This document shows, in pieces, positions 1-64,000 of a stretch of 64,000 nucleotides of DNA. The translations under genes were made by a program, and so were the position numbers. The notes beneath the pieces were generated by a model. It had not been told where the DNA came from, ran no database searches, and saw only the letters and a program-made list of their open reading frames with translations. The DNA lies in assembly GCA_963804815.1 (NCBI GenBank), contig CAWDRU010000002.1, forward strand, positions 4,934,780 through 4,998,779, written 5' to 3'. Position 1 is the stretch's first letter; each line of letters begins with the position of its first letter. This DNA comes from Blastocatellia bacterium (GTDB lineage: Bacteria > Acidobacteriota > Blastocatellia > UBA7656).

Positions 1-415
1 TGACTTTTTGAACAAGGCTGTAGAGATTCCCCGGCGCGTTCACCGATTTCAAATCGATGTTGGAATCGAAAAGCGCCTGCACGTTGTAATCGCCCGCAGG
101 CAGATGCGCGAGGTCCTCTATCGGAAAAGCGATGGCTTTATCGTCAAGTGTGGCCGCAACGCCGGGCGCAAAATCTCGCACGTCGCGCGCAAACATCGGC
201 GGCGCGTCAAGCCCCGTCTCGCCCACCATCAGCCTCGGCTCGCCCGCAGTTGCCCGGTTCATCACGACAAACAATCGCCCGCTTTGCGAGCCCTGCATCA
301 ACCCTTGCGCGACAGTGATCTCGAATTTAAGAGAAGTTGCAGCAGTGCTTCGCGCAGGAGATTGAATCACGGCAAGCGCCATCACCAGAGCAACGAGCAG
401 CCATCTTTTTTTCAT
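1..415 (-). CDS. hypothetical secreted protein, N-terminal portion (gene runs off window start)
   Basis: Not in ORF track. Reverse complement of 1-415 is open from an ATG at about 413-415 and translates as MKKRWLLVALVMALAVIQSPA..., a classic Sec signal peptide. The listed + ORF 8..472 is its Arg-rich antisense shadow. Confidence 0.45.
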   Translation of the reverse strand, partial: MKKRWLLVALVMALAVIQSPARSTAATSLKFEITVAQGLMQGSQSGRLFVVMNRATAGEPRLMVGETGLDAPPMFARDVRDFAPGVAATLDDKAIAFPIEDLAHLPAGDYNVQALFDSNIDLKSVNAPGNLYSLVQKV

Positions 416-436
416 ATATCTTTTCAATCGATTGAA

Positions 437-1168
437 TCATTCAATTCGGGCGATTTGATTGGGGTCGAGTAGTTCCAGCAGCGCCTTGTGCGCTCGCTCG
501 ACTGCCGTCGCTTCTTTCGATTCGATTGTGATCTTCACTCGATAATCTTCGCGCGTGAAAACCGGGTAAGAGCCTATCTCCACATCCGTGTTTTCTGCCG
601 CTATCTTGTTCAGATGTTGAGCGATGTCGAATTCGTCTTCGCGGGTGTAGATTTCAGATTTGTGAAACGGCGCGGCGCGGAACCGCTCGCGAATAGCTTC
701 AAATTTGCTGCGAAAAAGTTCCGGCACGCCCGGCAGCACGTAGACGTTTTTCATCACAAGCGCGGGCCAACGCAACTGTTTTTCCCGGATCAGTTCTGCG
801 CCTTCGGGCACATCTGCCATTCGCATTCGGACATCATCGGCCTCCGTTCCGAAATAGCCGCGCAGCATGGCTTCAAGCTCCGGGTGGCGAACAACCGGGC
901 AATCAAACGCGCGGGCAATGGCTTCTATCGTCACGTCGTCGTGCGTAGGCCCGACGCCGCCCGAAGTGAAAACGTAATCTACTGCCGAGGAGCATTCGCG
1001 CACGACCCCGGCTATTGTATCGACCTCGTCGGGAATGATTACTATGCGGCGCAGCGAGACTCCCAGCTCGTACAATTCGGCGATTAGAAAACTGGCATTC
1101 TTGTCCTGAGATTTGCCCGTGAGAATCTCGTTGCCGATGACAACAATGGCGGCGGTCTTCTGTCGCAT
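437..1168 (-). CDS. CinA-like / molybdopterin-binding (MoCF biosynthesis) domain protein
   Basis: ORF 437..1450 trimmed to the internal Met MRQKTAAIVVIGNEILTGK. GGVGPTHDD motif typical of the CinA N-terminal / MoaB-MogA fold. The upstream 94 codons overlap the divergent PQQ gene and look non-coding. Confidence 0.6.
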   Translation of the reverse strand: MRQKTAAIVVIGNEILTGKSQDKNASFLIAELYELGVSLRRIVIIPDEVDTIAGVVRECSSAVDYVFTSGGVGPTHDDVTIEAIARAFDCPVVRHPELEAMLRGYFGTEADDVRMRMADVPEGAELIREKQLRWPALVMKNVYVLPGVPELFRSKFEAIRERFRAAPFHKSEIYTREDEFDIAQHLNKIAAENTDVEIGSYPVFTREDYRVKITIESKEATAVERAHKALLELLDPNQIARIE

Positions 1169-1319
1169 GGCAAGAATATTAAATGATGAGATAGCGATTG
1201 AACAGCACGAGCGGCGCGGCGGGGCTGTTACTTTTCTTGAAAGAGATTCGTCAATCGAATAGAATCCATTCGGTCTTACCCCCTCTGCAATCAACATTGG
1301 AACTGGAAAGGAGCAATCA

Positions 1320-2807
1320 ATGCGCTTGAAGATTTGGCTGATAGTTTGCGCTATCTTACTCGAAGCCGGTCTGGTGGCCGGACAGACTGCCCGCCTGAAT
1401 ACGAAGAGTTCAAAGACAATCAACGGGCAGCAATCCTCCGACTGGCCCATGTATGGGCGCGACCTTGCAGGCTCGCACTACAATCCGACGGAAAAGATCA
1501 TAACGCCTGCGACGGCCTCTCGCCTCAAGGTCAAATGGATATTTGAAACAGGAGGCGACGTATCGAGCCAGCCGACGGTCGTAAACGGCGTCATCTATTT
1601 CGGCTCGTGGGACGGCAAACAATATGCGGTTGACGCAAAGACCGGCAAGAAGATATGGGAGTTTGAAGCGGGGCTTCCGTCGCGCAGCGGCACGGCTTAT
1701 GCCGACGGCGTCATCTATTTCGGCGACGTTGGCGGGCGACTCTTTGCGCTCGATGCAAAGACAGGCGCGCAGATATGGAAGACGAAGACCGACCCTCATC
1801 CGATGACCATCGCTACGAGCGCGCCGATCTATCACAACGGTCGCGTCTATATCGGCATCTCTTCGCGCGAAGAAGTGGTCATGATGGGGAATTCAAAATA
1901 CGAGTGCTGCACGTTTCGCGGAGGCGTGGCGGCTTTCGACGCAAAGACCGGCAAGCAGATCTGGCGATTCTACACCGTGACGGAAGAGCCTAAAGAACAG
2001 GGCGTAGACAAGATGGGTCGAAAAATATTCGGGCCATCCGGTGTTGGCGTCTGGTCAACAGTCTCTATTCACCCGGAAGAGAAACGAGTCTATGTCACGA
2101 CGGGCGATGATTACACGCGGCCTGAGTCCAAAATGAGCGATGCCATCATGGCTCTGGATATGGATACAGGGAAACTGGTCTGGTCATATCAGGCGACCGA
2201 AGGCGATGTATGGAACATGAACTGCGCTCAGATGCCGGGCGGGTGCGGGCCGGATCATGATTTTGGAACCATCGCGATCTCGTTCAAAGGGCCGGGCGGT
2301 AAAAAGCTGATCGGAGCGGGCCAGAAGAGCGGATGGTTTTACGCGATTGATCCGAAAGACGGCAAGCCTGTGTGGAAGACGGAAGTAGGGACGGGCGGAT
2401 TTCTGGGCGGCATCGAGTTCGGCGCGGCGACAGACGGCGAGCGCGTCTATGCAGCGATATCGAATGCGGCAAATAAAGACAGGCAAGGGTGGGTTTCTGC
2501 GCTCGATGGCGCTACGGGCAAAGTTTTATGGAAAACTCTGGCACCGGATGGCGGCTCCAATTTCGGCCCCATCACCGTAACAGGCACAGGCAATAACCGA
2601 CTGGTATTCGCTGGCTCATCGAAAAACGCTATCTGCGTATACGACGCGAAGGATGGCAAAATTCTCTGGCAATTCGACACGGGCGGAGGAGTCGGTGGCG
2701 GCCCGACCGTAGTTGACGGCGTGCTTTATGTCGGGTCAGGCTATCAATCGCTTCGCGTGGGCAAGCCGAACAACAAGCTCTATGCCTTCTCGATAGACGG
2801 AAAGTAA
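1320..2807 (+). CDS. secreted PQQ-like beta-propeller repeat protein
   Basis: Signal peptide MRLKIWLIVCAILLEAGLVAG. Repeated units of the type GVIYFGSWDGKQYAVDAKTGKKIW (PQQ / BamB-like propeller blades). Confidence 0.6.
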   Translation: MRLKIWLIVCAILLEAGLVAGQTARLNTKSSKTINGQQSSDWPMYGRDLAGSHYNPTEKIITPATASRLKVKWIFETGGDVSSQPTVVNGVIYFGSWDGKQYAVDAKTGKKIWEFEAGLPSRSGTAYADGVIYFGDVGGRLFALDAKTGAQIWKTKTDPHPMTIATSAPIYHNGRVYIGISSREEVVMMGNSKYECCTFRGGVAAFDAKTGKQIWRFYTVTEEPKEQGVDKMGRKIFGPSGVGVWSTVSIHPEEKRVYVTTGDDYTRPESKMSDAIMALDMDTGKLVWSYQATEGDVWNMNCAQMPGGCGPDHDFGTIAISFKGPGGKKLIGAGQKSGWFYAIDPKDGKPVWKTEVGTGGFLGGIEFGAATDGERVYAAISNAANKDRQGWVSALDGATGKVLWKTLAPDGGSNFGPITVTGTGNNRLVFAGSSKNAICVYDAKDGKILWQFDTGGGVGGGPTVVDGVLYVGSGYQSLRVGKPNNKLYAFSIDGK

Positions 2808-2822
2808 GAGAAAGCCTACAGC

Positions 2823-2865
2823 GCAACAGCCGCCGCACACAGTATCCCCTCGCGGCGGCTGTTGC
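2823..2865. terminator. bidirectional terminator-like hairpin between convergent genes
   Basis: Perfect inverted repeat gcaacagccgccgc ...15 nt... gcggcggctgttgc just after the stop of the PQQ gene and before the convergent EF-hand gene. Confidence 0.5.
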
Positions 2866-3108
2866 ACATCAACCGCATTGCGCCGGGCACAGGCGCTGCG
2901 GTAATCGGATGATCGAGAATATTTAACTTTGAACGATAGCTGGCCAGTGGCCGAGGCGACAGCGGTTCACCATCCCCAGTACAACTCACTTGCAGCCTCG
3001 GCCACGAAAGCCATTCTTTCACTAACGCTGCACGAACTGTCATCACACTTCAGATAGTCTGCCTCACCTCCTTTCTCAAGGAATAAGAGGACGCAAGCAC
3101 GGGCTTTG

Positions 3109-3936
3109 TTACTTGCTCGTCTCGTTGACTACCCTGAAGAGTTGCCCAAGCTCCGCCCTGTTGAGCAGGCTGTTATGATCGGCGTCGAGTGCGCTGAACA
3201 AGCCGGTCAGTTTGGAAAACTCTTCACGCGAAACTTTCCCATCTGCATTGCTATCGAAAAATGAAAGGGATCTCTCGCCAAAAGCCGGAGGGCCGCCACG
3301 CGGCAATCGTTGACGGGCGCTGCTCCATTCTGTCTCGTCTATACTGCCGTCGCGGTTTGCGTCTATGCGGTCAAACATCGGCGGCGGCCCCTGCCACTCA
3401 TCACGGCTCACTTTCTTATCCGAATTGGCGTCCAGATTTGCAAAGTTCGGCAAAAAACCGGGGCCGTTTCTTGGGCCGTCGTTTCTCGGCGGTCTGACTT
3501 CATCGTTTCCTATCGCGCGCGGCAGTCGGTCCAGTTCTTCGGCAGTAAGCGAGCCGTCTTTGTCCTGATCCAGCTTATCAAAAAAACCGGCGGCCTGATT
3601 GAACTCCGATTGCGATACGTTGCCGTCGGCGTCGGCGTCTAAAGCCTTCACCAACTGCGCTCCCCCGTCACCGTGAAACCCTAAGGGAGGCGGCGCGGCG
3701 TTCCATTCGCTTTCCTCGACGCTGCCATCGTGATTCGCGTCTATGTGATCGAAAGCTTCGGGAGGGCCTTGCCATTCTTCGCGGCTGATCTTTTTGTCGC
3801 TATTTTTATCGAGATTGGAAAAGGCCGGACGCCGTGGGCCGGGGCGCGGCCCTTGAAGAAAATTTTCGCCTAAGGTAACGAGCGCAAGGCTCAACATCAT
3901 AGTCAAAACTGTCACTGTCATTAATTGCTTATTCAT
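3109..3936 (-). CDS. secreted multi-EF-hand calcium-binding protein
   Basis: Start trimmed to MNKQLMTVTVLTMMLSLALV (signal peptide). At least six DxDxDG-type loops (DKNSDKKISREE, DANHDGSVEESE, DADADGNVSQSE, DQDKDGSLTAEE, DANSDKKVSRDE, DANRDGSIDETE). Confidence 0.6.
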   Translation of the reverse strand: MNKQLMTVTVLTMMLSLALVTLGENFLQGPRPGPRRPAFSNLDKNSDKKISREEWQGPPEAFDHIDANHDGSVEESEWNAAPPPLGFHGDGGAQLVKALDADADGNVSQSEFNQAAGFFDKLDQDKDGSLTAEELDRLPRAIGNDEVRPPRNDGPRNGPGFLPNFANLDANSDKKVSRDEWQGPPPMFDRIDANRDGSIDETEWSSARQRLPRGGPPAFGERSLSFFDSNADGKVSREEFSKLTGLFSALDADHNSLLNRAELGQLFRVVNETSK

Positions 3937-3982
3937 ACGATTGATCTCCTTACCATTTCTGTCCATATAAAAATCGAACGTG

Positions 3983-5017
3983 TCATTCAACAGGCCGCGT
4001 GAATGCGTATTCGCTTGAGAGCGTGTTGTCAGAGTTTCTGACCTGAAGCGTTACGGTCTCTCCGACATCGATCTTCTTGCCGGTCTTTTTGGCTATCAGG
4101 ACGGTTGTCGGGTTGGTGTCGTCGTTGCTGGTCTTCTGTTTGTCGCCGTTTAAAAACACCTTCGCGCCCGAACTGAAGTTAAGACCCGACACGATCAGCT
4201 TCTTGCCCGACACAACAGCGCCGGAAATCGCGGGCGGGTCGGTCGGCTCAACCGGATCGGCCTGCGTGATTCCTTCCAGCGCGATATTGAATACTCCCGT
4301 GTAAACCTGCCCTTCCCGCGTCAGGTCAAGTATCAGTTGAGAGCCGCCGCCGTTATAGATGCCGTCCTGATTGTTGCGCGTGTTGCGCACCCCCTTCGCG
4401 TTGTACGGAGATTGCGTGTAAACCTGATCGGTCAGCGAATCGTTGAAGAAGAGTTGCGATGTGAATTCGTAAGTCTTCTCGGAACCGGCGAAGAGGCGAA
4501 TCTTGAAATGGATATGAACGGCGCGGCCTGAATACCAGCCCGGATAGATCGTCACGAACTCAGCCGCTCCGTTGCTGTCCGTCACCTGATAGCCGCGCAG
4601 GTATCGCTGGCCTCGCGTATCAAATCCCCCGTCCCTGACATCGGAATAACTGCCTATCGCATCGCAGTGCCAGATGTCCACGTAAGCGCCGGTCAAAGGC
4701 ACGCAGGCGCTGTCGCTGACCCGGCTGACGTTGATCTTCAGGCGCAGTTCAGTTCCCGCCTTCACCACATTGGTCGTGGGGTCTGTTCTGATGTCTGAGC
4801 GATTTAATTTCTCGTCCACAAAGTACGGGCCTTCGGTCAACTGGGGTCTCACGACGCAGCTCTGTTGAGGGGGTGCGGCCTCTACCTTCCCTCCCGGCCA
4901 AAGCCTCGTGGCGGGCGCGCTCGCCCATCCGACAAGCGCCGTTGCGCCCGCCGCTCCCATGAGGCGAAGCGTCTCTCGACGGCTGATTGAATGCTTCGAT
5001 TTTCTGTTCGTCATCAC
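3983..5017 (-). CDS. Tat-exported intradiol ring-cleavage dioxygenase-like protein with C-terminal IPT/TIG-like beta domain
   Basis: Twin-arginine leader SRRETLRLMGAAGATAL. DIWHCDAIGSYS and GRAVHIHFKI resemble the intradiol dioxygenase core (RPAHIHF-type motif). C-terminal about 90 aa (AISGAVVSGKKLIVSGLNFSSGAKVFLNG) is Ig/TIG-like. Confidence 0.6.
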   Translation of the reverse strand: MMTNRKSKHSISRRETLRLMGAAGATALVGWASAPATRLWPGGKVEAAPPQQSCVVRPQLTEGPYFVDEKLNRSDIRTDPTTNVVKAGTELRLKINVSRVSDSACVPLTGAYVDIWHCDAIGSYSDVRDGGFDTRGQRYLRGYQVTDSNGAAEFVTIYPGWYSGRAVHIHFKIRLFAGSEKTYEFTSQLFFNDSLTDQVYTQSPYNAKGVRNTRNNQDGIYNGGGSQLILDLTREGQVYTGVFNIALEGITQADPVEPTDPPAISGAVVSGKKLIVSGLNFSSGAKVFLNGDKQKTSNDDTNPTTVLIAKKTGKKIDVGETVTLQVRNSDNTLSSEYAFTRPVE

Positions 5018-5138
5018 TCTCTACCCTCTGTTCAATTATAGTTTGTCGAACGTGCATGCACGCTCTCGGCTTCACTAATTAATACGCTCGATTCGAGGAT
5101 TGGGACGTTAAGTGTTTGCAGGCCAGTGTGAAGATTTG

Positions 5139-5534
5139 TCAGGATTTTGCTAAAGCCGCGCGCTGATCTGCCGTCAATTTATCCAGTATCCGACTCTTTA
5201 ATTGCTGCCTTGCGACGATCATCTCTTTTTGGATTCGCGCGCGCTGTATCAAGAGAAGCTCGATCTGCCCTTTGCTGAACAACAGAGTTTTAGCGGCGAG
5301 TTGCAGTTGCCGACAGTTTTTGATCAACTGGCTTTCAAGCAACTCTAGGTATAGCGTTTCGTCTTCGACAATGTGATAAATCTCTCTTTTCTGATTATCC
5401 GTCAGCTCCAACCCTGCGAGCAGGGTGGCTACGTTGATTTCCGGTTTCGATTCACTGTAAGGCATGCCGGATTGCTGCAATGGGTCAAGTATCTCTTTCA
5501 GGCTTTTGAAATCAGTAATTGCCATCATCTTCAT
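5139..5534 (-). CDS. LTXXQ-motif protein (CpxP/Spy-like periplasmic stress protein family?)
   Basis: Two LTxxQ motifs (LELTDNQKREI, DKLTADQRAAL). Start moved to MKMMAIT, which is preceded by GGAGAG at 7 nt spacing. No obvious signal peptide, so the assignment is weak. Confidence 0.4.
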   Translation of the reverse strand: MKMMAITDFKSLKEILDPLQQSGMPYSESKPEINVATLLAGLELTDNQKREIYHIVEDETLYLELLESQLIKNCRQLQLAAKTLLFSKGQIELLLIQRARIQKEMIVARQQLKSRILDKLTADQRAALAKS

Positions 5535-5738
5535 AATTATCTCTCCGTTCTGTCTGGCCAATCTCTAATCCGGGAAGGCTCGCTCAACAACCTTCCCGGA
5601 TTGTTCAAAGCGGATATGCGTCTTTACCCGCTTCTATTTAATCAACGCGCGGGGTTGGAAACAGATGTCCAGAGATTGTCAAGAATCAGCAGAGTTTTGC
5701 GAATGGATGCAACGCCACACCAATTCGCAAAGGCTGAA

Positions 5739-7199
5739 TTACAAGGTGAAGGCAAATGTGTTTGAAGCGACGCCGTTGCTGATTACTCGCACCTGATTTG
5801 TGCCGCCGAGCAGGTTGAGCACGCTTTGACTTGCTCTGATTTCCAGCTTCCTGGCGGCGTTGTTGACATCCAGCTCAAGGGTAGAAGCCAGAACAAGACC
5901 GTTGATTTCGACTTGAAGCACTCCGTTAAATTTCTTCCCTTTGATTTTCAGCTTCCTTCCATTGAAGGAGACGTTCTTTATCGTCGGCGCGTCGGAACTG
6001 CTCACATCTCCGACGACCGTGTAGCCAAAGCTTCTCAGCGCGGCCAGATCATTATCGGTGATCGTGTCTCGCTGCCCGTCGGCCAGAGTCGGGTCCATAA
6101 TGCCAACATAAGTTCCCGTCAGCCGATCATCTTTCCAGTGAGACGATTGTTCCCTGTCTCCGCCTGTGCCGTCGGGTCGTCCAGTAGAGAGCGCGGCCTC
6201 TGTGCTGCCATCAAAAAATTCCTGACTGCCGCCCGAAGACAGTATCCTTTGCGCCGTCTGAAAGCTGGCCGAGGTGACGCCGGGCCGGAAGCGAAACATA
6301 TCCCAGATCGTGACGGCCACGGGTGAAGAGCGAACCAGTTCTCTGTAACCCGTGTTCGACATAAATCCCAAAACGTGCCCGATTTCGTGCGCGGCTACGG
6401 AATCGAAATCAATGCGGTTCGAGTCAACGCCATCCGACGGGTCGAAATCGTAATCGAAATCCGAGTTGAACCCGACGGCGGGCGGGTCGCCCAGATCGCT
6501 CTGCTCGGAATCAGGGTCGGCCACGGGGTTGATGAATCCAAGCGCGCGCCACTGCGCGCTCGGAGCCAGCACGTAGCTGGTCGTTCCTATGTCTGTCGGG
6601 ACGGCGGACTGAGGCAACTGGTTAAAGAGACCGGCCTGTTCGTCGCTCGCGGCAAGGCCGACAAGGCTGTCTCGCACATCGCTATATATCGAGCTGTCGC
6701 CGAGCGTCTGCGAATCGGTCTGGCCCAATACATCCTCATCATAACTCTCGCCGAACCACGTTGGCCCGAAATCAACGTCGATGATAACGGTTATAGGCGT
6801 GCTGATTAAAGACTGCCACGTGGCGGCGGCATTCAGGAAAGCCGCTTTGGCTGTGGGGAAATTTTCCAACTGGCCTGTCGCGCGCAGGACGATTTGCAGC
6901 CCCGCGCTTTCTGCCGAGAGGCTCTGCGTGCTGACCGAACGCGTCGGCGAAATCACATGCATAGACTGATTCGCGCGCCGCTTCAGGGCGCTGGCTTCTG
7001 CTTCGGTCGCCTCGCGACACCCGATCCTGCCATCAGTCCTGTAGTTGATGAATGCGTGCGACTCCGGCACAGGCAGGGGCCGGGTGCGGCTTTGTCTGAT
7101 CGAGGTCGAAGCCGCGCCAGCAGTTGGTAAAAGAGAGACAAGCGAAATCATTAATAAAGAAAGCGACGACTTTCTTACTGATCGAAAGGCACGTTGCAT
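5739..7199 (-). CDS. secreted zinc metalloprotease (HEIGHxxGF metzincin-like) with C-terminal beta domain
   Basis: AAHEIGHVLGFMSNTGY zinc-binding motif. Signal peptide after start MQRAFRSVRKSSLSLLMISLVSLLPTAGAAS. AGGAG 6 nt upstream of that ATG. Confidence 0.55.
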   Translation of the reverse strand: MQRAFRSVRKSSLSLLMISLVSLLPTAGAASTSIRQSRTRPLPVPESHAFINYRTDGRIGCREATEAEASALKRRANQSMHVISPTRSVSTQSLSAESAGLQIVLRATGQLENFPTAKAAFLNAAATWQSLISTPITVIIDVDFGPTWFGESYDEDVLGQTDSQTLGDSSIYSDVRDSLVGLAASDEQAGLFNQLPQSAVPTDIGTTSYVLAPSAQWRALGFINPVADPDSEQSDLGDPPAVGFNSDFDYDFDPSDGVDSNRIDFDSVAAHEIGHVLGFMSNTGYRELVRSSPVAVTIWDMFRFRPGVTSASFQTAQRILSSGGSQEFFDGSTEAALSTGRPDGTGGDREQSSHWKDDRLTGTYVGIMDPTLADGQRDTITDNDLAALRSFGYTVVGDVSSSDAPTIKNVSFNGRKLKIKGKKFNGVLQVEINGLVLASTLELDVNNAARKLEIRASQSVLNLLGGTNQVRVISNGVASNTFAFTL

Positions 7200-7268
7200 A
7201 ATTACTCCTATGATTTTCATCGTGTTGATTAAGACAACACGAACTCTCACTTTGTTTGATAAAAAGGG

Positions 7269-8330
7269 TTAGTCGTTATCCGGTTCGCTGCCGGGTTTGC
7301 GCTTCAATGTAGGCGGGGCTTTTTCCGACCCATCCTCATTACCATCGGAACCAGTGTTTGCAGGTTTTCTTTTAAGCGTCGGGGCGGCTTTGCCTGTGTT
7401 GACCGGCATGTCTTTATTGATTGCCGCAAGCAATCGCTGTTTGACGAGGTTGAATTCTGATGTCGAGATGGTGTACTCGTCTCTCTCAGGAAAGCGCACA
7501 AGCAGGTCGCGGGCCTTTTCGATGCGGTCGCCTGTCGCAGGGTGAGTGCTGAATATTTTTGCGAGCGCCCCCGGCTCTTTCTTCTCTTTCGATTTGAGCT
7601 TTTCAAAGAAACTGAGCATCGCGGTCGGGTCATAACCCGACGCCCACATATACTGAAGCCCAAGTCGGTCTGCTTCTTCTTCAGCGCCGCGACTGAATTT
7701 CAGAAACGTCAACGGCACAAGAATGTTCGCGGCATTCTGCGCGATGGTTCCAAGCGGGCCGCCGACAAAAATCAGAGGGATTGACAGATACTGAAAGAGC
7801 GCGCCTTTCGATGCCTGCTCGACTCCGTGTCGGGCGGCAACATGCGCGATCTCGTGCGCCATCACGCCTGCGATTTCCGCTTCGCTATCGGCTGCCAGAA
7901 TGGCTCCGGTGTTGATATAGAAAAAGCCTCCGGGCAGAGCGAATGCGTTCACATCAGCCGATTCTATTACCTTTATGGTGAACGGCACCTTCGCGTCCGA
8001 GTGCAGCACGATGTTCTGGCCGAGCCGGTTTATATATTCAGTGATTACGGGGTCGGTTATGAACTTGCCCTTCTGATCTATTTCGGCGGCCAGTTGGCGG
8101 CCAACCTTTGCCTCTTTTTCGAGCGAGTAAAAATCTATAGTTCTTTTGTTTATATCCCGGCTGCCGATCTTCAGCGGGTTTTCATTATCCTTGAGCGGCT
8201 CAGGAGCTTTGGGCGCGCTTTTAGCTTCCGTATCGTTGCTGTGCGGAAATGCGGCGACCGACACAGCCATCATTGTCAGAGCTATTATCGTTGAAATTAC
8301 TTTATTCAAACTTTTCACCTTGAACCTCAT
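7269..8330 (-). CDS. M48 family metallopeptidase (BepA/YcaL-like), secreted
   Basis: HEIAHVAARH plus downstream EEEADRLG. Signal peptide. AAGGAAG RBS before ATG. Confidence 0.7.
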   Translation of the reverse strand: MRFKVKSLNKVISTIIALTMMAVSVAAFPHSNDTEAKSAPKAPEPLKDNENPLKIGSRDINKRTIDFYSLEKEAKVGRQLAAEIDQKGKFITDPVITEYINRLGQNIVLHSDAKVPFTIKVIESADVNAFALPGGFFYINTGAILAADSEAEIAGVMAHEIAHVAARHGVEQASKGALFQYLSIPLIFVGGPLGTIAQNAANILVPLTFLKFSRGAEEEADRLGLQYMWASGYDPTAMLSFFEKLKSKEKKEPGALAKIFSTHPATGDRIEKARDLLVRFPERDEYTISTSEFNLVKQRLLAAINKDMPVNTGKAAPTLKRKPANTGSDGNEDGSEKAPPTLKRKPGSEPDND

Positions 8331-8661
8331 AATCCATTCTTCCTTGTTTATCAGTTTTGGGGTTTAAGGGTTGTTGCTTATCCGACTGAGATTCGCAGAG
8401 GCTATGTGCTTGATAACTGCCTGGAATCTGCGCAACAACCCTTCGATTTATGGAACGCGATTGCACTTGAAATCGGCGTTAAGGTTTGTGAAGTTTTGTC
8501 AATTTCAAGCCTCATATCTTGACAATTAAAGCGGGACAATTGAGCTTCCTGAAAAAGAAGGCGATTCACCACCGCAGACGCAGAGAGCGCAAAGGGTGAT
8601 AAATTCTCTGCGAAATCTCTGTGTTCTGCGGCGTCTCTGCGGCGGTGAACTCTCTTCGGCT

Positions 8662-10014
8662 TTAAAGCGAATCCAAAAACGCCATCAGCTGGTTTTTCTG
8701 CCTTGTAGAGAGCGCGTTGTATCTGCGCGTCACATTTGCGGCCTGCCCGGCGTGACGCAGGATGGCTTCCTGCTTTGTAAAGGTCAACCCGTCATGCATC
8801 AGGCGATTGCGAGTCCTGAGCGCCCATAGCGGCGCTGTGCGAATCTGATTTGCTGTTGATGCAAAGTCCGCTGTTGGCAAAAACGGTATGCCGTCGCCTG
8901 TGCCGATGTTGTGTAACAGGAAATCGCTATAAGGATGAACGATTTTGTTACCCAGAGCCACCGGAACGATGAATGTGCCACCGTTAATGCTCGTGCCCGC
9001 CGCTGCCGTCGTGATCGAAGAAACATGACAGACAGCGCACCCAATCTGATTGAACAGAGTTTCGCCAGCCCGAACATCAGAGGTTACTGGCCCGCGAGAA
9101 GGCGCTTTTGTAGATCGCATGAAGTTGGCAAACGCCACAATATCTTCTCCATCGTCTTCGGGGTCGGCAACCGCGTCGTACGGACCAACGTCGCGGCCAT
9201 TGGAGGTGTTCTCCTGCGGAAACAGAGGGCTGGTGATTCCCATTTCGTTAAGGTACGCATCGGCGGAAAATGATTCGAGGCTGGCGTGCTGGCTTTTCCA
9301 TCCAAAACGCCCGATACGCGGGCTGCTGTCGCCTTCAAGCACAGGGACGATGAGCGCGGTGCCGCGCATGCTTGCAGGTTGCTGATCGCGAATGGCAGTT
9401 ATGGTGCCATTCGCAATGCACTCGATATAGCCGTTGCCCAACGTGTTTGTCGAGATGCGGAAAGTTCTAACGCCGTCCTCAAAGGCTACTCGCTCCATAA
9501 TCTCAGGGTCAGTTGCGCGTGATTGAATCAGCGAGCCACCGAGGGATTCAAAGAACCGGTTATTTGCCAGTCGTCCGGTTCGGTGTTCGGCTATCTGGCT
9601 TGCGCCTCCTGTCGCAACGTTTTGATGGCACTCTCCACAACTTTGCGCGTTGTACGTAGGTCCAAGCCCATCCGCTGCGTGTTCAACCTCCTCGAATATA
9701 AATCGGTTATCGTTGAAGGAACGAAGCGCCACGACGTTGTCTTCGTTTATGGAATCGAAAGGCGGCCCCTGCTCATTGAAGCCGTTAGTCAGGTTGTCAA
9801 ATCCCGTCGGCGCTTCGGTCACGTTGGCATTAGTCCCAACGGCAGGGCTGTCTTCGTCATCAACCACATCGGTATGCTGGAATCTCTCCAGGCGGGACTG
9901 AAGGCTTTCCGGGCGTGTGTTCAGCGATTGTCTCTGTATGACACTGGTGAAAGCAGCAGGCATAACGAGCGCTGCCGCAAAAAAGATCAAAGCGGTTATC
10001 TTCAAAAGTCTCAT
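8662..10014 (-). CDS. di-heme c-type cytochrome oxidoreductase (DUF1111 / thiol oxidoreductase-like)
   Basis: Two CxxCH motifs (CGECHQ, CAVCHV), about 450 aa, signal peptide from MRLLKITALIFFAAALVMPAAF. Start trimmed from the ORF-track start. Confidence 0.6.
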   Translation of the reverse strand: MRLLKITALIFFAAALVMPAAFTSVIQRQSLNTRPESLQSRLERFQHTDVVDDEDSPAVGTNANVTEAPTGFDNLTNGFNEQGPPFDSINEDNVVALRSFNDNRFIFEEVEHAADGLGPTYNAQSCGECHQNVATGGASQIAEHRTGRLANNRFFESLGGSLIQSRATDPEIMERVAFEDGVRTFRISTNTLGNGYIECIANGTITAIRDQQPASMRGTALIVPVLEGDSSPRIGRFGWKSQHASLESFSADAYLNEMGITSPLFPQENTSNGRDVGPYDAVADPEDDGEDIVAFANFMRSTKAPSRGPVTSDVRAGETLFNQIGCAVCHVSSITTAAAGTSINGGTFIVPVALGNKIVHPYSDFLLHNIGTGDGIPFLPTADFASTANQIRTAPLWALRTRNRLMHDGLTFTKQEAILRHAGQAANVTRRYNALSTRQKNQLMAFLDSL

Positions 10015-10517
10015 CGTCTCAGCGTCCTTTCTAAAAAAGTCAGGCGGCAGGGATAGCGATGGTGACCGCCGCTTTCCAAAAGCAGGCAACACCTATCACG
10101 GTCCGAGTAGTTCAAGCACGGGCGCAGCGATTCTTATACTTGTTTTCTAACAAGGGCGAGAGAGACTTCTCGAAAGTATTGATTTCAGTATGTGAGGAGA
10201 ACGCTCAACTGCACGCAAGCTCAAATGCTGTTAACGTGAGCACACAGCCGAAGCAGATATAATGCAAAGCGCTTTATAATACTCTTTAGTCACTCATTAG
10301 AACGTTACTATTTTCAAAGCAAGGTCAAGGTTTCGTTAAGCAAATAATTAGTTTTGTTAATTTCAGGGCGCGCGTCTTCACACTTCTTTGCAGAGAGCGT
10401 ATTCGCTAATTTGCAGTGCAAGGCGAATGCGGACTCGCGTTCGTAAGACTGGGCAGTGATGGTCTTGCCCGCACAATAATCGAAGGCGATTCTACTGATC
10501 AAACGAGAGGTTCCTAC

Positions 10518-11231
10518 ATGAGAATAAGCAAAAGTGTGTTCGCAGTTTTACTTTGCGCAGCTTTATTTTGCGCGGCCATACAGGCGAGGCCGCAGGCTGC
10601 GCGTGAAGCCACAATCGAGCCTGAAACCAGAGCGCGACTCGTATTGCAGTCGCATATAAACTCCAAGTTGAACGAGCCGGGAGACCCTGTCACAGCCATT
10701 TTGGACGAGCCTATTTACGTGGGCAGCGATATGGTGCTCGGACGCGGGACTGAATTTCACGGCAAGGTCGCTCAGGTGACGCCAGCCGGAAGAGGCCAGA
10801 AAAACGGGAAGATCGTTCTGGTCTTTGAGCGAATTCGTATGCCCTGGGGCGACGAGCCGGTCGCGGTCGAGATCACGGCGATAGACGACTGGACGAACAA
10901 CGAAAAGATGAAAGCCGATGAAGAAGGCAAAGTTAGCGGCAGTCGCAGCGGCAAAAGAACGGCTGAGAACGTCGAGCGCGGCGCGACAATCGGAGGCGCG
11001 GGGGCGCTCGGAACCGTGTTGCTGGGTGGCGGAGGGGCCGCCGCAGGAGCCGTGCTGGGTGGCGGATTGCTGGGGGGACTATTGCTTACAAGGGGCGGCG
11101 ATGTACGAGTCGCTCCGGGCGCAGTCTTCCGAATAAAGTTTGCCAGACCTTTGACCCTGCCCGTAGTACAGCAGCCCCCGGCTTCGCCTCGGCCCATTCA
11201 ACAGGCAGATCAGGATACGAAAAATCCTTAG
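10518..11231 (+). CDS. hypothetical secreted protein with glycine-zipper-like C-terminal region
   Basis: Start at MRISKSVFAVLLCAALFCAA preceded by GAGAGG. The Gly/Ala/Leu-rich segment GGAGALGTVLLGGGGAAAGAVLGGGLLGGLLL is a membrane glycine zipper. Confidence 0.45.
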   Translation: MRISKSVFAVLLCAALFCAAIQARPQAAREATIEPETRARLVLQSHINSKLNEPGDPVTAILDEPIYVGSDMVLGRGTEFHGKVAQVTPAGRGQKNGKIVLVFERIRMPWGDEPVAVEITAIDDWTNNEKMKADEEGKVSGSRSGKRTAENVERGATIGGAGALGTVLLGGGGAAAGAVLGGGLLGGLLLTRGGDVRVAPGAVFRIKFARPLTLPVVQQPPASPRPIQQADQDTKNP

Positions 11232-11275
11232 CGCAATTCGTAAACTGCGGACTACGTAAAATGAAGGGAGAGTAG

Positions 11276-11310
11276 CTACTTATATGGTCAGGCGCTGACC
11301 ATATAAGTAG
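11276..11310 (+). terminator. perfect 16-bp-stem hairpin downstream of 10518..11231
   Basis: ctacttatatggtcag gcg ctgaccatataagtag. No U-tract follows, so it could equally be a protein-binding palindrome. Confidence 0.4.
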
Positions 11311-11515
11311 CAATTGTCGCCGTACAAATTTTGATCGATAAAAATGCTCGACCCTCTACACAATTTCGACGCAGTTGATATATACTTTGTCCGCCTTTCT
11401 CACAGATGATGGTTTCTTCTGGGTGTGATCGTGAGGGGTTGAATTCTACAACTCTCACATTAGTGATAATTTTTCCGCTTATCAGGTTTAGCTGGAACAA
11501 GGAGGTACATTACAC

Positions 11516-13018
11516 ATGTTAGTCAAACTGAACAACAAGTTTATAGTCTCAATGATGGCCGTTCTCATACTGAGCATGGCTGTACCAGCAAGGACATTTC
11601 AGTCCCCGAATGCTGGAGATGCAGTTGAGGCAGGCCCTTCTGCCATAACAAACACAATTCTTCGCTGGAACAAAATCGCGGTCGATTGCAGCGGCCTCGA
11701 CCACACGCCTGTTGCGCCGGGCGAGACCCGCGTATTCGGCGAGCAGGTCGGGCCGTGCCGGGCAGCCCGCGCGATGGCAATCGTCCATATCGCGATGTTC
11801 GAGGCGCTCAACGCCATTGTCGGCGGCTTCAAACCCTATATAACAGGTAATCGCAAAACCGGCCCCGGATCGACCGATGCGGCAGTCGCACAGGCCGCGC
11901 ATGATGCGCTGGTGGGGATGTTCCCATCGCAGAAATCGCTTCTGGACCCGAAGCTTGATGACGATCTTGCATTGATTGCAAACGGGCAACAGAAAAACAA
12001 CGGAATCGCTATCGGCAAATGGGCGGCTGCCGCGATAATTGCGATGCGCGCAAACGATCACGCGGCGCACGCCGAGCCTCGCGTCAACATAGATTACATT
12101 CCGAGCATCGCTCCGGGGATATGGCGACAAGACCCGATCAGCCATCATCCGCTCGCACTGGGCGCGCACTGGGGTGAGGTTACACCCTTCATCCTGCGTT
12201 CAGCCGAACAGTACAGGATTCCGCCTCCGCCTCCGATGAACAGCGCCGCCTATACCGCCGCCTACAACGAAGTGAAACGACTGGGCGGCGACGGTCTGGG
12301 CACTCCTACAGAGCGCACTGCGGATCAAACGTTGGCTGGCGTCTATTGGGCTTATGATGGAACCCCCAGCTTGTGCGCGCCGCCGAGGCTCTACAACCAA
12401 GTCACAACAGTCATAGCTAATCAAAAGGGCACAAGCGGAATTCAGCTGTTGCGGCTGCTGACGCTCGTAAATGTGGCTATGGCCGATGCAGGCATCGCGT
12501 CCTGGGAATCGAAGTATTTCTATCAGTTCTGGCGTCCAATCGGAGGCATACGCGAATCCGATGTGGGCACGGGCGCGACCGGTTTAGGCGATGGCAATCC
12601 CGATACTATCGGCGATCCGCTATTCTCGCCGCTCGGCGCACCGGCCAGCAATCTGACGGGGCCGAACTTCACGCCGCCTTTCCCGTCTTATCCGTCCGGA
12701 CACGCGACGTTCGGAGGCTCGCTCTTTCAGGTTCTGCGCGATTTCTACGGGACGGACAATATCCCCTTCACCTTCGTTTCGGATGAATTCAACGGGACGA
12801 CGATAGGCAACGACGGCGTTGTGCGCCCGCTGATTCCGCGCAGTTTCGCGACGCTGTCACAGGCCGAAGAAGAGAACGGCCAGAGCCGAATCTATCTCGG
12901 CATTCACTGGGCGTTCGATAAGACCGAAGGTATCGCACAGGGACGCAACGTGGGCCATTACGTTTTCAAGAATCTGTTCCTGCCGGTGCCTGCATCGAAA
13001 AAGGCTACGACAAAGTAA
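11516..13018 (+). CDS. secreted vanadium-haloperoxidase-like / PAP2-superfamily (acid phosphatase-like) protein
   Basis: All three PAP2/V-haloperoxidase signatures are present: FWRPIGG (KX6RP), PSGHATFGG (PSGH), SRIYLGIHWAFD (SRX5HX3D). AAGGAGG RBS. Signal peptide. Confidence 0.6.
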   Translation: MLVKLNNKFIVSMMAVLILSMAVPARTFQSPNAGDAVEAGPSAITNTILRWNKIAVDCSGLDHTPVAPGETRVFGEQVGPCRAARAMAIVHIAMFEALNAIVGGFKPYITGNRKTGPGSTDAAVAQAAHDALVGMFPSQKSLLDPKLDDDLALIANGQQKNNGIAIGKWAAAAIIAMRANDHAAHAEPRVNIDYIPSIAPGIWRQDPISHHPLALGAHWGEVTPFILRSAEQYRIPPPPPMNSAAYTAAYNEVKRLGGDGLGTPTERTADQTLAGVYWAYDGTPSLCAPPRLYNQVTTVIANQKGTSGIQLLRLLTLVNVAMADAGIASWESKYFYQFWRPIGGIRESDVGTGATGLGDGNPDTIGDPLFSPLGAPASNLTGPNFTPPFPSYPSGHATFGGSLFQVLRDFYGTDNIPFTFVSDEFNGTTIGNDGVVRPLIPRSFATLSQAEEENGQSRIYLGIHWAFDKTEGIAQGRNVGHYVFKNLFLPVPASKKATTK

Positions 13019-13039
13019 CTTTCTGAATTGATAAAAACA

Positions 13040-13079
13040 CTTAAGGGGGCAAACGCGATATCGTGTTTGCCCCCTTAAA
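13040..13079. terminator. bidirectional terminator hairpin between convergent genes
   Basis: ttaagggggcaaac ...loop... gtttgcccccttaa followed by AAAATTT, between the stop of 11516..13018(+) and the stop of 13107..13940(-). Confidence 0.55.
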
Positions 13080-13106
13080 ATTTGCCTCACTAAATTCAAG
13101 TCTCGA

Positions 13107-13940
13107 TTAGTTGGCCCAGTCGCCTGTAGTTTGCAGGCTCGTGAAATTCCTCAGAAATTCAGGCTCAAGCGGCGTGCCGTCCGGCTTACGAACAAAGTTG
13201 AGAACTGCGTCGGGTGCGATGCCTCCGTCTGTCGGATCTTCAATGACAGGGCAGATGCCGTACATCGGGCCTTCCGATCCGTTCGGATTGCGAAGGCGTT
13301 TGGCGGCAAAGCCTTTGCTGAGCAGGTTTTCGAGTTCACTGAGCGTTCTGATTATCGGAGTCCCGTCGAGGGCCAGTCCGTTTCGCTTCGTCAGATCGTT
13401 AAGCGCCTTTCGACCGTCCGAAGTGTTGAACGCGCGGTCCGTGTAGCTGACCCAGACGTGGAGCCATAGACCGAGAGGGTTGCCGCTGAAGTAGCCGTTG
13501 CGCAGGTCTACGATGTCGGCCTGACGATTGTTGCCCAGTCCAATCGGGTTTCCGGTGCGCGTGGGAAAGACATAAAGAATGCTTCTGTCGGCTATCTGCT
13601 TCGCCCTGCGGCCCGCTGCGTCATTGGTGAAGCCTTCGACGAATAAATCTCCCATTACTGACCAGAAAGTTACTTTGCCGTTATGCGCATAGGCGGGATT
13701 GGTTGCCAGCATTCTGACGTTTGTCTGAGACGGAAAGATCGGGCTGTCAAAGACAGATCTCGGCGGTGTGCCGTTGACACGGTTTACAATTTTGACCGGG
13801 TCCACGCCGTTCTGCCAGTAGAAAGCGTTATTGAAATCGAAGATCCGGTCTTCGACATCAGCACGAACAGACGTAAAGGATGAGATTAATAATGTGGACA
13901 TTATCAGCGATAAGGTTGCGAGCGTCGTGAATCTTTTCAT
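13107..13940 (-). CDS. hypothetical secreted protein
   Basis: Start trimmed to MKRFTTLATLSLIMSTLLISSFTSVRA (signal peptide), preceded by GGAGA. No recognisable family. Confidence 0.45.
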   Translation of the reverse strand: MKRFTTLATLSLIMSTLLISSFTSVRADVEDRIFDFNNAFYWQNGVDPVKIVNRVNGTPPRSVFDSPIFPSQTNVRMLATNPAYAHNGKVTFWSVMGDLFVEGFTNDAAGRRAKQIADRSILYVFPTRTGNPIGLGNNRQADIVDLRNGYFSGNPLGLWLHVWVSYTDRAFNTSDGRKALNDLTKRNGLALDGTPIIRTLSELENLLSKGFAAKRLRNPNGSEGPMYGICPVIEDPTDGGIAPDAVLNFVRKPDGTPLEPEFLRNFTSLQTTGDWAN

Positions 13941-14175
13941 GCTTGTATCTCCCATAATTGTTAGTTGGATCAAAGCGAATGCTGAGGAAGCCATAAGCCC
14001 TGTCATGTTATATTGAGGATGAAGACAGCGACTTGATACATGTGAGTGTCAAGAATTTGTCAGGCAAATGTTTAGTTATGTCGAGTTCGACTGACATTTC
14101 TTCACAGCGGACCGGATCACACGAACGTTTAATTAATACAGTCAGCCCGTCTCATTTTTAACAAAGGGGTTACTG

Positions 14176-14892
14176 ATGAATCGCATTCTGGTTGTTGACG
14201 ACGATTTGGATCTATGCGAACTGCTGGCAAAGTACCTGCAGCGCGAAGGGTTTGAGGTCGAGATGGTGCATAACGGCGAGCAGGGCGTAGAACGCGCCAT
14301 GTCGGGCGATTACACGCTCGTAATCTTAGACGTGATGCTGCCCGGTCTTACAGGGTTCGATGTCCTGAGCAGCATAAGAAGAAGATCGAGCGTGCCTGTG
14401 TTGATGCTGACGGCGCGCGGAGACGATGTTGACCGCATCGTGGGATTAGAGATGGGCGCGGACGATTACCTGCAAAAGCCCTTCAACCCGCGAGAGCTTA
14501 TCGCAAGAATCCGCGCCATACTGCGGCGTGCAAGGCTTGAGCCTTCCGAAGCGACTGCGCCGGTAAGCCCTGAGCGCTTTGCTGTTGGCGATGTAGAGAT
14601 GGACAAAGGCACGCGCATTGTCACGCGCGGCGGCGAGCAATTGCCGTTGACGACAGTCGAGTTCGATCTGCTGGAAGCATTGATGCGGGCTGCCGGTCAC
14701 ATTGTTTCTCGCGAAGATCTGGTGAAGTCCATACTTGGGCGCAACTTCACCCCCTATGACCGCAGCATAGATACGCATGTGAGCAATTTGCGCAAAAAGC
14801 TCGGCCACTACGTAGACGGTATCGAGCGAATAAAAACGATTCGCAGCGTCGGCTATATTTACGCCACACCGGGCGAATTGCAGAAGGAGTGA
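14176..14892 (+). CDS. OmpR-family response regulator (REC + winged helix)
   Basis: ILVVDDD...LDVMLPG receiver motifs. C-terminal trans_reg_C (RSVGYIY). Confidence 0.85.
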   Translation: MNRILVVDDDLDLCELLAKYLQREGFEVEMVHNGEQGVERAMSGDYTLVILDVMLPGLTGFDVLSSIRRRSSVPVLMLTARGDDVDRIVGLEMGADDYLQKPFNPRELIARIRAILRRARLEPSEATAPVSPERFAVGDVEMDKGTRIVTRGGEQLPLTTVEFDLLEALMRAAGHIVSREDLVKSILGRNFTPYDRSIDTHVSNLRKKLGHYVDGIERIKTIRSVGYIYATPGELQKE

Positions 14893-14899
14893 TTGGTGT

Positions 14900-16291
14900 A
14901 TGCGCAGCCTTTTTTTAAAAATATTCATCTGGTTCGGGCTGGCTATGGCGATTGTTATATCGGCGAATTTCCTGTCCTCTTATGTGACGTTTCGAGAGGA
15001 CTCGCGCGGGCGGCCTCCCGGTAATTTCACGACGATGTTCGCTCAGACAGCCGTCGAGAAGCTTGAGCGCGAAGGCAAAAATGGAGCGACCGGTTATCTT
15101 GAAGCTCTGGAAAAAACGACGCTGACCCGCCCATACCTTTTCGATCAGAACGGGGATGAAATAACCGGGCGTAACGCTCCGCCGGAGGCGAAGGAAGCGG
15201 CCAGTAAAGCGAGATCTGAAAAAGAGGTACGGTACTCTGGAAACAACCAGCTTGAATATGTAGTCAGCCCCCTTATCGCCTCCGGCGAAAACCGGTATGT
15301 CATGGTCCACCAGTTTGGCGCGCGACCGCCAAGACCGCCGTTTCTGCCTTTCTGGCCTCGTAACTGGTGGGTGCAATTGACGGCTGTGCTCGTAACGGCA
15401 GGGCTGCTCTGCTACTGGCTGGCGCGGTACATAAGCTCGCCCGTCGCCAGACTGCGAGCAGCAACACAGCAACTCGCAAGCGGAGACCTTACGGCGCGCG
15501 TGGGCGCGGCGCAGCGGAGACGGCGCGACGAGGTGGCCGATCTGGGGCGCGATTTCGACATCATGGCCGAGCGAATAGAGACTTTGATGGCTTCACAGCA
15601 GCGCCTTCTGCATGACATTTCGCATGAACTTCGCTCGCCGCTCGCGCGCTTGAAAATAGCGCTCGAACTGGCGCGGCAGGATGACGGCGCAGAAGCCGGA
15701 TGGGCTTTGGATCGCATTGAGCGCGAAGCCGACCGCTTGAATGATCTGATCGGCCAACTGCTTACGCTCGCGCGTCTGGACAGCAAATCGCCGGGGATAA
15801 ACAGCGACCCGGTCGATCTGAAACGGCTTGTGCAGGAGATCGTTTTTGACGCAGATTTCGAGGCGCGCAATCACAATCGCTCGGTGAGAATGATTACGAG
15901 CGAGGCTTGCCTTGTAATCGGCAACGAGCAACTGCTGCACAGCGCCGTAGAGAACGTAGTGCGAAACGCAATGTCATATACGGCGGAAGGCACTGCGGTC
16001 GAGGTCTCTTTGCAGTGCGAAGGCGAGAGCGCAGTGATAACGGTTCTCGATCAGGGGGCGGGAGTCCCTCAATCAGTATTGGTCGATATATTTCGCCCTT
16101 TCTATCGAGTGGCTGACGCGAGAGACAGACAATCGGGCGGCATAGGGCTGGGGCTTTCCATCAGTCAGCGCGCAGTAGAAGTTCACGGCGGAACCGTGTC
16201 GGCTTCAAACGCGCCGCGCGGCGGGCTGCTGGTTGAAATCGTTCTTCCCATTACGAAAAAGGAAGAAGCGCCCGTATCGCTGAATGGATAG
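14900..16291 (+). CDS. sensor histidine kinase (TM-HAMP-HisKA-HATPase), CpxA/EnvZ-like
   Basis: H-box HDISHELRSPLARL, N/G-box GGIGLGLSI. Two TM segments. Immediately follows the regulator. Confidence 0.85.
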   Translation: MRSLFLKIFIWFGLAMAIVISANFLSSYVTFREDSRGRPPGNFTTMFAQTAVEKLEREGKNGATGYLEALEKTTLTRPYLFDQNGDEITGRNAPPEAKEAASKARSEKEVRYSGNNQLEYVVSPLIASGENRYVMVHQFGARPPRPPFLPFWPRNWWVQLTAVLVTAGLLCYWLARYISSPVARLRAATQQLASGDLTARVGAAQRRRRDEVADLGRDFDIMAERIETLMASQQRLLHDISHELRSPLARLKIALELARQDDGAEAGWALDRIEREADRLNDLIGQLLTLARLDSKSPGINSDPVDLKRLVQEIVFDADFEARNHNRSVRMITSEACLVIGNEQLLHSAVENVVRNAMSYTAEGTAVEVSLQCEGESAVITVLDQGAGVPQSVLVDIFRPFYRVADARDRQSGGIGLGLSISQRAVEVHGGTVSASNAPRGGLLVEIVLPITKKEEAPVSLNG

Positions 16292-16398
16292 GTCTGCGAT
16301 TAGCCCTCATCCGGCGTCATCAGGGCCGGGCACCGGTCTTGGCTGCCCGTCGCCTTGATTCATTCATTCGACACGATCATCTATACTCACTTGGATTG

Positions 16399-16731
16399 CT
16401 ACTTCCCGCTCACGCTACACTCAACTCCCTCTGAGTCCTTAAACCTCGCTATGCGGCCTCCGAATATTTCAGTTGGGGCAGATGTAAACTCCACTCCATT
16501 GTCCTTCATTTCCGCATAGAATTTATCAAGGTCATCCACTCCGAACCCCAGTTGCGATGTGCCCGCAGGATTGGCTTGCGAAGCTATATGCAGGGCAAGG
16601 GTTGTTTCTCCTGTTTCAAACTCGGTCCATTCCGGAGATTGAAATCTCAAAACGAGTCCAAGCCGATCTTTGTAAAATTCGATGGCTCGCTGCATATCAC
16701 CGACGTATTTAATGGCATAGGTTAATTTCAT
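16399..16731 (-). CDS. VOC (glyoxalase/bleomycin-resistance) family protein
   Basis: Trimmed to MKLTYAIKYVGDMQRAIEFYKDRLG, a typical glyoxalase-fold N-terminus. GGAGA RBS. The ORF-track N-terminal extension is Arg-rich junk. Confidence 0.55.
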   Translation of the reverse strand: MKLTYAIKYVGDMQRAIEFYKDRLGLVLRFQSPEWTEFETGETTLALHIASQANPAGTSQLGFGVDDLDKFYAEMKDNGVEFTSAPTEIFGGRIARFKDSEGVECSVSGK

Positions 16732-16978
16732 AATCATTCTCCTCTCTTCGACATTAGATTCCAGACCGGTATTCAGATTATTAATCCGATCTTTCGACAG
16801 CCGCAACCGTCTGACAGGCAATCTGCGGTTTGAGCAGCTAAAATGAACTATTTTAAAAAATAAACACATTTGTTGAATCAATCGCGATAGATTTTTCGTC
16901 CTATAAGTGATAGAAGATAGTTAATTGCAGGCCGTTGGAAGCCTACAAAAGTTTCGCGATTTTCAAGAGGTAAGCAAC

Positions 16979-17590
16979 GTGAAAAAATATCGAGTGTTCA
17001 CTCTGGCATTCACCTTAGTAGCAGTAGCGTCTTCCAGCTTTGCTCAGGCTGGCAAAACTGCAACTTCTGTGAGGGAAACCATGAATAGAGATCGGCTTTC
17101 AACTCTGCTGTCGGCAGTAGGTGTAAGCGTCGAAGATTCGGTGTTGCCCGCAGAGGTTCAGTCTTTTCAGGAGATGAGAATTCGCTGGGATGTTGCCGAC
17201 GCAATTTCGCAGGATATGGTCCTTTCGGAACAGGAACCTGTGAACCGTGTTTTAACCGCGATTGAGCGCAAAAAGCGCGCACAGGTGTTGTCGCGGCAAC
17301 GCTCTTTGGAACTCTCGACAAACCAGCTTTTAGTAGTGGCTGTTAACGAGAAACTTCAGCTTCGCTGGTGGTCGTTGATTCCGGACCCTCGCATTATGCG
17401 CGCAGAGACGCCGGATGCCGGAGGAACGCTTAGCGGACAGGTTCTCTATCGCTCTAAAGCAGACTTTGTCATCGCTTTTCCTGACGATGAGACGATCACA
17501 GAGTTACGCATTTTTCACCCACATTGGACAGGTTCCGAGTTCATTCTGGAGCCATTAGGGGCGATTCCTTCTGATAAAAAGTTGAGATGA
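16979..17590 (+). CDS. hypothetical secreted protein
   Basis: Probable GTG start at VKKYRVFTLAFTLVAVASSSFAQA (signal peptide). The ORF-track start is TTG further upstream. Confidence 0.4.
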   Translation: MKKYRVFTLAFTLVAVASSSFAQAGKTATSVRETMNRDRLSTLLSAVGVSVEDSVLPAEVQSFQEMRIRWDVADAISQDMVLSEQEPVNRVLTAIERKKRAQVLSRQRSLELSTNQLLVVAVNEKLQLRWWSLIPDPRIMRAETPDAGGTLSGQVLYRSKADFVIAFPDDETITELRIFHPHWTGSEFILEPLGAIPSDKKLR

Positions 17591-17596
17591 AACGCT

Positions 17597-19270
17597 ATGA
17601 TAAATCAGACGTTAAAACTGATGCCGAAGCTTTTATTTCTTTTGTTTCTGTTCTGCTGTCCTGTGGACGCGATGGCCGAGTCGTTTGAGACGATTGTCAG
17701 TAACGGCAGCCCTCAGAACAGAGTGGACATCGCCATTCTCGGCGATGGTTATACGGCCAGCCAGATGCAGCAATACAGGGCCGATGTTCAGAATTTTATT
17801 CAGGGCGTATTCGCGCAAGAGCCATACAGGGAATACTCGCGTTACTATAACGTTCACAGAATTGATGTAATCAGCAGTCAATCAGGAGCCGACCATCCGG
17901 AACGCAATCCCGCAGTTTTCGTCAATACCGCGTTTGATGCAACTTACAACTGCGGCAACATTCAGCGTCTCATCTGCGTGAATACTACTAAAGTCTTCAA
18001 CGTTATAAACAACACCCTCCCGGCTTCATTCTTTGACGTTGTGTTGATTATCGTCAACGACCCTGAATACGGAGGGTCGGGCGGCAGTGTGGCCGTCGCG
18101 TCAACTAATGGCGCGGTCGTAGAGCTTGTATTACACGAAGTGGGCCACAGCTTCGGACTCCTCGCCGACGAATACGCCGGAGGAGGTCCGAGTTGCAATG
18201 CCGGTATCGAGCCTTCCGAGCCTAATGCCACCAAAGAGACCGTGCGCGCCTTGATTAAATGGAATCAATGGATCGCGCTCACCACTCCCGTCCCGACAAC
18301 GACGAGTACGCCGGGCGTGCCGGGACTGTACGAGAGCGCCAAATACTGCGACTTTGGATTGTACAGACCAACGTTTGACTCCAAGATGCGGTCGCTTGAT
18401 CGCCCGTTCGAGCAGATAAACACCGAGCAGCATGTCAAGCGCGTATACAACCTTGTCTCGCCAATAGACTCCAGCCAGCCGCCCGGAAATAATCTGGTGA
18501 TTACAAAGGGACAGATACAGCCATTCAGCCTGACAACGCCAATACCGTTTACGCACACGCTTGGTGTGACATGGTTCGTTGACGGCCAGATGCAGGGTAC
18601 AGGGCTGACGTTCAATCTTGATTCCAGCGCGCTCAGTATCGGCTCTCATACGGTAGAAGGTCGGGTGAGCGACGCGACGCCTCTGGTTAGAAGTGATCCC
18701 CAGCAACTTTTATCCGAACAGCGAAGCTGGAATGTTACAGTCCAGTGTGCTCTTTCGCTTTCAAAGACCGGTCAGTTCTTCCCGATGAACGGTGGAGACG
18801 ACAGCGTAACCATATCGGCAGGGGCTGGCTGTGGCTGGACGGCTGTGAGCAATGACAACTGGATCATTATCACCTCAGCCAATAGCGGCACAACCAGCAA
18901 TGTCGTTACCTACACAGTGAGAGAGAACTTCACTGCAAGCGCGCGTACAGGTTCGCTTACAATCGCAGGACAGACCTTCATAGTGATTCAGAATGGCGTA
19001 TCGGGCGGGAGTTGCAGTTACTCGATCTCTCCCGCGTTCCAGTCTTTCACTAAGACCGGCGGGAGCGGCGCTGTGAGCGTATCGGCTGGTTCGGGTTGCG
19101 CATGGGGCGCTGTAAGCAACGTCAACTGGATAACGATTACTTCGGGCAATAACGGCATAGGGAATGGCACGGTGAATTACACAGTAGCGGCTAACCCCGG
19201 CACCAATGGCCGCGCAGGCAAGATAACGATTGCCGGAAAAACTTACTCGGTGAAACAAACGGGTAATTAG
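17597..19270 (+). CDS. secreted zinc metallopeptidase (M64 IgA-peptidase-like HEVGH) with two C-terminal Ig-like/BACON-like repeats
   Basis: VLHEVGHSFGLLADEY. Tandem about 75-aa repeats GCGWTAVSNDNWIIITSANSG...TYTV and GCAWGAVSNVNWITITSGNNG...NYTV. Confidence 0.5.
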   Translation: MINQTLKLMPKLLFLLFLFCCPVDAMAESFETIVSNGSPQNRVDIAILGDGYTASQMQQYRADVQNFIQGVFAQEPYREYSRYYNVHRIDVISSQSGADHPERNPAVFVNTAFDATYNCGNIQRLICVNTTKVFNVINNTLPASFFDVVLIIVNDPEYGGSGGSVAVASTNGAVVELVLHEVGHSFGLLADEYAGGGPSCNAGIEPSEPNATKETVRALIKWNQWIALTTPVPTTTSTPGVPGLYESAKYCDFGLYRPTFDSKMRSLDRPFEQINTEQHVKRVYNLVSPIDSSQPPGNNLVITKGQIQPFSLTTPIPFTHTLGVTWFVDGQMQGTGLTFNLDSSALSIGSHTVEGRVSDATPLVRSDPQQLLSEQRSWNVTVQCALSLSKTGQFFPMNGGDDSVTISAGAGCGWTAVSNDNWIIITSANSGTTSNVVTYTVRENFTASARTGSLTIAGQTFIVIQNGVSGGSCSYSISPAFQSFTKTGGSGAVSVSAGSGCAWGAVSNVNWITITSGNNGIGNGTVNYTVAANPGTNGRAGKITIAGKTYSVKQTGN

Positions 19271-19283
19271 CGAACGGATAAAG

Positions 19284-19328
19284 ATGCGACGGGTTCTCAG
19301 AAATTCAAACCCGTCGCATCTTTGTCAT
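19284..19328 (+). terminator. rho-independent terminator of the M64 peptidase gene
   Basis: gatgcgacgggtt ...11 nt... aacccgtcgcatc followed by TTTGTCATC. Confidence 0.6.
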
Positions 19329-19570
19329 CTATGGCTCACTCATTTACATCTCGCATCATTGCAGCAGGTCTTTCATCTACCTGCGCCAGAGCGAAGTCGA
19401 AGGATTAGGCGCTCGCATGGTTAGAGCGGGCCTATGAAGCGCAAAGCGATCTTCCGGTTTTCATCAAGGTAGAACCGACCTGGGACAACCTTCGCTCGGA
19501 CGCACGTTTTCAAGACCTCCTGCGTCGCATCGGTCTTCAATGATGATTTATATATTTTCTATTCCGTTTG

Positions 19571-19933
19571 TTAGCTGATCTTTTCACTCGAATCAGGCTT
19601 CTTCGACGAGCGAGGTTTGCGCTCGCTTAGACGAGTGCCGCCTACCTGAGCATATTGCGCCGAATTGGGACCAAAAACGGCCTTCATTCCGCTGCGTCCT
19701 CGCGTGTTATAACTCTCAACCAGTTTCATCTGATCGCTGGTATCGTCAACCAGTTTTGACAGATCGGTACGCATTTCATCGCGAGTTTGCTTCAGGTTGC
19801 GCAGTTTGGTTATAGAGCTTTTCAGGCTCTCAATCGTCACATCTCCCAAAGCAAATGTAGGGTTTTCACTCCAAACCTGAGCTAAACGCTCGGCATCAGC
19901 AATCACCGAATCCACCGTTTTATTTGAAGCCAT
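19571..19933 (-). CDS. hypothetical protein
   Basis: Start at MASNKT preceded by AGGAGG. No family recognised. Its upstream region carries palindromes (see regulatory feature). Confidence 0.4.
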   Translation of the reverse strand: MASNKTVDSVIADAERLAQVWSENPTFALGDVTIESLKSSITKLRNLKQTRDEMRTDLSKLVDDTSDQMKLVESYNTRGRSGMKAVFGPNSAQYAQVGGTRLSERKPRSSKKPDSSEKIS

Positions 19934-19967
19934 CTTTTTCCTCCTTGCATAAGTAAGCATTATCTCT

Positions 19968-19992
19968 TATTGAGAGATAATGATCTTTTGTT
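19968..19992. promoter_or_regulatory. operator-like palindrome upstream of 19571..19933(-): CATTATCTCT-N5-AGAGATAATG
   Basis: Perfect 10-bp arms. ATCTCT/AGAGAT half-sites recur at least five more times in the AT-rich stretch 19970-20215. Confidence 0.4.
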
Positions 19993-20351
19993 TATAGACG
20001 AGTATCTCTCGCTCAGAGAGCATCATCTTCTGTTTAGAGATTGTTATTTTTATTGAGAGAACGTCATCTATCGTTGACAGTAAATCATCTCTCGTTAAAT
20101 TATATTTTTTATTTTGCTAATATTTTTTTTGTCATCAGGCAGATTTATTATTATTAATTATATTTGTGCCCGCATTGCGATTAGCGAGCCAACTATATCT
20201 CTCATAGTTTTTGGTGTCAATAAAAACTGTGATTTTTAATACTAACAATTATTTCGCGTGCGCCACTGCGGTGAATCGCTACGGCGAGGACTCAACAGTT
20301 ATTCAGATTATAACGCCTGATATTCTTTGTAAAAATCATCATAAGTAATGT

Positions 20352-20566
20352 AACGTGAATTCGACATAAGAATCAGCCCTGAAAGGGCGAAATTCAATAG
20401 CACAGGGCATCGCCCTGTGTCGTACATCGTGAAATAAACCAAGTGATTTATTTCGCCCTTTCAGGGCTTGTGAGATGGTGGTGTTGCATACCGTGGGTTT
20501 CACCCACGGCTATTGAATTTCGCCCTTTCAGGGCTTTTACTTCGATTATTATGTCGAACTCGCGTT
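20352..20566 (+). mobile_element. MITE-like structured repeat, family A copy 1 (about 215 bp, internal about 24-bp deletion vs other copies)
   Basis: Terminal inverted repeats AACGTGAATTCGACATAAG ... ATTATGTCGAACTCGCGTT. Internal GCCCTGAAAGGGCGAAAT units in inverted pairs. Flanking AATGT direct duplication. Confidence 0.7.
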
Positions 20567-20767
20567 AATGTAGGCATTTAAAAATTCGAGATTCAAAATA
20601 AACACGACCCGAAGCGCCATTGCCTATTTGTTTTATTATGCAGTAAACGGTCTTTAGAATCAGATATTCACTTACACCCCATTACTGATTTCACACTTAT
20701 CCGGCCAGTTGCATCGAGACTAAAACTGTATGGTAACTGTCCCTATCTGGCGATCAAAATATTCCGG

Positions 20768-20905
20768 GCTGTAACAAAGTAACTGTAGGGGCAGGGCTTG
20801 TCCCTGCCCGGATCGCCGATAGGCGATGATCTGTCATGGCTTTCAGCCATTCGGGCAGGGACAAGCCCTGCCCCTACATTGATTGTCAACCGACTTTGTT
20901 ACAGC
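20768..20905. repeat. palindromic repeat family B copy 1 (BIME/REP-like), with 13-bp TIR GCTGTAACAAAGT and flanking 13-bp direct repeats CAAAATATTCCGG
   Basis: Inner arms TGTAGGGGCAGGGCTTGTCCCTGCCCGGATCGC / CCATTCGGGCAGGGACAAGCCCTGCCCCTACA are inverted relative to each other and each is itself a hairpin. Direct repeats at 20755-20767 and 20911-20923. Confidence 0.6.
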
Positions 20906-20975
20906 CCTGTCAAAATATTCCGGCAATTAGCGTTACGGATAGAGCGCCAGTTGGAATAATTAAAGCGTTAGGGGA

Positions 20976-22727
20976 TTATCGTTTCAAAGCGAAGCTTGCG
21001 TCGCGATAAACCTCTTTACCTTCTAACAAAGTGAGCAGCACTTTCGCATTGTGGATTTCGTGCGGCGCAATCTCAAACAGATTACGGTCCACGACTATCA
21101 GGTCGGCGGCTTTGCCCGTTTCAATCGAACCTGTCTCGGCCTCTTCAAAGTTCAGATACGCGCCGTTGATCGTATAGCCCGCAAGCATCGTTTCGAGATC
21201 AACTCGTTCTTCGGCAATCCACGCCTCTCCCGGCCCTTTATCAAGCCCTCTGCGCGTTATCGCTACCTGAATCGCATCGAGCGGGTTCATCGAAGTGACT
21301 GACCAGTCGCTGCCGCAAGCTATGACTGCGCCTGTTGCAGAAAGGCTGTGAATCGGGTAGAGCCATCGCGAGCGCTCAGGCCCAAGCACGGGCAGCGTAA
21401 GTTCCGTTATGTAAGTATCGGCATAAGCCCAGAGCGGCTGGAAGTTCGCAATGACGCCGAGTCGCCGAAAGCGCGGCACATCCTGCGGGTTGAAAAGTTC
21501 TATATGGGCTATCGTGTGCCGGGAGTCTCGGCTGCCGTTCTTTGAGCGGGCGAACTCGAAAGCGTCGAGCGCGTTTCTGATGGCCCTGTCGCCGATGGCA
21601 TGAACGTGGACTTGAAACCCTTCGCGGTCGAGCGCCGCGACCAGAGGATTGAATACATCAGGCTCGACGTTCGCCTTGCCGCGATCACCCTCAGTTCCGA
21701 CATAAGGCTCAAGCAACGCTGCTGTGCGGGCTTCGATCACGCCGTCCGCAAAGATCTTTACGGCAGTGGCGCGCAACCTGCGGCCCTGATACCGCTTTCT
21801 CATCTCTGCGAGGCGCGACACCTCTGCCGCGCCTTTCGACGTATCGACCGACAGCGCCGCGACGACTCGCGCAGTCAACTCGCCGCGACGGTCAAGTTCG
21901 GCGTAAGTTTTAAGATACGTTTCGCTCACACTTGCGTCCTGAAACGAAGTGATGCCGAAGCGATTTGCCATCTCAAGCCCGCGTCGAAGCCCTTTTGTGT
22001 AATCCTCAGTCGAATACTGAGGCAGGTGACGCTCGACAAGCGCCATCGCATCTTCGCGAAGCGTGCCCGTAGGCTCATTCGTCGCGGGGTCGCGCTCGAT
22101 GCGGCCCGGTTTCGGATCAGGCGTGTTTTTCGTTATTCCGGCAATTTCGAGAGCGCGCGAATTCGCCCACGCTGAATGGCCGTCGGCGGCATACAAAAAG
22201 ACAGGCCGGTCAGGAATCGTTTTGTCGAGACTGGATTTGTGCGGATTGGCATTTGGAAAAAGCGGAAGCTGCCAGCCCGACCCGCGAATCCACTTTTTCT
22301 GCGGGTTCTGCTCCGCGTACCGCCGAACAGCGTCAAGTATCTGCTGTTCGGAAGTAAGCTCGCTCAACTGGCATTCATCCATCTCTATGCCGCCCGACAC
22401 GACATGGACATGCGAGTCATGAAAGCTCGGCAACAGCATCCTGCCTCGTAAATCGACGACGACAGTCTGCGGGCCAATCCATTTTTGAGCCTTGCTGTCG
22501 GGGCCGACATAAACTATGCGGCCCTGGCTTACGGCTACGGTTTCAGCCCAACTGCGCGCTGCGTCGAGCGTGTAGACAGCGCCGTTGCGGAATATCAGGT
22601 CAGCAGTCTTTGTTGCGGGTTTCTGAGAGATGGCAAAAGCATTGCCTGACGAGAAGAGCACAAACAGGAGCAGGCTTGAAAGAGTTCGGCGCACGAGCAA
22701 CCTCCGAAAAGTGAAAGTGAGAAGCAC
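20976..22727 (-). CDS. secreted amidohydrolase-family metal-dependent hydrolase (amidohydrolase_3 / YtcJ-like)
   Basis: HDSHVHV near the N-terminus and HVHAIGDRA...HIELF later, typical of the amidohydrolase 3 family. Signal peptide. Confidence 0.7.
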   Translation of the reverse strand: MLLTFTFRRLLVRRTLSSLLLFVLFSSGNAFAISQKPATKTADLIFRNGAVYTLDAARSWAETVAVSQGRIVYVGPDSKAQKWIGPQTVVVDLRGRMLLPSFHDSHVHVVSGGIEMDECQLSELTSEQQILDAVRRYAEQNPQKKWIRGSGWQLPLFPNANPHKSSLDKTIPDRPVFLYAADGHSAWANSRALEIAGITKNTPDPKPGRIERDPATNEPTGTLREDAMALVERHLPQYSTEDYTKGLRRGLEMANRFGITSFQDASVSETYLKTYAELDRRGELTARVVAALSVDTSKGAAEVSRLAEMRKRYQGRRLRATAVKIFADGVIEARTAALLEPYVGTEGDRGKANVEPDVFNPLVAALDREGFQVHVHAIGDRAIRNALDAFEFARSKNGSRDSRHTIAHIELFNPQDVPRFRRLGVIANFQPLWAYADTYITELTLPVLGPERSRWLYPIHSLSATGAVIACGSDWSVTSMNPLDAIQVAITRRGLDKGPGEAWIAEERVDLETMLAGYTINGAYLNFEEAETGSIETGKAADLIVVDRNLFEIAPHEIHNAKVLLTLLEGKEVYRDASFALKR

Positions 22728-22840
22728 ATACTGTTGCGGGCCAAACAGTACCGAAAGCGATAGCGCCCGTGTAAAAAAAGATTGTTCGAGCTTGAATACA
22801 CCCGTGCGCTATCGCTTCCTGTACCGTCCTGCTTCCTGGC

Positions 22841-23887
22841 TCACTTCACCTTCTTCGCCTGAGCCTCCTGCCCGTTTACATTGAGATTCATGTGAGTCAC
22901 CTGACCTGTTGCATCTTTTACGAAAGTAATTTTCACTCCTACAGTCGGAACGTTAAAGACGGTCTCTGATTCAGCGATCAACTCTTCTTTCGTATCGTTG
23001 TTGGGCTGGCCGTAGAGCCGGTCGTTCTCTCTGGTTATATTGAGAGGCCCGAACGGAGTATCGTACTGTCCCACATAGGCGTCGAAATTTTTCGGATCAA
23101 CTTTGACGGCAGGCGGCGCAGACGCAGATGGCGTCGCCTTTGGCACGTCCACAACCTGCGAGGATGTCTGTGAAGCAAGACCCGACAATTGCGATGCGAC
23201 TACCTGCCAGCGACCGTTGCGCTTCACATATACATCCGTGTAGCGGTGCTGAAGGTTATAGTCCTGACCTTTTTGAGGCCCGTCCCGATAGGTCCCTCTC
23301 TGAATGACCTTGCCCGTCAGCACAGCCGTGTCGCCATAGATTCGCACCTTCGTATCGGCAGTCATAAATATAGGCGGCGCTCCTGCGGGAGCGGGATTTT
23401 TGAGTCTGGCTATTTCATCGGCCTTAGTCATGACTGTGCCATCAGAAAAGGTGATCGTAAAATCGTCTGCTTCTATGCGTTCCATTGCCGCCACATCGCG
23501 CTTTGTATAGGCGTCGAGCCATTCGCGCTCAAGCTTCAGCAGGTCCTGTTCGACAGAGCCTGCCTGAGTCGAGGGCGAAGCTGTGTCTGCGGGCTTTTTT
23601 GGCTCTTCGGCTTTCCTGTCTTCGACCTTCATGCCCGGCTTGTATTCGGCGAGCCATTCAATATCGATGGCGTCCGCGCCGCGCCGCGCCTTTTCTGATA
23701 TAAGCCACTGGCCGCGCTCGTTCCATGGCGCGCCGCCTTCGAGCGCTACGTGACAGAAGGTACAATCTTTCGCGCCGAACTTGCGTGCTTTGTTCAGGAA
23801 AAGCGGATAGCCGAACGACTCTCCCGCGAGCGCCGTAACAAAAGCCCCGACGAAAAAGAGCGCAATTGAAATTTTAATAGTCTTCAC
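22841..23887 (-). CDS. secreted protein: N-terminal CxxCH (cytochrome c-like) module fused to SnoaL-like/DUF4440 domains
   Basis: Signal peptide, then KDCTFCHV (CXXCH). Later segments (WLDAYTKRDVAAMERIEADDFTITFSDGTVMTKADEIARL) look NTF2/SnoaL-like. C-terminal beta domain. Confidence 0.5.
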   Translation of the reverse strand: MKTIKISIALFFVGAFVTALAGESFGYPLFLNKARKFGAKDCTFCHVALEGGAPWNERGQWLISEKARRGADAIDIEWLAEYKPGMKVEDRKAEEPKKPADTASPSTQAGSVEQDLLKLEREWLDAYTKRDVAAMERIEADDFTITFSDGTVMTKADEIARLKNPAPAGAPPIFMTADTKVRIYGDTAVLTGKVIQRGTYRDGPQKGQDYNLQHRYTDVYVKRNGRWQVVASQLSGLASQTSSQVVDVPKATPSASAPPAVKVDPKNFDAYVGQYDTPFGPLNITRENDRLYGQPNNDTKEELIAESETVFNVPTVGVKITFVKDATGQVTHMNLNVNGQEAQAKKVK

Positions 23888-23985
23888 CTTGACTCTCCCT
23901 TGCGTTTTAAAATATGTGCGGATAAATGACAGTATACACTACGAGCAAAACCGGGGTAGTTCAAGTCAGAGCTGTTGCGAGTAGA

Positions 23986-24104
23986 TGTAGGGGCAGGGCT
24001 TGTCCCTGCCCGGATCGCGAAGCGATGACAGACTTATAATTCGGTAGATTTCAAATCAATCATGGCCTTACGGCCATTCGGGCAGGGACAAGCCCTGCCC
24101 CTAC
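23986..24104. repeat. palindromic repeat family B copy 2 (inner arms only)
   Basis: TGTAGGGGCAGGGCTTGTCCCTGCCCGGATCGC ...57 nt... CCATTCGGGCAGGGACAAGCCCTGCCCCTAC. Lies between the stops of 22841..23887 and 24127..24906. Confidence 0.6.
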
Positions 24105-24126
24105 TATGCATTCAACCGAACTCGTT

Positions 24127-24906
24127 TCATCTGGCGCAGGTCAGCGCGCGACCGCCGTCGATGCCTATGGTTGCGCCTGTAATCCAGCTCGCGCGATCAG
24201 ATGCCAGAAAGCAGATCAACTCTGCGACCTCCCCGGCTTCGCCAACGCGACCGAGCGGGTGCGTGGTCTTACTGTGTTCGAGAAACGCTCGATAGGCATC
24301 CGCGTTCATTCCGCCCGAACGATGAAGACTGGTAACGACGACGCCCGGATTCACCGCGTTGACTCTGACACCTTTCGCGGCAAGCTCAAGCGCGGCGCAG
24401 CGTGTAAGCTGATCGAGTCCCGCTTTGCTCACGCAATAGGCCAGCACGCCCGGAAAAGAGCGCGGTCCGGTCACGCTCGACACGTTGACGATGTTTCCGC
24501 GCGAGCGTTCCAGATGGGGAACGGCCATCTGCATCAGGTGAAAGACCGAGCGCAGGTTGATGTTCATCATCTCGTCCCAAAGCTCAAGCGATGTCTCTTC
24601 TATGCGACCCGATTTGAGAATGCCCGCCGCATTGATTAACACATCAAGCCCGTCCATCATCTCAGCCCCTCGCGTCACGCAGGATTGGCTTTGCCTTTCA
24701 TCTGAAAGATCAGCCGCGATGATGAAAGCCTCTCCCTTATCGGCTGCCGCTTCATCCACAACGCGCTCAAGCGCGCTCTCGCTTCGGCTTACCAGCGTGA
24801 CGGTCGCGCCCGCGTTTAAGAAAAGCTTTGCCGTTGCGCGACCAATGCCGCTCGATGCGCCCGTCACTATAACTTTTTTTCGCGTTCTTTCTTCATGCAT
24901 AATCAC
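24127..24906 (-). CDS. SDR family oxidoreductase
   Basis: TGASSGIGRATA Rossmann motif, NAAG, and the YCVSK catalytic Tyr-x3-Lys. Confidence 0.85.
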   Translation of the reverse strand: MIMHEERTRKKVIVTGASSGIGRATAKLFLNAGATVTLVSRSESALERVVDEAAADKGEAFIIAADLSDERQSQSCVTRGAEMMDGLDVLINAAGILKSGRIEETSLELWDEMMNINLRSVFHLMQMAVPHLERSRGNIVNVSSVTGPRSFPGVLAYCVSKAGLDQLTRCAALELAAKGVRVNAVNPGVVVTSLHRSGGMNADAYRAFLEHSKTTHPLGRVGEAGEVAELICFLASDRASWITGATIGIDGGRALTCAR

Positions 24907-25111
24907 AGTCTGCTTATTGATCTGCTCAATGGCAAGCAGAAGTTTGTTTTAATCAATATGTAACATTCGCGTTACGTTTTATTAATAAAGCATTTATATA
25001 CTGAGCGTTCAATTCATATTTCCTTTACACCGGAGAGTGAAATATATCGCCTGTCCCTTCGCTGGTGATGTCGGGAACCAAACAAACCACTTCTATCTAT
25101 CTGGAGGAAAG

Positions 25112-26638
25112 ATGCAAAGCAGGTCAACAGTGCTGAGTTTAGTATTGATGCTCGCTCTCCTATTTTGTTTTGATAAGGCCGAGGCGAGAACGCAGCAACA
25201 ATCATCAGGCAACAACACAACAACCACAGACACGAGCGGGGCGTCAAAAGCCGCGCCTGCGCCTTCAGTTGAGGACAGGCTTCGCGCGCTCGAACAGGTA
25301 ATCGAACGACAACAGAACGAGATTCGATCTCTTCATGAGATGATAGACAAAGAAAAGCGCAATGCTGAAACCGCAAAGACCGACGCCGTCTCTGAAGCGC
25401 GTCAGCCCATAGTCGCCGCAGATCAAACTCCGGCTTCGGGCAAGAATGAAGCCGCGCCGCCCGACCAGACTCAGAAGCGAGTTGATGAGCTTTACAAGAA
25501 GTTCGGCGCGATTCGCTTCAGCGGCGACATTCGCTTTCGCACAGAGACGTTTCGCAATCAGGGCTTTGACAGCCTTGCCGAAGCGCCTGCGCGTAACCGG
25601 CTGCGGATGCGTGTGCGGCTTGCGCTCGACGGCTCGCTCAACAAGCATTTCGACTGGGGGGTCAAGCTGGCTTCCGGGATATTCACCGATCCGATATCGT
25701 CGAATCAGACCTTTACCGATTTCTTCGAGCGCAAGCCGTTTGCGCTCGAACGCGCCTTCGTTCGCTATGACTCGGTAGCGAGTGACAATGGGGCAGGCGT
25801 GCAACTGGTCGCGGGGAAATTCGAGCCGACCTTTCGCCGAACTCAGATGGTCTGGGACGACGATGTGAACGTTGAAGGCGCAAGCGAGGCGCTCTACTTC
25901 AAGTCAACTTCGAGCTTGAAGCAGATCAAGCTGGTCGCCTTCCAGTTGCCTTTCAATGAACTATCCGCCGCTAAAGACGGTGTGCTTTACGGCGGCCAGC
26001 TTCAAACCGACTGGCAATTTGCTCCGACGGTTTCAGCCAACGTCAATGCCTCTTATTACGCATGGAACAGGGCCGATCAGATCGCGCTTGGGCTTGGCGC
26101 GCTGGCGACTCAGGTCAACGGCGGAATCTTTAACGGCGCGGGGCTGACGGGCAATCAAAACGGCGCGCTCGGCACTTCAAATCGTCTCGTTAGAAATGCG
26201 AGCGGGAATGTTACGGGCTTTCTTGCCGGGTTCAATCTCTTTGACGTGCTCGGCAATCTGACATGGCAGGCAGGTCACAAAATCCCTGTGACTTTCACCT
26301 TTGACTATGTAAGGAATCTCTCAGACAGAATTGACGACGAAAAGAACGGTTACTGGGCAGGCGTACAGGTAGGCCAAACCAGAGAAGCGCACGACTGGAT
26401 GGTTGGCTATACATTCACGCGCATCGAGCAGGACGCCGTGCTTGTGCCGTTCAACTTCAGCGACATCCTCTCGTCCAACAGCCGCGCTCACATCCCGACT
26501 TTCGCCTATCAGGTTTCCAACGGCGTGACGTTGCAATGGACGGGGTTGTTCTCTCAGCGCGCGAACACAATCGTGCCGCTCTCCCCGGTCAATCGCTGGC
26601 TGAACAGAATGCAGTTCGACGCTATCTACAAATTCTGA
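25112..26638 (+). CDS. putative outer-membrane porin (N-terminal coiled coil + beta-barrel)
   Basis: GGAGG RBS. Signal peptide MQSRSTVLSLVLMLALLFCF. Coiled-coil VEDRLRALEQVIERQQNEIRSL. Alternating amphipathic beta-strands and a C-terminal aromatic residue (…IYKF). Confidence 0.5.
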   Translation: MQSRSTVLSLVLMLALLFCFDKAEARTQQQSSGNNTTTTDTSGASKAAPAPSVEDRLRALEQVIERQQNEIRSLHEMIDKEKRNAETAKTDAVSEARQPIVAADQTPASGKNEAAPPDQTQKRVDELYKKFGAIRFSGDIRFRTETFRNQGFDSLAEAPARNRLRMRVRLALDGSLNKHFDWGVKLASGIFTDPISSNQTFTDFFERKPFALERAFVRYDSVASDNGAGVQLVAGKFEPTFRRTQMVWDDDVNVEGASEALYFKSTSSLKQIKLVAFQLPFNELSAAKDGVLYGGQLQTDWQFAPTVSANVNASYYAWNRADQIALGLGALATQVNGGIFNGAGLTGNQNGALGTSNRLVRNASGNVTGFLAGFNLFDVLGNLTWQAGHKIPVTFTFDYVRNLSDRIDDEKNGYWAGVQVGQTREAHDWMVGYTFTRIEQDAVLVPFNFSDILSSNSRAHIPTFAYQVSNGVTLQWTGLFSQRANTIVPLSPVNRWLNRMQFDAIYKF

Positions 26639-26683
26639 GGTCGGACTCGGCTCTTTGGGAACAGTAAGCAATGATTCGGTGTC

Positions 26684-26720
26684 AAATGTAGAGCAGGCTT
26701 GAGGGCCTGCTCTACATTTG
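26684..26720 (+). terminator. terminator-like hairpin after porin gene
   Basis: caaatgtagagcaggc ttgagg gcctgctctacatttg (16-bp stem). No U-run. Confidence 0.45.
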
Positions 26721-26795
26721 CGATGGCGATGCAAGTTTTCCTGAGCGCGCCATTCCAATCGTTACGCAACCCTGTTTCAAGGAGTCTTCCGGCAA

Positions 26796-27878
26796 ATGAA
26801 ATCTATAACTATCTTCGCCATGCTCATGCTCCTGGTGCCGAGCCAGATTGCGCAAACGCGCACGGCCCGACGCGCCGTTCAAACCACCGAGGCATCCGTT
26901 CAACCCTCACAGCCACAGCTTCCGATTCGCCGCGTCATTCTTTACAGCAACGGCGTCGCTTACTTCGAGCGGCGCGGAACGGTGTCGCCTCACGCGGAGG
27001 TCAACCTGCCTTTCAAGCAATCGCAGATTAAAGATCGCCCGATGGGCGGGCTTCGATTAAAGAACACATCCGCGCTCACGCTCGAAGGCGGGTCGCTGAC
27101 AGTCCTTGACGGCGACGCTTATGCCGGTGAAGCGTTGATTGAAAGGCTCAAACCGGGCGAAGAAAGATTCATCTCTTTCGCTTTGGATCTGGGCACGCTC
27201 GTCACCACACGGTTAAAAAACGACCGTGAACCTGCATTTCTTATCAGAGCCGTGAAAGGCGTGATTCAGGCCCACTACTATCAAACAGACAGAAAAGTCT
27301 ACACCATCACCAATCAGACAGACCGCCCGCGCATCGTGTTCGTAGAGCATCCGATACGCGAGCGATGGAAGCTCTCAGGCGATACGGCAAAACCTTACGA
27401 AACGACCGCATCAGCTTATCGCTTCCACGTCGAAGTGAAACCGCGCGCGACGGTCGAGTTGCCCGTCATCGAACAGCTTGCGCTGATGGACAGCTATGCG
27501 CTCTCGAACCTGACTCGAAACGACATCGAGATTTTCGTCGCGCGCCGCTACATCGACGATACGACTCGCGCCGCGCTCGAAAATATAATTGAGATAAAGA
27601 GCAGGATCGCATCTGTCGATGCCCGTGTTGCGGCGGCAGACCGCGAAACCGTAGAGATCGCAGCAGACCAGGAGCGGTTGCGCGAAAACATCAAGGCGTT
27701 GAGCAAAGAGGCGGAGGCGCGGCAACTGATCGCGCGCTACGTTGCAAAAGCTACGCAACAGGAGACGCGCATCGAACAGATCACCGTTGAAAAACGAGCA
27801 GCGGCAGTCGAACGCGCGCGGCTACAGGCAGAGCTTGATGCGGCGATTCGCGCTCTTGCTCTGGATCGCAAGCTCTGA
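26796..27878 (+). CDS. hypothetical secreted protein with C-terminal coiled coil (possibly DUF4139-like)
   Basis: Signal peptide MKSITIFAMLMLLVPSQIAQT. Family assignment is from memory of the N-terminal pattern only. Confidence 0.4.
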   Translation: MKSITIFAMLMLLVPSQIAQTRTARRAVQTTEASVQPSQPQLPIRRVILYSNGVAYFERRGTVSPHAEVNLPFKQSQIKDRPMGGLRLKNTSALTLEGGSLTVLDGDAYAGEALIERLKPGEERFISFALDLGTLVTTRLKNDREPAFLIRAVKGVIQAHYYQTDRKVYTITNQTDRPRIVFVEHPIRERWKLSGDTAKPYETTASAYRFHVEVKPRATVELPVIEQLALMDSYALSNLTRNDIEIFVARRYIDDTTRAALENIIEIKSRIASVDARVAAADRETVEIAADQERLRENIKALSKEAEARQLIARYVAKATQQETRIEQITVEKRAAAVERARLQAELDAAIRALALDRKL

Positions 27879-27902
27879 CTTTCGATCTACTGGTTTGGGT
27901 TG

Positions 27903-28352
27903 CTATTGAGCAAAGCTTGATCGCAGCTTGACTGCCCATCGCCCGGCTTCTTTCGTCACGATATAGAGCGAATCATAGGAGCCTATTTTCGTGCCGTCGG
28001 CCCGGTAGCGTGTGAATCTGGTATCGACATGCACTTTGTCTTTGGACGCATGAATGATACGGCGACGGTCCCATTTGCTGTGATGCCAGTCACTGCCCGC
28101 GCTTGCCCATACCTTTGTCGCATCCTGTAGTCCGGGGCGTTCGAGAACGCTCATATTGCCGCTGGCCAGCCGGTAGTGCGGGAAATGAAAGGTGCGTTCC
28201 CATGCAGACAAATCCTTCCGGTTCCAGGCGGCCATATAATCGTCTAAAAGCTTCATCACCTCTGCTTCAGCCTCTGCCTTTGGCTTTTGAGCGGCAGCCG
28301 CAGTCCCCGTAATTGAGCCGATGAGTAAAAAAATGACCGCAATGATTTTCAT
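27903..28352 (-). CDS. secreted SnoaL-like / NTF2-fold protein
   Basis: Signal peptide. LLDDYMAAWNRKDLSAWERTF is typical of DUF4440/SnoaL-like proteins. Confidence 0.5.
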   Translation of the reverse strand: MKIIAVIFLLIGSITGTAAAAQKPKAEAEAEVMKLLDDYMAAWNRKDLSAWERTFHFPHYRLASGNMSVLERPGLQDATKVWASAGSDWHHSKWDRRRIIHASKDKVHVDTRFTRYRADGTKIGSYDSLYIVTKEAGRWAVKLRSSFAQ

Positions 28353-28475
28353 AATCGCCGCCTCCTGATTTGTGTCAACTGGAAATCAGTTTCTTTCGGC
28401 AGAAAATAAATTCTTTCATTGTTGATGGCGCTCCGGCGATAAAGCATCTATTGCTTAGACTCTGGCGCTCTCCGT

Positions 28476-28709
28476 TTACAATGCTTGCATTAAGGCATGT
28501 TCGATTGCAGGGGGGAAATCAAAAAGAACAAAGTAATCCGCCGGATAGAGATAATCCTCTCCTTCATTATCTATCACTCGGATGTAGTTTGATTTTGCGG
28601 CTTTCTTGTCGGGCAGCACCTGATAGATCATTCGAGGCGTCAATAAATCCGGGTCGTCCGTGTTAATGCAGATAGCAAATTGCCGCGCTGAATTCTTTTG
28701 CTTTGTCAT
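28476..28709 (-). CDS. small hypothetical protein (77 aa)
   Basis: ORF only. Tightly adjacent to the 80-aa ORF upstream. Confidence 0.3.
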   Translation of the reverse strand: MTKQKNSARQFAICINTDDPDLLTPRMIYQVLPDKKAAKSNYIRVIDNEGEDYLYPADYFVLFDFPPAIEHALMQAL

Positions 28710-28713
28710 AGCC

Positions 28714-28956
28714 TTAATCCAGAAATCGTTTGATCCTCATTTTCTTCCTGCCCAGTCCATGCGCCTCAAACCAATGTAGTTCCGCTAAACGAATATTACC
28801 ATTTACCAGTCGCACAGTTGCAATACCTTTGAGCTTTCGCCAGCGACCTTTTCCATATCTCTTTCTCAAAATCGGAAGTATGCGAATCTTGCTGCCGATG
28901 GCAATTGTTTCGATTTCAACAATCTCACTGATGATCTCAAAGTTCATCTGTATCAA
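28714..28956 (-). CDS. small hypothetical protein (80 aa), basic C-terminus
   Basis: ORF only. Its stop is 5 nt from the next ORF start. ELHWFEAHGLGRKKMRIKRF. Confidence 0.3.
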   Translation of the reverse strand: MIQMNFEIISEIVEIETIAIGSKIRILPILRKRYGKGRWRKLKGIATVRLVNGNIRLAELHWFEAHGLGRKKMRIKRFLD

Positions 28957-30594
28957 CTAGACGGCGAGGTGTTCGACGCCGGGCAGAAACTGTGGCGCGC
29001 GACGGTGCTTCGTTGCCTGCTCGTAGGCGTAAGCCAGCTTTATCAGCACTGGCTCGCTGTAGGCTCTGCCCGCAAATGACAGGCCGACAGGCAGACCGGA
29101 AACATAGCCCGCCGGAACCGTGATGTGCGGATAGCCCGCTACTGCGCTCGCGGTCGAAAACCCGCCCGTGAAATGGTCGCCGTTAATCAGATCGGTCTTC
29201 CACGGCGGCCCGCCCGTAGGCGCAATCAGCGCATCGAGCCTGTGTTTTAGCATCACGGCATCAATGCCCTCGGTCCTTGAAAGCCGCAGGTTCTTTGCGA
29301 GCGCCTTTCGATATTCGGGGCTTGTGAGCGGCCCTTTGGCTTCGGCCCGAATCATGACTTCCTGTCCGAAGTAAGGCATCTCCTTTGCGCGATTCTGCTC
29401 GTTGAACTCGATTATCTCTTTCAGAGAATGGACAGGCGCGCGCGCGCCGAGGCTTGCGAGATAAGCATTCAAGTCTGCTTTGAATTCGTATAACAGCACC
29501 TCGAACTCCGAGTCATCGAACTTCCCTGCCGTTGGAATATCCGCCGGGTCAACGACCACTGCGCCGAGCCGCTTCATCACCTCGATGGACTCGTTCATCA
29601 GTTTGTCTACTCGCTCGCTAAAGCCGAAAGACTTTCTCATGACACCGATTCGCGCGCCTTTCATACCCGCAGGGTCGAGAAACTTTGTATAGTCGGTCAT
29701 CGATTTACCGCGACTCTGGTTCGTCGCAGAGTCGCGCGAATCGATTCCCGTGAGCGCGCCGAGCAACAGCGCGACGTCGGCAACAGATCGAGCCATCGGC
29801 CCTGCCGTGTCCTGGCTGTGAGCTATCGGAATTATGCCCGCGCGGCTGACCAGACCGAGCGTGGGTTTGATTCCGACGAGCGAATTTGATGACGAGGGAC
29901 AGACGATTGAACCATCCGTTTCCGTACCGATTGCTGCGGCGCAGAGATTGGCTGAAACCCCTGCGCCCGATCCGCTGCTTGATCCGCAGGGGTTTCGGTC
30001 CAGTGCGTAAGGGTTCTTTGTCAGCCCGCCGCGACCGCTCCATCCGCTCGTCGAATGACTCGATCTGAAGTTCGCCCATTCGCTCAGGTTCGTTTTGCCA
30101 AGCAGCACCGCTCCCGCCTGGCGAAGTCGCCCGGCTATAAACGCGTCTTTCGACGGAGTCGAACCGGCCAGCGCCAGCGAACCGGCAGTGGTCATCATCC
30201 GGTCGGCAGTATCGATGTTGTCTTTGATAAGTATTGGAATGCCGTGCAGCGGGCCGCGCGGGCCTTTCGCTTTTCGTTCACGGTCAAGCGCGTCGGCTAT
30301 TGACAGAGCATCGGGATTGATCTCGATCACAGAATTGATCGCAGGCCCATGTTTGTCTATCTCGTCAATGCGATCCAGATACATTTCCGTGATCTGCCGC
30401 GCGGTATATTTCCCCGACTTCATCGCTTCCTGCAAAGCAGCGATTGTTGTTTCTTCCAGATCAAATGGTTTCGCTGTTTGAGATGCTGAACTGCGTAAAA
30501 CAGGCGCGACTATAGCCATTGCGCCTGCCTGTAAAAATCGCCTGCGATTTCCTATTGAACCTGCACAGTTGTCTTTATTACTTTTGCCCATCAT
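28957..30594 (-). CDS. Tat-exported amidase (amidase-signature family)
   Basis: GSSSGSGAGVS amidase signature. Twin-arginine leader NRRRFLQAGAMAIVAPV. Start trimmed to MMGKSNKD. Confidence 0.8.
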   Translation of the reverse strand: MMGKSNKDNCAGSIGNRRRFLQAGAMAIVAPVLRSSASQTAKPFDLEETTIAALQEAMKSGKYTARQITEMYLDRIDEIDKHGPAINSVIEINPDALSIADALDRERKAKGPRGPLHGIPILIKDNIDTADRMMTTAGSLALAGSTPSKDAFIAGRLRQAGAVLLGKTNLSEWANFRSSHSTSGWSGRGGLTKNPYALDRNPCGSSSGSGAGVSANLCAAAIGTETDGSIVCPSSSNSLVGIKPTLGLVSRAGIIPIAHSQDTAGPMARSVADVALLLGALTGIDSRDSATNQSRGKSMTDYTKFLDPAGMKGARIGVMRKSFGFSERVDKLMNESIEVMKRLGAVVVDPADIPTAGKFDDSEFEVLLYEFKADLNAYLASLGARAPVHSLKEIIEFNEQNRAKEMPYFGQEVMIRAEAKGPLTSPEYRKALAKNLRLSRTEGIDAVMLKHRLDALIAPTGGPPWKTDLINGDHFTGGFSTASAVAGYPHITVPAGYVSGLPVGLSFAGRAYSEPVLIKLAYAYEQATKHRRAPQFLPGVEHLAV

Positions 30595-30746
30595 CACTCC
30601 CCTGAGAAGCGAATTTTTTGACTGCCTGCCAGAATGCCTTTTGGTATTGCTCAAGAATACCACTTCTGCTGCGTAATAAAAAAATCGCTCGCCGCACAAA
30701 GCGACGAGCGAACTTGAATTTACTTGAGGAAGTTAGTTTGGGTGGT

Positions 30747-33700
30747 TCAGAAATTCAAACGCAGCGCGAACTGAATCTGCCGGTTCGTTCCCAGCCCTAC
30801 GGTCTTTGCGACTGTCGAATTGACGATGCCGAACGTTCCCGCCGCCGCCGAGGTGAAAGCCTCTCCCGGTTGTAGCTGGTTCAATCCGGTTCCGAGCGCA
30901 TTTGGCAGCGTCACCGGAGGATTGGCAAAGTTCGCGCGGTTGAAGATGTTAAAAATCTCTGCGCGGAACTCCAGGTTAGCCGATTCTGTGACTCTGAATC
31001 GCTTCGTCGTTACAAGGTCGAACTGCTTGAAGTCCGGCCCGCGCAGCGCACCTCGTTTGAGATTGCCAAACTCTCCCGGCGCGGGGATAGCAAACGCCGC
31101 TGGGTTGATGAACGCAGTACCGTTGATGTGTATGTAAGGATCAACGCCGGGTATCAGATCGGGTCTTCGCACGTTGCGCGATGCGCCGCCGCCCGGCGTG
31201 TTGATGATCGCAGTGCGCCCTGCGGCTGGCGAGCTGAATATCTTGCCTGCCGCGTCACGATATACGACATCGGGTCGCGTGACGAGCACGCTCAGCGGCA
31301 CGCCGCTCCGCGCGTTGACTATAGTCCCGACTTCCCAGCCGCCCAGAAACATATCGCCAATGCCGTTGAGGTTGTTCATATACGCTCTGCCTCTGCCGAA
31401 CGGCAGCGCATAGAGCGCGCTCAAATTGAAGGTGTGGCGCACGTCGAACTGATTCCAGCCTTCGTCGTAATCGAAGCTGGCGGTCCTTCTTCCTGAGGGC
31501 GTTTCTGATGTTTCGCGCGCCAGATTGCCAGAGGTCAGCGCTTCGTTTGACCCTCCGGTGGTGCCGTAGCTTCTCGCGAACGTGTACTGCGCGTTGAGCG
31601 TCAGCCCCGTGTTGAAACGGCGACCGAGCGCCAGTTGCAGCGCGTTATAACTGTCGCGCCCGCCGCTCGTCTTGAAGTCGATTTCGGCAAACGGTCTCAG
31701 AATCGTGCTTCCCTGCACAATGTCGAACTCGCGAATCACTATCGCGTTGCCTGTCGGATTAGGATTGGTTCTTACTTCCACGATCTGGTTTGTGACGCTG
31801 CGCAAAAAGAGGTTGCGCCCCTGGCTGCCTACGTAAGCCGCTGTCAACACCATTTTGTAGAAAAGCTCCTGCTGCACAGAGAAGCTGTACTGAAAAACGC
31901 GCTCCGGGATGGCATAGTCAGGAGAGTATGCGCGCGGCTGGTACTGGCGATTGTCGGGGTTGTTGATGAAGTTATTTTTCAACAGGTTGGCATCGACCGG
32001 AAACGCGCCGCCGCTGAGGGTAGAAGATATGCGGTCGCTTTCAATCGGCTGAATCTGGTCTTCGGTCTGGCCCGGCCCGTAATATAGGCCAAAGCCTCCG
32101 CGAATAACTGTTCGACCGCCGCCGAAAAATCCCGACCCCATAGGGCTGGGCGACCATGTGGCCGCGACGCGCGGGCCGAAGTTGGATTTGTGAGATCCAA
32201 AGAACTCCTGCTTCGGATCGAGCAGCACGCCTCTTGTTATATCGAACTGCACGTTCAGGTCGTTCGCCTCGCGAAGCGGCGTGTAGTATTCGTATCGAAG
32301 CCCGTAGTTGAGCGTGAAATTCGGTTTGATCTTCCACTCGTCCTGCGCAAAGCCTATGTAGTATTCCTGTTCGGCCTTGCGATTGCCGACCGCTCCATTG
32401 TTGAACGGGCTGGGCTCGCTGAGGTCGCCGCTGAACTGTACCTGCTGCACTCTATTGGCGAGAAATTCCGTGATGTTCGAGTAGGTGTAGGTGATGCCGC
32501 CGAGCCTGTCCGTGTACATGCGGATCAAGCGCGCTTCGACTCCGAACTTTGCGTTGTGGCTCCCCTTCACCCACGACAGGTTATCAACGAAAGAGAGCGA
32601 GTAAGGCGTATACGGGAATCCGCGACCGTTGAACGCGCTGCTGCCGCGTATCAATCCGCCCGGTATGGCGATGCCTGAGCTTCCGCCCTGACCCGCGATG
32701 CCTGCGTTTGCGACAGCGCCTGAGATGTTGATTATGGCGTTCGACAGATCTATGCCGTTGACTACGGGCGCGATGCCGTTGACGCGCGACAGCGCTTCGT
32801 TGAAACCGAACTTGGCTTCGTTGATCGTGTTCGACGACAAGGCTCCCTGCAAAGAGAGCACCCCGTTTTGAGGGACGGAGGTGACGACGAGGCGGCGACC
32901 CGTGACGCCCTGCGGCTCATCGTTTTCGCCCTGATCGCGGAAGTAGCGCGCGTACATGGACCACCGCGAATTGAAGCGATAATCAAAGCGAAGCGCCACA
33001 GAGTTTTCATTCACCTTCTGGCTGGAATTGAGTTGCGCCAGTTCAAAATCGGGGCTTGCCGAACGGCCCGGCAGTATGACAGCGCCGGGGGCGAGAAATG
33101 TATCAACCACCGGTCTTATAGAAGCCACGGCCCGCGCGGCTGCCGCCGCCGACGGCACGGCTTCGAGAAAGTTGATGCCAGAACGCAAACGGTATCCTTC
33201 ATAGCTTCCAAAGAAGAACAATTTATCCTTGATAATGGGGCCGCCGATTGAGCCGCCAAACTGGTTGAGGCGCAGCGGCGACTTCATTGCGCCGTCGAAA
33301 AAGTTGCGCGCATCCAGAACATCATTGCGCAAAAACTCGAACAGCGAGCCGTGAAACCGGTTCCCGCCCGAACGGGTTACGACGCTGATCTGCCCGCCTG
33401 TTCCCGTGCCGTATTCTGCCGGGTAGCTGTTGGATTCGACGCGGAATTCCTGAACGTTTTCGAGGCTGGATTGAAGACGAAACGGAGACGGCAACTCGCC
33501 GTTGACGTTGCCGGGCGATGCGTCGATGATGGCCGACCCTTCGATGCCATCGTAGCGAATGGCGTTCTGCTCTACTGCGCGACCGCTGAAGCGGATGTCG
33601 CCGAAAGTGCCCGATCCGCTGTTTTGCGAGCCGGGCGCTTGCAGGTAGAGTTGCGAAAGCTGGCGGCCATTGATCGGAAGCCCGACCACTTCGCGCTCGC

Positions 33701-34136
33701 TGACGTTTGCGCCGATGCGCGCAGAGCTTGTATCGATTGCGGCTTCCTGTGTCCCGACGATTGTTATGCTCTCGGAAGTGCCTGATGGCTTAAGCTCGAT
33801 GTCGAGCGTAAGCTCCTGACCTACGGACAACTGAACATTGGTGAATTCAGCATTGCTGAACCCCTGCGCCTTACAGTTTATCGTGTAAAAAGATGGCTTC
33901 AGCGCTGTGACCAGGTATTGGCCCTGCTCCGTCGCATTGACTGCGCGCTCTTCGCCCGTGCGCTCGTTTTTTATGGTGATGCCTGCGCCGGGCACCACCG
34001 CATTAGACTGATCGCGGACTGTGCCGACGATGCGGCCCTGATCGGTTTGAGCCAGCGCGACAGCTTGAATGAACAGCTGCGCGAAGAGTGTGAGGGCGAG
34101 CATCAAGCTCACTGAAGTACTCTTTTTTCCTGCCAT
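30747..34136 (-). CDS. TonB-dependent receptor with N-terminal carboxypeptidase-regulatory-like domain
   Basis: 1129 aa. Signal peptide. GRIVGTVRDQSNAVVPGAGITIKN (CarbopepD_reg). C-terminal ...QIQFALRLNF barrel terminus. AGGAGG RBS. Confidence 0.8.
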   Translation of the reverse strand: MAGKKSTSVSLMLALTLFAQLFIQAVALAQTDQGRIVGTVRDQSNAVVPGAGITIKNERTGEERAVNATEQGQYLVTALKPSFYTINCKAQGFSNAEFTNVQLSVGQELTLDIELKPSGTSESITIVGTQEAAIDTSSARIGANVSEREVVGLPINGRQLSQLYLQAPGSQNSGSGTFGDIRFSGRAVEQNAIRYDGIEGSAIIDASPGNVNGELPSPFRLQSSLENVQEFRVESNSYPAEYGTGTGGQISVVTRSGGNRFHGSLFEFLRNDVLDARNFFDGAMKSPLRLNQFGGSIGGPIIKDKLFFFGSYEGYRLRSGINFLEAVPSAAAAARAVASIRPVVDTFLAPGAVILPGRSASPDFELAQLNSSQKVNENSVALRFDYRFNSRWSMYARYFRDQGENDEPQGVTGRRLVVTSVPQNGVLSLQGALSSNTINEAKFGFNEALSRVNGIAPVVNGIDLSNAIINISGAVANAGIAGQGGSSGIAIPGGLIRGSSAFNGRGFPYTPYSLSFVDNLSWVKGSHNAKFGVEARLIRMYTDRLGGITYTYSNITEFLANRVQQVQFSGDLSEPSPFNNGAVGNRKAEQEYYIGFAQDEWKIKPNFTLNYGLRYEYYTPLREANDLNVQFDITRGVLLDPKQEFFGSHKSNFGPRVAATWSPSPMGSGFFGGGRTVIRGGFGLYYGPGQTEDQIQPIESDRISSTLSGGAFPVDANLLKNNFINNPDNRQYQPRAYSPDYAIPERVFQYSFSVQQELFYKMVLTAAYVGSQGRNLFLRSVTNQIVEVRTNPNPTGNAIVIREFDIVQGSTILRPFAEIDFKTSGGRDSYNALQLALGRRFNTGLTLNAQYTFARSYGTTGGSNEALTSGNLARETSETPSGRRTASFDYDEGWNQFDVRHTFNLSALYALPFGRGRAYMNNLNGIGDMFLGGWEVGTIVNARSGVPLSVLVTRPDVVYRDAAGKIFSSPAAGRTAIINTPGGGASRNVRRPDLIPGVDPYIHINGTAFINPAAFAIPAPGEFGNLKRGALRGPDFKQFDLVTTKRFRVTESANLEFRAEIFNIFNRANFANPPVTLPNALGTGLNQLQPGEAFTSAAAGTFGIVNSTVAKTVGLGTNRQIQFALRLNF

Positions 34137-34270
34137 AAATGCCTCCTGTTGTTGTTTGCGGAATGTAGTTGTTTATCTCTTCAAGTGGTAAGACATAGTG
34201 ATGCAAGCGCGGAGTCTAGCAAGCTGCGGTTAAACGATTATGAAGCCAAAATTAAATCTTTGTTACAGGT

Positions 34271-34509
34271 AACGTGAATTCGACATAAGAATCAGCCCTG
34301 AAAGGGCGAAATTCAATAGCACAGGGCATCGCCCTGTGTTGCGCATCAAGAGCAACTACAAGCCCTGTAAGGGCGAAATAAACCAAGTGATTTATTTCGC
34401 CCTTACAGGGCTTGTGAGGTGGTGGCAATCATACCCGGCGCGATGCGCCGGGCTATTGAACTTCGCCCTTTCAGGGCTTTTACTTCGATTATTATGTCGA
34501 ACTCGCGTT
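34271..34509 (+). mobile_element. MITE-like structured repeat, family A copy 2 (full length about 239 bp)
   Basis: Same TIRs as copy 1. Flanked by ACAGGT direct duplication. Its internal hairpin is cccggcgc-gat-gcgccggg instead of ccgtgggt-ttc-acccacgg. Confidence 0.7.
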
Positions 34510-34615
34510 ACAGGTAGAGTTCAAATGTATTTAAGGTTTGATTAACAAACAGATAACCCTGTGACATTAAGCTTGCATCGGACAGGAAACCTTATGTGCA
34601 AAGTGCGAGCAAGCA

Positions 34616-34852
34616 ATGTCAAAGAGCCTGGAAGAATATGCAGTGGAGTTAGAGCGCAAGGCCCGGGAGAAAGCCCACGTCATCAGGCGTGTGGTCAAAG
34701 AATACAATGCGTGTCTTCAAGGCACGACCAGCGGTGATGCATATCAAATTCCCCGCAAGCAGCGCGAAATCGAGCGCGTGGTCGCCCAATACATTCAACT
34801 TTATAAGGCGCTCAAACGGTTGCGAAAAAAGATGCGCGCCAAGCGGGAGTAA
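34616..34852 (+). CDS. small hypothetical coiled-coil protein
   Basis: ORF only. Lys/Arg/Glu-rich. Confidence 0.35.
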   Translation: MSKSLEEYAVELERKAREKAHVIRRVVKEYNACLQGTTSGDAYQIPRKQREIERVVAQYIQLYKALKRLRKKMRAKRE

Positions 34853-34881
34853 TAGTTTAAAGATTTGTCAGGAGGCAGGAA

Positions 34882-35277
34882 ATGACAGACAAGAGATCAG
34901 CATATGATCGATGCGTAGCAGAGCTTGAAATGGCTCAGATGATGTTAAACCAGATAGCCAGCAAACAGGACGCTCCGGCTGAAGATATTCACAAAGCGGC
35001 AGTCGAAGCCAAGAAACTCGAAATCCAACTGGCCGCAACTAAACTTGCGCAGGCCGATTATCACCTCGACGCTCTGAAAGCGCGGCTCGACTTTCTGAGT
35101 GCCCGTGTGGCTGCCGCAGGCGGCCCGTCGAAAAGAGAGCAGGCGGAACTTGAGTGGGCGCGCACGGCAGTGCCCATTAACAGTTCAACCGTCGCGAGGC
35201 TTGCAAACGAGCTTGAAGAACGCAAACAGGAACTGGTAGAGATGATCAGCTTCGCTTCCAAAGACGCGGCGGCCTGA
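34882..35277 (+). CDS. hypothetical coiled-coil protein
   Basis: ORF with a plausible GGAGG-like RBS (caggaggcaggaaATG). Followed by a strong terminator. Confidence 0.4.
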   Translation: MTDKRSAYDRCVAELEMAQMMLNQIASKQDAPAEDIHKAAVEAKKLEIQLAATKLAQADYHLDALKARLDFLSARVAAAGGPSKREQAELEWARTAVPINSSTVARLANELEERKQELVEMISFASKDAAA

Positions 35278-35310
35278 ACGCTCCGGTCGCTTTATAGAAT
35301 CATCTATTTT

Positions 35311-35351
35311 GACCCTGAAAGAGTCGCTCTTTCAGGGTCACACGTTTTTTT
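35311..35351 (+). terminator. rho-independent terminator
   Basis: gaccctgaaagag tcgc tctttcagggtc followed by ACACGTTTTTTT. Confidence 0.65.
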
Positions 35352-35933
35352 AGGCGGCGATGCTCACGATTGCCTGCGCATAGTGTTACATTAAAACTCA
35401 CCCTGAACAGATCACCAGTTCAAAAAAGAATAAGCGCGGCGTAACAGAGGTTGGGTGGGTTCTGTTGCGCCGCGCACAGGGAATCAATCCGACCGCGCGC
35501 TCTTTGTTCGCCAGAGGTGTGACGCGCGGTATCAGGTCTACCGATTTCGGAAAGAAGATGTTCGTAGATTAACCCGGCCTCGTTAGATAACAATTACGCA
35601 ATTGTTAAATAATCGTATCATCTGCATCCGATTTTATGGTTACTTCGGGGCATTAAATGAAGAATTTTTGTATTTCCGAAGCGAGTTTACACTCTGTTAT
35701 TGTGAATGGCTAAAAAGATATCGAAGCAGAGAGCTTATCAGTTAAGACATAAAAAGGCGGGTCTGTGCGCCCGCTGCTCAGAGGCGGCTGTAAACGGGAC
35801 TCACTGCGAGAAACACAGGGAGATGATTAATCGCATTTCCCGTGAAAGCATGAGGCGTCGCAAAGATTCCAAGCCTCAGGCCTGAGACTAGATACTTCTT
35901 TTCCCGCCCCTCGAAGCGATATTTATCGCGCTA

Positions 35934-36371
35934 TTAATTCTCTTTAAGCGCCCGCCTGCTTTTCTGCTCTACCCACGCGCCTGTTGCCGCGAATTTTTCG
36001 ATCAGCTTGTGATAATCCGAACGGTAAAGCAGCTTGATATTTACTTCCGGGTAATGCTGGCGCAGCAATCGTACTTTGCGATTCTTGGCCGTTACGAGCT
36101 TCTGTTTCAGCGTAGTCAATTCGATATAAATGTCGTGCTGAGGCAGATAGAAATCAGGCGTGAAGCCGTTGACGAAATTGCCTTCATCATCCCATTCGAT
36201 GGCAAAGGTGCGCGGCTCGTAATGCCAGGCTATCTGGTAAAAGTCGAGTATGCGCGCAAACTCTTCTTCGGATGGATGAGCGAACTCCACATGCCGCCGC
36301 TCGGCAAAGTGAACAGAGGTCTTATGCGGGCTGAGATTGCCAATCGGTTCTTCAAAATAAGATGTGGTCAT
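35934..36371 (-). CDS. hypothetical protein (possible PD-(D/E)xK-like nuclease fold?)
   Basis: ORF. GFTPDFYLPQHDIYIELTTLKQK loosely resembles a D...E.K nuclease core. Weak. Confidence 0.35.
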   Translation of the reverse strand: MTTSYFEEPIGNLSPHKTSVHFAERRHVEFAHPSEEEFARILDFYQIAWHYEPRTFAIEWDDEGNFVNGFTPDFYLPQHDIYIELTTLKQKLVTAKNRKVRLLRQHYPEVNIKLLYRSDYHKLIEKFAATGAWVEQKSRRALKEN

Positions 36372-36504
36372 ATAACGCTCCTTGTCCTGCTGGCGCGCAA
36401 CTTACGATCAGGGGGAAAGCGTCACGCGCTTCAAGAGGTTTAACCGAGTGATTAGACAGCATAAAGCCTGAAAGTTAGATGGCTATGTCCTTACTTTTAA
36501 TTTT

Positions 36505-36744
36505 AACGCGAGTTCGACATAATGATCGAAGTAAAAGCCCTGAAAGGGCGAAATTCAATAGCCGTGGGTGAAACCCACGGTATGCAACGCCACTACCACA
36601 CAAGCCCTGTAAGGGCGAAATAAACCAAGTGATTTATTTCGCCCTTACAGGGCTTGTAGTTTATCTTGATGCGCAACACAGGGCGATGCCCTGTGCTATT
36701 GAATTTCGCCCTTTCAGGGCTGATTATTATGTCGAATTCACGTT
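36505..36744 (-). mobile_element. MITE-like structured repeat, family A copy 3 (inverted orientation)
   Basis: Reverse complement matches copies 1 and 2 end to end. Flanked by AATTTT direct duplication. Confidence 0.7.
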
Positions 36745-36827
36745 AATTTTATGTAAAATCCTCATCGTTGCTTATGCTCGCCACTTTACTTTGGCGTGGA
36801 GTACACTCGCTTTCAACGGAGGGACAG

Positions 36828-37571
36828 ATGAACTGGGGTGACCTTTTAAAACTCAGCGGAATCGTAATCGTGATTGTGGGATTTGCGCTCAAGCTGCGCA
36901 CGACTCTCGTGGTCGTAACGGCTGCGCTTGTGACAGGGCTTGTGGCAGGGCTGCCGCTTTTTTCAAGCGACCTTCCCGCTCTGACCAGCCCCGAACAGGA
37001 AGGCATCATCAACATGCTTGGTCGCGCATTTTCAGACAATCGCCTGATGACGCTTTTCATCATCACGCTTCCGGCAATCGGGCTGGCCGAGCGATTCGGA
37101 TTGCAGGAGCAGTCAGCCTCGCTCATCCGCCGCATCAGCGCGGCAACCGTGGGCCGTTTGCAGATCGTCTATCAACTGCTCCGCGTGCTGATGGGCATAA
37201 TCGGCCTCAGGCTCAACGGCCACGCGGCATTCGTGCGCCCGCTGATATTTCCAATGTCCGTAGGCGCAGCCGAAGCGCAGACCTGCGCCCATAGCGCAGA
37301 CGAATTGCCCACGGAATCGGTCGAGCGAATCAAGGCCGCGAACTCCGCGAGCGAAAATTACGGTAACTTCTACGGCCAGAACCTCTCGCCCGTTCAATCG
37401 GGCATACTTCTGGTATACAGCACGTTGAAAGGGCTGGGCTATGAAGTCAGCGTTAAAAGCCTTGTGCTGTTTGCCATCCCCATCGCTTCCATCTCAATCG
37501 TTCTTGCGATCATTCAATTCCTGTTATTTGACCGGATGTTCAGAAAAAAGGCGGCGAAAAATGAACTCTAG
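36828..37571 (+). CDS. polytopic membrane protein (DUF969-like)
   Basis: Start [21 protein letters not shown] after GGAGGG. Multiple TM helices. Confidence 0.45.
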
Positions 37572-38544
37572 CGCAATGGTTTTTCTCTTTGCCATAACGG
37601 ACAGGCTCTCCATGCTCGATTCTGTATACGCGCTGACGGGTATAGTGCTCTTCGTTTTCGCCTGCCGGACGTGGGCCGACCACAGCAACCCGCGAAGAAG
37701 AACGAGCGCCGCGTTCTGGCTGATACTCAGCATAGTCTTCGCGTTCGGAAGCCTCCTGCCGCACTGGCTTACAGGAGTGCTCATTCTGGCGATGGTCGCG
37801 CTTGACGGAGCGGGCCGCGTCGCTCGCGGAAGCTATGACGAAGCAACCACAGCAGAGCAGATAGAGCATGCCCGCCGTCTGGGCGATAAAATATTTCTGC
37901 CCGTGCTGGTGATTCCCGTCGTGACTTTCGGCTTCGCGTTCGCGTTCGGCAAGCTTGGCCTTGACGTGACCAGAGGCGCGCTCGTAGGTCTGGGCTTCGG
38001 CGGTGTAGCGGCCATGGCGGTCGGCTTATGGCTGACGGGCGGCACTCTTCGTCGGATGATGAACGAAGGCCGCCGCCTCAACGACGCTATCGGAACGGTC
38101 AGCATTCTGCCTCAACTGCTCGCCTCGCTCGGTATCATCTTTACAGCGGCTCATGTCGGCGACCTGATTGCGAAAGGCATTTATCAGGTCATACCGGCTG
38201 ACAACCTTTTTCTGCTTGTGCTGGCGAACTGTTTAGGGATGGCGTTGTTCACAATCGTGATGGGGAATTCTTTCGCGGCCTTTCCGGTCATCGCCGCGGG
38301 CGTGCTCGTACCGCTGATAATCAAACCGTTCGGCGTCGATCCCGCGATGGTCGGTATCATCACGCTGACAGCCGGGTCGAGCGGAACACTGATAACGCCG
38401 ATGGCCGCGAACTTCAACATAGTGCCGACTGCGCTTTTGAACATGCGCGATCAATACGGGGTGATAAAATTCCAACTGCCGTTCGCCATAACCATCTGGT
38501 CGCTGCACGTTTTTTTGATGTGGCTGATGATAAAGCTGTTGTAA
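37561..38544 (+). CDS. polytopic membrane protein (DUF979-like)
   Basis: Start [12 protein letters not shown] overlaps the upstream stop by 11 nt, suggesting translational coupling. Multiple TM helices. Confidence 0.45.
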
Positions 38545-38559
38545 GCGGGCAGGCGCTCG

Positions 38560-40920
38560 CTACTGCTCGCCGCGCCGTTCTGCTTCGAGCGCGCGTCGGA
38601 CGCGGAGGAATTCGTCTTCAAGCTCTCTGGCCATCTCGGCGGCCCCAACGACTGAACCCGCACGGCCAATCGTTTCCAACTCGGCGCAGATCGCCGTCAT
38701 CCGCGTAGCGCCGAGGTTGCCGCAACTGCTCTTTAAGGAATGCGATTTGTTGGCAAGCACATGAGCATCGGCCTGCGCTATCGCCTTTTGTATGATCGCC
38801 AGATGAGCTGTTACTTCTTCAAAAAACAGGTCGATCAGCGACGAGAAAAAATCAGGCTCGCCTTTTATCTGAAGCTTGCGCAGGCTTTCAATCACGCGCG
38901 CGTCCAGCGAAACAGTCTCGCTTGCGGCAATCTCTTCGGTCTGCCCGGCTGTTTCTGATCGAAGCGATTGTTTCCCGACCCATCGTTCGAGAACTTCGGC
39001 AAGCTCGCGCTGCCTGAAGGGCTTGCTGATATAGTCGTCCATCCCGGCGGCTAAACAGAGGTCGCGGTCTTCCGGCAAAGCGTACGCGGTCATCGCAATG
39101 ATTACGGTGTGCCTCGAATCAGCTTCGCGCCGCCTTATCTCTTTTGTCGCCTGATACCCATCCATCTCAGGCATCTGGCAGTCCATCAGCACTATGTCGT
39201 AAGCGATTTTCTCCAACGCGTCAATCGCTTCTCGCCCGTTTGAGACGGTGTCGGTTTTATAACCGGCTCGCTGAAGCTGCAACACTCCGACCTCGCGATT
39301 GACGGCATTGTCTTCGACAAGCAATATGCGAATCTGCTGGCGGCGTTCGCGCGAAGATTGCCTTTCGGGCGGCGCGTGATTTTGCCGGGCTTTAACGCTT
39401 TCGACGCCGGTCTGTTTTTCCAGCGGCGCGGTAAACCAGAATGTCGAGCCACGGCCCGGCTCGCTTTCAATTCCTATCTCTCCGCCCATCAATTCAACGA
39501 TCTGTTTAGAGATTGCCAGCCCAAGCCCCGTGCCGCCGTATTTGCGCGTCGTCGAACTGTCGGCTTGAGTGAAAGGCTGAAAAAGGTGTTGCTGCGCTTC
39601 GGGTGAAATTCCGATCCCTGTATCGCTCACGGCAAAACGGACAGTGATGCGCGATTCGCTTTCGCCTTCTCTGCTGACATGGATACGCACCTCGCCCTCT
39701 TCGGTAAATTTCACCGCATTGCTCAACAGGTTCGCGAGCACCTGACCCAATCGAACAGGGTCGCCGCGAAGCCTCCTGTGCACGCCCTCGTCAATGTGCC
39801 ACCCAAGGTCGATATCTTTTGCGCGCGCGCGTTCGACAAGCATATCTGCCACTCTTTCGACCGTCGTGCCGAGGTCGAAGTCAATGGTTTCGAGCACGAG
39901 TTTTCCCGCTTCAATTTTCGAGAAGTCGAGGATGTCATTGATTATTGCCAGCAGCGTATCGGCGCTGAACTGCGCGGTCTCGACGAGCTTGCGCTGGTCG
40001 GCGGTCAACTCGGTGCCCAGCAGCAGATCGACCATGCCGATGACGCCGTTCATTGGCGTGCGAATCTCGTGGCTCATCGTCGCCAGAAAATTCGCCTTGG
40101 CGCGAGCGGCCTCAAGCGCCTCCTCGCGCGCGCGGATCAATTCGCGCTCCAGTCGCTTTCGCTTAGTGATGTCGCGCACAATGGCAAGCGTCTCATCTTC
40201 GCCGCTCACGATGACGCGCAATTCGTAATCGCGGTCTTCAAGCTCGTACTCGAAGATTTGCGCGATGCCGTTTTCCATCTCCGCCTCGCCGCACTGTTCG
40301 ATCTGTCGCGCCATCTCAGGCGGCAAAACATCCGAGACATTTTTTCTTATGAGGTCCGAGGAGTGAGGCAGCAATTCGATGCCGCGCTTCGGGCGGTAAT
40401 CGAGAATCAACCCCTGTCGGCTCATTCTCAACATCAGATCCGGTATCGCGTTGAGCAGCGCCTGATTGCGGGCCTCGCTTTTTCTGAGCGCATCTTCGGT
40501 GCGAGCGAGTCGTTCGTAATCCAGGCTTTTCTCTCTGGCTTTCTGCGCAAGCGTCTGTATCTCTTCGTAGTTGAAGCGGAGTAGCTCGATGACAAGCAAC
40601 CTACGCGTCCCTATCCTCAGCGCGGCGGCTTCGAGGTGGCAGAGCTTCCCGGTCGAATCGGTCTCGCTCCACGGGCCGGACTTCAATCTATCGACACGGC
40701 CCGCAGTCCAGAAAGAATTGGCTTCCCAGAGAAAGTGCTCAAGGAAGATGAAAACGTCCTGTGGTCTGATCGTCTCGCTTGCAGAGATCGGCGCGGGGTA
40801 GAGGCGGGCGAACCAGTCCGGCGCGCTCCCCATCAATTTGAAAGAGCCATCTTCGAGTCTATCCATCGCCACGATATCGAGCGCGGCAAGCATCTCTGAA
40901 TTGATCGTTTCGTCAGCCAT
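38560..40920 (-). CDS. hybrid sensor histidine kinase (unknown N-terminal domain, PAS, HisKA, HATPase, REC, Hpt)
   Basis: H-box [11 protein letters not shown]-box [10 protein letters not shown], receiver LLVEDNAVN...[12 protein letters not shown]-terminal Hpt ([12 protein letters not shown]). Confidence 0.85.
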
Positions 40921-41417
40921 TAACCTTTGATCATCTTTTCGCCGATTGATTGAAAAACCTCTTCCACATTCTCGCCGGTCTTTGCGCTCGTTTCAAACAC
41001 GACCCAGCCCTTCTGTGTGAGCGCCGCGATCTCCGAATCCTGAATCTCCCATTCGCTTTTCAGGTCCGATTTGTTTATCAGGAGGATGAACGGCGCGCTG
41101 CCTATCTCGTTTTCCGCGCGTTGTTGAAGCTCGGCGGCTTTATCAAGCGTCGCTCGCCGCGTGCCGTCAGCGACCAGAAAATAGCCCGCCGAGCCGCGCA
41201 GGTAAGATGTGCGTAACTGTAGAAATTCGTCCTCGCCCGCAAGGTCCCAGAGTATGAGCGTCATCTCCTGACCGCCGACGCTCAGGCTCTTTTTATCAAT
41301 CTTCACGCCCACCGTCGTCAGATACTTATCCGAGAATATGCTTTTGACGAAGCGCGCGACAAGACTAGTCTTGCCCACTGCGAAAGCCCCAACCATGCAA
41401 ATTTTTTTCTGAATCAC
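40920..41417 (-). CDS. Ras-superfamily small GTPase (Ras/Rab-like)
   Basis: All five G-boxes present: GAFAVGKTS (G1), TTVGV (G2), WDLAGED (G3), NKSD (G4), ETSAK (G5). Its stop overlaps the start of the hybrid kinase (TAATG). Confidence 0.8.
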
Positions 41418-41447
41418 TGCCCTAACGCCTCTCTGTTGGCGGCCTCT

Positions 41448-43175
41448 TTACAGGCCCATCACTTTGAATGTTACCTTCCGCTCAATCGTGCGGCGACCTT
41501 GTGCGCCGGTCGAAACGACTTCATCCGGCTTCACGCCTCTTGCGATCAGGGCGGCACGAACGGTATCAGCGCGCTGCTGGCGAAGCCGTTCGTTGCCTTC
41601 TTCGGTTCCGGTTTGATCTGTGTAACCTGAAACCTCTACGCGGACGGCTTTCCCGATCTCGCGCGACAGCGTGCCGAGCGCCTGAATGTCAGACGCGATT
41701 TTATGAAGAGCATCATCCTGATCCGGCGATAGATTCGGGCTTCCCGCATCGAACGTGACGGCGCTTCGTTCAATCTGCTGCCTGAGCGACGCGATTTTAT
41801 TCTCTGCTCCATCTGCGTCAATCAGTCTCTCTTCGCGAAAACCTGTGACGCCGGAGATCATCTGCGCAAGCCTGCGAGCTTCTATAATCCATGTGTGCGG
41901 GGCGATGCCTTCGGCAAAAAGCGCGCCGTCTTCGATTCTGAGCGCGACCGTTTCGGGCGGCTGGAGCAGGCTCTTTGCTCTGGCCAGCGCGAATTCGGGA
42001 TAAGCGGATTGATAAGGCTCCCACCGGCTTATGACATCTTCAGGAGCGATATTCGTCGCTTCAAATTTCGTCGATGGGTCCGTGGCCATCGGGTCGCGCA
42101 GTCCTGTGATGAAATATTTTCCGCCGCGCTTTTCTTCGGAAACGACGACAAGGCCCGGCTCCTGTTTGAGCGCGCTCACATAACTGTTCCAGCGGCTGCG
42201 GTCACGAATCGAAAAGAACAACCAGACGCCAAGCGCCAGCACGACTGCGGCAATCGCAATCCAGATGACTGGTGAAGCCTTCTTATGCCGGGTCTCCAGT
42301 TGCATTCGGAGGCAGTTTTCAAGTTCGTCGCGAGACGCATCAAACGGCGCGGCGTCTCCTTCAAATGAATCGAGCGCGGCCCTTTGCCGCAGATGAATCT
42401 GGTCGAGCGCGTCCTGCAAGGTCGCGCGAAGCTCGCCCGGAGCATTGCCGCGAATGACTGCTGCGATCACCGCCTGTTCGCCCTGCTCTATCCAGACCGT
42501 CAGTTCTCCAACCTGCAGGGATTGAAGTTCGTCGCCTTTTTCAGCGCCCAGTGAATCGCGAACGAAATCCTGAATCGCCGTCAGCATCCCTGACACAAGG
42601 TCGGCATCCTGAGTCGATACGGACGCTCGCGCCACGTGTTGAAGCAACAGGCCCGTGCTCTTGTGTATTAGAAAGACCTGCTCGACGCTGTAGAGCAGGG
42701 TGTGTGTGAGCACGACTTCTGCGAACGGCTTGCCCGTTCTTATCCCTTCGATTCTCCACTTCAGACCCTTGAGCGAAAGGCTGTGTTCAAGGGTCTGGTT
42801 TAGCGATTGAACCATCTGACCGAATATTTGAGAGATGGTCTTTCGGATGGCCGGGCCGATGACGGGAAAGATGGCGTTTGCTAAAGTCTCAGGATTTTTT
42901 CTGACCGAGGCCGTGATGCCTTCTTCGATTGCAGGCATCAGCGCCTTTGTGAATCGCTTGTCGCGGGACGTGCGAAGCAGGATTGCGTCGGGCAGCACGC
43001 GGCTGACAGCTTCGGTCTGGAGTTTCGGATCATCCAGCCGATGTTGCAGTTCGTTTATCCGGGACTGCTCCTCAGAGAAAAGCAGACTGCGAAGCTCGGA
43101 CAGGTCTTCCTGATTCGTATCGCAATCATCACCTTCGGCTTCCGCAGTGCCGCCTTCTCTGATCATTTCAGCCAT
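41448..43175 (-). CDS. bitopic membrane protein: cytoplasmic N-domain (roadblock/LC7-like?), one TM, periplasmic OmpA/MotB peptidoglycan-binding domain
   Basis: TM PVIWIAIAAVVLALGVWLFF. C-terminal RVEVSGYTDQTGTEEGNERLRQQRADTVRAAL OmpA-like motif. Start set at MAEMIREGG. That ATG overlaps the upstream gene's stop by 8 nt. Confidence 0.6.
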   Translation of the reverse strand: MAEMIREGGTAEAEGDDCDTNQEDLSELRSLLFSEEQSRINELQHRLDDPKLQTEAVSRVLPDAILLRTSRDKRFTKALMPAIEEGITASVRKNPETLANAIFPVIGPAIRKTISQIFGQMVQSLNQTLEHSLSLKGLKWRIEGIRTGKPFAEVVLTHTLLYSVEQVFLIHKSTGLLLQHVARASVSTQDADLVSGMLTAIQDFVRDSLGAEKGDELQSLQVGELTVWIEQGEQAVIAAVIRGNAPGELRATLQDALDQIHLRQRAALDSFEGDAAPFDASRDELENCLRMQLETRHKKASPVIWIAIAAVVLALGVWLFFSIRDRSRWNSYVSALKQEPGLVVVSEEKRGGKYFITGLRDPMATDPSTKFEATNIAPEDVISRWEPYQSAYPEFALARAKSLLQPPETVALRIEDGALFAEGIAPHTWIIEARRLAQMISGVTGFREERLIDADGAENKIASLRQQIERSAVTFDAGSPNLSPDQDDALHKIASDIQALGTLSREIGKAVRVEVSGYTDQTGTEEGNERLRQQRADTVRAALIARGVKPDEVVSTGAQGRRTIERKVTFKVMGL

Positions 43176-43751
43176 TGCCCAGGTCCCCCGCGCCTGGAAG
43201 CGTGAATTCGTTGTTGAGCCGCAACGCAAGCTCTGTGAACATATCGGCGAGCGCGGAACGGTCGGTCTTGTCATTGCGAAGTTCTCCGGCTTCGCGGTCG
43301 AGCGCGGCTGAAAGCTCTTCGTATTTTTGACGAATATCGCTGCTGAGATTCTTTGACTGATCCAGTATCTGGTCGCGAAGCTCGCGTTGTGTCTTTGTGA
43401 CCTTCTCGTCGAGTTGAACGGTCTTCTTCTCTACGGTCCGGGTCAAATCCTTGAGTTCGCGCGACAGTTCCTTAACAGATTCCGACCGCTCGCCCTGTTC
43501 GGTTTTCCAGCGGTCAGTTAGAGATTCGATTTCGCCTTTGATATAGGATTCAAGCGAATCGAAGCGCATCTTTATTTCGCCTCTCAGGTCGGACGACTCT
43601 CTGGCGATTCGTTCTTCCAACCGAATGATCCTCTTTTCGTACTCGCGCGACTGAGCGCCAAAGAGTATATCCCTGACTTTATCGAGGCTTCCTGCGCCTG
43701 CAAGGTCTGCCCCGGGCTACCATCGTTACGTGTTTTTTTCTCTTCAGCCAT
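43168..43751 (-). CDS. coiled-coil protein with apparent frameshift in a CCCCGGGG run (sequencing error or pseudogene)
   Basis: N-terminus MAEEKKTRNDGSPG (frame A, ATG at about 43751) and body ...SLDKVRDILFGAQSREYEKRIIRLEERIARESSDLRGEIKMRF... (frame B, ends 43168). One extra G in the run at about 43709-43717 would fuse them into about 194 aa. Confidence 0.35.
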
Positions 43752-44024
43752 ACTTTTAGGTTTGCTCCTTATTTTAGAATTGCTTTTATTGCCTGCCGCT
43801 TTATTCGACCGGTTGTTCGATTTGGTCTTCTTCAATATAGTCGCTTTGATCCGCTTTTTACCAAGCATATATTCATCTCTGAGGACAGGCTTGATCGGCA
43901 TATAATTGGAAGTCCCAACCGCGAGGCAGCCCAAGTATATCACACGCCTGAATATGTCGCGTAAAGAATATCCGGGGAGATCCGGTATCGACGGGCGGGA
44001 TTAAACTGCCTGAGGAATGGCCTT

Positions 44025-44825
44025 TTAATTTGCAGATTTCTTTTCCAGTTCGAGCGCGCAACAGACGCGACGGAATTCTTCTTCGAGCGTCAAAACGAGC
44101 GCGGCTGTGCCGTGCATATGGCCTGCGCGGCTGCGGTCTTCGACGATGTCACACAGCGCATGCATTCGCCGCGCGCCGACCTGACCGCTGCTGCCTTTGA
44201 GCGTATGAGCCGCCACGGCAAGCGCCCGCGAGTCGTCCATCGCGAGAGCCTCTTTCATCCTGTCAATCCTCGTGGGCGAATCTTTTATGAACATATCGAT
44301 CAGTTCCGACAGAAATTCGGGACAGGACGCTTTTGTAAGATTGCGAAGGTTATTTATCACTTCGCGGTCTATCACTTTCGTCAGGGCGTATTCATCGTCC
44401 GTCGCGTCCAGCTTAGCCGACGTTGCCTGCGTCCAATGCGCAAGCACCGCTGCGAGGTCTTCCTGCCGGGCTGGCTTTTTGATGTAATCATCCATGCCGG
44501 ATTGAAAGCAGCGTTCGCGATTCGCTTCAACCGCGTTATCGGTCATTGCGATGATCGTCGTGTGACGCGACTGGCCTTCGCGCCGCCTTATCTCCTGCGT
44601 CGCTTCGTAGCCGTCCATCTCAGGCATCTGGCAGTCCATCAGCACTACGTCATAAGCGGTTTTTGAAAGAGCTTCGAGCGCTTCCAGTCCATTGCTCGCG
44701 GCATCGGCTATGTATCCGAGCATTTGAAGCTGACGAAGCGCTATCCGCTGATTCACCGCATTGTCTTCTACAAGCAGTATGCGAGCCGGTTTTGACAATG
44801 TGTTTGTGGATTCGCTTCCTGCCAT
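44025..44825 (-). CDS. REC-Hpt phosphorelay protein (paralog of the C-terminus of the hybrid kinase)
   Basis: [10 protein letters not shown]...[34 protein letters not shown] is almost motif-for-motif identical to the hybrid kinase receiver. C-terminal Hpt (HTLKGSSGQVGA). Confidence 0.75.
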   Translation of the reverse strand: MAGSESTNTLSKPARILLVEDNAVNQRIALRQLQMLGYIADAASNGLEALEALSKTAYDVVLMDCQMPEMDGYEATQEIRRREGQSRHTTIIAMTDNAVEANRERCFQSGMDDYIKKPARQEDLAAVLAHWTQATSAKLDATDDEYALTKVIDREVINNLRNLTKASCPEFLSELIDMFIKDSPTRIDRMKEALAMDDSRALAVAAHTLKGSSGQVGARRMHALCDIVEDRSRAGHMHGTAALVLTLEEEFRRVCCALELEKKSAN

Positions 44826-44943
44826 AAGTTTCACCCGACGGAAGATTCACTTGACGGGTCGCCTGCGCGTCATCACACCGGCGATGGAGAGAAACGATAA
44901 TACTGTAAACAGCAGCCCGTCCGTAAGAGAGAGTGAGGCTTGC

Positions 44944-45372
44944 TCAAGCAGACATCAGGCACTGTGCGGGCAACATTCGATCAGAAGAATCGGTCACAAA
45001 CGGCGATTTTTTGTCGCTTTTGATGAGAGTAAGGCTGATAACAACAGAAGTGATCAGCCGCTCCATCCCGGCAGACGACAGGATATAGAAGACCGCGCGC
45101 CCGCCAACCTGTAGCCCGGAACTTTCGCTCACCTCTACATCCGCGCCTTCAATTATCGAGCCGATCAGTATAGCGCTGCGCGGCCTATCGTTCAGGACTC
45201 CGCCGGAAAGCATCCCCTGCCGCAGCGACGCATCAGCAAAGACAAATCGATAGATGTTGTTGCCGGTCTTTATCTCTATCATGTCGTTGTTGCTTATGTT
45301 GTCAAGCGATAGTCTGCCGCTATCATTATTCCCGGCATCCCGTCGATCTTTGTATTCACTTGAGAAACTCAT
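44944..45372 (-). CDS. hypothetical protein
   Basis: Start at MSFSSEYKD preceded by GAGGA. No family recognised. Confidence 0.35.
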   Translation of the reverse strand: MSFSSEYKDRRDAGNNDSGRLSLDNISNNDMIEIKTGNNIYRFVFADASLRQGMLSGGVLNDRPRSAILIGSIIEGADVEVSESSGLQVGGRAVFYILSSAGMERLITSVVISLTLIKSDKKSPFVTDSSDRMLPAQCLMSA

Positions 45373-45696
45373 ATCAGTTTCCTCGCCTGTCGAATAGAGG
45401 GGGAGCCGAAGCCGAGCGGAGTGAGCATTCCACATAAGCTTCGGCGTCCCCGTGCCAGCCCGACATCATCCCCATCCTAGTTGCCGAGCTAGAGCACTCT
45501 TTGTTCGGCTCGCAAGGCGCGTCTGTCGCTGCCAGCTTTGCGCCGAATAAAACTTCTCACTAATAAAACTCATCACTTGCCAACGAGGCCATTAGACCAC
45601 AGGGCCGTTTTTCGCGCATCGTGCGGGACGCCTATTTTTGATAGCTGCGGGAGACCATTTTTTCTGAGCGCGCATGGTCGCGCCAGCCTATCGCCC

Positions 45697-45712
45697 CGGC
45701 ACAATTGTGCCG
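45697..45712. promoter_or_regulatory. 16-bp perfect palindrome CGGCACAATTGTGCCG
   Basis: Seen directly. A related palindrome lies at 46573. Confidence 0.35.
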
Positions 45713-45818
45713 CTTTGATTGAAGCAGGTTCACAGCTGACGAAAAAAAGAATTGCCGGATTATGAGGTGATCGTCGCTGGCAGGATAGAGTAAATATATG
45801 TGGGGATTACTGGAAGAG

Positions 45819-45874
45819 GTCTGGCCCGAAGCTAATTGATCCCCCCGTGCGCGTCCCCGACTTCGGGCCAGACC
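45819..45874 (-). terminator. 14-bp-stem hairpin downstream of GlsB-family gene
   Basis: ggtctggcccgaag ...28 nt... cttcgggccagacc. Weak U-tract. Confidence 0.35.
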
Positions 45875-45953
45875 CTGTGCGAGCCTTTGACAAATGAGGG
45901 TTCAGATATCAATAGCTCGAATAAAATTCATTTCAGATTTGCGACTACGCCAT

Positions 45954-46220
45954 TTACGCCTTCGGGCCGAACTTTCGCCATAACCACAGCAAAATGATCG
46001 CTCCCAGAAGTGAAAACAGGAAGCTGGGACGCAAAAGCGCGTCTTCCCTTCCATCTTTTGCTCCTAAAATCAGGCGGCCCAGAAATCCGCCTACTAAAGA
46101 CCCGGCTACACCCAGCACTATCGTAGCGATGATGCCCATAGGGTCTTTACCCGGCAGGATCAAACGCGCCAGCGCGCCTGCGATAAGCCCAACGATCAGC
46201 ATGCCTATGATGTGAAACAT
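45954..46220 (-). CDS. GlsB/YeaQ/YmgE family (transglycosylase-associated) small membrane protein
   Basis: Trimmed to MFHIIGMLIVGLIAGALARLILPGKDPMGIIATIVLGVAGSLVGGFLG. AGGAG RBS. Confidence 0.7.
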   Translation of the reverse strand: MFHIIGMLIVGLIAGALARLILPGKDPMGIIATIVLGVAGSLVGGFLGRLILGAKDGREDALLRPSFLFSLLGAIILLWLWRKFGPKA

Positions 46221-46572
46221 AGTCTTCGCTCTCCTTTCAGGATTCGTTTCGACGCGGCCCCTCTCAAATCGGTAAAGCATCACGCCCGTTGTTGATTAGT
46301 GGTCGCAAGTTTTGATGGCTAATCATACTCTTATCTCGCGCCGATACAAGCTCTCCGATATCAGCCCGGTTGAAGAATCAAAAGGGCGCGTTTCAATCCG
46401 CTCGTGGATAGAGCTTATTCCCTATAAGCTTATGATGAAGCATGGAGAGAATCATCCACTCCTTTGAAACGCGCCTCTCATGTTTGCGATTAAAACACGA
46501 CCTGTCGTAATGCGCATCGTACGCGGCTCCTAATTCGGGCAACACTCGACTCCTATTTTTTGCAGCGCGCAA

Positions 46573-46588
46573 TGGCACAATTATGCCA
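46573..46588. promoter_or_regulatory. 16-bp palindrome TGGCACAATTATGCCA
   Basis: Related to the 45697 palindrome (core GGCACAATT-TGCC). Sits between the GlsB-family gene and the NarL-type regulator. Confidence 0.35.
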
Positions 46589-46604
46589 TAAGTTTTTTTG
46601 AGTC

Positions 46605-47288
46605 TCAGCGAGGCGGGTCGGCGAGTTTATGCTTGTATGCATAGATCAGAAGCTCTACGCGGTCGCCAACATCGAGTTTGTCGAAGATGGAAGTCAGGTG
46701 ATGGCGCACGGTCGTTTCGCTGATGAAGAGTCGGTCGGCTATCTCTTTGTTCCTGATGCCCTCGCCGATCAGCGTAACGACCTCTCTCTCTCGATTCGTC
46801 AGCGTGGCTATCTTTTCCGCTTCGGGATCAGGGGTTTTGGGTTTGGGCGCGCGCGACATTTCGCCCAGCATGCTTGCCGTCGTCGCAGGGTCGAGCCACG
46901 CTTCCCCTCTGCGAACCACCTTGATGGCGTTTATCAGCACGTCAGCGGCTTTGTCCTTGGCCACTATGCCCATAGCGCCAAGCATGAGGGCTTTTTTGTA
47001 AACTTCCGTGCTGCGCATACCCGTCAGTATGATTATTCGCGCAGCATTTGCGGCGGCAAGCAGATCGGCGATGATCTCTGTGCCGTTGAAATCGCCCATA
47101 TCGAGGTCGAGCAGAATGATGTCCGGGTTTTCACTCGCGGCCAGCGCCAACGCCTCAGCACGATTGCCCGCTTCGCCAACCATTTTCATATCGGGCTGGC
47201 TGTCGATTATCATGCGCAAGCCTGTGCGAACCACCAGATGATCATCCACCAGAAGCACTCGAATATGTTTTGCGCCGGAGTTGTCCAT
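46605..47288 (-). CDS. NarL/LuxR-family response regulator
   Basis: Receiver VLLVDDH...LLDLDMGD. C-terminal LuxR HTH LTNREREVVTLIGEGIRNKEIADRLFISETTVRHHLTSIFDKL. Confidence 0.85.
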   Translation of the reverse strand: MDNSGAKHIRVLLVDDHLVVRTGLRMIIDSQPDMKMVGEAGNRAEALALAASENPDIILLDLDMGDFNGTEIIADLLAAANAARIIILTGMRSTEVYKKALMLGAMGIVAKDKAADVLINAIKVVRRGEAWLDPATTASMLGEMSRAPKPKTPDPEAEKIATLTNREREVVTLIGEGIRNKEIADRLFISETTVRHHLTSIFDKLDVGDRVELLIYAYKHKLADPPR

Positions 47289-47407
47289 AGCGACTTTGAC
47301 GCGTGCAAGCGAGGATTGAGAAGCCAGCCTGATTTTACTTCACATAGCCCGCGCCGGGCAATCATAGAATTAGCATTGCTTGACACCCGGAAATCGCGGC
47401 TCGTAGC

Positions 47408-50134
47408 ATGCAATCCATGGCTCACTCTGAACGCAAGCGGCTATTCCTCGTTGACGGGATGTCGCAAATCTATCGCGCCTATTATGCCATCCGAGGGCTG
47501 ACCAATTCACACGGGCTTGCGACGAATGCGATATACGGCTTCACGATGATGTTGCGCCGTTTGATCGCCAACGATAAGCCCGATTATCTGGGCGTTGCTC
47601 TCGATTCGCCCGAACCGACGTTTCGCCACGAATCTTTTGAAGCTTATAAGGCAACCCGTGCCGCAATGCCGGACGATCTGTCGGTGCAGCTCCCTTATAT
47701 TTTTCGCGCCTGCGAGGCGCTAAAGGTTCCAACCACGCGCGCGCCCGGTTACGAAGCCGACGACATCATCGGCACGTTCGCATGTCAGGCCGAAGCGCTC
47801 AATCTCGATGTTATCATTGTTACAAATGATAAAGATATGTGCCAGCTTGTCACAGATCATGTGAAGATACTGCGCACGGGGCGCGACGGCTCACTGGCGC
47901 TGCTCGACCGTGAAGGGGTGAAACAGCGATTTGGCGTGCGGCCAGATCAGGTGGTTGATCTGCTGGGACTCTGGGGCGATCAATCGGATAACATTCCCGG
48001 CGCTCCGGGCGTGGGCGAGAAAGGCGCGCAGCAGATCATCAATCAGTTCGGCTCGATAGAAAATGCGCTCGCGCACGCGGATGAAATCACGCGAAAGACA
48101 TATCGCGAAAGCCTTCAAAACAACCGCGAATTGATTCTGCAATCGCGCGAGCTTGCGCGGATTCATTGCGAGATGCCGATCAAACTTGACCTCGACGCGC
48201 TCATCTACGAAGAGCCTGATCGCCGCGCCGCTTACGAACTGTTTTCGGAGCTTGAATTTTCGCAACTGACGCGCGAGTTCGCAGACGCGGCCACGCACGA
48301 AGCGGTCGCAACGGTCGCCGCGCGCAAACCGGGCAAGCCGCGTTATTCGCGCATAACGACTCGCGCAGAGCTTGAAAAGTTCATCAAGTCGCTGTGGGCG
48401 CTTGATCGCTTTGCGCTCTCGATAGCCGAACGCAAAGGCGCGATGTACGGCATCAGTATCTCTACGGCGCAGATGAATGCCGCGCTGATAGATCTCGAAA
48501 AATTTGAAGAAGGCGCTGACCCGCTGCCGCTTGTGAAAGAGATGCTGGAAAACGGGCTGATTCGCAAGTCCGTGCATGACTGGAAAGGCGCGCTCACCAT
48601 GCTCGACCATTACGTATGCGAGCGCGAAACGACCGAAACGCCGAATAAATCCGCCGACGCGGGCTGCATTCAGGATTTCAAACCTGCAATTCGCATCGAA
48701 GGCGTTGAAGACGACACGATGCTTGCGGCTTACCTGCTCGACCCGAACCGCACCACCTATCGCGTGCTTGAAATCGCGCGCGAACAGTTAGGACTTGAAC
48801 TGGCCGAAACAATCGAAGGATTTGACGCAGACGATTCGCGCGCGCTTCAAACGGCTGACCTGACATTTCATATCGCGGATGTGCTGCGCGCAAAACTCGA
48901 AGCCCAGGGGCTTGAGCAGGTCTATTCCGCTATCGAGCTTCCGCTGGTCGAGATACTTTTTGAGATGGAGCGGATAGGCGTCCGCATAGACACTGCGGCG
49001 CTTGAACAGGCGGGCGCTGAAATGGAGAGCGAGCTTGCGCGGCTCACAACAGAGATTTACAGTCTCGCGGGGCAGGAGTTCAATATCAATTCCACGATTC
49101 AGCTCGGCGAAATTTTCGAGAAGCTGAATTTCGATGTTGGCCGCAAGACAAAAACCGGGCGCATATCAACATCCGCAGATGTGCTCGAAGAGCTTGCGAC
49201 GAAATATGATCTGCCTCGCCTCATTCTGGAGTATCGAGAAATTGCGAAACTAAAGAACACCTATGTCGATGCGCTGCCGAAGCTGATCAACCCACGCACG
49301 GGCCGCGTTCACACGACTCTGAATCAGGCCGTCGCCGCGACGGGAAGATTGAGCAGCACGAATCCAAACCTGCAAAATATTCCGATCCGAAAAGAGAGTG
49401 GCCGCCGCATTCGCGCCGCGTTCGTCGCATCACCCGGCTACGCGCTGATGTCAGCCGATTATTCGCAGATCGAATTGAGATTGTTCGCGCACCTGACGGG
49501 CGACCCCGTTATGACCGATGCGTTCAACAAAGGCGAAGACATTCACACGCGGACGGCTCGCGCGGTGTTCGGCGCGAAGACAAAGCAGGAAGAAGCGGAT
49601 GTGCGCAGGCTTGCAAAGATTGTCAATTTTGCAATCGCATATGATGTTGGCCCGTTCGGCCTCGCCGCCAGAACCGGGCTTACGCGCGCGGAAGCAAAAA
49701 AAGCGATTGAAAATTACTACGAGACCTACACGGGCGTGCGCCGCTACATGGAAAAGACGCCCGAAGAAGTGCGCGAAACGGGACTCGTGCGAACCGTGTT
49801 CGGTCGCATTCGCCCGATACCCGATATCAACAATCGCAATCACAACCTGCGCGCGCGCGCCGAGCGCGAAGCCATCAATGCCCCGTTGCAGGGAACTGCG
49901 GCGGACCTTGTGAAGATGGCGATGATTCGCGTCTACGAGCGATTGAACCGCGAGCATCTGGGCGCGCGAATGATTCTTCAGGTGCATGACGAATTGCTGC
50001 TCGAAGTGCCTGAACAAGAGATCGAGCGCACCACAAATATAGTGCGCGAAGAGATGGAATCGGTCTATCCGATTGCAGTCCCGCTGATCGTAGATATTGG
50101 CATCGGTCACAACTGGATGGAAGCCAAGCCTTAA
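47408..50134 (+). CDS. polA: DNA polymerase I
   Basis: 5'-3' exonuclease N-terminus (LFLVDGMSQIYRAYYAI). Pol A motifs A, B and C: DYSQIELR, RRLAKIVNFAIAYDVGPFGLA, QVHDELLLE. 908 aa. Confidence 0.9.
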   Translation: MQSMAHSERKRLFLVDGMSQIYRAYYAIRGLTNSHGLATNAIYGFTMMLRRLIANDKPDYLGVALDSPEPTFRHESFEAYKATRAAMPDDLSVQLPYIFRACEALKVPTTRAPGYEADDIIGTFACQAEALNLDVIIVTNDKDMCQLVTDHVKILRTGRDGSLALLDREGVKQRFGVRPDQVVDLLGLWGDQSDNIPGAPGVGEKGAQQIINQFGSIENALAHADEITRKTYRESLQNNRELILQSRELARIHCEMPIKLDLDALIYEEPDRRAAYELFSELEFSQLTREFADAATHEAVATVAARKPGKPRYSRITTRAELEKFIKSLWALDRFALSIAERKGAMYGISISTAQMNAALIDLEKFEEGADPLPLVKEMLENGLIRKSVHDWKGALTMLDHYVCERETTETPNKSADAGCIQDFKPAIRIEGVEDDTMLAAYLLDPNRTTYRVLEIAREQLGLELAETIEGFDADDSRALQTADLTFHIADVLRAKLEAQGLEQVYSAIELPLVEILFEMERIGVRIDTAALEQAGAEMESELARLTTEIYSLAGQEFNINSTIQLGEIFEKLNFDVGRKTKTGRISTSADVLEELATKYDLPRLILEYREIAKLKNTYVDALPKLINPRTGRVHTTLNQAVAATGRLSSTNPNLQNIPIRKESGRRIRAAFVASPGYALMSADYSQIELRLFAHLTGDPVMTDAFNKGEDIHTRTARAVFGAKTKQEEADVRRLAKIVNFAIAYDVGPFGLAARTGLTRAEAKKAIENYYETYTGVRRYMEKTPEEVRETGLVRTVFGRIRPIPDINNRNHNLRARAEREAINAPLQGTAADLVKMAMIRVYERLNREHLGARMILQVHDELLLEVPEQEIERTTNIVREEMESVYPIAVPLIVDIGIGHNWMEAKP

Positions 50135-50457
50135 ACTCACGGATGGCTTTGCATCAAAAGTTTAAAGATCAGCCCGCGTTTGGTTCAAGGGTGATTTCAA
50201 AACCAACTTGACCCTGTCGAACCTTGATTCAATATTTGACCGCTTGCGACAGGCGACAAGGCACTCATCACGCTTGTAGTTGTAGAGGTGAAACATCTTT
50301 TCAAACAATCCACCTCCTGCGCCAGCGGTTGGCTATATACCAATTCTGGCAATCACCTCACGCATAAAAGCCTGATTTCTGATAGACATGTCGGGGAAAA
50401 GTGCTATCATCTGCTATCAGATTTACCCAGCGAAGGATTTGAACAGAAAAGGAAGCT

Positions 50458-50592
50458 ATGAGCAATCTGTTAGTCAGAGACGTGCCGGAACAAATTCGCT
50501 CCTGGATAGAGCAGGTGCGAAGCGAGCACAGGATGACTCAACAGGAGTTCGTTCTTAAGTTCGGGAATGCCGTAGAGCCTAAAGCAGCGTAG
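50458..50592 (+). CDS. 44-aa ribbon-helix-helix (Arc/MetJ, antitoxin-like) protein
   Basis: Below the ORF-track cut-off. AAAAGGAAG RBS then ATG. MSNLLVRDVPEQIRSWIEQVRSEHRMTQQEFVL has the beta-strand plus two helices pattern of RHH antitoxins. Confidence 0.4.
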   Translation: MSNLLVRDVPEQIRSWIEQVRSEHRMTQQEFVLKFGNAVEPKAA

Positions 50593-50633
50593 TCAGAGTT
50601 TATTTGCAGATTGATGGCTGATCGAAAATAACT

Positions 50634-51392
50634 ATGCCTCGTCAAAGCTGGTCTAGAGATGAACTACTTGTAACCTTTAATCTATATTGTCGCACTCCTT
50701 TCGGTCGGTTGCACAGAGGCAATCCTGAAATCATTTCACTCGCACGCAAGATTGGTCGAACACCTAGCGCAGTGGCAATGAAGCTTGTCAACTTCGCGAG
50801 CTTTGACCCTGTTCATCAAGCGCGATCTGTTCGAGGGTTGAGCAATGCTAGCCAAGCCGACCATCACATTTGGGATGAATTTAATGCTAACCCAGAGCAA
50901 TTGGCATTTGAAAGTCAAAAAGCATTCGATGAAATTGTAGAGCGCATTACGGAACCTGAGAAGATAGTTTTTCCACCTTCTGGCCCAACCGAAACAACTC
51001 GGTCAGTCCGGGTACGCTTGGTTCAACGTTTTTTCCGTGAATCTGTTCTTACAAGTTACGACTATCGTTGTACTATTTGTGACCTCAGTTTAGTGGAATT
51101 ACTGACAGCCAGCCACATCATTCCTTGGAGTCGAAATGTGGAGCGACGTGCTGATCCTCGAAATGGATTGGCCCTTTGTGCAATCCATGATCGTGCTTTT
51201 GATCGGGGAATAATAACGCTCGATGATTCATTTCGGGTACTGCTTTCCAAGACAGCAAAAGTAATAACCTCAAGCCGACTGCATATGGTTGCGCTGCTGG
51301 AGATTGAACGTAAAATAATCTCGCTGCCGAAAAGATTCTCCCCTGATCCTGTAGCTTTGGCTTATCATAGGACAGAGATTTTCAGGCAGTAG
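50634..51392 (+). CDS. HNH endonuclease (HNH_2 / restriction-endonuclease-like)
   Basis: CTICD...ASHIIPW...NGLALCAIHDRAFDRG. Local GC visibly lower than surroundings. Confidence 0.7.
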   Translation: MPRQSWSRDELLVTFNLYCRTPFGRLHRGNPEIISLARKIGRTPSAVAMKLVNFASFDPVHQARSVRGLSNASQADHHIWDEFNANPEQLAFESQKAFDEIVERITEPEKIVFPPSGPTETTRSVRVRLVQRFFRESVLTSYDYRCTICDLSLVELLTASHIIPWSRNVERRADPRNGLALCAIHDRAFDRGIITLDDSFRVLLSKTAKVITSSRLHMVALLEIERKIISLPKRFSPDPVALAYHRTEIFRQ

Positions 51393-51416
51393 AATTCATG
51401 ATAGAGGACTGCGCCT

Positions 51417-51677
51417 ATGTCGAGACCGATCACAATCATCTTGGAAGCCGCCGATGTTCTACAGATACTTGATGCGCTGGAAAACAGAGCGGAATGTTAC
51501 GAAAAGACAGCGGTTTTGATGAATGGTGAATATAAAACAGAGATGGATAGTGAATATGCGTTAGATCAGTTTTTTATTCCAGAAGAATGTAGAGACGCAA
51601 CTGAAGCGGAAGACATAGGCAGGCATTTCAGAGATATAATTACCTCTTTGGAAAAGCAACTTGGCGAATCCAGCTAG
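51417..51677 (+). CDS. hypothetical acidic small protein
   Basis: ORF in the low-GC islet. No family recognised. Confidence 0.3.
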   Translation: MSRPITIILEAADVLQILDALENRAECYEKTAVLMNGEYKTEMDSEYALDQFFIPEECRDATEAEDIGRHFRDIITSLEKQLGESS

Positions 51678-51713
51678 ATTCTGGGAAAATGTCGTAAGTA
51701 AATCACTTTCACC

Positions 51714-51968
51714 TTGAAATCATCTACAACTTTCATCATCAGATCAACCCAACAGGGCAGTAATACGAATACCGCATGGGCGCGGCAAAACCCAAGACAA
51801 TTGATCTCGCGTGAAAGTGCGCCACTCTTGGGGTTCACCGATGAATTTCGCATCGTTGTTTCTGATACTCAGGTATATATGAATTCTGGCAGAACAAAAG
51901 ACTTTCAAATGTTGACCGTGACAGGCGCAACCTCGAATCTCTTGAACGCGAAGGATGGAAAGTTATGA
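51714..51968 (+). CDS. hypothetical small protein
   Basis: ORF in the low-GC islet. No family recognised. Confidence 0.25.
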   Translation: MKSSTTFIIRSTQQGSNTNTAWARQNPRQLISRESAPLLGFTDEFRIVVSDTQVYMNSGRTKDFQMLTVTGATSNLLNAKDGKL

Positions 51969-52104
51969 TTGTATGGGAGTGCTTGATAAAAGATAAGCGG
52001 TTTGACTACATTCAGACATCCGTTAAAGAATTTCTTATTAAAGGCGTGCAGCCTTTTGATGCAAACACGACTTTAGGCGCAAAGCCATTACAGGTAAAGA
52101 AAAA

Positions 52105-53217
52105 ATGAATTACTCAAGATGGCTGCTGGTCGCTGCGCTCTTCTGGCATTTTTCAGCAAGCGAGGCTGTTGCGCAGGCGAAACCGGAGGTCCGCGTCGGC
52201 ATGGTGACACGGGATTTCGTAGACGAAGGAAGAAAGAACTGGCAGGCGACAGGCCCGCGCCCGCTGCGAACCGCTATCTGGTATCCGGCAGCCGTCACGA
52301 CCGAAGAAGAAACGATCTTTTCCGGCCCGCCTGAAACGCAGGTTTTTGCTGCCGTCACGGTTGCGCCATCTGCTGAGGTTTCGCCTGCCTCAAAAAAATA
52401 TCCGCTTATTCTCCTGTCTCACGGCACAGGAGGCTCGGCTGTGATGATGATGTGGCTGGGCCATTATCTTGCATCTCGCGGCTACATAGTTGCGGCCCTG
52501 AATCATCACGGCAACACGGCGGCGGAAAAACAACCCGCCGCTCAAGGCTTTCTGCTCGTCTGGGAACGCCCCAAGGATTTGACCATCGTGCTCGATAAGC
52601 TGCTTGCCGACCCGGTCTTTGGAAACCGGATTGATAGAAACCGAATTGGTGCGGCGGGCTTTTCGTTGGGCGGCTACACGGTTATCTCGATTGCCGGGGG
52701 CCGGTTCAGCCTGAAAGAGTTTGAAAGCTTTTGCAATTCTCCGCAGCGAGACTTCACCTGCGAGCCTCAGCCTGAATTCCCCGCAGCGCGAGCGAAATTC
52801 GAGGAACTGATAAAGACAGACCCGGTCGTGCAGGCGTCCGTGCTTCAGGCAGGCGATTCCTATATTGATAAAAGAATCAAATCTGTTTTCGCCATCGCTC
52901 CTGCGCTCGGCAGCGGGTTTACGAAAGCCAGTCTGAGCGCGATAAAAATACCCGTTCGCATAGTCCTCGGTCAGGCAGATGTAGTGACTCCGTTGGCTAC
53001 GAACGCGCAGCGGTACGCGAACCTGATCAAGGGAGCGAAGCTGACGGTTCTTTCGGGAGAAGTAGGGCACTACACATTTCTTGCAACCTGCACGCCCAAC
53101 GGAAAAAAGGTTTTGCCAATCTGCCGCGACGGCGCGGGGGTTGACCGCGCCCTTGTACACGAACAGGTAAGCCGGATGGCTTTCGAGTTCTTCGAGAAAA
53201 CACTGGCGAAGAGATGA
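52105..53217 (+). CDS. secreted alpha/beta hydrolase (dienelactone hydrolase / PAF-acetylhydrolase-like)
   Basis: GAAGFSLGG nucleophile elbow. LILLSHGTGGS. Signal peptide. Confidence 0.6.
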   Translation: MNYSRWLLVAALFWHFSASEAVAQAKPEVRVGMVTRDFVDEGRKNWQATGPRPLRTAIWYPAAVTTEEETIFSGPPETQVFAAVTVAPSAEVSPASKKYPLILLSHGTGGSAVMMMWLGHYLASRGYIVAALNHHGNTAAEKQPAAQGFLLVWERPKDLTIVLDKLLADPVFGNRIDRNRIGAAGFSLGGYTVISIAGGRFSLKEFESFCNSPQRDFTCEPQPEFPAARAKFEELIKTDPVVQASVLQAGDSYIDKRIKSVFAIAPALGSGFTKASLSAIKIPVRIVLGQADVVTPLATNAQRYANLIKGAKLTVLSGEVGHYTFLATCTPNGKKVLPICRDGAGVDRALVHEQVSRMAFEFFEKTLAKR

Positions 53218-53252
53218 GCCGATTTCAATGCGCGCTCTGAACCAAAGGAGGG

Positions 53253-54263
53253 TTGATTATGATTTGGCTTCGCGTGCTGGCCTGCCTGCTTTTAAGTTCA
53301 TCAAACGCTCAGAAGCCGCCGGTAGGGATCATTGATTTTTACGGGCTTCACAACCTCACTGAAAGTCAGGCGCGGCAGGCTCTCAAATTCAAAGATGGCG
53401 ATTTTAACTCCGCAGCTTCAGAAGAAGCGGTAAAAGATCTGCGTTTACTGGCGGGCGTAGAACAGGTTTATATCAATATCACCTGTTGCGATGATAAGGG
53501 GAAATCGATACTGTATATCGGCATCGAGGAAAGAGGGTTTCCGGCATTACGATTCCTCCCGGCTCCTAAAAAGAATCTCCTGCTGTCACCCGATATTGTC
53601 GAAGCCGGTGAGGCTCTCGAAAAAGCAATACGGCAGGGAGTTTTAAGCAATGATGTAACGGAAGATGAATCTCAGGGCCATGCGCTTTTGCACTATCCAC
53701 CGGCCCGCGCAATTCAGGAGCAGTTTATCAAATTCGCCGCCCGCGACCTGAAACATTTGCGCGATGTTTTGCACAATTCAAATAACTCACTGCATCGCGC
53801 GCTGGCAGCAGAGATTATCGCTTATACAAAAAACAAACAATCGGTAGTAAACGATCTTGTCGCCGCAATCAAAGACCCTGACGAAGAGGTGCGTAACAAT
53901 GCGATGCGGGCGCTCGGCGTAATGGGGCAGGCGGAAAAATTAAAGATCACGATTCCCTGGACTCCGTTTATAGAGATGCTCAATTCGTCAGTTTGGACAG
54001 ACCGTAACAAATCATCTTTTACGCTCATGACTCTCACTCAAAAACGTAATCCTGTATTGCTCGCCGAGCTTCGCAATCGAGCGTTTGAATCGCTTGTCGA
54101 GATTGCTCGATGGAAAAACAGAGGTCATGCGGCGCAGGGTTTCTTTATTCTTGGACGCATCGCAGGTATGGGCGAGCAGGAACTTTTTGAAGCCTGGGAG
54201 AGAAATGATCGGGAAGCGATAATCAACGCCGCAATGAAGCGCGCAGGAAAGAGAGCGCAATGA
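53253..54263 (+). CDS. secreted HEAT-repeat protein
   Basis: Signal peptide. AAIKDPDEEVRNNAMRALGVMG is a HEAT/PBS-lyase-like repeat. Confidence 0.45.
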   Translation: MIMIWLRVLACLLLSSSNAQKPPVGIIDFYGLHNLTESQARQALKFKDGDFNSAASEEAVKDLRLLAGVEQVYINITCCDDKGKSILYIGIEERGFPALRFLPAPKKNLLLSPDIVEAGEALEKAIRQGVLSNDVTEDESQGHALLHYPPARAIQEQFIKFAARDLKHLRDVLHNSNNSLHRALAAEIIAYTKNKQSVVNDLVAAIKDPDEEVRNNAMRALGVMGQAEKLKITIPWTPFIEMLNSSVWTDRNKSSFTLMTLTQKRNPVLLAELRNRAFESLVEIARWKNRGHAAQGFFILGRIAGMGEQELFEAWERNDREAIINAAMKRAGKRAQ

Positions 54264-54733
54264 AGATTCTGTTGCTCATCGCGGTTCTCGCCATACCGGC
54301 GCTCCCGCAACGTTGCGGCGATTCGCTATTGCTATATCTCCGCGACCAAACTGGAAAAATAATTCTCCCTTCGGATTTTGAATCCGCGACAGTGTCGGCC
54401 ACTTACACAGTTGATAATGTCGATACACTTGTGGATGTGAAGCCGGAGCTTATGAAGACATCGTCAGGCATTCAAAGTTTTTCAGTGCGCGCAGAGTGCG
54501 GCATAAAACTGGCGCAGTTTAAATTGAGATACAAAGGCCAGTCCATGACGATTCGAGTCTTAAACGTGCCCGGAGACGTGCGGCATATATTGATGGAAGG
54601 AATTGTTTTCAGAAAAGACTCATTTGAAGTTGATCTGGGGAATCGCCCGATGAAGAATGTCGAAGAGTACGACGGTCAGGCTGATCAAATAAGATGGGTA
54701 ATTAGGGACAAATCATTGAGAAAAGTTGATTGA
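54260..54733 (+). CDS. hypothetical secreted protein
   Basis: ATGA overlap with the HEAT gene. Signal peptide MKILLLIAVLAIPALP. Confidence 0.4.
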   Translation: MKILLLIAVLAIPALPQRCGDSLLLYLRDQTGKIILPSDFESATVSATYTVDNVDTLVDVKPELMKTSSGIQSFSVRAECGIKLAQFKLRYKGQSMTIRVLNVPGDVRHILMEGIVFRKDSFEVDLGNRPMKNVEEYDGQADQIRWVIRDKSLRKVD

Positions 54734-54763
54734 GCCTCGCGCGGCCCAATCAACTCTGTTTCG

Positions 54764-55240
54764 TCACGGCAAGCGGTCGGCATTGAATGACCCGTTCGAC
54801 GTATCGTAGAGCGCAGGGTTCTGCTGGTTTTCAGTGTCCCACATCACTATCACATCGCCCTTCTTGATCTTCGAGTTGCTGCTCTTGAGTTTTCCTATAA
54901 GAACGAGCGAGGCGCACGGGCCGCCGTCTTCCGGGCAAAGCTCGAAAGTGGCAGAGATCTTCTTGTTGACCTGCCGCCAGACGCCGCCCGTTGTGCGGCC
55001 CTGTTCATCAAGGATCGTTATTCGACCGTGCAGGCTTTCGCCGCGCGGGCCGACATCGAAATTAACGGTGAAGGTGCGTTTGTCATTGCTGCCCGGCGCG
55101 ACAGGCATAGTGATGGAAACCGACCACCGGCCCTCGAACTTTTTGGAGGCCAGCGCCGAAGGCGCAAGGGCAAGCACCGTGACGAGAATTAAAGCGGCGA
55201 CGTGCGCGCGTTTGCGAAGGAGTTGAATTCCGACTGCCAT
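54764..55240 (-). CDS. hypothetical secreted protein (paralog of next gene)
   Basis: Start MAVGIQLLRKRAHVAALILVTVLALAPSALA. Shares ATFELCPEDGGPC with the neighbour's ATFQLWCPDSRGAC. Confidence 0.45.
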   Translation of the reverse strand: MAVGIQLLRKRAHVAALILVTVLALAPSALASKKFEGRWSVSITMPVAPGSNDKRTFTVNFDVGPRGESLHGRITILDEQGRTTGGVWRQVNKKISATFELCPEDGGPCASLVLIGKLKSSNSKIKKGDVIVMWDTENQQNPALYDTSNGSFNADRLP

Positions 55241-55737
55241 CAGTTTGATCCTCCCGACACGCGATTTCCGCTGAACGAAAAAACCCACGTGTCATAGCCT
55301 GTCGGGCGGAAGTTGTCTTCCTGATCGAAGAAGACGGTCATAGTCCCTTTCACCTTATCCTCGCGCAAAAACTCGCCGCGCATGATGACTGACCCGCAAG
55401 CGCCACGGCTGTCCGGACACCACAATTGAAAGGTCGCGCTGAACTTATCGCCCGAAACGCGCCACACGCCAAGCGGGCGGACATCCTCGCCTTCTTCGCG
55501 CAGGACCACGCCCGTGCGCAGGTCCCCCTGCTGCTCGAAGATCATGTCGCGGTCGGGGAAGCCGAGCGAGTTGCCCATCCTCGAAAACAACTGATTACTG
55601 ATCGGGCTGGAAACCATTACCCACTCGCCAGCAAGCGTCAACTCGGACTGCATTGCAGCCTTCGGAGTGAAAAATGATGCGGCGAGTACCAAAAAGGCGG
55701 CGACGGATAAAGCAATGAATCTTGTTCCCTTAGACAT
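55240..55737 (-). CDS. hypothetical secreted protein (tandem paralog)
   Basis: AGGAG RBS. Signal peptide. Stop overlaps the downstream start. Confidence 0.45.
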   Translation of the reverse strand: MSKGTRFIALSVAAFLVLAASFFTPKAAMQSELTLAGEWVMVSSPISNQLFSRMGNSLGFPDRDMIFEQQGDLRTGVVLREEGEDVRPLGVWRVSGDKFSATFQLWCPDSRGACGSVIMRGEFLREDKVKGTMTVFFDQEDNFRPTGYDTWVFSFSGNRVSGGSN

Positions 55738-55847
55738 AACTGCTCCTCTTGATAGAGTAATAAAATACCAACGCGGGTCGCAGAGTCAAGCCCTTAATTA
55801 CAATGATTACGACCGAGGGTTGTCTATAGCCTCCTGATGACAGAAAA

Positions 55848-56987
55848 TTGTCCGTTATGAAATTGAACCGCCCTTTATGCTGTTTAATGGTGCTTGCCAT
55901 CGCAATCTTTGCAGTAAGCTGTCGCTCGCGATCAAACGAGCAGCGCTACGAGTTGAAAGGCGTCGTCGTCAGCCTTGACAAGCGAGGCTCTACAGTCACC
56001 CTCGCTCATCAGGAAATCCCGAATTACATGGACGCGATGACCATGCCGTTCAAACTGAAAGACGAATGGGCGTTCGGTGTGCTGGCTCCGGGCAATCGCG
56101 TGCAGGCTACGCTCGTTGTCGATGGCCTGCGCTCGTGGCTTGAAAACATAATCATCATGCAGGAGACCGTTGACGACACAGGCTCAGTCAGTCCTAAGTC
56201 AGTCGGGCCTGCGCCGGGCGAAGAAGTGCCCGATTTCACGCTCGTCAATCAGGACGGCAGGCCCGTGCGACTTCGCCAGTATAAAGGCCGCGCGCTGGTC
56301 CTGACGTTCATCTACACGCGCTGCCCGCTGCCGGATTATTGCCCGCTGATGACAGACAATTTTGCCGAAATAGTCAAAGCGATCAAAGATGACGCGGCGT
56401 TATACGGAAAGACTCAACTCTTGAGCATCAGCATTGACCCTGAATACGATACGCCTGCGCGATTGCGCGAGCACGGCGCTCGACACACAAGCGGGCACTG
56501 GGAGTTTGCCACGGGAAGCAGTGATGAAGTGAAAAAGATTGCGACTTATTTCGGGCTGCAATACTTTACCGAATCAGATCAGATCATCCATTCGCTCGTC
56601 ACGGCCTTAATCTCGCCCGATGGAAAGGTGGTGAAGCTTTACACGGGCAACGAGTGGAAACCTGCTGAGATCATCAGCGACTTAGAGCAGTTCAGGCAGC
56701 AATCGAAAGAGAAGCCCAAAGAGAATCCGACGCAGGAGAATCCGGCGCAGGAGAATCCGCAGGCGAAGCTTTATCACGGCGTCGGGGTCGTTGATTCCAT
56801 CAACGAGCAAAGAACAACCGTGCAGATAGATCACGAAGATATCAAAGATTTAATGCCTGCGATGAAGATGCCCTTTGAGGTCAAGGACAGTTCGCTGCTC
56901 GACCGAATCGCGGCAGGCGACCACGTGGCGTTCACGATTCAGGATATGCCTTACGGGCTGATTGTGATCGAGATCAAAAAGCGTTAG
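55848..56987 (+). CDS. lipoprotein: CusF-like Cu-binding domain, SCO1/SenC-like thioredoxin-fold domain, CusF-like domain
   Basis: Lipobox FAVSC. HQEIPNYMDAMTMPFKLKD and HEDIKDLMPAMKMPFEVKD are His/Met-x-Met copper sites. Central YTRCPLPDYCPLM is a SCO-type Cys pair. Confidence 0.55.
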   Translation: MSVMKLNRPLCCLMVLAIAIFAVSCRSRSNEQRYELKGVVVSLDKRGSTVTLAHQEIPNYMDAMTMPFKLKDEWAFGVLAPGNRVQATLVVDGLRSWLENIIIMQETVDDTGSVSPKSVGPAPGEEVPDFTLVNQDGRPVRLRQYKGRALVLTFIYTRCPLPDYCPLMTDNFAEIVKAIKDDAALYGKTQLLSISIDPEYDTPARLREHGARHTSGHWEFATGSSDEVKKIATYFGLQYFTESDQIIHSLVTALISPDGKVVKLYTGNEWKPAEIISDLEQFRQQSKEKPKENPTQENPAQENPQAKLYHGVGVVDSINEQRTTVQIDHEDIKDLMPAMKMPFEVKDSSLLDRIAAGDHVAFTIQDMPYGLIVIEIKKR

Positions 56988-57000
56988 TTCCAACTGTCTG

Positions 57001-57444
57001 TTATTGATCGAGATTTACCGGCAGAAGCGGCAGGTCCCAGTGCGAGATCAATATCTCGAATCGCCGCTGCTCTTCGCGCTTGAAGGTTTCCTGATCGGGG
57101 TAGAGTTGTCTGGTTAAAGCTTCTTCGCCGCTTGAATCCGACGCTACCGAGGCGTTTTTGAAGACTATAGTGATGCGATAATCCCAGCGCCCTTCTTCGG
57201 TCGTATGATAGCGCGGTCGGTCGGCGCGGACTTCGAGTATGCGCCCGCTTTCAATCTGCTTTTTAAGCACGGGGTAATGGTTCTTTTTAAACAGGCGGAT
57301 GAATTCGTCTGCGTACCCCCATTTCGCTTTGTAGTAATACTCGACGACAAAGGGCTGATCCTGCGTTTTATTTTGACCGGCACAGGCGGCTGCGACCGAG
57401 CAGATCATTAAAAACGCCACCGAGAAACGACAGACTTTCTTCAT
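57001..57444 (-). CDS. hypothetical secreted protein
   Basis: Signal peptide MKKVCRFSVAFLMICSVAAACAG. Last gene of the sigma/anti-sigma transcription unit by position. Confidence 0.4.
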   Translation of the reverse strand: MKKVCRFSVAFLMICSVAAACAGQNKTQDQPFVVEYYYKAKWGYADEFIRLFKKNHYPVLKKQIESGRILEVRADRPRYHTTEEGRWDYRITIVFKNASVASDSSGEEALTRQLYPDQETFKREEQRRFEILISHWDLPLLPVNLDQ

Positions 57445-57485
57445 TGCTGTTCCTTAAGATTATTAAAACTATAAAATATTTCGGA

Positions 57486-58403
57486 TTATCGTGCAGGCTT
57501 TAAGCTCTCGACGAAGTCGCGGTCTTTCGTGCCCGCGTGACAGACCATGCAGGACTGCTGGCCGCGTTCTTCGAGGTCGCTGACAAGCGCATAGGTCAAA
57601 CCTCTATCCGACCATGTTATGACTTTCAACCCGTCAATCGAGTCATAGTGAAACGTCAGCCCTTTTGAAACGATCTCTTCTCCGCCCGACGGCACGGCCA
57701 CGCGTTCCGAAGTCACCACAAGGCTGATTGGCCGCTTCTGCATCTGATAGGCGACGTATGCCGCGTAATCGTTCTTGAATCCGACCAGCCGCGCGCCCTC
57801 CAATCGATATAGTTTCTCCTGCCCTGACGCTTCCTGATAATTGGGCAGTTGCAATTTGAAAGAAACTTTCCCTGAAAACCAGAGCGAAATTTCATCGGGA
57901 GAATCTGTCGCGATCTCGAATGGAAGCTGGCCGCGCAGGTGACGCAGATGTGTGTCAACGGCCATCATCGCAAAATCCGAGGGGAGTTTTGCAAGTAACC
58001 GCTGGCGAAAGCTTGTCGCGTACCACACGCTTGCCAGCCCGACGACGAAGACAAACATCGCGGCCACTGCTATCAGGCGACGGCGACTGCTTAAGCGGAA
58101 AGGCGAAGCGAGCGACTTGCGAACTCGACGGCGCAATTCAGGCGGCGCGGCGTAAGGCGGCGCGGCACGGTTTAGAATCTGTTCGACCGCTTCGCGAAGC
58201 GCAGGCGGGGCGGCGCGAAGCGGTTTGGCCTCGCGGATGCTTTCGATAAAGCGCCGTTCGCTTGCGATCATCTCGCTGCACGAATCGCAAACCTGTAGAT
58301 GCGACTCGAAGGCGGAAAGATCGCTTCCGCTCAACTCGTCGTCGAGGTAAATGGCCATAGCTCTGCGAACTTCATCACACTGATTTTTGCTTCTTTTACT
58401 CAT
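57486..58403 (-). CDS. anti-sigma factor (zinc-finger ZAS-like N-domain, TM, periplasmic domain)
   Basis: HLQVCDSCSE (HxxxCxxC). One TM LIAVAAMFVFVVGLASVWYA. Four-nt overlap with the sigma gene. Confidence 0.6.
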   Translation of the reverse strand: MSKRSKNQCDEVRRAMAIYLDDELSGSDLSAFESHLQVCDSCSEMIASERRFIESIREAKPLRAAPPALREAVEQILNRAAPPYAAPPELRRRVRKSLASPFRLSSRRRLIAVAAMFVFVVGLASVWYATSFRQRLLAKLPSDFAMMAVDTHLRHLRGQLPFEIATDSPDEISLWFSGKVSFKLQLPNYQEASGQEKLYRLEGARLVGFKNDYAAYVAYQMQKRPISLVVTSERVAVPSGGEEIVSKGLTFHYDSIDGLKVITWSDRGLTYALVSDLEERGQQSCMVCHAGTKDRDFVESLKPAR

Positions 58404-58972
58404 GCTTCTTTCGCTCGCATTTTATTTCCAGCCGTCTCAGCCTGCCACTGACCGAGAAGGTGTCGCAGCTTTTCTCGCGCTCGCCCCAATCTACTCATCA
58501 CGGTTCCGGCAGGGCAGCCCAGCACGCGCGAGATCTGCTGATAGCTGAACCCTTCGATGTCGCGCAGCACGATGACTTCGCGATAAGATTCGGGCAGACT
58601 CTCTATAGCCTGTCGAACCTCTTCGCGCTCCAGTTTTCGCACAAAGACGATATGCGGGTCTGCGGCCATATTATCGAGCCACGCCATCTGCCCTTCTGTT
58701 TCCGCATCGATCTCGACGAATCGCGGGCCGCTGCGCGAATGACGAAGCTGGTTGAGCCAGGCGTTACGCATAATGGTAAACAGCCAGCCCTTCAGATTGC
58801 TGTCGGGAACGAGCGTGCCAAAGGCTCGCACGGCCCGCAGATATGTATCCTGCACGAGGTCCTGCGCTTCGGTCGGGTTGCGCGTCAGCATCATGGCAAA
58901 GCCATACAGAGCATCCAGATGCTCAAGCGCCGCCTGACTGAAATTCGATTCGCTCGTATCGGGTTTACTCAC
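58400..58972 (-). CDS. ECF (sigma-70 group IV) RNA polymerase sigma factor
   Basis: Region 2 DLVQDTYLRA, region 4 YREVIVLRDIEGFSYQQISRVLGCPAGTVMSRL. Start moved to GTG (VSKPDTSE), which lies 7 nt after AGGAGA. Confidence 0.75.
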   Translation of the reverse strand: MSKPDTSESNFSQAALEHLDALYGFAMMLTRNPTEAQDLVQDTYLRAVRAFGTLVPDSNLKGWLFTIMRNAWLNQLRHSRSGPRFVEIDAETEGQMAWLDNMAADPHIVFVRKLEREEVRQAIESLPESYREVIVLRDIEGFSYQQISRVLGCPAGTVMSRLGRAREKLRHLLGQWQAETAGNKMRAKEA

Positions 58973-59327
58973 AGGGGATTCTCCTGCGGAGATAACTGAT
59001 TTCCGCATTCCAACCGGATGTTCAATCCCACTTAATTCATAACACGCCAGGAATCGAGATATTCCCTAGACACGTCAATATTATTTTTTTTGAAGCTATG
59101 GAATAAACCGACGCATCACGTGTTATTACTGGTGCGGTCAGCTTTATCTGTCGAACATCGAGAAGAATAAATTTACAGCTATATGCAGGCGCTCACAAGG
59201 CCATTAATGTTTAATGTGTCTTCGGCTCAATTACCGCAAAAAACAGGTCGCTTCAAAGTCAGGGCGTTTTTCGCCTGTCGATAAATAGATGAAGAGTTCG
59301 AGTAAAGAGAAGAGTTCGAGGGCTGCC

Positions 59328-60587
59328 ATGAAAAGAATCACAAAATCTATCGCGCGACTGGCCGGTTTCAACCGAAAGGCGCTTATAAAGCTCGCGGTGT
59401 TAATTGCTTTCGGCTCAATCGCAATCACGCTGCTTTTGATCGCCGGAGGCGGCCAGATCGACACAATCGCTCAAGCGGCAGCGCCGCAGGCCCGGTTTCA
59501 GATGCAGGTTCCGAAAGGTCTGCCCGCAGACATATGGGCCTACCTTGTGCCGGAAGATAACCCGCTGACGACGGAAAAAGTTGCGCTTGGCGAAAAGCTC
59601 TACTTCGACAAGCGGCTCTCGGCAGATCGCTCGGTCAGCTGCGCCACCTGCCACGATCCCGCGACTGCGCTTGCCGACAATAACCCGTTAGCCGTCGGCA
59701 TCGAGTTAAAGAAGGGCGCGCGTAACTCTCCGACCGTGCTCAACGCCATGTTCAACGAATTGCAATTCTGGGACGGTCGCGCTCCTTCGCTCGAAGAGCA
59801 GGCCAAACTGCCGATCATCAATCCCATAGAGATGGGCATGAAAGACCACGACGCGGTCGTCGAACGCGTTCGCGCAGTGGCGGATTATCAGAAACAATTT
59901 GCCGCCATCTTCCCCGATGAAGGCATAACGATTGACACAATCGCAAAAGCCATAGCTTCGTTCGAGCGGACGCAGCTTTCGGGCAATTCGCCTTTCGACC
60001 GGTTTATAGCGGGCGATGAAAAAGCCATCTCTGCTGCGGCAAAGCGCGGCTGGGAGCTTTTCAACGGACAGGCGCGCTGCATGAGCTGTCACGCATTCAA
60101 CGCTTCGTCGCCTTTCTTCAGCGATTTCAAATTCCACAACATCGGCGTCGCCGCAAAAGATCAGAACTTCAACCTGCTTGCGCGACGCGCGCGACAGATT
60201 ACGGCTTCAAATCCGCGAAGCGCAGAACTGGTCGATCAGCTCGCGCTCTCGGAAGGATTTTCCGAACTGGGTCGATACCTCGTCACCAAACAGCAGAGGG
60301 ACATTGGCGCGTTCAAAACCTCCATGCTTCGCGATATAGAGTTGACCGCGCCCTACATGCATAACGGTTCGGAAAAGACCCTGCTTGATGTCGTCAAGTT
60401 CTATAACAAGGGCGGCGAGCCGAACGCGAATCTGGATGGAGGCATGCGCCCGCTTAAACTGACCGACCCGCAGATGGATGACGTGGTCGAGTTTATGAAG
60501 ACGCTCACAAGCGACGACACACGCCGCAAGATAAAAAGCGTGAAGCCGCAGACGCGCGCGCCGATCTCTGCGTCCGGCGACAGATAG
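59328..60587 (+). CDS. di-heme cytochrome c peroxidase (CCP/MauG family)
   Basis: CATCHD and CMSCHA heme sites, the conserved W/PFD region, N-terminal anchor. Start at MKRITKSIARLAG after GAGGG. Confidence 0.8.
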   Translation: MKRITKSIARLAGFNRKALIKLAVLIAFGSIAITLLLIAGGGQIDTIAQAAAPQARFQMQVPKGLPADIWAYLVPEDNPLTTEKVALGEKLYFDKRLSADRSVSCATCHDPATALADNNPLAVGIELKKGARNSPTVLNAMFNELQFWDGRAPSLEEQAKLPIINPIEMGMKDHDAVVERVRAVADYQKQFAAIFPDEGITIDTIAKAIASFERTQLSGNSPFDRFIAGDEKAISAAAKRGWELFNGQARCMSCHAFNASSPFFSDFKFHNIGVAAKDQNFNLLARRARQITASNPRSAELVDQLALSEGFSELGRYLVTKQQRDIGAFKTSMLRDIELTAPYMHNGSEKTLLDVVKFYNKGGEPNANLDGGMRPLKLTDPQMDDVVEFMKTLTSDDTRRKIKSVKPQTRAPISASGDR

Positions 60588-60608
60588 AGCAATAAGGAGA
60601 AAAGCTTT

Positions 60609-61748
60609 ATGAATCCGCTAAGATGGATCAAGCGACGAGAGCAGTATTTAAACGAGCGCGAGCAATGGTTCGGCGAGTTAATGGCCGCAGGCCGCGTCGA
60701 AGCAGGCAGGCGCAAGTTCATGAAGATGGCGGCAATGGCCGCAGGCGTGGCCGTGGGCGCGAAGCTTATGCCACACACTTTCTCGCTCGTCGATGTTGTG
60801 GGAGCGCAGGCGACATCAGGGCCGCAGCCCTTTACATTCGCATACATCTCGGATTCGCACCTGTACGAGAAGACCTTAAACGAGCGTTTCGTTCGCCAGC
60901 TTGAGCGCGCAGTAGCCGATGTAAACGCGCTCGACCCTCAACCCGATTTCGTGCTCTACGGGGGCGACCTTGCGCAACTCGGTCAACCGGGCGAGTTAAA
61001 GCTCGGCCAGCAGATTCTCAAAGAACTCAAAGCGCCTATGAAGATGATGGTCGGCGAACACGACTGGTTTCTGGACATGGGCGATCTGTGGAAGCAGATG
61101 TTCGGTGCGCCTTATTATTCATTCGATCACAAAGGCGTTCACTTTATAACATTGATGAGCGTTAACGAGCGCGACTTCTGGACCGAAAAGAAACTGACGC
61201 CGATGCAGCGCATGCATATTGTCGCGGGGCTTGATGATGGCCGCCAGAGCCGGTTTGAAGTCGGCGAGCAGGAACGCGAGTGGCTCAAAAAAGATCTGTC
61301 GCGCATACCCGCGACCACGCCCATCGTCGTCTTTTCGCACTCTCCGCTCTACAAATACTATCGCGACTGGAATTTCTGGACCGATGACGCCGAAGAGGTT
61401 CAGGCGATCCTGCAACCCTATAATTCCGTCACCGTGATTCACGGCCACACGCATCAGGTATTGACGAACAGGATCGGCAACATTCACTTTCACGGAATGC
61501 TTTCGACCGCCTGGCCCTGGCCGTATGCGCCGACGGGACTGCCACGGTTAACAGTGCAGATGAACCGGCCTGACCCGTTCAACCAGACAGACGGCATGGG
61601 CGACGGCATAATCCGATTGCGCCGGACCGGGCGCGTCGATATGCAGTACGATTTGTGGAATCGCAATCCGATGATAGTTTCGGAGCGATACCTTTCATCG
61701 AACGGGGCGGAAGATGTACCGGCCAAAACGACCCTGACGTTTTATTGA
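60609..61748 (+). CDS. Tat-exported metallophosphoesterase (calcineurin-like)
   Basis: RRKFMKMAAMAAGVAVGA twin-arginine leader. GDLAQ, GEHD and GHTH motifs. AAGGAG RBS. Confidence 0.6.
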   Translation: MNPLRWIKRREQYLNEREQWFGELMAAGRVEAGRRKFMKMAAMAAGVAVGAKLMPHTFSLVDVVGAQATSGPQPFTFAYISDSHLYEKTLNERFVRQLERAVADVNALDPQPDFVLYGGDLAQLGQPGELKLGQQILKELKAPMKMMVGEHDWFLDMGDLWKQMFGAPYYSFDHKGVHFITLMSVNERDFWTEKKLTPMQRMHIVAGLDDGRQSRFEVGEQEREWLKKDLSRIPATTPIVVFSHSPLYKYYRDWNFWTDDAEEVQAILQPYNSVTVIHGHTHQVLTNRIGNIHFHGMLSTAWPWPYAPTGLPRLTVQMNRPDPFNQTDGMGDGIIRLRRTGRVDMQYDLWNRNPMIVSERYLSSNGAEDVPAKTTLTFY

Positions 61749-61759
61749 GGAGCGAGCTT

Positions 61760-62524
61760 ATGATTAGCCAGTATAGGTTGAAGATCAGCATCCTTGTCGC
61801 CTTTGTCTGTGGCATCGCTTTCTACCAGATTGCGCAGGCGCAACAGGTCAGGCATAAGCCCGCGCCCGGAGACGGCAAGAACATGGTCGTTCAGCTCTGC
61901 GACGGGAAGACAAACCTGACCGTTAAGGGCGTTCGCCCCGACGAGCGGTTGACGCCGGAAAAAGCGCAGGCGGTGTCGGATGAAATCATGTCGCTGTGGC
62001 TTTCGCAGCAGGACCCCACGGCGGCAGCCAAATGGGCTGAAGAAATCGCTCAGGCGCAAAAGCAGAACCCGCAACAGCAGAACCCGAAGCCCGGAACACC
62101 GCCTGAATCAATGAAAGATGAAAAGACCGTGCCAAAGCAGGATACAGGTCGCGGGCAGCTTACGCCCGTAACCGAGCAGGTGGCCGATTTCAGCCCGCGC
62201 GATCACCTGATCTGGGACCGCGAAGTGGCTCGCGAAGTCGAATACGGCAATCAGATTTTTCACGATGACAAGCTGATCGGAAGCACCAACGGCATCGCCT
62301 GCGCGATGTGTCATCCGAACGCCTCCAATACTCATCCGGAGACTTATCCGAAGTTTCAGATTCAGCTCAAGCGCGTAGCCCTGCTGCGCGACATGATCAA
62401 CTGGTGTATTGAAAACCCCGCACGGGGCAAGGTGTTGAATGCCGATGATCCCAAGATGCGCGCGCTTGAGGCTTACATTCTGTCGCAGCGCAAAGGCGTG
62501 GCGCTCGAACCGGGGAAACATTGA
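61760..62524 (+). CDS. membrane-anchored mono-heme c-type cytochrome
   Basis: Start MISQYRLKISILVAFVCGIAFYQIAQA after GAGGAG. C-terminal CAMCHPN (CXXCH). Confidence 0.5.
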   Translation: MISQYRLKISILVAFVCGIAFYQIAQAQQVRHKPAPGDGKNMVVQLCDGKTNLTVKGVRPDERLTPEKAQAVSDEIMSLWLSQQDPTAAAKWAEEIAQAQKQNPQQQNPKPGTPPESMKDEKTVPKQDTGRGQLTPVTEQVADFSPRDHLIWDREVAREVEYGNQIFHDDKLIGSTNGIACAMCHPNASNTHPETYPKFQIQLKRVALLRDMINWCIENPARGKVLNADDPKMRALEAYILSQRKGVALEPGKH

Positions 62525-62535
62525 GCATCAAGGAT

Positions 62536-62610
62536 GTGGGAGCGGAGAAGGTCGCCCTACCACGACTTAACCTTGCAGCGCATTAATGCGCTGTGAGGCT
62601 CCGCTCCCAC
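62536..62610. other. nested cruciform-capable palindromes between convergent genes
   Basis: Outer arms gtgggagcggag / ctccgctcccac enclose an inner perfect palindrome cagcgcattaatgcgctg. Confidence 0.45.
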
Positions 62611-62716
62611 GCGTTTCAAAAGCATCATCGCCTTCCGAAGTTTAAACTTCAGTGTTGGATTTATCCATTTTAAGCGCGATTCTAAGGCTCGGCAATTAAT
62701 CTCCGGGCCTTCTGTT

Positions 62717-64000
62717 TTACCGGCAAACATCGTCATTTGGATTTTGCTGGCAGAGCAGTTTTTTCAACCCATCAATTAGTGATTGCTGTTGTTTGAGTTG
62801 TTTCTGCTGCGATTCAAGCTGCGTCTGCTGTTGTTTGAGTTGGGATTGCTGCGCTTCGATCTGCGTTTGTTGTTCTTTGACAGCGTTGACCAAAACGGTT
62901 GAGATGCGATCATATTTGACGCCTTCGACCTGCCCTTTCTCATTATAGGTAACGAGTAAAGGATTGATTGCCGCAACCTCTTCTGCGCCAAAGCCGAGGT
63001 CTTTCATCCCGCCGTCCTTCCAGATGAAGGTGATCGGGCGCAAACGCTGCACAAGGTTCAAGCCGAAATTAAAAGGCGCAATGTTCGTTTTATAGCGGAG
63101 GCTTGACGAGCAGGCAGCGATTTGATTGGAAGCGTTTCGACAAAGCTGACTGCTGCCCGCCGTGCCAAGCGCGTTCAGTTGCAGTTTGCCGGGAATTAAA
63201 ACGGTATCGACTCCCGCGCTCTGCCCTAAAACTATAGTGTTGCTGGCGCTGACAGTTGTGCCTGCGCCAATAGCAGTAGCAAAGGAAAGATTGTTTGAGC
63301 CGACATTGGCGGATGAACCAATGATCGTGTTACTGCTGCCTGTTGTATTGGTCGATCCTGCCTGATAACCGGCAAACACATTGCTGCTGCCTGTCGTGTT
63401 GTTGTAGCCCGCGTTTATCCCCAGAAATGAATTCAGGTTCCCAGTCGTGCTGCTGTAACCGGCCTGCGTGCCGATGAACGAATTGTTCGTACCCTCTGTG
63501 TTGCTGTAGCCCGCTTGAGAGCCGAAAAACGAGTTAAAAAAACCAGTGGTGTTGCTGAAGCCTGCGCTGGTGCCAAAGAATGAACCGCTGTTGCCAGTCG
63601 CATTAGTATAGCCCGCTTGATAACCGGCAAATGCGTTCCCGCTGCCCGTTGTATTGTTTAAGCCTGCCTGAAGACCAAAAAACAGATTAGCGAAGCCCGT
63701 CGTGTTGCTTTGGCCCGCGCTGGTGCCAAAGAACGAGTTATAGTTCCCGGTCGTGTTGCTCAAACCTGCGCTGGCCCCGAAAAACGAATTGCTGAAGCCC
63801 GTCGTGTTGTTATAGCCCGCGCTGGTGCCGACAAATGAATTGGCATTGGCTGTCGTGTTATAGAAGCCTGCGCTGGTGCCGACAAAAGTATTACTGTTGC
63901 CTGTCGTATTGCTATAACCCGCGCTGCGACCGAGAAACGCATTAACAACGCCGCTCGTATTATTGAATCCTGCGCTGGTGCCGACAAACACGTTATTGTT
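62717..64000 (-). CDS. tail-fiber-like repeat protein with C-terminal peptidase-S74 intramolecular-chaperone domain (5' part beyond window)
   Basis: More than 25 tandem units of the type GTSAGYNNTTGxSNSFFG. C-terminus LRYKTNIAPF...ITFIWKDG... and a Q-rich coiled coil, as in phage tail-spike autochaperone domains. The ORF is open to the window edge. Confidence 0.6.
   Translation of the reverse strand, partial: NNNVFVGTSAGFNNTSGVVNAFLGRSAGYSNTTGNSNTFVGTSAGFYNTTANANSFVGTSAGYNNTTGFSNSFFGASAGLSNTTGNYNSFFGTSAGQSNTTGFANLFFGLQAGLNNTTGSGNAFAGYQAGYTNATGNSGSFFGTSAGFSNTTGFFNSFFGSQAGYSNTEGTNNSFIGTQAGYSSTTGNLNSFLGINAGYNNTTGSSNVFAGYQAGSTNTTGSSNTIIGSSANVGSNNLSFATAIGAGTTVSASNTIVLGQSAGVDTVLIPGKLQLNALGTAGSSQLCRNASNQIAACSSSLRYKTNIAPFNFGLNLVQRLRPITFIWKDGGMKDLGFGAEEVAAINPLLVTYNEKGQVEGVKYDRISTVLVNAVKEQQTQIEAQQSQLKQQQTQLESQQKQLKQQQSLIDGLKKLLCQQNPNDDVCR

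What the first reader, a model, noticed from the sequence alone, without database searches (positions are those of the whole stretch)
20352..36744. Structured MITE-like element family, three copies with independent target-site duplications and a compensatory hairpin variant
Three 215-240 bp copies lie at 20352-20566(+), 34271-34509(+) and 36505-36744(-). They share about 20-bp terminal inverted repeats AACGYGARTTCGACATAAG. Internally there are four 18-nt GCCCTG(A/T)AAGGGCGAAAT units in two inverted pairs and a central long palindrome caagccctgtaagggcgaaataaacc...tttatttcgcccttacagggcttg. Each copy is flanked by a different short direct duplication (AATGT, ACAGGT, AATTTT), which is the signature of separate transposition events. 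Copy 2 replaces the hairpin ccgtgggt-ttc-acccacgg with cccggcgc-gat-gcgccggg, so the structure is preserved but the sequence changed. That argues the fold, as DNA cruciform or RNA, is under selection. Copy 1 carries an internal roughly 24-bp deletion. Three copies in 64 kb suggests a genome-wide high-copy element that is probably unannotated.
Basis: seen in the sequence. Interest (0 to 1): 0.7.

Follow-up and report, generated by a model that had tools for sequence, protein, structure and literature searches.

The report
IS982-type MITE carrying Acido-Lenti-1 hairpins
The three repeats are real copies of a small non-coding jumping element that uses the ends of the IS982 insertion-sequence family, and its internal hairpins are the orphan Rfam motif "Acido-Lenti-1"; this is a tidy annotation result, not a new kind of biology.

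Summary
Three 213-240 bp copies lie at 20352-20566(+), 34271-34509(+) and 36505-36744(-). They have exact 18-bp terminal inverted repeats (TIRs), and each copy has its own flanking duplication.

The TIR (AACGYGARTTCGACATAA) is the end of a subgroup of IS982-family insertion sequences. It occurs exactly in more than 114 genome loci across many phyla, where it bounds about 1-kb elements encoding IS982 transposases and many 140-480 bp MITEs. IS982 ends conventionally start at "AC". Counted from there, the window duplications are TAATGTA, TACAGGTA and TAATTTTA (7-8 bp). That fits the 6-8 bp TA...TA duplications of relatives and the published IS982 range of 2-10 bp.

The window comes from a Blastocatellia (Acidobacteriota) MAG and encodes no IS982 transposase, so the copies are non-autonomous.

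Each copy carries two mirrored matches to Rfam RF01687 (Acido-Lenti-1) around a central palindrome. The "compensatory" hairpin of copy 2 is stem 1 of that motif. It sits in a roughly 45-nt replaced patch and also occurs in soil metagenome copies, so it is a swapped allele, not in-situ compensation.

Stem 1 covaries strongly, but almost only by Watson-Crick pairs and with loop flips. This fits DNA-level palindromes at least as well as an RNA. IS982-derived MITEs are already described.

Verdict: a new member of a known kind.

The parts
20346..20352 (.). Copy 1 target-site duplication, left (TAATGTA)
   Evidence: identical 7-mer at 20566-20572.
20353..20565 (+). MITE copy 1 (213 bp from AC to GT). 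It has a 25-bp internal deletion that removes the left arm of the central palindrome.
20566..20572 (.). Copy 1 target-site duplication, right (TAATGTA)
20375..20419 (-). Copy 1 left-arm Acido-Lenti-1 module (hp1 CACAGGGC-gat-GCCCTGTG, linker CTATTGAATTTC, hp2 GCCCTttcAGGGC)
   Evidence: RF01687, 42.0 bits against a gathering score of 37.
20491..20535 (+). Copy 1 right-arm Acido-Lenti-1 module (hp1 CCGTGGGT-ttc-ACCCACGG)
   Evidence: RF01687, 43.5 bits.
34264..34271 (.). Copy 2 target-site duplication, left (TACAGGTA)
   Evidence: identical 8-mer at 34509-34516.
34272..34508 (+). MITE copy 2 (237 bp), full length. It lies in the divergent intergenic region 135 bp upstream of the TonB-dependent receptor gene (30747-34136, - strand).
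   Evidence: RNA fold -149.7 kcal/mol, z = -16.2.
34509..34516 (.). Copy 2 target-site duplication, right (TACAGGTA)
34272..34289 (+). Copy 2 left TIR, ACGTGAATTCGACATAAG (IS982-type end starting with AC)
34294..34338 (-). Copy 2 left-arm Acido-Lenti-1 module
   Evidence: RF01687, 42.0 bits, full-length match.
34358..34415 (.). Copy 2 central palindrome (24-bp arms built from the same GCCCTGTAAGGGCGAAAT unit, 8-nt loop CCAAGTGA)
   Evidence: and family D3.
34434..34478 (+). Copy 2 right-arm Acido-Lenti-1 module with the alternative stem-1 allele CCCGGCGC-gat-GCGCCGGG
   Evidence: 41.7 bits. Patch-like replacement shown. The same stem occurs in L119 and L084.
34491..34508 (-). Copy 2 right TIR (ACGCGAGTTCGACATAAT read inward)
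36498..36505 (.). Copy 3 target-site duplication (TAATTTTA on the + strand)
   Evidence: identical 8-mer at 36744-36751.
36506..36743 (-). MITE copy 3 (238 bp), inverted relative to copies 1 and 2. It lies in the divergent intergenic region between the ORF at 35934-36371 (- strand) and the DUF979 operon.
   Evidence: DNA fold -91.9 kcal/mol, z = -18.6.
36744..36751 (.). Copy 3 target-site duplication, other side (TAATTTTA)
36536..36580 (-). Copy 3 Acido-Lenti-1 module (hp1 CCGTGGGT...)
   Evidence: 43.5 bits.
36600..36657 (.). Copy 3 central palindrome. On the + strand it is 100% identical to copy 2's, so it is flipped relative to the body of its own element.
   Evidence: and family D3.
36677..36721 (+). 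Copy 3 Acido-Lenti-1 module (hp1 CACAGGGC...)
   Evidence: 42.0 bits.

Best explanation

**Shown**
- The 18-19 bp TIRs are those of a widespread IS982 subgroup.
- Each copy is bracketed by its own 7-8 bp TA...TA duplication in an AT-rich intergenic site.
- No transposase is encoded in the element or anywhere in the 64-kb window.

**Inferred**
- A DDE transposase of an IS982 element elsewhere in this Blastocatellia genome binds the TIRs in trans.
- It then inserts the element with a staggered cut of 7-8 bp.

**The interior**
- It is not a remnant of the transposase gene.
- It is a palindromic cassette: two mirrored 'Acido-Lenti-1' modules flanking a long central palindrome built from the same unit. 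Each module is an 8-bp variable hairpin, a CTA linker, and a 5-bp GCCCT/AGGGC hairpin.
- The whole element can fold back so that the two TIRs pair.
- The hairpin modules are exchanged between family members by patchwise recombination or gene conversion, and their loops can invert.
- I infer that the hairpins are kept as DNA-level palindromes. This could be through self-templated repair or template switching, or because fold-back or cruciform extrusion helps the element. I do not think they are a free-standing sRNA gene. Effects on read-through transcripts, such as stabilisation or termination, remain possible.
For: **The repeats are real**
- The TIR and the internal unit are far above chance.
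- Software finds a distinct duplication for each copy.

**The ends are IS982 ends**
- The TIR is exact in more than 114 loci from many phyla.
- It bounds about 1-kb elements whose ORF scores 250.7 bits on NF033520, 'IS982 family transposase', against a cutoff of 130.
- An intact 290-aa IS982 transposase in a Pyrinomonadaceae (Blastocatellia) MAG is flanked by AACGTGAGTTCGACGTAAG and AACGTGAGTTCGGCGTAAG, matching the window MITE's left TIR at 16 and 15 of 18 positions.
- 50 two-ended elements carry this TIR. 29 have duplications of 5-8 bp, and nearly all of those are TA...TA.
- Published IS982 features match: IR of 11-32 bp, a start at AC, the pattern AC(N)6T, and DR of 2-10 bp (PMC7335449).
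- A roughly 240-bp IS982-derived MITE is already described in Cardinium (PMC9769881).

**The copies are non-autonomous**
- tblastn finds no IS982 transposase in the window (E > 1).

**The interior is a separate cassette**
- There are six RF01687 hits, two mirrored per copy.
- The same blueprint occurs in other Acidobacteriota MITEs: L037, L084, L030, L080 and L022.
- Full-length IS982 elements have no such hits.

**The hairpins are conserved**
- Stem 1 covaries: 7 of 8 pairs change on both sides and 95.8% of cells are paired. The covariation score is 0.523 against 0.146 in shuffles, with 0 of 500 shuffles reaching it.

**Modules are exchanged and loops flip**
- The differences between copies 2 and 3 cluster in one patch.
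- The central loop is flipped in copy 3.
Against:
- **No empty site.** Every other assembly I could reach (L129, L130, L132, L133) is the same population and has the same insertions.
- **Longer duplications than relatives.** The window duplications (7, 8 and 8 bp) are at the long end of the 6-7 bp seen in relatives.
- **Cassette is not tied to these ends.**
  - It occurs with no IS982 TIR in L121.
  - It occurs with a different inverted repeat in L117 and L122.
  - It occurs one-ended in L118 and L119.
  - None of the 89 original Acido-Lenti-1 representatives has the TIR core in its flanks.
  - So the cassette is not intrinsically an IS982 feature, and something else may also move or amplify it.
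- **Hairpin role is not settled.** No result here shows what the hairpins do.
Confidence: 0.88

Rival explanations
1. The elements are primarily carriers of a functional structured RNA, the Rfam 'Acido-Lenti-1 sRNA'. The hairpins would be selected at the RNA level as a trans-acting sRNA, a terminator/insulator or an mRNA-stability element. The MITE would merely disperse them.
For: - Six matches exceed the Rfam gathering score (41.7-43.5 against 37).
- Stem 1 covaries strongly.
- The right-arm hp2 is followed by TTTT and is picked up by the terminator-like scan.
- MITE transcripts are known to form stable hairpins, and some give rise to sRNAs (PMC10969869).
Against: - The modules are mirrored on both strands of every copy, so no single strand is favoured.
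- Only one G-U cell appears among the 120 stem-1 cells, and the one C-A mismatch in the same sequence (L117) would be a G-U on the opposite strand. The pairing is Watson-Crick and symmetric, as expected of DNA palindromes.
- Loops invert: GAT versus ATC on the same stem, and the central loop as well.
- No promoter signal exceeds the shuffle expectation.
- The spacing between hp2 and the TIR varies from about 1 to 16 nt among relatives.
- The literature reports no function.
Confidence: 0.15
2. The hairpin cassette is a REP/REPIN-like element, a palindrome with a TAG-type head, mobilised or amplified by a RAYT-type HUH/Y1 transposase. The IS982 TIRs would be a secondary acquisition that is not what moves these copies.
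For: - Stem 1 is always followed by CTA(T/C). This reads as (A/G)TAG plus a hairpin on the other strand, the same geometry as REP heads. The comparison with REP rests on my own knowledge.
- The cassette occurs without IS982 TIRs and in tandem (L121, L120, and Lentisphaera arrays with periods of 69-200 nt).
- The same genome holds a separate GTAG-headed REPIN-like repeat at 20778-20877 and 23980-24104.
Against: - All three window copies end precisely at IS982 TIRs and have perfect 7-8 bp duplications. REP/REPIN spread does not produce these.
- Identity between copies extends through the TIRs and stops exactly there.
- No RAYT-like ORF was found in the window, although the query was recalled from memory and the test is weak.
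Confidence: 0.06
3. Assembly artefact or collapsed repeat, or a chance similarity.
For: - Palindromic repeats do cause assembly trouble. L116 is a fold-back contig.
- The Logan short-read contigs break inside every copy they reach.
Against: - The three copies have different flanks and different duplications, and differ at 25-47 aligned positions.
- Junctions are reproduced in independent assemblies, 100% for copies 2 and 3 and 99.94% across copy 1.
- Chance expectation is 0.2 hits against 6 and 11 observed.
Confidence: 0.01

Closest known systems
IS982-family insertion sequences (Fayad, Kallassy Awad & Mahillon 2020, PMC7335449)
   Same: - The TIRs start with AC and fit AC(N)6T.
- TIR length of 18-19 bp lies within the published 11-32 bp.
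- Duplications of 7-8 bp lie within the published 2-10 bp.
- An identical TIR bounds about 1-kb elements that encode NF033520 transposases.
   Different: - There is no transposase gene, and the length is 213-238 bp instead of about 1 kb.
- The interior is unrelated to the IS. Full-length elements have no Acido-Lenti-1 hits.
MITECca01/02, IS982-derived MITEs of Cardinium (Halter et al. 2022, PMC9769881)
   Same: - About 240 bp, with IS982-type inverted repeats and no transposase.
- Multi-copy and mostly intergenic.
- Presumed to be mobilised in trans by a parental IS982 element.
   Different: - The Cardinium MITEs retain sequence derived from the parental ISCca4 next to the IR. The window element instead carries an unrelated palindromic hairpin cassette.
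- The host phylum differs (Acidobacteriota rather than Bacteroidota).
- A parental IS has not been identified here.
Rfam RF01687 Acido-Lenti-1 RNA motif (Weinberg et al. 2010, PMC2864571)
   Same: - The two-hairpin architecture is the same: an 8-bp covarying stem, a G-CUA linker, and a 5-bp stem.
- Scores exceed the gathering threshold.
- The host is an acidobacterium.
   Different: - The original representatives are solitary (Koribacter) or in direct tandem arrays (Lentisphaera), and their flanks lack the IS982 TIR core.
- Here the motif comes as mirrored pairs inside a TIR- and duplication-bounded transposon.
- Stem 1 has a 3-nt loop here and 4 nt in most seed sequences.
Structured bacterial MITEs in general (Correia/NEMIS, ERIC, RUP, Coxiella QMITE; review PMC10969869)
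   Same: - Short and TIR-bounded, with target duplications.
- AT-rich intergenic targets.
- The transcript or single strand folds into a very stable long hairpin.
   Different: - The transposase family differs.
- The interior is modular, with interchangeable hairpin alleles and a flipping central loop.
REP/REPIN elements mobilised by RAYTs
   Same: - Short GC-rich hairpins with a conserved head next to the stem.
- Arranged as inverted pairs, highly repeated, and variable between lineages.
   Different: - REP/REPINs have no TIRs of an IS family and make no target duplications.
- No RAYT was found in the window.

Membership tests
IS982 family (as a non-autonomous derivative) | Terminal inverted repeats begin with 5'-AC and fit AC(N)6T (PMC7335449) | tested here: met
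   The ends read ACGTGAATTCGACATAAG and ACGCGAGTTCGACATAAT. The further '(N)5TT' part of the published pattern reads TA here, so that part is only partly matched.
IS982 family (as a non-autonomous derivative) | The same TIR bounds elements that encode an IS982-family DDE transposase | tested here: met
   - L075 and L008 carry an exact TIR, and their ORF scores 250.7 bits on NF033520 against a cutoff of 130.
- The L123 left TIR (Pyrinomonadaceae MAG) and the L124 left TIR (unassigned soil metagenome contig) match at 16 of 18 positions.
IS982 family (as a non-autonomous derivative) | Direct target repeats of variable length, 2-10 bp | tested here: met
   The window duplications are 7, 8 and 8 bp. 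Relatives have 5-8 bp.
IS982 family (autonomous IS) | Roughly 1 kb long and encoding its own transposase | tested here: not met
   The copies are 213-238 bp with no ORF. tblastn with an IS982 transposase finds nothing in the window (E > 1). They are therefore MITEs and not insertion sequences.
IS982 family (as a non-autonomous derivative) | A cognate active transposase is present in the same genome | not testable with these tools
   Only 64 kb plus short flanks of the 7.92-Mb contig were reachable. IS982 transposases do exist in Pyrinomonadaceae, which belongs to Blastocatellia.
MITE (general definition, PMC10969869) | Under about 300 bp, with TIRs, target-site duplications and no coding capacity, in several copies, at AT-rich intergenic sites, and with a stable fold-back | tested here: met
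   z = -16.2; z = -18.6.
MITE (general definition) | Demonstrated mobility, meaning an empty site in a related genome or experimental transposition | not testable with these tools
   Every other assembly found carries the same insertions.
Rfam RF01687 Acido-Lenti-1 | Covariance-model score at or above the gathering threshold (37 bits) over the full model | tested here: met
   Six hits at 41.7-43.5 bits, each covering model positions 1-46.
Rfam RF01687 Acido-Lenti-1 | Two hairpins supported by covariation | tested here: met
   On 15 modules, 7 of 8 stem-1 pairs and 2 of 5 stem-2 pairs change on both sides, and 95.9% of cells are paired.
Rfam RF01687 Acido-Lenti-1 | Expressed and functional as an RNA (Rfam type 'sRNA') | not testable with these tools
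   No expression data are available. The near-absence of G-U pairs and the mirrored strands argue weakly against it.
REP/REPIN | Spread without target-site duplication, and association with a RAYT gene | tested here: not met
   All three copies have perfect 7-8 bp duplications. No RAYT-like ORF was found in the window, although that test is weak.
Integron attC / cassette array | Same-orientation sites with RYYYAAC...GTTRRRY cores next to cassettes and an integrase | tested here: not met
   Copy 3 is inverted, each copy has its own duplication, and the flanking genes are ordinary chromosomal genes.

The most novel reading that the evidence does not exclude
Acido-Lenti-1 would not be an sRNA gene. 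It would be a REP-like, DNA-level palindromic module that recombines freely, with hairpin 'alleles', loop flips and tandem amplification. It would have been captured repeatedly between different transposon ends, including the IS982 ends seen here. On this reading, Acidobacteriota IS982-type MITEs keep the blueprint TIR-hp2-CTA linker-hp1...hp1-linker-hp2-TIR because fold-back or cruciform extrusion of the cassette promotes their own transposition or persistence.
Probability: 0.25. Interest if true: 0.55.

Novelty: new member of a known kind. Interest (0 to 1): 0.35.

Why it matters
**Annotation.** The result names the transposase family that should move a repeat found in Blastocatellia and other soil Acidobacteriota genomes. 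It also explains why short-read assemblies of this organism break at these sites.

**An orphan Rfam family.** As late as 2026 the literature says 'little is known' about RF01687. In this lineage its matches are subterminal hairpin modules of a MITE. Automatic 'ncRNA' calls for this family should therefore be read with caution.

**Gene expression.** Copies 2 and 3 sit in divergent promoter regions, one of them upstream of a TonB-dependent receptor gene. IS982 elements are known to alter expression of neighbouring genes (PMC7335449), so effects here are possible but untested.

**Limits.** None of this changes how MITEs or IS982 are understood.

Tried and rejected
- **Weak TIR-like hits.** The hits at 6347 (2 mismatches) and 41986 (3 mismatches) have no partner end and no internal modules. 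I treat them as chance.
- **L051 and L043 as autonomous elements.** Each holds two TIRs about 4 kb apart, and I first considered them large autonomous elements. L051 encloses a RecQ-like gene and other ORFs, so it is two separate ends.
- **Transposase in the same MAG.** The search for homologous proteins and cluster look-ups gave a Pyrinomonadaceae IS982 transposase, but nothing with this assembly's accession series.
- **Empty insertion sites.** I fetched other assemblies through flanking proteins. All are the same population and carry the same insertions.
- **IS982 TIR next to the original Acido-Lenti-1 seeds.** There are no occurrences in Weinberg's flanked alignment. The simple idea that 'Acido-Lenti-1 = IS982 MITE end' is therefore rejected as a general statement.
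- **L116 as evidence for a different 50-bp TIR.** This is rejected. The inverted repeat runs into the flanking coding sequence and to the contig end, so it is a fold-back contig.
- **Promoter scan around copies 2 and 3.** It found no more sites than in shuffles.
- **RAYT search in the window.** The query was recalled from memory and found nothing. This is a weak test.
- **attC and CRISPR readings.** Both are rejected on orientation, the presence of duplications, and the lack of arrays.

Full report

Yes. Reading the three loci and aligning them shows three copies of one element at 20352-20566(+), 34271-34509(+) and 36505-36744(-).
- The TIR pattern AACGYGARTTCGACATAA matches exactly six times in the window, once at each end of each copy. 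Dinucleotide-preserving shuffles give 0.21.
- The 18-nt unit GCCCTGWAAGGGCGAAAT matches 11 times against 0.15 expected. That is four units in copies 2 and 3 and three in copy 1.
- Copy 1 lacks 25 bp, which removes one arm of the central palindrome.
- Copy 2 has cccggcgc-gat-gcgccggg where the other two have ccgtgggt-ttc-acccacgg.
- The copies have unrelated flanks and differ from each other at 25-47 aligned positions, counting the 25-bp deletion in copy 1.
- Independent assemblies of the same organism (Logan SRR28022924 and GCA_049590935.1) reproduce the junctions. Those for copies 2 and 3 are 100% identical and GCA_049590935.1 spans copy 1 at 99.94%. The Logan short-read contigs stop 27-28 nt inside a copy, which is the usual behaviour at a repeat.
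- This is not an artefact.

**2. What are the ends?**

The hits come from Bacteroidota, Acidobacteriota, Nitrosomonas, Legionella, Leptospira, cyanobacteria, Poribacteria and others. The sequence just inside the TIR is very diverse.
- Where two inward-facing TIRs lie about 1 kb apart, they enclose an ORF that scores 250.7 bits on NCBIfam NF033520, 'IS982 family transposase', against a cutoff of 130. Examples are L075 and L008.
- An intact 290-aa IS982 transposase annotated in a Pyrinomonadaceae MAG (MBD0326943.1) is flanked by AACGTGAGTTCGACGTAAG and AACGTGAGTTCGGCGTAAG. A close relative occurs on a soil metagenome contig with no taxonomic assignment (L124).
- The window itself comes from a 'Blastocatellia bacterium' MAG on a 7.92-Mb contig.
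- The 2020 review of the family gives IR of 11-32 bp, ends starting with AC in 57 of 69 members, the pattern AC(N)6T(N)5TT, and direct repeats of 2-10 bp (PMC7335449).
- Taking AC as the first base, the window elements are 20353-20565, 34272-34508 and 36506-36743. Their duplications are TAATGTA, TACAGGTA and TAATTTTA.
- Among 50 two-ended elements with this TIR in the fetched loci, 29 have duplications of 5-8 bp, mostly 6-7 bp. Nearly all start and end with TA, for example TAATTA, TATTTA and TAAATTA. Element sizes fall into two classes: 138-480 bp MITEs and 920-1030 bp full insertion sequences.
- tblastn with an IS982 transposase finds nothing in the 64-kb window.

The three copies are therefore non-autonomous IS982-type MITEs. 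IS982-derived MITEs of about 240 bp are already described in Cardinium (PMC9769881). Their general features match the prokaryotic MITE definition (PMC10969869).

**3. What is the interior?**

An Rfam scan of the window returns only six matches, all to RF01687 'Acido-Lenti-1' at 41.7-43.5 bits against a gathering score of 37.
- There are two matches per copy, mirrored. One is on the minus strand just inside the left TIR and one is on the plus strand just inside the right TIR.
- Each module has three parts: an 8-bp hairpin with a 3-nt loop (hp1), the linker CTATTGAAYTTC, and the 5-bp hairpin GCCCT-ttc-AGGGC (hp2).
- Between the modules lies a 58-nt palindrome built from the same GCCCTGTAAGGGCGAAAT unit.
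- A single strand of the whole element folds so that TIR pairs with TIR and unit with unit. The hp1 hairpins and the central palindrome form branches. The RNA fold is -149.7 kcal/mol (z = -16.2) and the DNA fold is -91.9 kcal/mol (z = -18.6).
- Other Acidobacteriota MITEs with the same TIR have the same blueprint and about the same length (236-276 bp), but different hairpin sequences. These are L037, L084 and the Pyrinomonadales elements L030, L080 and L022.
- Full-length IS982 elements have no RF01687 hits, so the cassette is not a relic of the parent IS.

**4. Is the cassette an IS982 feature?**

No.
- A metagenome scan for the unit plus linker found seven soil contigs. In these the cassette appears with a full or truncated IS982 TIR on only one side (L119, L118), with no TIR (L121), with a different inverted repeat GAGAAGCTGTTTRAAAAG (L117, L122), and with tandem modules (L120).
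- L116 is a fold-back contig and says nothing about the ends.
- Weinberg's original alignment has 89 representatives from Lentisphaera (often in direct tandem arrays), Koribacter (solitary), Rhodopirellula, Geobacter uraniireducens and metagenomes. It contains no IS982 TIR core in the flanks.
- The original paper says only that the motif is sometimes near group II introns. A 2026 preprint still states that little is known about it.

The hairpin module is thus a repeat in its own right. In this lineage it rides inside IS982-type MITEs.

**5. The 'compensatory' hairpin.**

Across 15 distinct modules, hp1 shows changes on both sides in 7 of 8 pairs, with 95.8% of cells paired. The covariation score is 0.523 against 0.146 in shuffles, with 0 of 500 shuffles reaching it. 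Slid controls give at most 0.105. The hairpin is conserved as a structure.
- The copy 2 variant is not local. 17 of the 25 differences between copies 2 and 3 lie in one roughly 45-nt tract covering the spacer, hp1 and the linker. Four more are the loop flip, and only four lie elsewhere.
- The same CCCGGCGC stem occurs in L119 and L084. The CCGTGGGT and CACAGGGC stems also recur in soil contigs in other combinations. This looks like allele shuffling by recombination or gene conversion.
- Pairing is almost purely Watson-Crick. Only one G-U cell appears among the 120 stem-1 cells. The one C-A mismatch in the same sequence would be a G-U on the opposite strand, so no strand is favoured.
- Loops invert. 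The same stem carries GAT in the window and ATC in L119. The 56-nt centre of copy 3 is the exact reverse complement of copy 2's in the element frame. On the + strand the two centres are 100% identical over 58 nt (family D3).

Such flips are what recombination between palindrome arms, template switching, or gene conversion between oppositely oriented copies would produce. They point to DNA-level processes. An RNA role is not excluded, but nothing here requires it.

**6. Mechanism, and what is shown versus inferred.**
- Shown: IS982-type ends, independent duplications, no coding capacity, intergenic AT-rich targets, and a modular palindromic interior shared with related MITEs.
- Inferred: mobilisation in trans by an IS982 DDE transposase encoded elsewhere in the genome, with a 7-8 bp staggered cut.
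- Speculative: that fold-back or cruciform extrusion of the cassette benefits the element, or that the hairpins act on read-through transcripts. The right-arm hp2 is followed by TTTT. The variable distance between hp2 and the TIR argues against a fixed protein-binding architecture.

**7. Rivals.**
- Functional sRNA: 0.15, and not exclusive of the main explanation.
- REP/REPIN-like element moved by a RAYT: 0.06. In its favour are the CTA(T/C) head geometry and the TIR-less and tandem occurrences. Against it are the perfect duplications and the identity that stops exactly at the TIRs. No RAYT was found in the window (a weak test).
- Artefact or chance: 0.01.

**8. Novelty and score.**

The element is a new member of a known kind, the IS982-derived MITEs. 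The useful extra is that an orphan Rfam 'sRNA' family turns out, in this lineage, to be the subterminal hairpin module of a transposon. A specialist would find this neat but not surprising. Interest: 0.35.

Not established: genome-wide copy number, a cognate transposase in the same genome, empty sites, expression, and any function of the hairpins.

Noticed in passing
window 20778-20877 and 23980-24104: A second palindromic repeat family lies here. Each copy has two inverted 26-nt units, GTAGGGGCAGGGCTTGTCCCTGCCCG, which is a GTAG head followed by an 8-bp hairpin. This resembles a REPIN. One copy lies about 210 bp from MITE copy 1.
   Followed up: partly
window 20916 / L129 9321: The other assembly of the same organism (GCA_049590935.1, contig JBAWDW010000290.1) is colinear with window 11597-20916 at 99.94%. 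It then diverges just after the REPIN-like element, into a 1250-aa TonB-type receptor gene instead of the amidohydrolase. This is either a rearrangement or a misjoin at a repeat.
   Followed up: partly
window 35310-35340: A 14-bp-stem hairpin, TGACCCTGAAAGAGTC/GCTCTTTCAGGGTCA, is followed by a T-run shortly after the stop of the ORF at 34882-35277. It looks like a terminator. Its stem resembles the GACCCTGAAAGGGTC units in the central palindromes of soil copies L116 and L121.
   Followed up: no
window 20427-20471, 34358-34415, 36600-36657: On the + strand all three copies read the central loop as AAACCAAGTGATTT, although copy 3 is inverted. This could be chance (about 1 in 4), gene conversion between nearby copies, or an orientation bias.
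   Followed up: partly
L115, L130, L133 (Logan SRR28022924): Every short-read contig that reaches a MITE copy ends 27-28 nt inside it (L133 at both of its ends). The element therefore fragments short-read assemblies of this organism.
   Followed up: yes
L116 660-1016: This soil metagenome contig folds back on itself around the palindromic cassette. The 172-nt arms include flanking coding sequence and run to the contig end, so it is a chimeric assembly caused by the palindrome.
   Followed up: yes
L101, L050, L056, L064, L094 (Legionella spp.): Very small elements of about 65-150 bp carry the same IS982-type TIR. In them the inner part of the TIR (GACATAAA...) pairs with an adjacent inverted copy.
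   Followed up: no
Weinberg 2010 seed alignment (PMC2864571, supplementary file 183): In Lentisphaera araneosa the Acido-Lenti-1 motif occurs in direct tandem arrays with periods of 69-200 nt. Many stem-1 pairs there are A-C on the annotated strand, which would be G-U on the opposite strand. This raises doubt about the annotated strand.
   Followed up: no
L122 2760-3060, L117 5930-6000: Cassette copies without the IS982 TIR are bounded by GAGAAGCTGTTTRAAAAG. In frame with the adjacent coding sequence this reads ...EKLF(E/K)K. The element may abut or extend ORFs.
   Followed up: no
window 35934-36371 (-): The 145-aa ORF next to copy 3 has a weak, sub-threshold match to Phage_endo_I (22.4 bits against a cutoff of 29.1).
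   Followed up: no
window 63369-63980: A tandem repeat with a 51/102-nt period (8 copies, 63-73% identity) lies inside the ORF at 62717-63991 (- strand) at the window end (family D1).
   Followed up: no

What the first reader, a model, noticed from the sequence alone, without database searches (positions are those of the whole stretch)
20755..24104. Second palindromic repeat family (BIME/REP-like), one copy bracketed by 13-bp TIRs and 13-bp direct repeats
The arm TGTAGGGGCAGGGCTTGTCCCTGCCCGGATCGC occurs with its inverse at 20784-20878 and again at 23986-24104. Each arm is itself a GGGCAGGG-CTTGT-CCCTGCCC hairpin. The first copy is additionally framed by the inverted repeat GCTGTAACAAAGT / ACTTTGTTACAGC and by direct repeats CAAAATATTCCGG, which are long for a TSD and may be an att-like site. 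Both copies sit in intergenic gaps next to the stops of convergent genes, as REP/BIME elements do. The first copy lies 180 bp from a family-A MITE and next to a 370-bp AT-rich stretch, which marks an insertion hotspot.
Basis: seen in the sequence. Interest (0 to 1): 0.5.

Follow-up and report, generated by a model that had tools for sequence, protein, structure and literature searches.

The report
REP hairpin pair inside IS-derived MITE
The two palindromic repeats are copies of a 146-bp non-coding mobile element that carries a pair of classic bacterial REP hairpins between the ends of an ISAs1-family insertion sequence, so it is a new combination of two well-known kinds of selfish DNA and not a new system.

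Summary
The repeats are real. Each arm is a GTAG-tagged REP: GTAG plus the hairpin GGGCAGGG-CTTGT-CCCTGCCC. Two arms are paired head-to-head, like a REPIN or BIME, and each arm has a second small hairpin beside it.

The same 25-mer occurs in more than 117 genome loci, mostly Blastocatellia and Pyrinomonadaceae. In related genomes it flanks REP-associated tyrosine transposase (RAYT) genes (L113, L034).

The "TIRs and long direct repeats" around copy 1 are not an att site. They are the ends of a 1.3-kb ISAs1-family insertion sequence, CAGGGCTGTAACAAAGT, plus a 10-bp target-site duplication, TCAAAATATT. Full-length IS copies have the same ends and make 9-10-bp duplications. Three more REP-carrying copies elsewhere have different 10-bp duplications.

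Copy 1 (20764-20909) is therefore a MITE whose cargo is a REP dimer. Copy 2 (23967-24133) is an older copy of the same MITE. Its IS ends have decayed, but its REP arms are still 25/25 identical to copy 1.

All four hairpins show compensatory changes across copies.

The "convergent genes" claim fails for copy 2, which lies between two co-directional genes, and is doubtful for copy 1. The window contains no RAYT or ISAs1 transposase gene.

Verdict: new variant of known kinds, moderate interest.

The parts
20754..20763 (.). Left copy of the 10-bp target-site duplication, TCAAAATATT.
   Evidence: Identical to 20910-20919, directly abutting the element ends. Other copies of the element have different 10-bp duplications.
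20764..20780 (+). Terminal inverted repeat CCGGGCTGTAACAAAGT, 16/17 to the IS end. It corresponds to the right (IRR) end of the parent ISAs1-family IS.
   Evidence: The IS ends are CAGGGCTGTAACAAAGT / CACGGCTGTAACAAAGT in L147, L121 and L176-L181.
20785..20809 (+). REP unit 1: GTAG head plus hairpin GGGCAGGG-CTTGT-CCCTGCCC.
   Evidence: The same 25-mer flanks RAYT genes in L113 and L034.
20812..20827 (+). Small hairpin ATCGCC-GATA-GGCGAT next to REP 1.
   Evidence: The structure is conserved with compensatory changes across copies.
20836..20850 (+). Small hairpin ATGGCT-TTC-AGCCAT next to REP 2.
   Evidence: At least 12 different fully paired stems occur at this position in other copies.
20853..20877 (-). 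REP unit 2, the inverted copy, which puts the GTAG heads on the outside (a head-to-head dimer).
20879..20909 (-). Left (IRL) end of the parent IS: the 17-nt inverted repeat CAGGGCTGTAACAAAGT (17/17) plus 14 subterminal nt, CGGTTGACAATCAA.
   Evidence: Matches the first 31 nt or so of the full-length IS, CAGGGCTGTAACAAAGTCGCTTGACAATTAA.
20910..20919 (.). Right copy of the 10-bp target-site duplication, TCAAAATATT.
23967..24133 (-). Copy 2: a decayed copy of the same MITE, 167 bp, in the same orientation as copy 1. A central insertion of about 25 nt is present, the inverted repeats are reduced to 10/17 and 11/17, and there is no duplication left.
   Evidence: An nhmmer profile built from intact copies aligns model positions 7-145 to 24129-23968, E = 1.7e-24. 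See also alignment A2.
23987..24011 (+). Copy 2, REP unit 1 (25/25 identical to copy 1).
24014..24026 (+). Copy 2, small hairpin ATCGC-GAA-GCGAT.
24062..24077 (+). Copy 2, small hairpin ATGGCC-TTAC-GGCCAT. On the minus strand it is followed by a T-rich tail, which is terminator-like.
24080..24104 (-). Copy 2, REP unit 2 (25/25 identical to copy 1).

Best explanation
Both loci are copies of one non-autonomous transposable element (a MITE).

Structure. The element has the two ends of a roughly 1306-bp ISAs1-family insertion sequence: about 31 nt of the left end and about 20 nt of the right end. In place of the transposase gene it carries a 93-nt cargo. The cargo is a head-to-head dimer of GTAG-type REP hairpins, each followed by a second small hairpin.

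Copy 1 (20764-20909). This copy was inserted by an ISAs1-type DDE transposase supplied in trans. That is inferred from the identical inverted repeats and from the 10-bp target duplication, which the full-length IS also makes.

Copy 2 (23967-24133). This is an older insertion. Its IS ends have drifted but its REP hairpins stayed intact.

The REP module. It is the same sequence that flanks RAYT (Y1/HUH transposase) genes in related Pyrinomonadaceae, and it also exists there as plain REP dimers without IS ends. The cargo is therefore a REPIN-like unit that gained a second, RAYT-independent route of spread. Alternatively, it landed in a MITE that then amplified.

Hairpin conservation. The hairpins are kept as structures through compensatory changes, while the IS ends decay. 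This implies a constraint on the hairpins themselves: RAYT recognition or repair of single-stranded DNA hairpins, or a host-level RNA role.

Possible RNA role. Both copies lie just 3' of minus-strand genes and would be co-transcribed into very stable structures. The plausible roles are 3'-end protection or attenuation, as is known for E. coli REPs. This is inferred, not shown.
For: Shown.
1. REP identity. The arm is a GTAG head plus an 8-bp GC-rich stem and a 5-nt loop, and it is exact in all four arms.
2. Distribution. More than 117 genome loci carry it, and the loop is almost always CTTGT, CTTGC or CTCGT.
3. RAYT link. The L113 ORF between inverted REPs scores 82.7 bits against NF047646 (cut-off 80). 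The syntenic 182-aa ORF in L034 scores 105.2 bits and is flanked by the same REP. RAYT-family hits lie within 8 kb of the REP in 7 of the 117 loci.
4. IS ends. A metagenome scan with CAGGGCTGTAACAAAGT found full-length elements, for example L147 1448-2752 (1305 bp). Their ORF scores 236.7 bits against NF033564, ISAs1 family transposase. A 79%-identical homologue is named 'ISAs1 family transposase [Blastocatellia bacterium]'.
5. Target duplications. Full-length IS copies have 10, 9, 10, 10 and 10 bp (L121, L176-L179). REP-carrying MITE copies have 10/10 (window), 10/10 (L123), 10/10 (L126) and 9/10 (L117), each with a different sequence.
6. Junctions. The boundaries between IS ends and cargo fall at the same positions in every intact copy, so the chimera arose once and then spread as a unit.
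7. Covariation. All 29 base pairs of the four hairpins show double changes. 96.9% of cells are paired, against 82.5% after shuffling and 45-54% after sliding the partners. Small hairpin 2 has at least 12 different fully paired stems.
8. Differential decay. In copy 2 the inverted repeats are 10/17 and 11/17, but both REP arms are 25/25.
9. IS-end traces. Such traces accompany the four-hairpin dimers (11 of 16 sites) but not the plain REP dimers.
Against: - The 64-kb window contains no ISAs1 transposase gene and no RAYT gene. Whether this genome has either could not be tested.
- No empty-site allele was found to prove the insertion.
- The left inverted repeat of copy 1 has one mismatch (CCGGG instead of CAGGG). 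This makes the flanking direct repeat look 14 nt long.
- Some full-length IS copies (L147, L160, L162) and two other MITEs with the same ends (L128, L156) show no duplication.
- The covariation alignment was fitted to the model and includes both strands of each site, which inflates the counts.
- Apparent compensatory change in palindromes can arise without selection, through hairpin-templated repair.
- Any RNA-level function is inference only.
Confidence: 0.8

Rival explanations
1. A plain REPIN/BIME copied only by a RAYT tyrosine transposase. The outer inverted and direct repeats would be incidental flanking sequence.
For: The arms are canonical GTAG REPs in head-to-head dimers. RAYT genes flanked by the same REP exist in relatives. 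Plain dimers without IS ends are common.
Against: - The outer repeats match the ends of an autonomous ISAs1-family IS at 17/17 and 16/17, plus 12 of the next 14 nt.
- Four independent copies have exact or near-exact 10-bp duplications with different sequences.
- IS200/IS605-type Y1 transposases have no terminal inverted repeats and make no such duplications (PMC2817692).
Confidence: 0.07
2. An ordinary MITE whose internal palindrome merely resembles a REP. On this view there is no relationship to RAYTs and the hairpins are neutral filler.
For: MITEs often have palindromic interiors. The same IS ends carry unrelated cargos in L128, L156 and L151/L169/L136.
Against: - The cargo arms are identical over 25 nt to the REPs that flank RAYT genes and to hundreds of stand-alone REPs and REP dimers.
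- The hairpins persist with compensatory changes while the IS ends decay.
Confidence: 0.06
3. A host cis-acting RNA element, such as a 3'-end stabiliser or attenuator, or a small RNA gene, that happens to be repeated. On this view mobility is secondary.
For: - Both copies lie 20-70 nt downstream of minus-strand gene stops.
- Predicted folds are extremely stable: -108.9 kcal/mol (z = -13) for copy 1 and -87 kcal/mol (z = -10) for copy 2.
- There is strong covariation.
- A terminator-like hairpin with a T-rich tail lies on the minus strand inside copy 2.
Against: - No Rfam family matches. The only hits are spurious sub-threshold microRNA models.
- The structure is symmetric on both strands.
- Related sites show no bias toward 3' ends: 19 co-directional, 10 convergent and 9 divergent.
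- Target duplications and IS ends show that the copies arrived by transposition.
Confidence: 0.07

Closest known systems
GTAG-type REPs, their head-to-head dimers and REPINs with RAYT transposases (Nunvar 2010, PMC2817692; Bertels & Rainey 2011, PMC3116915; Di Nocera 2013, PMC3733652)
   Same: - A GTAG tetranucleotide head next to a GC-rich hairpin of 6-13 bp.
- Dimers with the GTAG heads outside, 20-100 bp apart.
- An extragenic position.
- RAYT genes flanked by the same REPs in inverted orientation, shown in relatives (L113, L034).
   Different: - Here the dimer sits between DDE-type IS ends and has a 10-bp target duplication, which Y1 transposases do not make.
- Each REP has an extra conserved small hairpin beside it.
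- The host is Acidobacteriota (Blastocatellia). In the 2013 survey's main text, Acidobacteria are mentioned only for RAYT-like genes flanked by long TIRs.
MITEs derived from DDE insertion sequences; parent here is an ISAs1-family IS
   Same: - 146 bp and non-coding.
- Terminal inverted repeats identical to those of a 1.3-kb autonomous IS.
- The same target duplication length as the parent IS.
- Multiple copies with unrelated flanks.
   Different: The interior is not simply a deleted IS. It is a REP dimer that also exists independently in the same lineage and is conserved better than the IS ends.
[quoted passage not shown]
   Same: REP dimers regularly nested inside a longer inverted-repeat shell.
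   Different: In the passages of that paper read here, the outer palindrome was not traced to an IS and no target duplication is mentioned. Here the shell is identified as ISAs1 ends with a 10-bp duplication.
E. coli BIMEs
   Same: Mosaic elements of inverted REPs with short conserved inter-REP motifs, located mostly 3' of genes.
   Different: There is no evidence here for alternating Y/Z REP types or for IHF or gyrase sites. The sequences are unrelated, and BIMEs have no IS ends or target duplications.

Membership tests
GTAG-type REP | Short (20-40 bp) GC-rich imperfect palindrome able to form a stem-loop | tested here: met
   GGGCAGGG-CTTGT-CCCTGCCC, an 8-bp stem with a 5-nt loop, exact in all four arms. 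Stem covariation is seen (GGGCAGCC/GGCTGCCC, GGGCAACC/GGTTGCCC, GGGCGGGG/CCCCGCCC).
GTAG-type REP | Conserved GT(A/G)G tetranucleotide at one end of the palindrome | tested here: met
   GTAG immediately 5' of the stem in all four arms, and invariant in alignment A3.
GTAG-type REP | High copy number per genome, mostly extragenic | tested here: inconclusive
   Four REPs in this 64-kb window. One MAG (DATLMC01) contributes at least 11 loci. A whole-genome count for this organism was not possible.
GTAG-type REP / REPIN-RAYT system | A RAYT gene (Y1/HUH transposase with the NP(L/V)(R/K)xG motif next to the catalytic Tyr) flanked by the same REPs in inverted orientation | tested here: inconclusive
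   Met in related genomes. L034: 182 aa, 105.2 bits against NF047646, with motifs MPDHFHG and YIELNPARDG, and REPs on both sides. L113: 82.7 bits, with REPs at 4125(+) and 4650(-). Not found in the window, and the rest of this genome could not be searched.
REPIN | Two REPs in inverted orientation separated by a short spacer, able to form one long hairpin | tested here: met
   The arms are 43 nt apart in copy 1 and 68 nt apart in copy 2. The minimum-free-energy fold pairs the two arms. However, in L123, L126, L007 and L039 the two arms differ, so only the local hairpins are conserved.
REPIN | Duplication depends on RAYT, with no target-site duplication | tested here: not met
   Copy 1 and three relatives have 10-bp duplications outside DDE-type inverted repeats. 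RAYT dependence itself cannot be tested with these tools.
MITE of an ISAs1-family IS | Terminal inverted repeats matching those of an autonomous IS that encodes an ISAs1-family DDE transposase | tested here: met
   17/17 and 16/17 to the ends of L147, L121 and L176-L181. The transposase scores 236.7 bits against NF033564 (cut-off 70) and carries Pfam DDE_Tnp_1 and DDE_Tnp_1_assoc.
MITE of an ISAs1-family IS | Target-site duplication of the same length as the parent IS | tested here: met
   IS copies: 10, 9, 10, 10 and 10 bp. MITE copies: 10, 10, 10 and 9/10.
MITE of an ISAs1-family IS | Small, non-coding, several copies with unrelated flanks | tested here: met
   145-148 bp with no ORF. Copies occur in the window (two), L117 (two), L118, L123, L126, L168 and L078.
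MITE of an ISAs1-family IS | Autonomous partner present in the same genome | not testable with these tools
   None in the window. The IS is present in Blastocatellia MAGs (P0048; L180).
Integrative element att site / integron attC | The same core sequence repeated at both borders in every copy (att), or R''/R' GTTRRRY cores (attC) | tested here: not met
   The flanking repeats differ in every copy: TCAAAATATT, ATCAAATAGC, GTCGTTGACG and A[C/T]TAAAAGCC. No attC cores are seen.
Any Rfam RNA family | Match at or above the family's gathering score | tested here: not met
   Only sub-threshold microRNA models hit the long hairpin, at 22-33 bits against gathering scores of 80-149.

The most novel reading that the evidence does not exclude
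A REPIN-type REP dimer has captured the ends of a DDE (ISAs1-family) insertion sequence. It thereby gained a fast, RAYT-independent route of spread that makes target duplications, while its hairpins remain under the constraint that maintains ordinary REPs.

The same IS ends also carry other hairpin-pair cargos (L156 and others). This suggests a modular 'hairpin-cargo MITE' system in Acidobacteriota, which would blur the proposed sharp divide between slow, vertically inherited REPINs and fast, parasitic MITEs.
Probability: 0.45. Interest if true: 0.6.

Novelty: new variant of a known kind. Interest (0 to 1): 0.4.

Why it matters
REPINs and MITEs are currently described as distinct classes. REPINs are said to be copied slowly by a domesticated, single-copy RAYT and inherited vertically. 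MITEs are said to parasitise DDE transposases and turn over quickly (Bertels & Rainey, bioRxiv 10.1101/2021.07.10.451892).

An element that is both gives a natural test case. It could show which enzyme actually copies REP dimers. It could also show why REP hairpins are preserved while the surrounding transposon ends decay.

There are practical consequences too:
- It explains long "TSD-like" repeats around a REP.
- It flags a repeat that breaks or chimerises MAG assemblies.
- It extends GTAG REP/RAYT systems to Blastocatellia.

Tried and rejected
- Rfam, at gathering and permissive thresholds. Nothing was found for the element. The only hits were Acido-Lenti-1 in the neighbouring family-A element and spurious microRNA models.
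- Full-text search for the REP sequence strings. Only unrelated PCR primers came back.
- Search for ISfinder-style figures on ISAs1 ends and duplications. None were found in the held papers, and PMC7190074 is not held. The family assignment therefore rests on the NCBIfam hit and on duplications measured here.
- Exact look-up of the amidohydrolase. It is not on record, probably because the called start differs. The M64 peptidase look-up worked, but the >1-Mb contig that should be this genome was not returned.
- tblastn of the RAYT and of the ISAs1 transposase against the window. No hits.
- Viral contig scan for the REP. Only 6 single hits in 2.9 million contigs, so there is no phage link.
- att site or integron reading. 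Rejected because the flanking repeats differ between copies.
- Intrinsic terminator reading for the REP hairpins. Rejected because no T-run follows them. Only the small hairpin in copy 2 looks terminator-like.
- MAFFT alignment A3. It misaligned the small hairpins, so it was replaced by a covariance-model alignment, A4.


Full report
**Observation**

The 33-nt arm TGTAGGGGCAGGGCTTGTCCCTGCCCGGATCGC occurs four times in the window, as two inverted pairs:
- 20784-20816(+) and 20846-20878(-)
- 23986-24018(+) and 24073-24105(-)

Dinucleotide-preserving shuffles gave no matches. The 21-nt hairpin core is exact in all four arms.

Copy 1 is framed by two further repeats:
- a perfect 15-nt inverted repeat, GGGCTGTAACAAAGT, at 20766-20780 and 20893-20907
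- a 14-nt direct repeat, TCAAAATATTCCGG, at 20754-20767 and 20910-20923

The sequence observation is therefore correct.

**Gene context**

The gene-context part of the finding is not correct.
- Copy 2 lies between the stop of an SDR gene (24127..24906, minus strand) and the start of a DUF4440/SnoaL gene (22841..23887, minus strand).
- Copy 1 lies 3' of an amidohydrolase gene (20976..22727, minus strand). Its other neighbour is a minus-strand 129-aa ORF.

**What the arm is**

Each arm is GTAG followed by an 8-bp GC-rich stem and a 5-nt loop. That is the definition of a GTAG-tagged REP (PMC3733652). The two arms have their GTAG heads outside. This is the "HH" dimer, which that survey reports as the commonest arrangement.

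- Most were Pyrinomonadaceae or Blastocatellia.
- Others came from Chloroflexota, Bacteroidota, Armatimonadota, Planctomycetota and further phyla.
- The free loop was CTTGT, CTTGC or CTCGT in 122 of 143 occurrences.

**Link to RAYT**

- In L113 (Pyrinomonadaceae), two inverted REPs 500 bp apart enclose an ORF that passes NCBIfam NF047646, "REP-associated tyrosine transposase" (82.7 bits, cut-off 80).
- The syntenic locus L034 has a full-length 182-aa version scoring 105.2 bits. It has the HUH motif (MPDHFHG) and YIELNPARDG, and REPs on both sides. Both genes sit between a DAGK-like gene and rpiB.
- L106 (Blastocatellia) has another RAYT, scoring 89.7 bits.
- In total, RAYT-family hits lie within 8 kb of the REP in 7 of 117 loci. 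By my rough estimate, a typically single-copy gene would be expected in about 0.2 of them.
- No RAYT is encoded in the window itself.

**What the bracket is**

Comparison with L117 and L078 showed that the outer inverted repeat is part of a conserved unit and really begins with CAG.

A metagenome scan with CAGGGCTGTAACAAAGT returned three kinds of element:
1. Full-length elements of about 1306 bp. Their 395-aa ORF is an ISAs1-family transposase: 236.7 bits against NF033564, plus Pfam DDE_Tnp_1 and DDE_Tnp_1_assoc.
2. Short elements with the same ends but unrelated interiors (L128, L156, L151/L169/L136).
3. Short elements with the same ends around a REP dimer (L123, L126, L168).

A 79%-identical transposase is annotated "ISAs1 family transposase [Blastocatellia bacterium]".

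One 5.7-Mb contig carries at least four identical IS copies. Their target duplications are 9, 10, 10 and 10 bp. L121 has a 10-bp duplication.

The REP-carrying short elements have these duplications:

| Copy | Duplication | Match |
|---|---|---|
| Window copy 1 | TCAAAATATT | 10/10 |
| L123 | ATCAAATAGC | 10/10 |
| L126 | GTCGTTGACG | 10/10 |
| L117 | A[C/T]TAAAAGCC | 9/10 |

It is extended by a chance 4-nt match, because the left inverted repeat reads CCGGG instead of CAGGG.

On the right-hand side of the window, the element also keeps 14 subterminal nucleotides of the IS left end: CGGTTGACAATCAA in the window against CGCTTGACAATTAA in the IS.

IS200/IS605-type tyrosine transposases have no terminal inverted repeats and make no such duplications (PMC2817692). 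The insertion of copy 1 is therefore attributed to the DDE enzyme.

**Copy 2**

A profile built from intact copies aligns to 24129-23968 across model positions 7-145, with E = 1.7e-24. In alignment A2 the ends read CAG-ATGAAACGAGT...ACTCGCAACAGCTCTG. By my count that is 10/17 and 11/17 identity to the inverted repeats.

There is a central insertion of about 25 nt, and no duplication remains. Both REP arms are nevertheless 25/25 identical to copy 1.

Copy 2 is thus an older insertion of the same MITE, spanning 23967-24133. Its last 7 nt supply most of the final Arg codon and the stop codon of the SDR gene.

**Structure conservation**

The interior has four local hairpins: REP, small hairpin, small hairpin, REP.

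A covariance model built on 14 copies and aligned to 117 matches gave these results:
- 96.9% of cells paired, against 82.5% after shuffling and 45-54% after sliding the partners
- double-sided changes at all 29 pairs

The small hairpin next to the REP has at least 12 different fully paired stems, for example ATGGTGC/GCACCAT, ATTTTGC/GCAAAAT and ATCGAGC/GCTCGAT.

In L123, L126, L007 and L039 the two REP arms of one dimer differ (inner stem GG/CC against CC/GG or AACC/GGTT). The local hairpins are therefore conserved but the long inter-arm stem is not.

Three caveats apply:
- The alignment was fitted to the model.
- It includes both strands of each site.
- Palindromes can self-correct without selection.

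**Relation between cargo and shell**

The junctions between IS ends and cargo fall at the same positions in all intact copies. This points to a single origin followed by spread as a unit.

Among 16 four-hairpin dimers:
- 6 have an intact inverted repeat on at least one side
- 5 have vestigial traces (10-12 of 17 matches; 10 or more occurs in 7% of random windows, 11 or more in 1.7%)
- 5 have none

Plain REP dimers sit at the null level.

**Position**

A crude ORF-based survey of 38 related sites gave 19 co-directional, 10 convergent and 9 divergent. That is the 2:1:1 ratio expected without bias.

**Fold and function**

Copy 1 folds at -108.9 kcal/mol (z = -13) and copy 2 at -87 kcal/mol (z = -10). 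No T-run follows the REP hairpins. Only the small hairpin in copy 2 is terminator-like. Any role in 3'-end protection or attenuation is inference from what is known for E. coli REPs.

**Comparison and novelty**

The REP and RAYT parts are standard. The MITE part is standard. The combination has loose precedents: Anabaena GTAG-15 dimers sit inside long palindromes, and Pseudomonas TIRs are built from degenerate REPs. In the passages of that paper read here, the shell was not traced to a DDE insertion sequence and no target duplication is mentioned.

I rate this a new variant of known kinds. Its main interest is that it sits across the REPIN/MITE distinction drawn by Bertels and Rainey.

**Not testable here**

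- Whether this genome encodes the IS or a RAYT.
- How many copies this genome holds.
- Whether an empty-site allele exists.

Noticed in passing
window 20351-20567; about 34270-34500; about 36510-36750: The 'family-A' element is a 215-240-bp MITE. It has the inverted repeats TAACGTGAATTCGACATAA... and short flanking direct repeats (AATGT, ACAGGT, AAAATT). All six Rfam Acido-Lenti-1 (RF01687) hits in the window are the inverted hairpin modules inside these three copies. Here, then, the 'sRNA' motif is a MITE component.
   Followed up: partly
L118 13164-13320 (GCA_049590935.1, JBAWDW010000290.1) versus window 20764-20916: A MAG contig is 99.96% identical to window 7597-20916. It then diverges inside the MITE's right-hand part and continues into a TonB-receptor locus, with no target duplication. 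This is either recombination between two MITE copies or a repeat-induced assembly chimera. Either way it shows at least one more copy with an identical 93-nt core.
   Followed up: partly
window 24127-24135: The decayed end of copy 2 (CAGATGA on the minus strand) supplies most of the last Arg codon and the TGA stop of the SDR gene 24127..24906(-).
   Followed up: no
L156 1841-2014; L128 554-716; L151, L169, L136: The same ISAs1 ends enclose other cargos. These include another inverted hairpin pair (GGAGTTCCGCCTTTAGGCGGAA...) in L156 and a plain internal-deletion derivative in L128. One IS has therefore spawned several MITE families. None of them has an Rfam match.
   Followed up: partly
L076 699-1430; L080 4179-4850; L009 2115-2924: In Bacteroidota, RAYT-like ORFs (53-58 bits against NF047646, below the cut-off) carry the REP in frame inside the coding sequence, between the HUH and Tyr motifs. 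It is translated as ...VGAGLAPA... and ...AGASPAPT....
   Followed up: partly
L014, L036, L049, L072 (Caldimicrobium); L030, L057, L114 (Chloroflexota): The REP belongs to a cross-phylum superfamily, GTAGGGGC-NNNN-loop-NNNN-GCCC. Arrays of different stem variants lie side by side. The exact 25-mer is found in at least 10 phyla.
   Followed up: no
L034 1412-1960 and L113 4162-4623: The RAYT genes of two Pyrinomonadaceae MAGs sit at the same chromosomal position, between a DAGK-like gene and rpiB. This fits the single-copy, vertically inherited behaviour described for RAYTs. The L113 copy lacks an obvious start codon for its N-terminal 30 residues.
   Followed up: partly
L177-L179 (ERZ25039588 contig_268): The identical ISAs1 copies in this 5.7-Mb contig lie in regions crowded with other IS (IS110, IS66, IS481, IS3), toxin-antitoxin genes, TIR-domain genes, group II intron reverse transcriptases and a type I R-M system. 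No GTAGGGGC REP occurs in the 85 kb sampled.
   Followed up: no
L160 154-1341(-) and 1571-2701(+): Two different ISAs1-family transposase genes (29% identical) lie back to back, with about 230 bp between the two ORFs.
   Followed up: no
window 19958-19982 and 20192-20220: An 11-bp perfect palindrome, CATTATCTCTTATTGAGAGATAATG, overlaps the start of the 129-aa ORF. A near-consensus promoter, TTGACA-17-TATAGT, lies about 230 bp upstream on the minus strand. This may be an operator-promoter pair in the AT-rich stretch.
   Followed up: no

What the first reader, a model, noticed from the sequence alone, without database searches (positions are those of the whole stretch)
34137..36827. Accessory-looking 2.7-kb interval bounded by two inverted MITE copies, containing a roughly 650-bp ORF-free segment
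Two small coiled-coil ORFs with a strong terminator, a 145-aa ORF on the opposite strand with a faint PD-(D/E)xK-like core (PDFYLPQHDIYIELTTLK), and 35280-35933 with no ORF of 60 aa or more on either strand lie between MITE copy 2 (+) and MITE copy 3 (-). Such a long non-coding stretch in an otherwise compact region suggests a structured ncRNA or a decayed gene. The inverted MITE pair could mobilise or rearrange the interval as a composite unit.
Basis: partly seen in the sequence, partly recalled or inferred. Interest (0 to 1): 0.5.

Follow-up and report, generated by a model that had tools for sequence, protein, structure and literature searches.

The report
Old gene block between two MITEs
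The 2.7-kb interval is an older, lineage-specific gene block of a Blastocatellia (Acidobacteriota) genome that two small IS982-type transposon relics hit separately, and its "empty" stretch holds a terminator, a conserved structured non-coding element (a candidate small RNA) and a real 59-residue zinc-binding protein gene.

Summary
Two ~238-bp repeat copies in inverted orientation bound 34137-36827, and a third lies at 20353-20565. The composite-transposon reading fails. Each copy has its own target-site duplication (TACAGGTA; TAATTTTA), the outer flanks differ, and relatives carry the same genes at the same junction without the repeats, including a base-precise empty site.

The repeats are MITEs with IS982-family terminal inverted repeats. 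Each carries two modules that score above threshold for Rfam Acido-Lenti-1.

The 654-bp "ORF-free" stretch contains three things:
- the intrinsic terminator of the two-gene helical-protein operon;
- a ~190-bp element (35420-35610) conserved in seven related loci, with two covarying hairpins, no codon periodicity and no Rfam match, so a candidate sRNA whose strand is unresolved;

The 145-aa ORF is an N-terminally shortened member of a family of more than 3,700 Blastocatellia proteins with a T7-endonuclease-I-like PD-(D/E)xK fold. The segment between the conserved element and DUF969 varies in gene content among relatives, independently of the MITEs.

Overall this is mostly ordinary, with one modestly new item: the candidate RNA.

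The parts
34272..34508 (+). MITE copy 2: IS982-type terminal inverted repeats, two inward-facing Acido-Lenti-1 modules (34294-34338 -, 34434-34478 +) and a central perfect palindrome (34358-34415). It is flanked by the 8-bp duplication TACAGGTA (34264-34271 and 34509-34516). It lies in the divergent intergenic region between the TonB-type OMP gene and the 78-aa gene.
34616..34852 (+). 78-aa helical protein gene. Lineage-restricted (23 homologs). First gene of a two-gene operon.
34882..35277 (+). 131-aa all-helical (three long helices) protein gene. Lineage-restricted (29 homologs). No functional match.
35310..35350 (+). Intrinsic terminator of the 78/131-aa operon: 14-bp stem, 3-nt loop, T-run. 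Relatives have a different hairpin plus T-run at the same place.
35420..35610 (.). Conserved structured non-coding core. H1 is 35434-35475 and H2 is 35492-35530. An invariant block GGTCTACCGATnnCGGAAAGAA starts at 35535. Two conserved 7-nt blocks GTTAGAT (35582-35588) and GTTAAAT (35604-35610) lie at the right edge. On the minus strand H1 is followed by a U-rich tail (35420-35433). Candidate sRNA gene, strand unresolved, minus strand favoured.
35706..35885 (+). 59-aa C-x2-C-x9-C-x2-H zinc-binding protein gene with 270 homologs. Absent at this position from the relatives' loci examined.
35934..36371 (-). 145-aa PD-(D/E)xK (T7 endonuclease I-like) protein gene. It lacks about 55 residues of the N-terminal region present in most of the family's 3,700+ members.
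36506..36743 (-). MITE copy 3, inverted relative to copy 2, with Acido-Lenti-1 modules at 36536-36580 (-) and 36677-36721 (+). It is flanked by the 8-bp duplication TAATTTTA (36498-36505 and 36744-36751). It lies 78 bp upstream of the DUF969 start codon (36829). L003 has the base-precise empty site.
20353..20565 (+). MITE copy 1, with a 24-bp internal deletion, flanked by the 7-bp duplication TAATGTA. It shows that the family is dispersed in this genome.

Best explanation
The interval is an ancestral, lineage-specific block of a Blastocatellia genome. It lies between a TonB-dependent-receptor-like outer-membrane protein gene and the DUF969/DUF979 operon, and it was there before the repeats arrived.

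Two non-autonomous IS982-type MITEs later inserted separately into the AT-rich divergent intergenic regions at its two edges. Each duplicated a TA(N4)TA target. No transposase lies in the window, so any movement would need an IS982 transposase encoded elsewhere (inferred).

The block consists of:
(i) a two-gene operon of small helical proteins ending in an intrinsic terminator;
(ii) a ~170-190-nt conserved structured non-coding element. I think it is most likely a small RNA gene read on the minus strand, running from two conserved blocks at 35582-35610 to hairpin H1 plus a U-tail at 35475-35420. This is inferred, not shown;
(iii) a variable segment that here holds a 59-aa zinc-binding protein gene and an N-terminally shortened PD-(D/E)xK nuclease-like gene.

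The MITE pair does not define or move the block.
For: MITE identity:
- The terminal repeat TAACGYGARTTCGACATAA occurs in more than 114 contigs from many phyla.
- In L081 two such ends bound a ~1-kb element whose frameshifted transposase matches NF033520 (IS982) at 1e-37 and 1e-31.
- About 25 nt of the terminal repeat (TAACGTGAxTTCGACATAAGAATCA) match that IS with one mismatch.

Independent insertion:
- The per-copy duplications are TACAGGTA, TAATTTTA and TAATGTA. The outer flanks of the pair do not match.
- L003 has CCTTACTTTTAATTTTATGTAAAATCC uninterrupted at the copy-3 site.
- No MITE sequence occurs in L003 or L008-L012.

Ancestral block:
- L003 has the same order: OMP, 77 aa, 131 aa, nuclease-like, DUF969, DUF979.
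- L008-L013 keep the operon and the core.

Core:
- It is found after the 131/133-aa gene in seven independent loci.
- 97% of cells are paired, against 37-50% when the partners are slid.
- 10 pairs changed on both sides, and 0 of 500 shuffles reached the observed values.
- Variable sites fall 27/25/25 by codon phase, and translations drift out of frame.
- A T-rich tail follows H1 on the minus strand in 7 of 7 sequences.
- It has no Rfam match.

59-aa gene: 270 homologs, with invariant C21, C24, C34 and H37.

Nuclease-like gene: more than 3,700 homologs, a T7 endonuclease I profile hit at E = 6e-4, PD-(D/E)xK-only top fold hits, and PHROG endonuclease and resolvase families at 1e-9.
Against: - The copy-2 site has diverged in L003, so only copy 3 has a clean empty site.
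- The core's strand is not resolved. Both strands give the same consensus energy and the same covariation. G.U counts lean to the plus strand, 17 cells against 4.
- The conserved edge blocks are poor sigma-70 hexamers on either strand.
- Overall the core is no more conserved than the neighbouring coding DNA: 82-86% against 85-88%.
- Only about five independent lineages support the covariation. The tool's own caveat says related sequences can beat the shuffles without any structure.
- No expression data exist.
- The nuclease-like protein scores below Pfam's threshold (22.4 against 29.1 bits) and lacks the canonical Lys of (D/E)xK.
Confidence: 0.8

Rival explanations
1. Composite transposon or invertible cassette. 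The two inverted MITE copies and everything between them form one unit that was brought in, can be moved by a transposase acting on the outer ends, or can flip by recombination between the copies.
For: - Two 94%-complementary copies in inverted orientation bound the interval.
- The outer ends are intact terminal repeats.
- The interval has lower G+C than its flanks.
- Assemblies break at both copies (L001 and L002), so read-level heterogeneity cannot be excluded.
Against: - Each copy has its own matching 8-bp duplication, and the outer flanks (…CAGGTA / TAATTTTA…) differ.
- An odd number of inversions would have swapped the inner flanks and broken both duplications.
- Relatives have the block at the same junction without MITEs.
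- The window has no IS982 transposase.
- L001 reads through copy 2 in the same orientation as the window.
Confidence: 0.04
2. The conserved core is not an RNA gene. It is a DNA-level regulatory region: a promoter or operator for the gene to its right (DUF969/DUF979 in L008 and L009, the 59-aa gene here). The direct repeats GTTAGAT and GTTAAAT, 22 bp apart start to start, would serve as hexamers or as binding sites for a regulator.
For: - The two blocks are conserved while the spacer between them varies in sequence but keeps its length. That is a promoter-like pattern.
- The consensus scan finds TAGATA-18-AATAAT at 35584-35613 on the plus strand.
- In 4 of the 7 distinct loci a co-oriented gene starts within about 100-400 bp to the right.
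- A similar GTTAGAT-N17-TAATTT lies just upstream of DUF969 in the window at 36468-36497. Copy 3 is inserted in its AT-rich second block.
Against: - A promoter does not explain the compensatory changes in H1 and H2, which lie 50-170 bp upstream of it.
- In L010, L011 and L013 the putative promoter fires into a convergent gene.
- The blocks match sigma-70 hexamers poorly.
Confidence: 0.25
3. The core encodes a small protein: the 57-aa minus-strand ORF at 35420-35593 or the 43-aa plus-strand ORF at 35455-35586.
For: - Both ORFs are open in the window and in L003.
- One minus-strand frame stays open across the core in 6 of 7 sequences.
Against: - Variable sites fall evenly by phase (27/25/25).
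- Translations of L011 and L013 diverge as if frameshifted, and L013 has an in-frame stop.
- The length difference between the cores (191 against 180 nt) is not a multiple of three.
- The substitutions are compensatory in stems.
Confidence: 0.05

Closest known systems
IS982-family MITEs (for example MITECca01 of the Cardinium endosymbiont, ~240 bp; PMC9769881)
   Same: It is about 240 bp long with no transposase. Its terminal inverted repeats match an IS982-family IS. It has short target duplications and dispersed copies in intergenic DNA.
   Different: The host phylum is different (Acidobacteriota, Blastocatellia). The interior is built from two inverted Acido-Lenti-1 modules plus a 58-nt perfect palindrome, not from remnants of the parent IS. 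The parent IS was not found in the 64-kb window.
Rfam RF01687, Acido-Lenti-1 RNA motif (Weinberg et al. 2010, PMC2864571)
   Same: Six matches in the window score 41.7-43.5 bits against a gathering score of 37. They have the two-hairpin architecture, and the first hairpin differs between copies while keeping its pairing.
   Different: Here the motif is not a free-standing sRNA locus. It occurs as paired, inward-facing modules inside a transposon-derived repeat. The published seed alignment with its flanks lacks the IS982-type ends, so the association is specific to this lineage. It was also seen in acidobacterial L046.
Phage T7 endonuclease I (PDB 3cae, 2pfj, 1m0d; Pfam PF05367), a PD-(D/E)xK Holliday-junction resolvase
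   Same: The family profile aligns its TPDFYLP…IE segment to T7 YTPDFLLP…VE at E = 6e-4. The predicted fold retrieves only PD-(D/E)xK nucleases among the top hits. PHROG endonuclease and resolvase families match at 1e-9.
   Different: It scores below Pfam's threshold. The Lys of E-x-K is an invariant Thr, with a near-invariant Lys three residues later. It is a chromosomal family of more than 3,700 Blastocatellia proteins, usually with an extra ~60-residue N-terminal region that the window copy lacks.
Intergenic or 3'-UTR-derived bacterial sRNAs with a Rho-independent terminator, and the Acido-1 motif (RF01686: two hairpins with a conserved linker)
   Same: It has two covarying hairpins joined by a linker with a conserved run (CACAGGG on the plus strand). 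The terminal GC-rich hairpin is followed by a U-tail on the minus strand. It is about 150-190 nt long. In L011 and L013 it directly abuts the stop codon of the upstream (minus-strand) nuclease-like gene, as a 3'-UTR-derived sRNA would.
   Different: It has no Rfam match at E <= 1, including Acido-1. The strand, the promoter and expression are all unproven.

Membership tests
IS982-derived MITE | Terminal inverted repeats matching those of an IS982-family insertion sequence | tested here: met
   All six ends match ACGYGARTTCGACATAA exactly. The same ends bound an element in L081 that encodes an IS982 transposase (NF033520, 1e-37 and 1e-31).
IS982-derived MITE | Small size, no transposase, several dispersed copies | tested here: met
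   The copies are 213-238 bp. Three copies lie in the 64-kb window. tblastn finds no IS982 transposase in the window.
IS982-derived MITE | Target-site duplication, and an empty site in a relative | tested here: met
   The duplications are TACAGGTA, TAATTTTA and TAATGTA. L003 has the uninterrupted TAATTTTA site for copy 3. The copy-2 site has diverged in L003.
IS982-derived MITE | An autonomous parent IS in the same genome able to supply transposase | not testable with these tools
   Only 64 kb of the ~7.9-Mb source contig is available.
Composite transposon / invertible cassette | One shared target duplication at the outer ends of the pair | tested here: not met
   The outer flanks are GTTACAGGTA and TAATTTTATG. 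Each copy is instead flanked by its own duplication.
Composite transposon / invertible cassette | The cargo is absent from the locus in relatives that lack the bounding elements | tested here: not met
   L003 has the same gene order without MITEs. L008-L013 keep the operon and the core.
Rfam Acido-Lenti-1 (RF01687) | Score at or above the family's gathering threshold with the full-length model | tested here: met
   Six hits score 41.7-43.5 bits against 37, covering model positions 1-46 of 46.
Rfam Acido-Lenti-1 (RF01687) | Acts as an expressed, free-standing small RNA | not testable with these tools
   No transcript data are available. Here the motif is embedded in a MITE.
PD-(D/E)xK nuclease, T7 endonuclease I-like (PF05367) | Pfam gathering score | tested here: not met
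   It scores 22.4 bits against a cut-off of 29.1. Three of the 120 listed homologs carry a precomputed PF05367 hit.
PD-(D/E)xK nuclease, T7 endonuclease I-like (PF05367) | Restriction-endonuclease-like alpha/beta fold | tested here: met
   The AF2 core has block-mean pLDDT of about 72-89. The nine best Foldseek PDB hits are all PD-(D/E)xK nucleases, with probability up to 0.99 but weak E-values (6e-3 and above). The PDB profile hit to 3cae has E = 6e-4.
PD-(D/E)xK nuclease, T7 endonuclease I-like (PF05367) | Catalytic D, (D/E)-x-K triad | tested here: inconclusive
   D73 (in PD) and E84 are invariant and align to the PD and E of the T7 PDFLLP…VETK segment, which I take to be its catalytic Asp and Glu. 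The Lys position is an invariant Thr86. K89 is near-invariant.
Structured bacterial sRNA (no named family) | Base pairs kept through compensatory changes across homologs | tested here: met
   H1 has 8 and H2 has 2 pairs changed on both sides. 97% of cells are paired against 37-50% when slid. 0 of 500 shuffles reached the observed values. The set is small, about five independent lineages.
Structured bacterial sRNA (no named family) | Not protein-coding | tested here: met
   There is no third-position excess (27/25/25). Translations shift frame, and L013 has a stop.
Structured bacterial sRNA (no named family) | Own promoter and terminator; a discrete transcript | tested here: inconclusive
   A hairpin plus U-tail is present on the minus strand in 7 of 7 sequences. 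Conserved blocks sit at the other edge but are weak as hexamers. The strand is unresolved. No expression data exist.
Structured bacterial sRNA (no named family) | Match to a curated RNA family | tested here: not met
   No Rfam hit at E <= 1 over 35280-35933.

The most novel reading that the evidence does not exclude
The ~170-190-nt core at 35420-35610 is a previously undescribed structured small RNA, confined to a narrow Blastocatellia lineage. Its promoter-side edge marks a hot spot where genes are repeatedly gained and lost: the nuclease-like gene, the 59-aa zinc protein, a secreted protein, an amidohydrolase.

Separately, the Rfam 'sRNA' Acido-Lenti-1 may behave in this lineage as a mobile DNA hairpin module carried by IS982-type MITEs, not as an RNA gene.
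Probability: 0.4. Interest if true: 0.45.

Novelty: new member of a known kind. Interest (0 to 1): 0.3.

Why it matters
The finding mainly clears up a false lead. A pair of inverted MITEs around a low-GC interval looks like a mobile cassette, but target duplications and comparison with relatives show it is not one.

Two smaller points may be useful:
- An Rfam family annotated as an sRNA gene occurs here only as an internal module of a transposon relic. Annotators should bear this in mind when they see RF01687 hits in Acidobacteriota.
- A conserved, covarying, non-coding element with no Rfam match is a concrete candidate sRNA in a phylum where very few regulatory RNAs are known.

The MITEs also sit in two divergent promoter regions. 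One is 78 bp upstream of the DUF969/DUF979 operon, so they could alter expression of the neighbouring genes.

Tried and rejected
- Two metagenome scans with exact strings from the core gave 0 hits and 1 hit. Relatives therefore had to be reached through the 131-aa protein.
- I first judged the core to be more conserved than the coding DNA from the pairwise view with L003. Measurement showed it is only about equally conserved.
- G.U against A.C counting to assign the strand was inconclusive once the minus-strand fold was made.
- The palindrome TAACAATT-ACGC-AATTGTTA (35588-35607) looked like an operator or a hairpin. It is not kept in L008-L013, so I dropped it.
- A covariance model of the core found no second copy in the window. 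It also found none downstream of the nuclease-like gene in the distant relatives L004-L007.
- The idea that Acido-Lenti-1 is in general a MITE part was rejected. The published seed flanks lack the IS982 ends. Of 18 loci carrying the terminal repeat, only acidobacterial L046 had the motif.
- NCBIfam gave no informative match for the 78-, 131-, 59- or 145-aa proteins (only two far-below-threshold coiled-coil-type hits for the 131-aa protein). PADLOC gave only marginal PD-(D/E)xK-type hits for the 145-aa protein.
- The fold search for the 131-aa protein returned only generic helical bundles.
Full report
SOURCE AND CONTEXT

The proteins of the interval are recorded as hypothetical proteins of a Blastocatellia bacterium MAG, on a 7.9-Mb contig. 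The interval lies between a 1129-aa TonB-dependent-receptor-like outer-membrane protein gene (30747-34136, minus; PF25183 and CarboxypepD_reg) and the DUF969/DUF979 operon (ATG at 36829).

CHECK OF THE OBSERVATION

They are detailed in the observation check.

- The three repeat copies and their coordinates are confirmed.
- The two small plus-strand ORFs, the strong terminator at 35310-35340 and the 145-aa minus-strand ORF are confirmed.
- The 131-aa protein is predicted as three long helices at pLDDT 90.6, which fits 'coiled-coil'. Its fold matches only generic helical bundles.

WHAT THE REPEATS ARE

The ends are ACGYGARTTCGACATAA in inverted orientation. The 19-mer TAACGYGARTTCGACATAA occurs in more than 114 contigs of unrelated phyla, often at contig ends. 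These include Blastocatellia, Bacteroidota, Nitrosomonas, Legionella, Leptospira, cyanobacteria and Poribacteria.

In L081 two inward-facing copies bound a ~1-kb element. Its frameshifted ORFs match the two halves of the NCBIfam IS982 transposase model (1e-37 and 1e-31). About 25 nt of that element's ends match the window's repeat with one mismatch.

With ends taken as AC…GT, the copies are flanked by TAATGTA, TACAGGTA and TAATTTTA. These are target duplications of 7-8 bp of the form TA…TA. From my memory of ISfinder, the IS982 family has AC ends and 3-9-bp duplications.

The repeats are therefore IS982-type MITEs, a known kind of element (for example the ~240-bp MITECca01; PMC9769881).

Their interior carries two inward-facing modules that each score above the gathering threshold for Rfam Acido-Lenti-1 (41.7-43.5 bits against 37), plus a 58-nt perfect palindrome. 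The first hairpin of the module differs between copies while keeping its pairing: CACAGGGC…GCCCTGTG, CCGTGGGT…ACCCACGG and CCCGGCGC…GCGCCGGG.

Weinberg et al. describe the motif only as a candidate sRNA of Acidobacteria and Lentisphaerae, sometimes near group II introns (PMC2864571). Their seed alignment with flanks lacks the IS982-type ends. Among 18 loci carrying the terminal repeat, only acidobacterial L046 had the motif. The combination is therefore specific to this lineage.

NOT A COMPOSITE UNIT

- Each copy has its own matching duplication, and the outer flanks of the pair differ.
- The closest relative with a long contig is L003 (JGI Ga0494116_000157). It has the same order: OMP, 77 aa, 131 aa, nuclease-like, DUF969, DUF979, histidine kinase, Ras-like GTPase. 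It has neither MITE.
- At the copy-3 site L003 reads CCTTACTTTTAATTTTATGTAAAATCC without interruption.
- The copy-2 site has diverged in L003, but the MITE is absent there too.
- No MITE sequence is found in L003 or L008-L012.
- An odd number of inversions between the copies would have swapped the inner flanks and destroyed both duplications. Both are intact.
- A second assembly (L001) reads through copy 2 in the same orientation.

THE 'ORF-FREE' 654 BP

It resolves into four parts.

(1) 35310-35350 is the operon's terminator. Relatives have a different hairpin plus T-run at the same place.

(2) 35420-35610 is a conserved core. It directly follows the 131/133-aa gene in L003, L008, L009, L010, L011/L012 and L013, whatever lies to its right. 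The intergenic DNA around it is not alignable.

- Two hairpins are supported by compensatory change. H1 (35434-35475, 15-17 bp) has 8 pairs changed on both sides. H2 (35492-35530) has 2.
- 97% of cells are paired, against 37-50% with slid partners. 0 of 500 shuffles reached the observed values.
- The right half (35531-35610) is nearly invariant and so says nothing about structure.
- The core is not coding. Variable columns fall 27/25/25 by phase, translations of L011 and L013 drift out of frame, and L013 has a stop.
- It has no Rfam match at E <= 1.
- Overall it is about as conserved as the adjacent coding DNA (82-86% against 85-88%), not more. This corrects my first impression.

The strand is unresolved.
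- Both strands give the same consensus energy and covariation.
- G.U counts lean to the plus strand.
- Only the minus strand has a terminator-like layout, with H1 followed by a T-rich tail in 7 of 7 sequences.
- The conserved blocks GTTAGAT and GTTAAAT, with a spacer of constant length and variable sequence, lie at the opposite edge, where a minus-strand promoter would be.
- In L011 and L013 the stop codon of the minus-strand nuclease-like gene overlaps that edge. There the core looks like a 3'-UTR element.

I favour a minus-strand sRNA of about 150-170 nt, at about 50% overall. The main rival is a plus-strand promoter or operator region.

- It has 270 homologs at E <= 1e-3 among 1.8 billion representatives, the best at 76% identity and E = 1e-20.
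- Q8, Q12, R14, C21, C24, C34 and H37 are invariant.
- Longer relatives repeat the unit and hit Pfam WRC and zf-C3Hc3H.
- It is a real small zinc-binding protein gene.

(4) 35886-35933 is a short convergent spacer with a small hairpin.

THE 145-AA ORF

It belongs to a family of more than 3,700 proteins, mostly Blastocatellia and typically 200-220 aa. The window copy has lost about 55 residues after MTTSYFEEP but keeps every invariant residue of the C-terminal domain.

- The family profile hits T7 endonuclease I structures (3cae, E = 6e-4), aligning PD and E of the active site.
- The AF2 model (pLDDT 70 overall; block means of about 72-89 across the core) retrieves only PD-(D/E)xK nucleases among its top hits.
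- PHROG endonuclease and resolvase families match at 1e-9.
- It is below Pfam's threshold.
- The Lys of E-x-K is an invariant Thr, with a near-invariant Lys three residues on. Membership of PF05367 is therefore not claimed, and activity is uncertain.
- In distant relatives the gene sits between a SPOR-domain gene and a phosphoribosyltransferase gene.
- At this junction its state varies among relatives: full length in L003, shortened in the window and in L011/L012, a remnant in L013, and absent in L008-L010.

A VARIABLE SPOT

The segment between the core and DUF969 differs in every lineage examined, independently of the MITEs.
- L008 and L009: nothing.
- Window: the 59-aa gene plus the nuclease-like gene.
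- L003: a 127-aa secreted ORF, the nuclease-like gene and a paralog of the 78-aa gene.
- L010: an amidohydrolase plus a 590-aa ORF.

'Accessory-looking' is therefore fair for roughly 35626-36470. It is not fair for the operon and the core, which are fixed in this lineage (23-29 homologs each).

VERDICT

The MITE pair is incidental and the block is ancestral.

The new items are a candidate structured RNA and the embedding of an Rfam 'sRNA' motif in an IS982-type MITE. Both are modest. Interest is 0.3, and the novelty class is a new member of a known kind.

Noticed in passing
window 20768-20912 and 23974-24104: A second, unrelated palindromic repeat family, with core GTAGGGGCAGGGCTTGTCCCTGCCC…GGGCAGGGACAAGCCCTGCCCCTAC. 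The copy at 20768-20912 has outer inverted ends GGGCTGTAACAAAGT / ACTTTGTTACAGCCC. The two copies lie in inverted orientation around an Amidohydro_3 gene and a DUF4440/DUF3471 gene, 200 bp from MITE copy 1.
   Followed up: partly
window 63369-63980: Eight copies of a 51/102-nt direct tandem repeat at 63-73% identity. It probably encodes a repeat protein.
   Followed up: no
window 36468-36505 and 36744-36760: MITE copy 3 is inserted in the AT-rich second block of a GTTAGAT-N17-TAATTT motif, 78 bp upstream of the DUF969 start. The motif resembles the GTTAGAT…GTTAAAT blocks at the edge of the conserved core. The insertion may have disrupted or replaced a promoter.
   Followed up: partly
L004 7001-7663, L005 7001-7621, L007 7001-7627: In more distant Blastocatellia the nuclease-like gene is followed by a phosphoribosyltransferase gene about 350-450 bp downstream. 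In L004 and L005 it is preceded by a SPOR-domain gene. This is probably the family's usual home. The window's copy may be a displaced or second copy.
   Followed up: partly
L003 6621-6893: A 79-90-aa paralog of the window's 78-aa ORF lies between DUF969 and the nuclease-like gene in L003. It is absent from the window.
   Followed up: no
L009 about 6420-6620: Two copies of a hairpin-forming repeat (AAGCTCCGTAGGAGCGACCTGT type) lie between the 131-aa gene and the core. L008 has one, which serves as a terminator-like hairpin. This is another small repeat family in relatives.
   Followed up: no
L071 6203-6357 and L079 3261-3467: Short elements of 155 bp (Legionella gresilensis) and 207 bp (a Pyrinomonadaceae MAG) are bounded by the same IS982-type ends. 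This suggests that MITEs with these ends arose in several phyla. Neither locus gave an Acido-Lenti-1 hit.
   Followed up: partly
window 38560-41417: A hybrid histidine kinase (HisKA, HATPase, receiver, Hpt) is immediately followed by a Ras/Roc-like small GTPase gene. The pair is conserved next to DUF979 in L003, L008 and L009.
   Followed up: no
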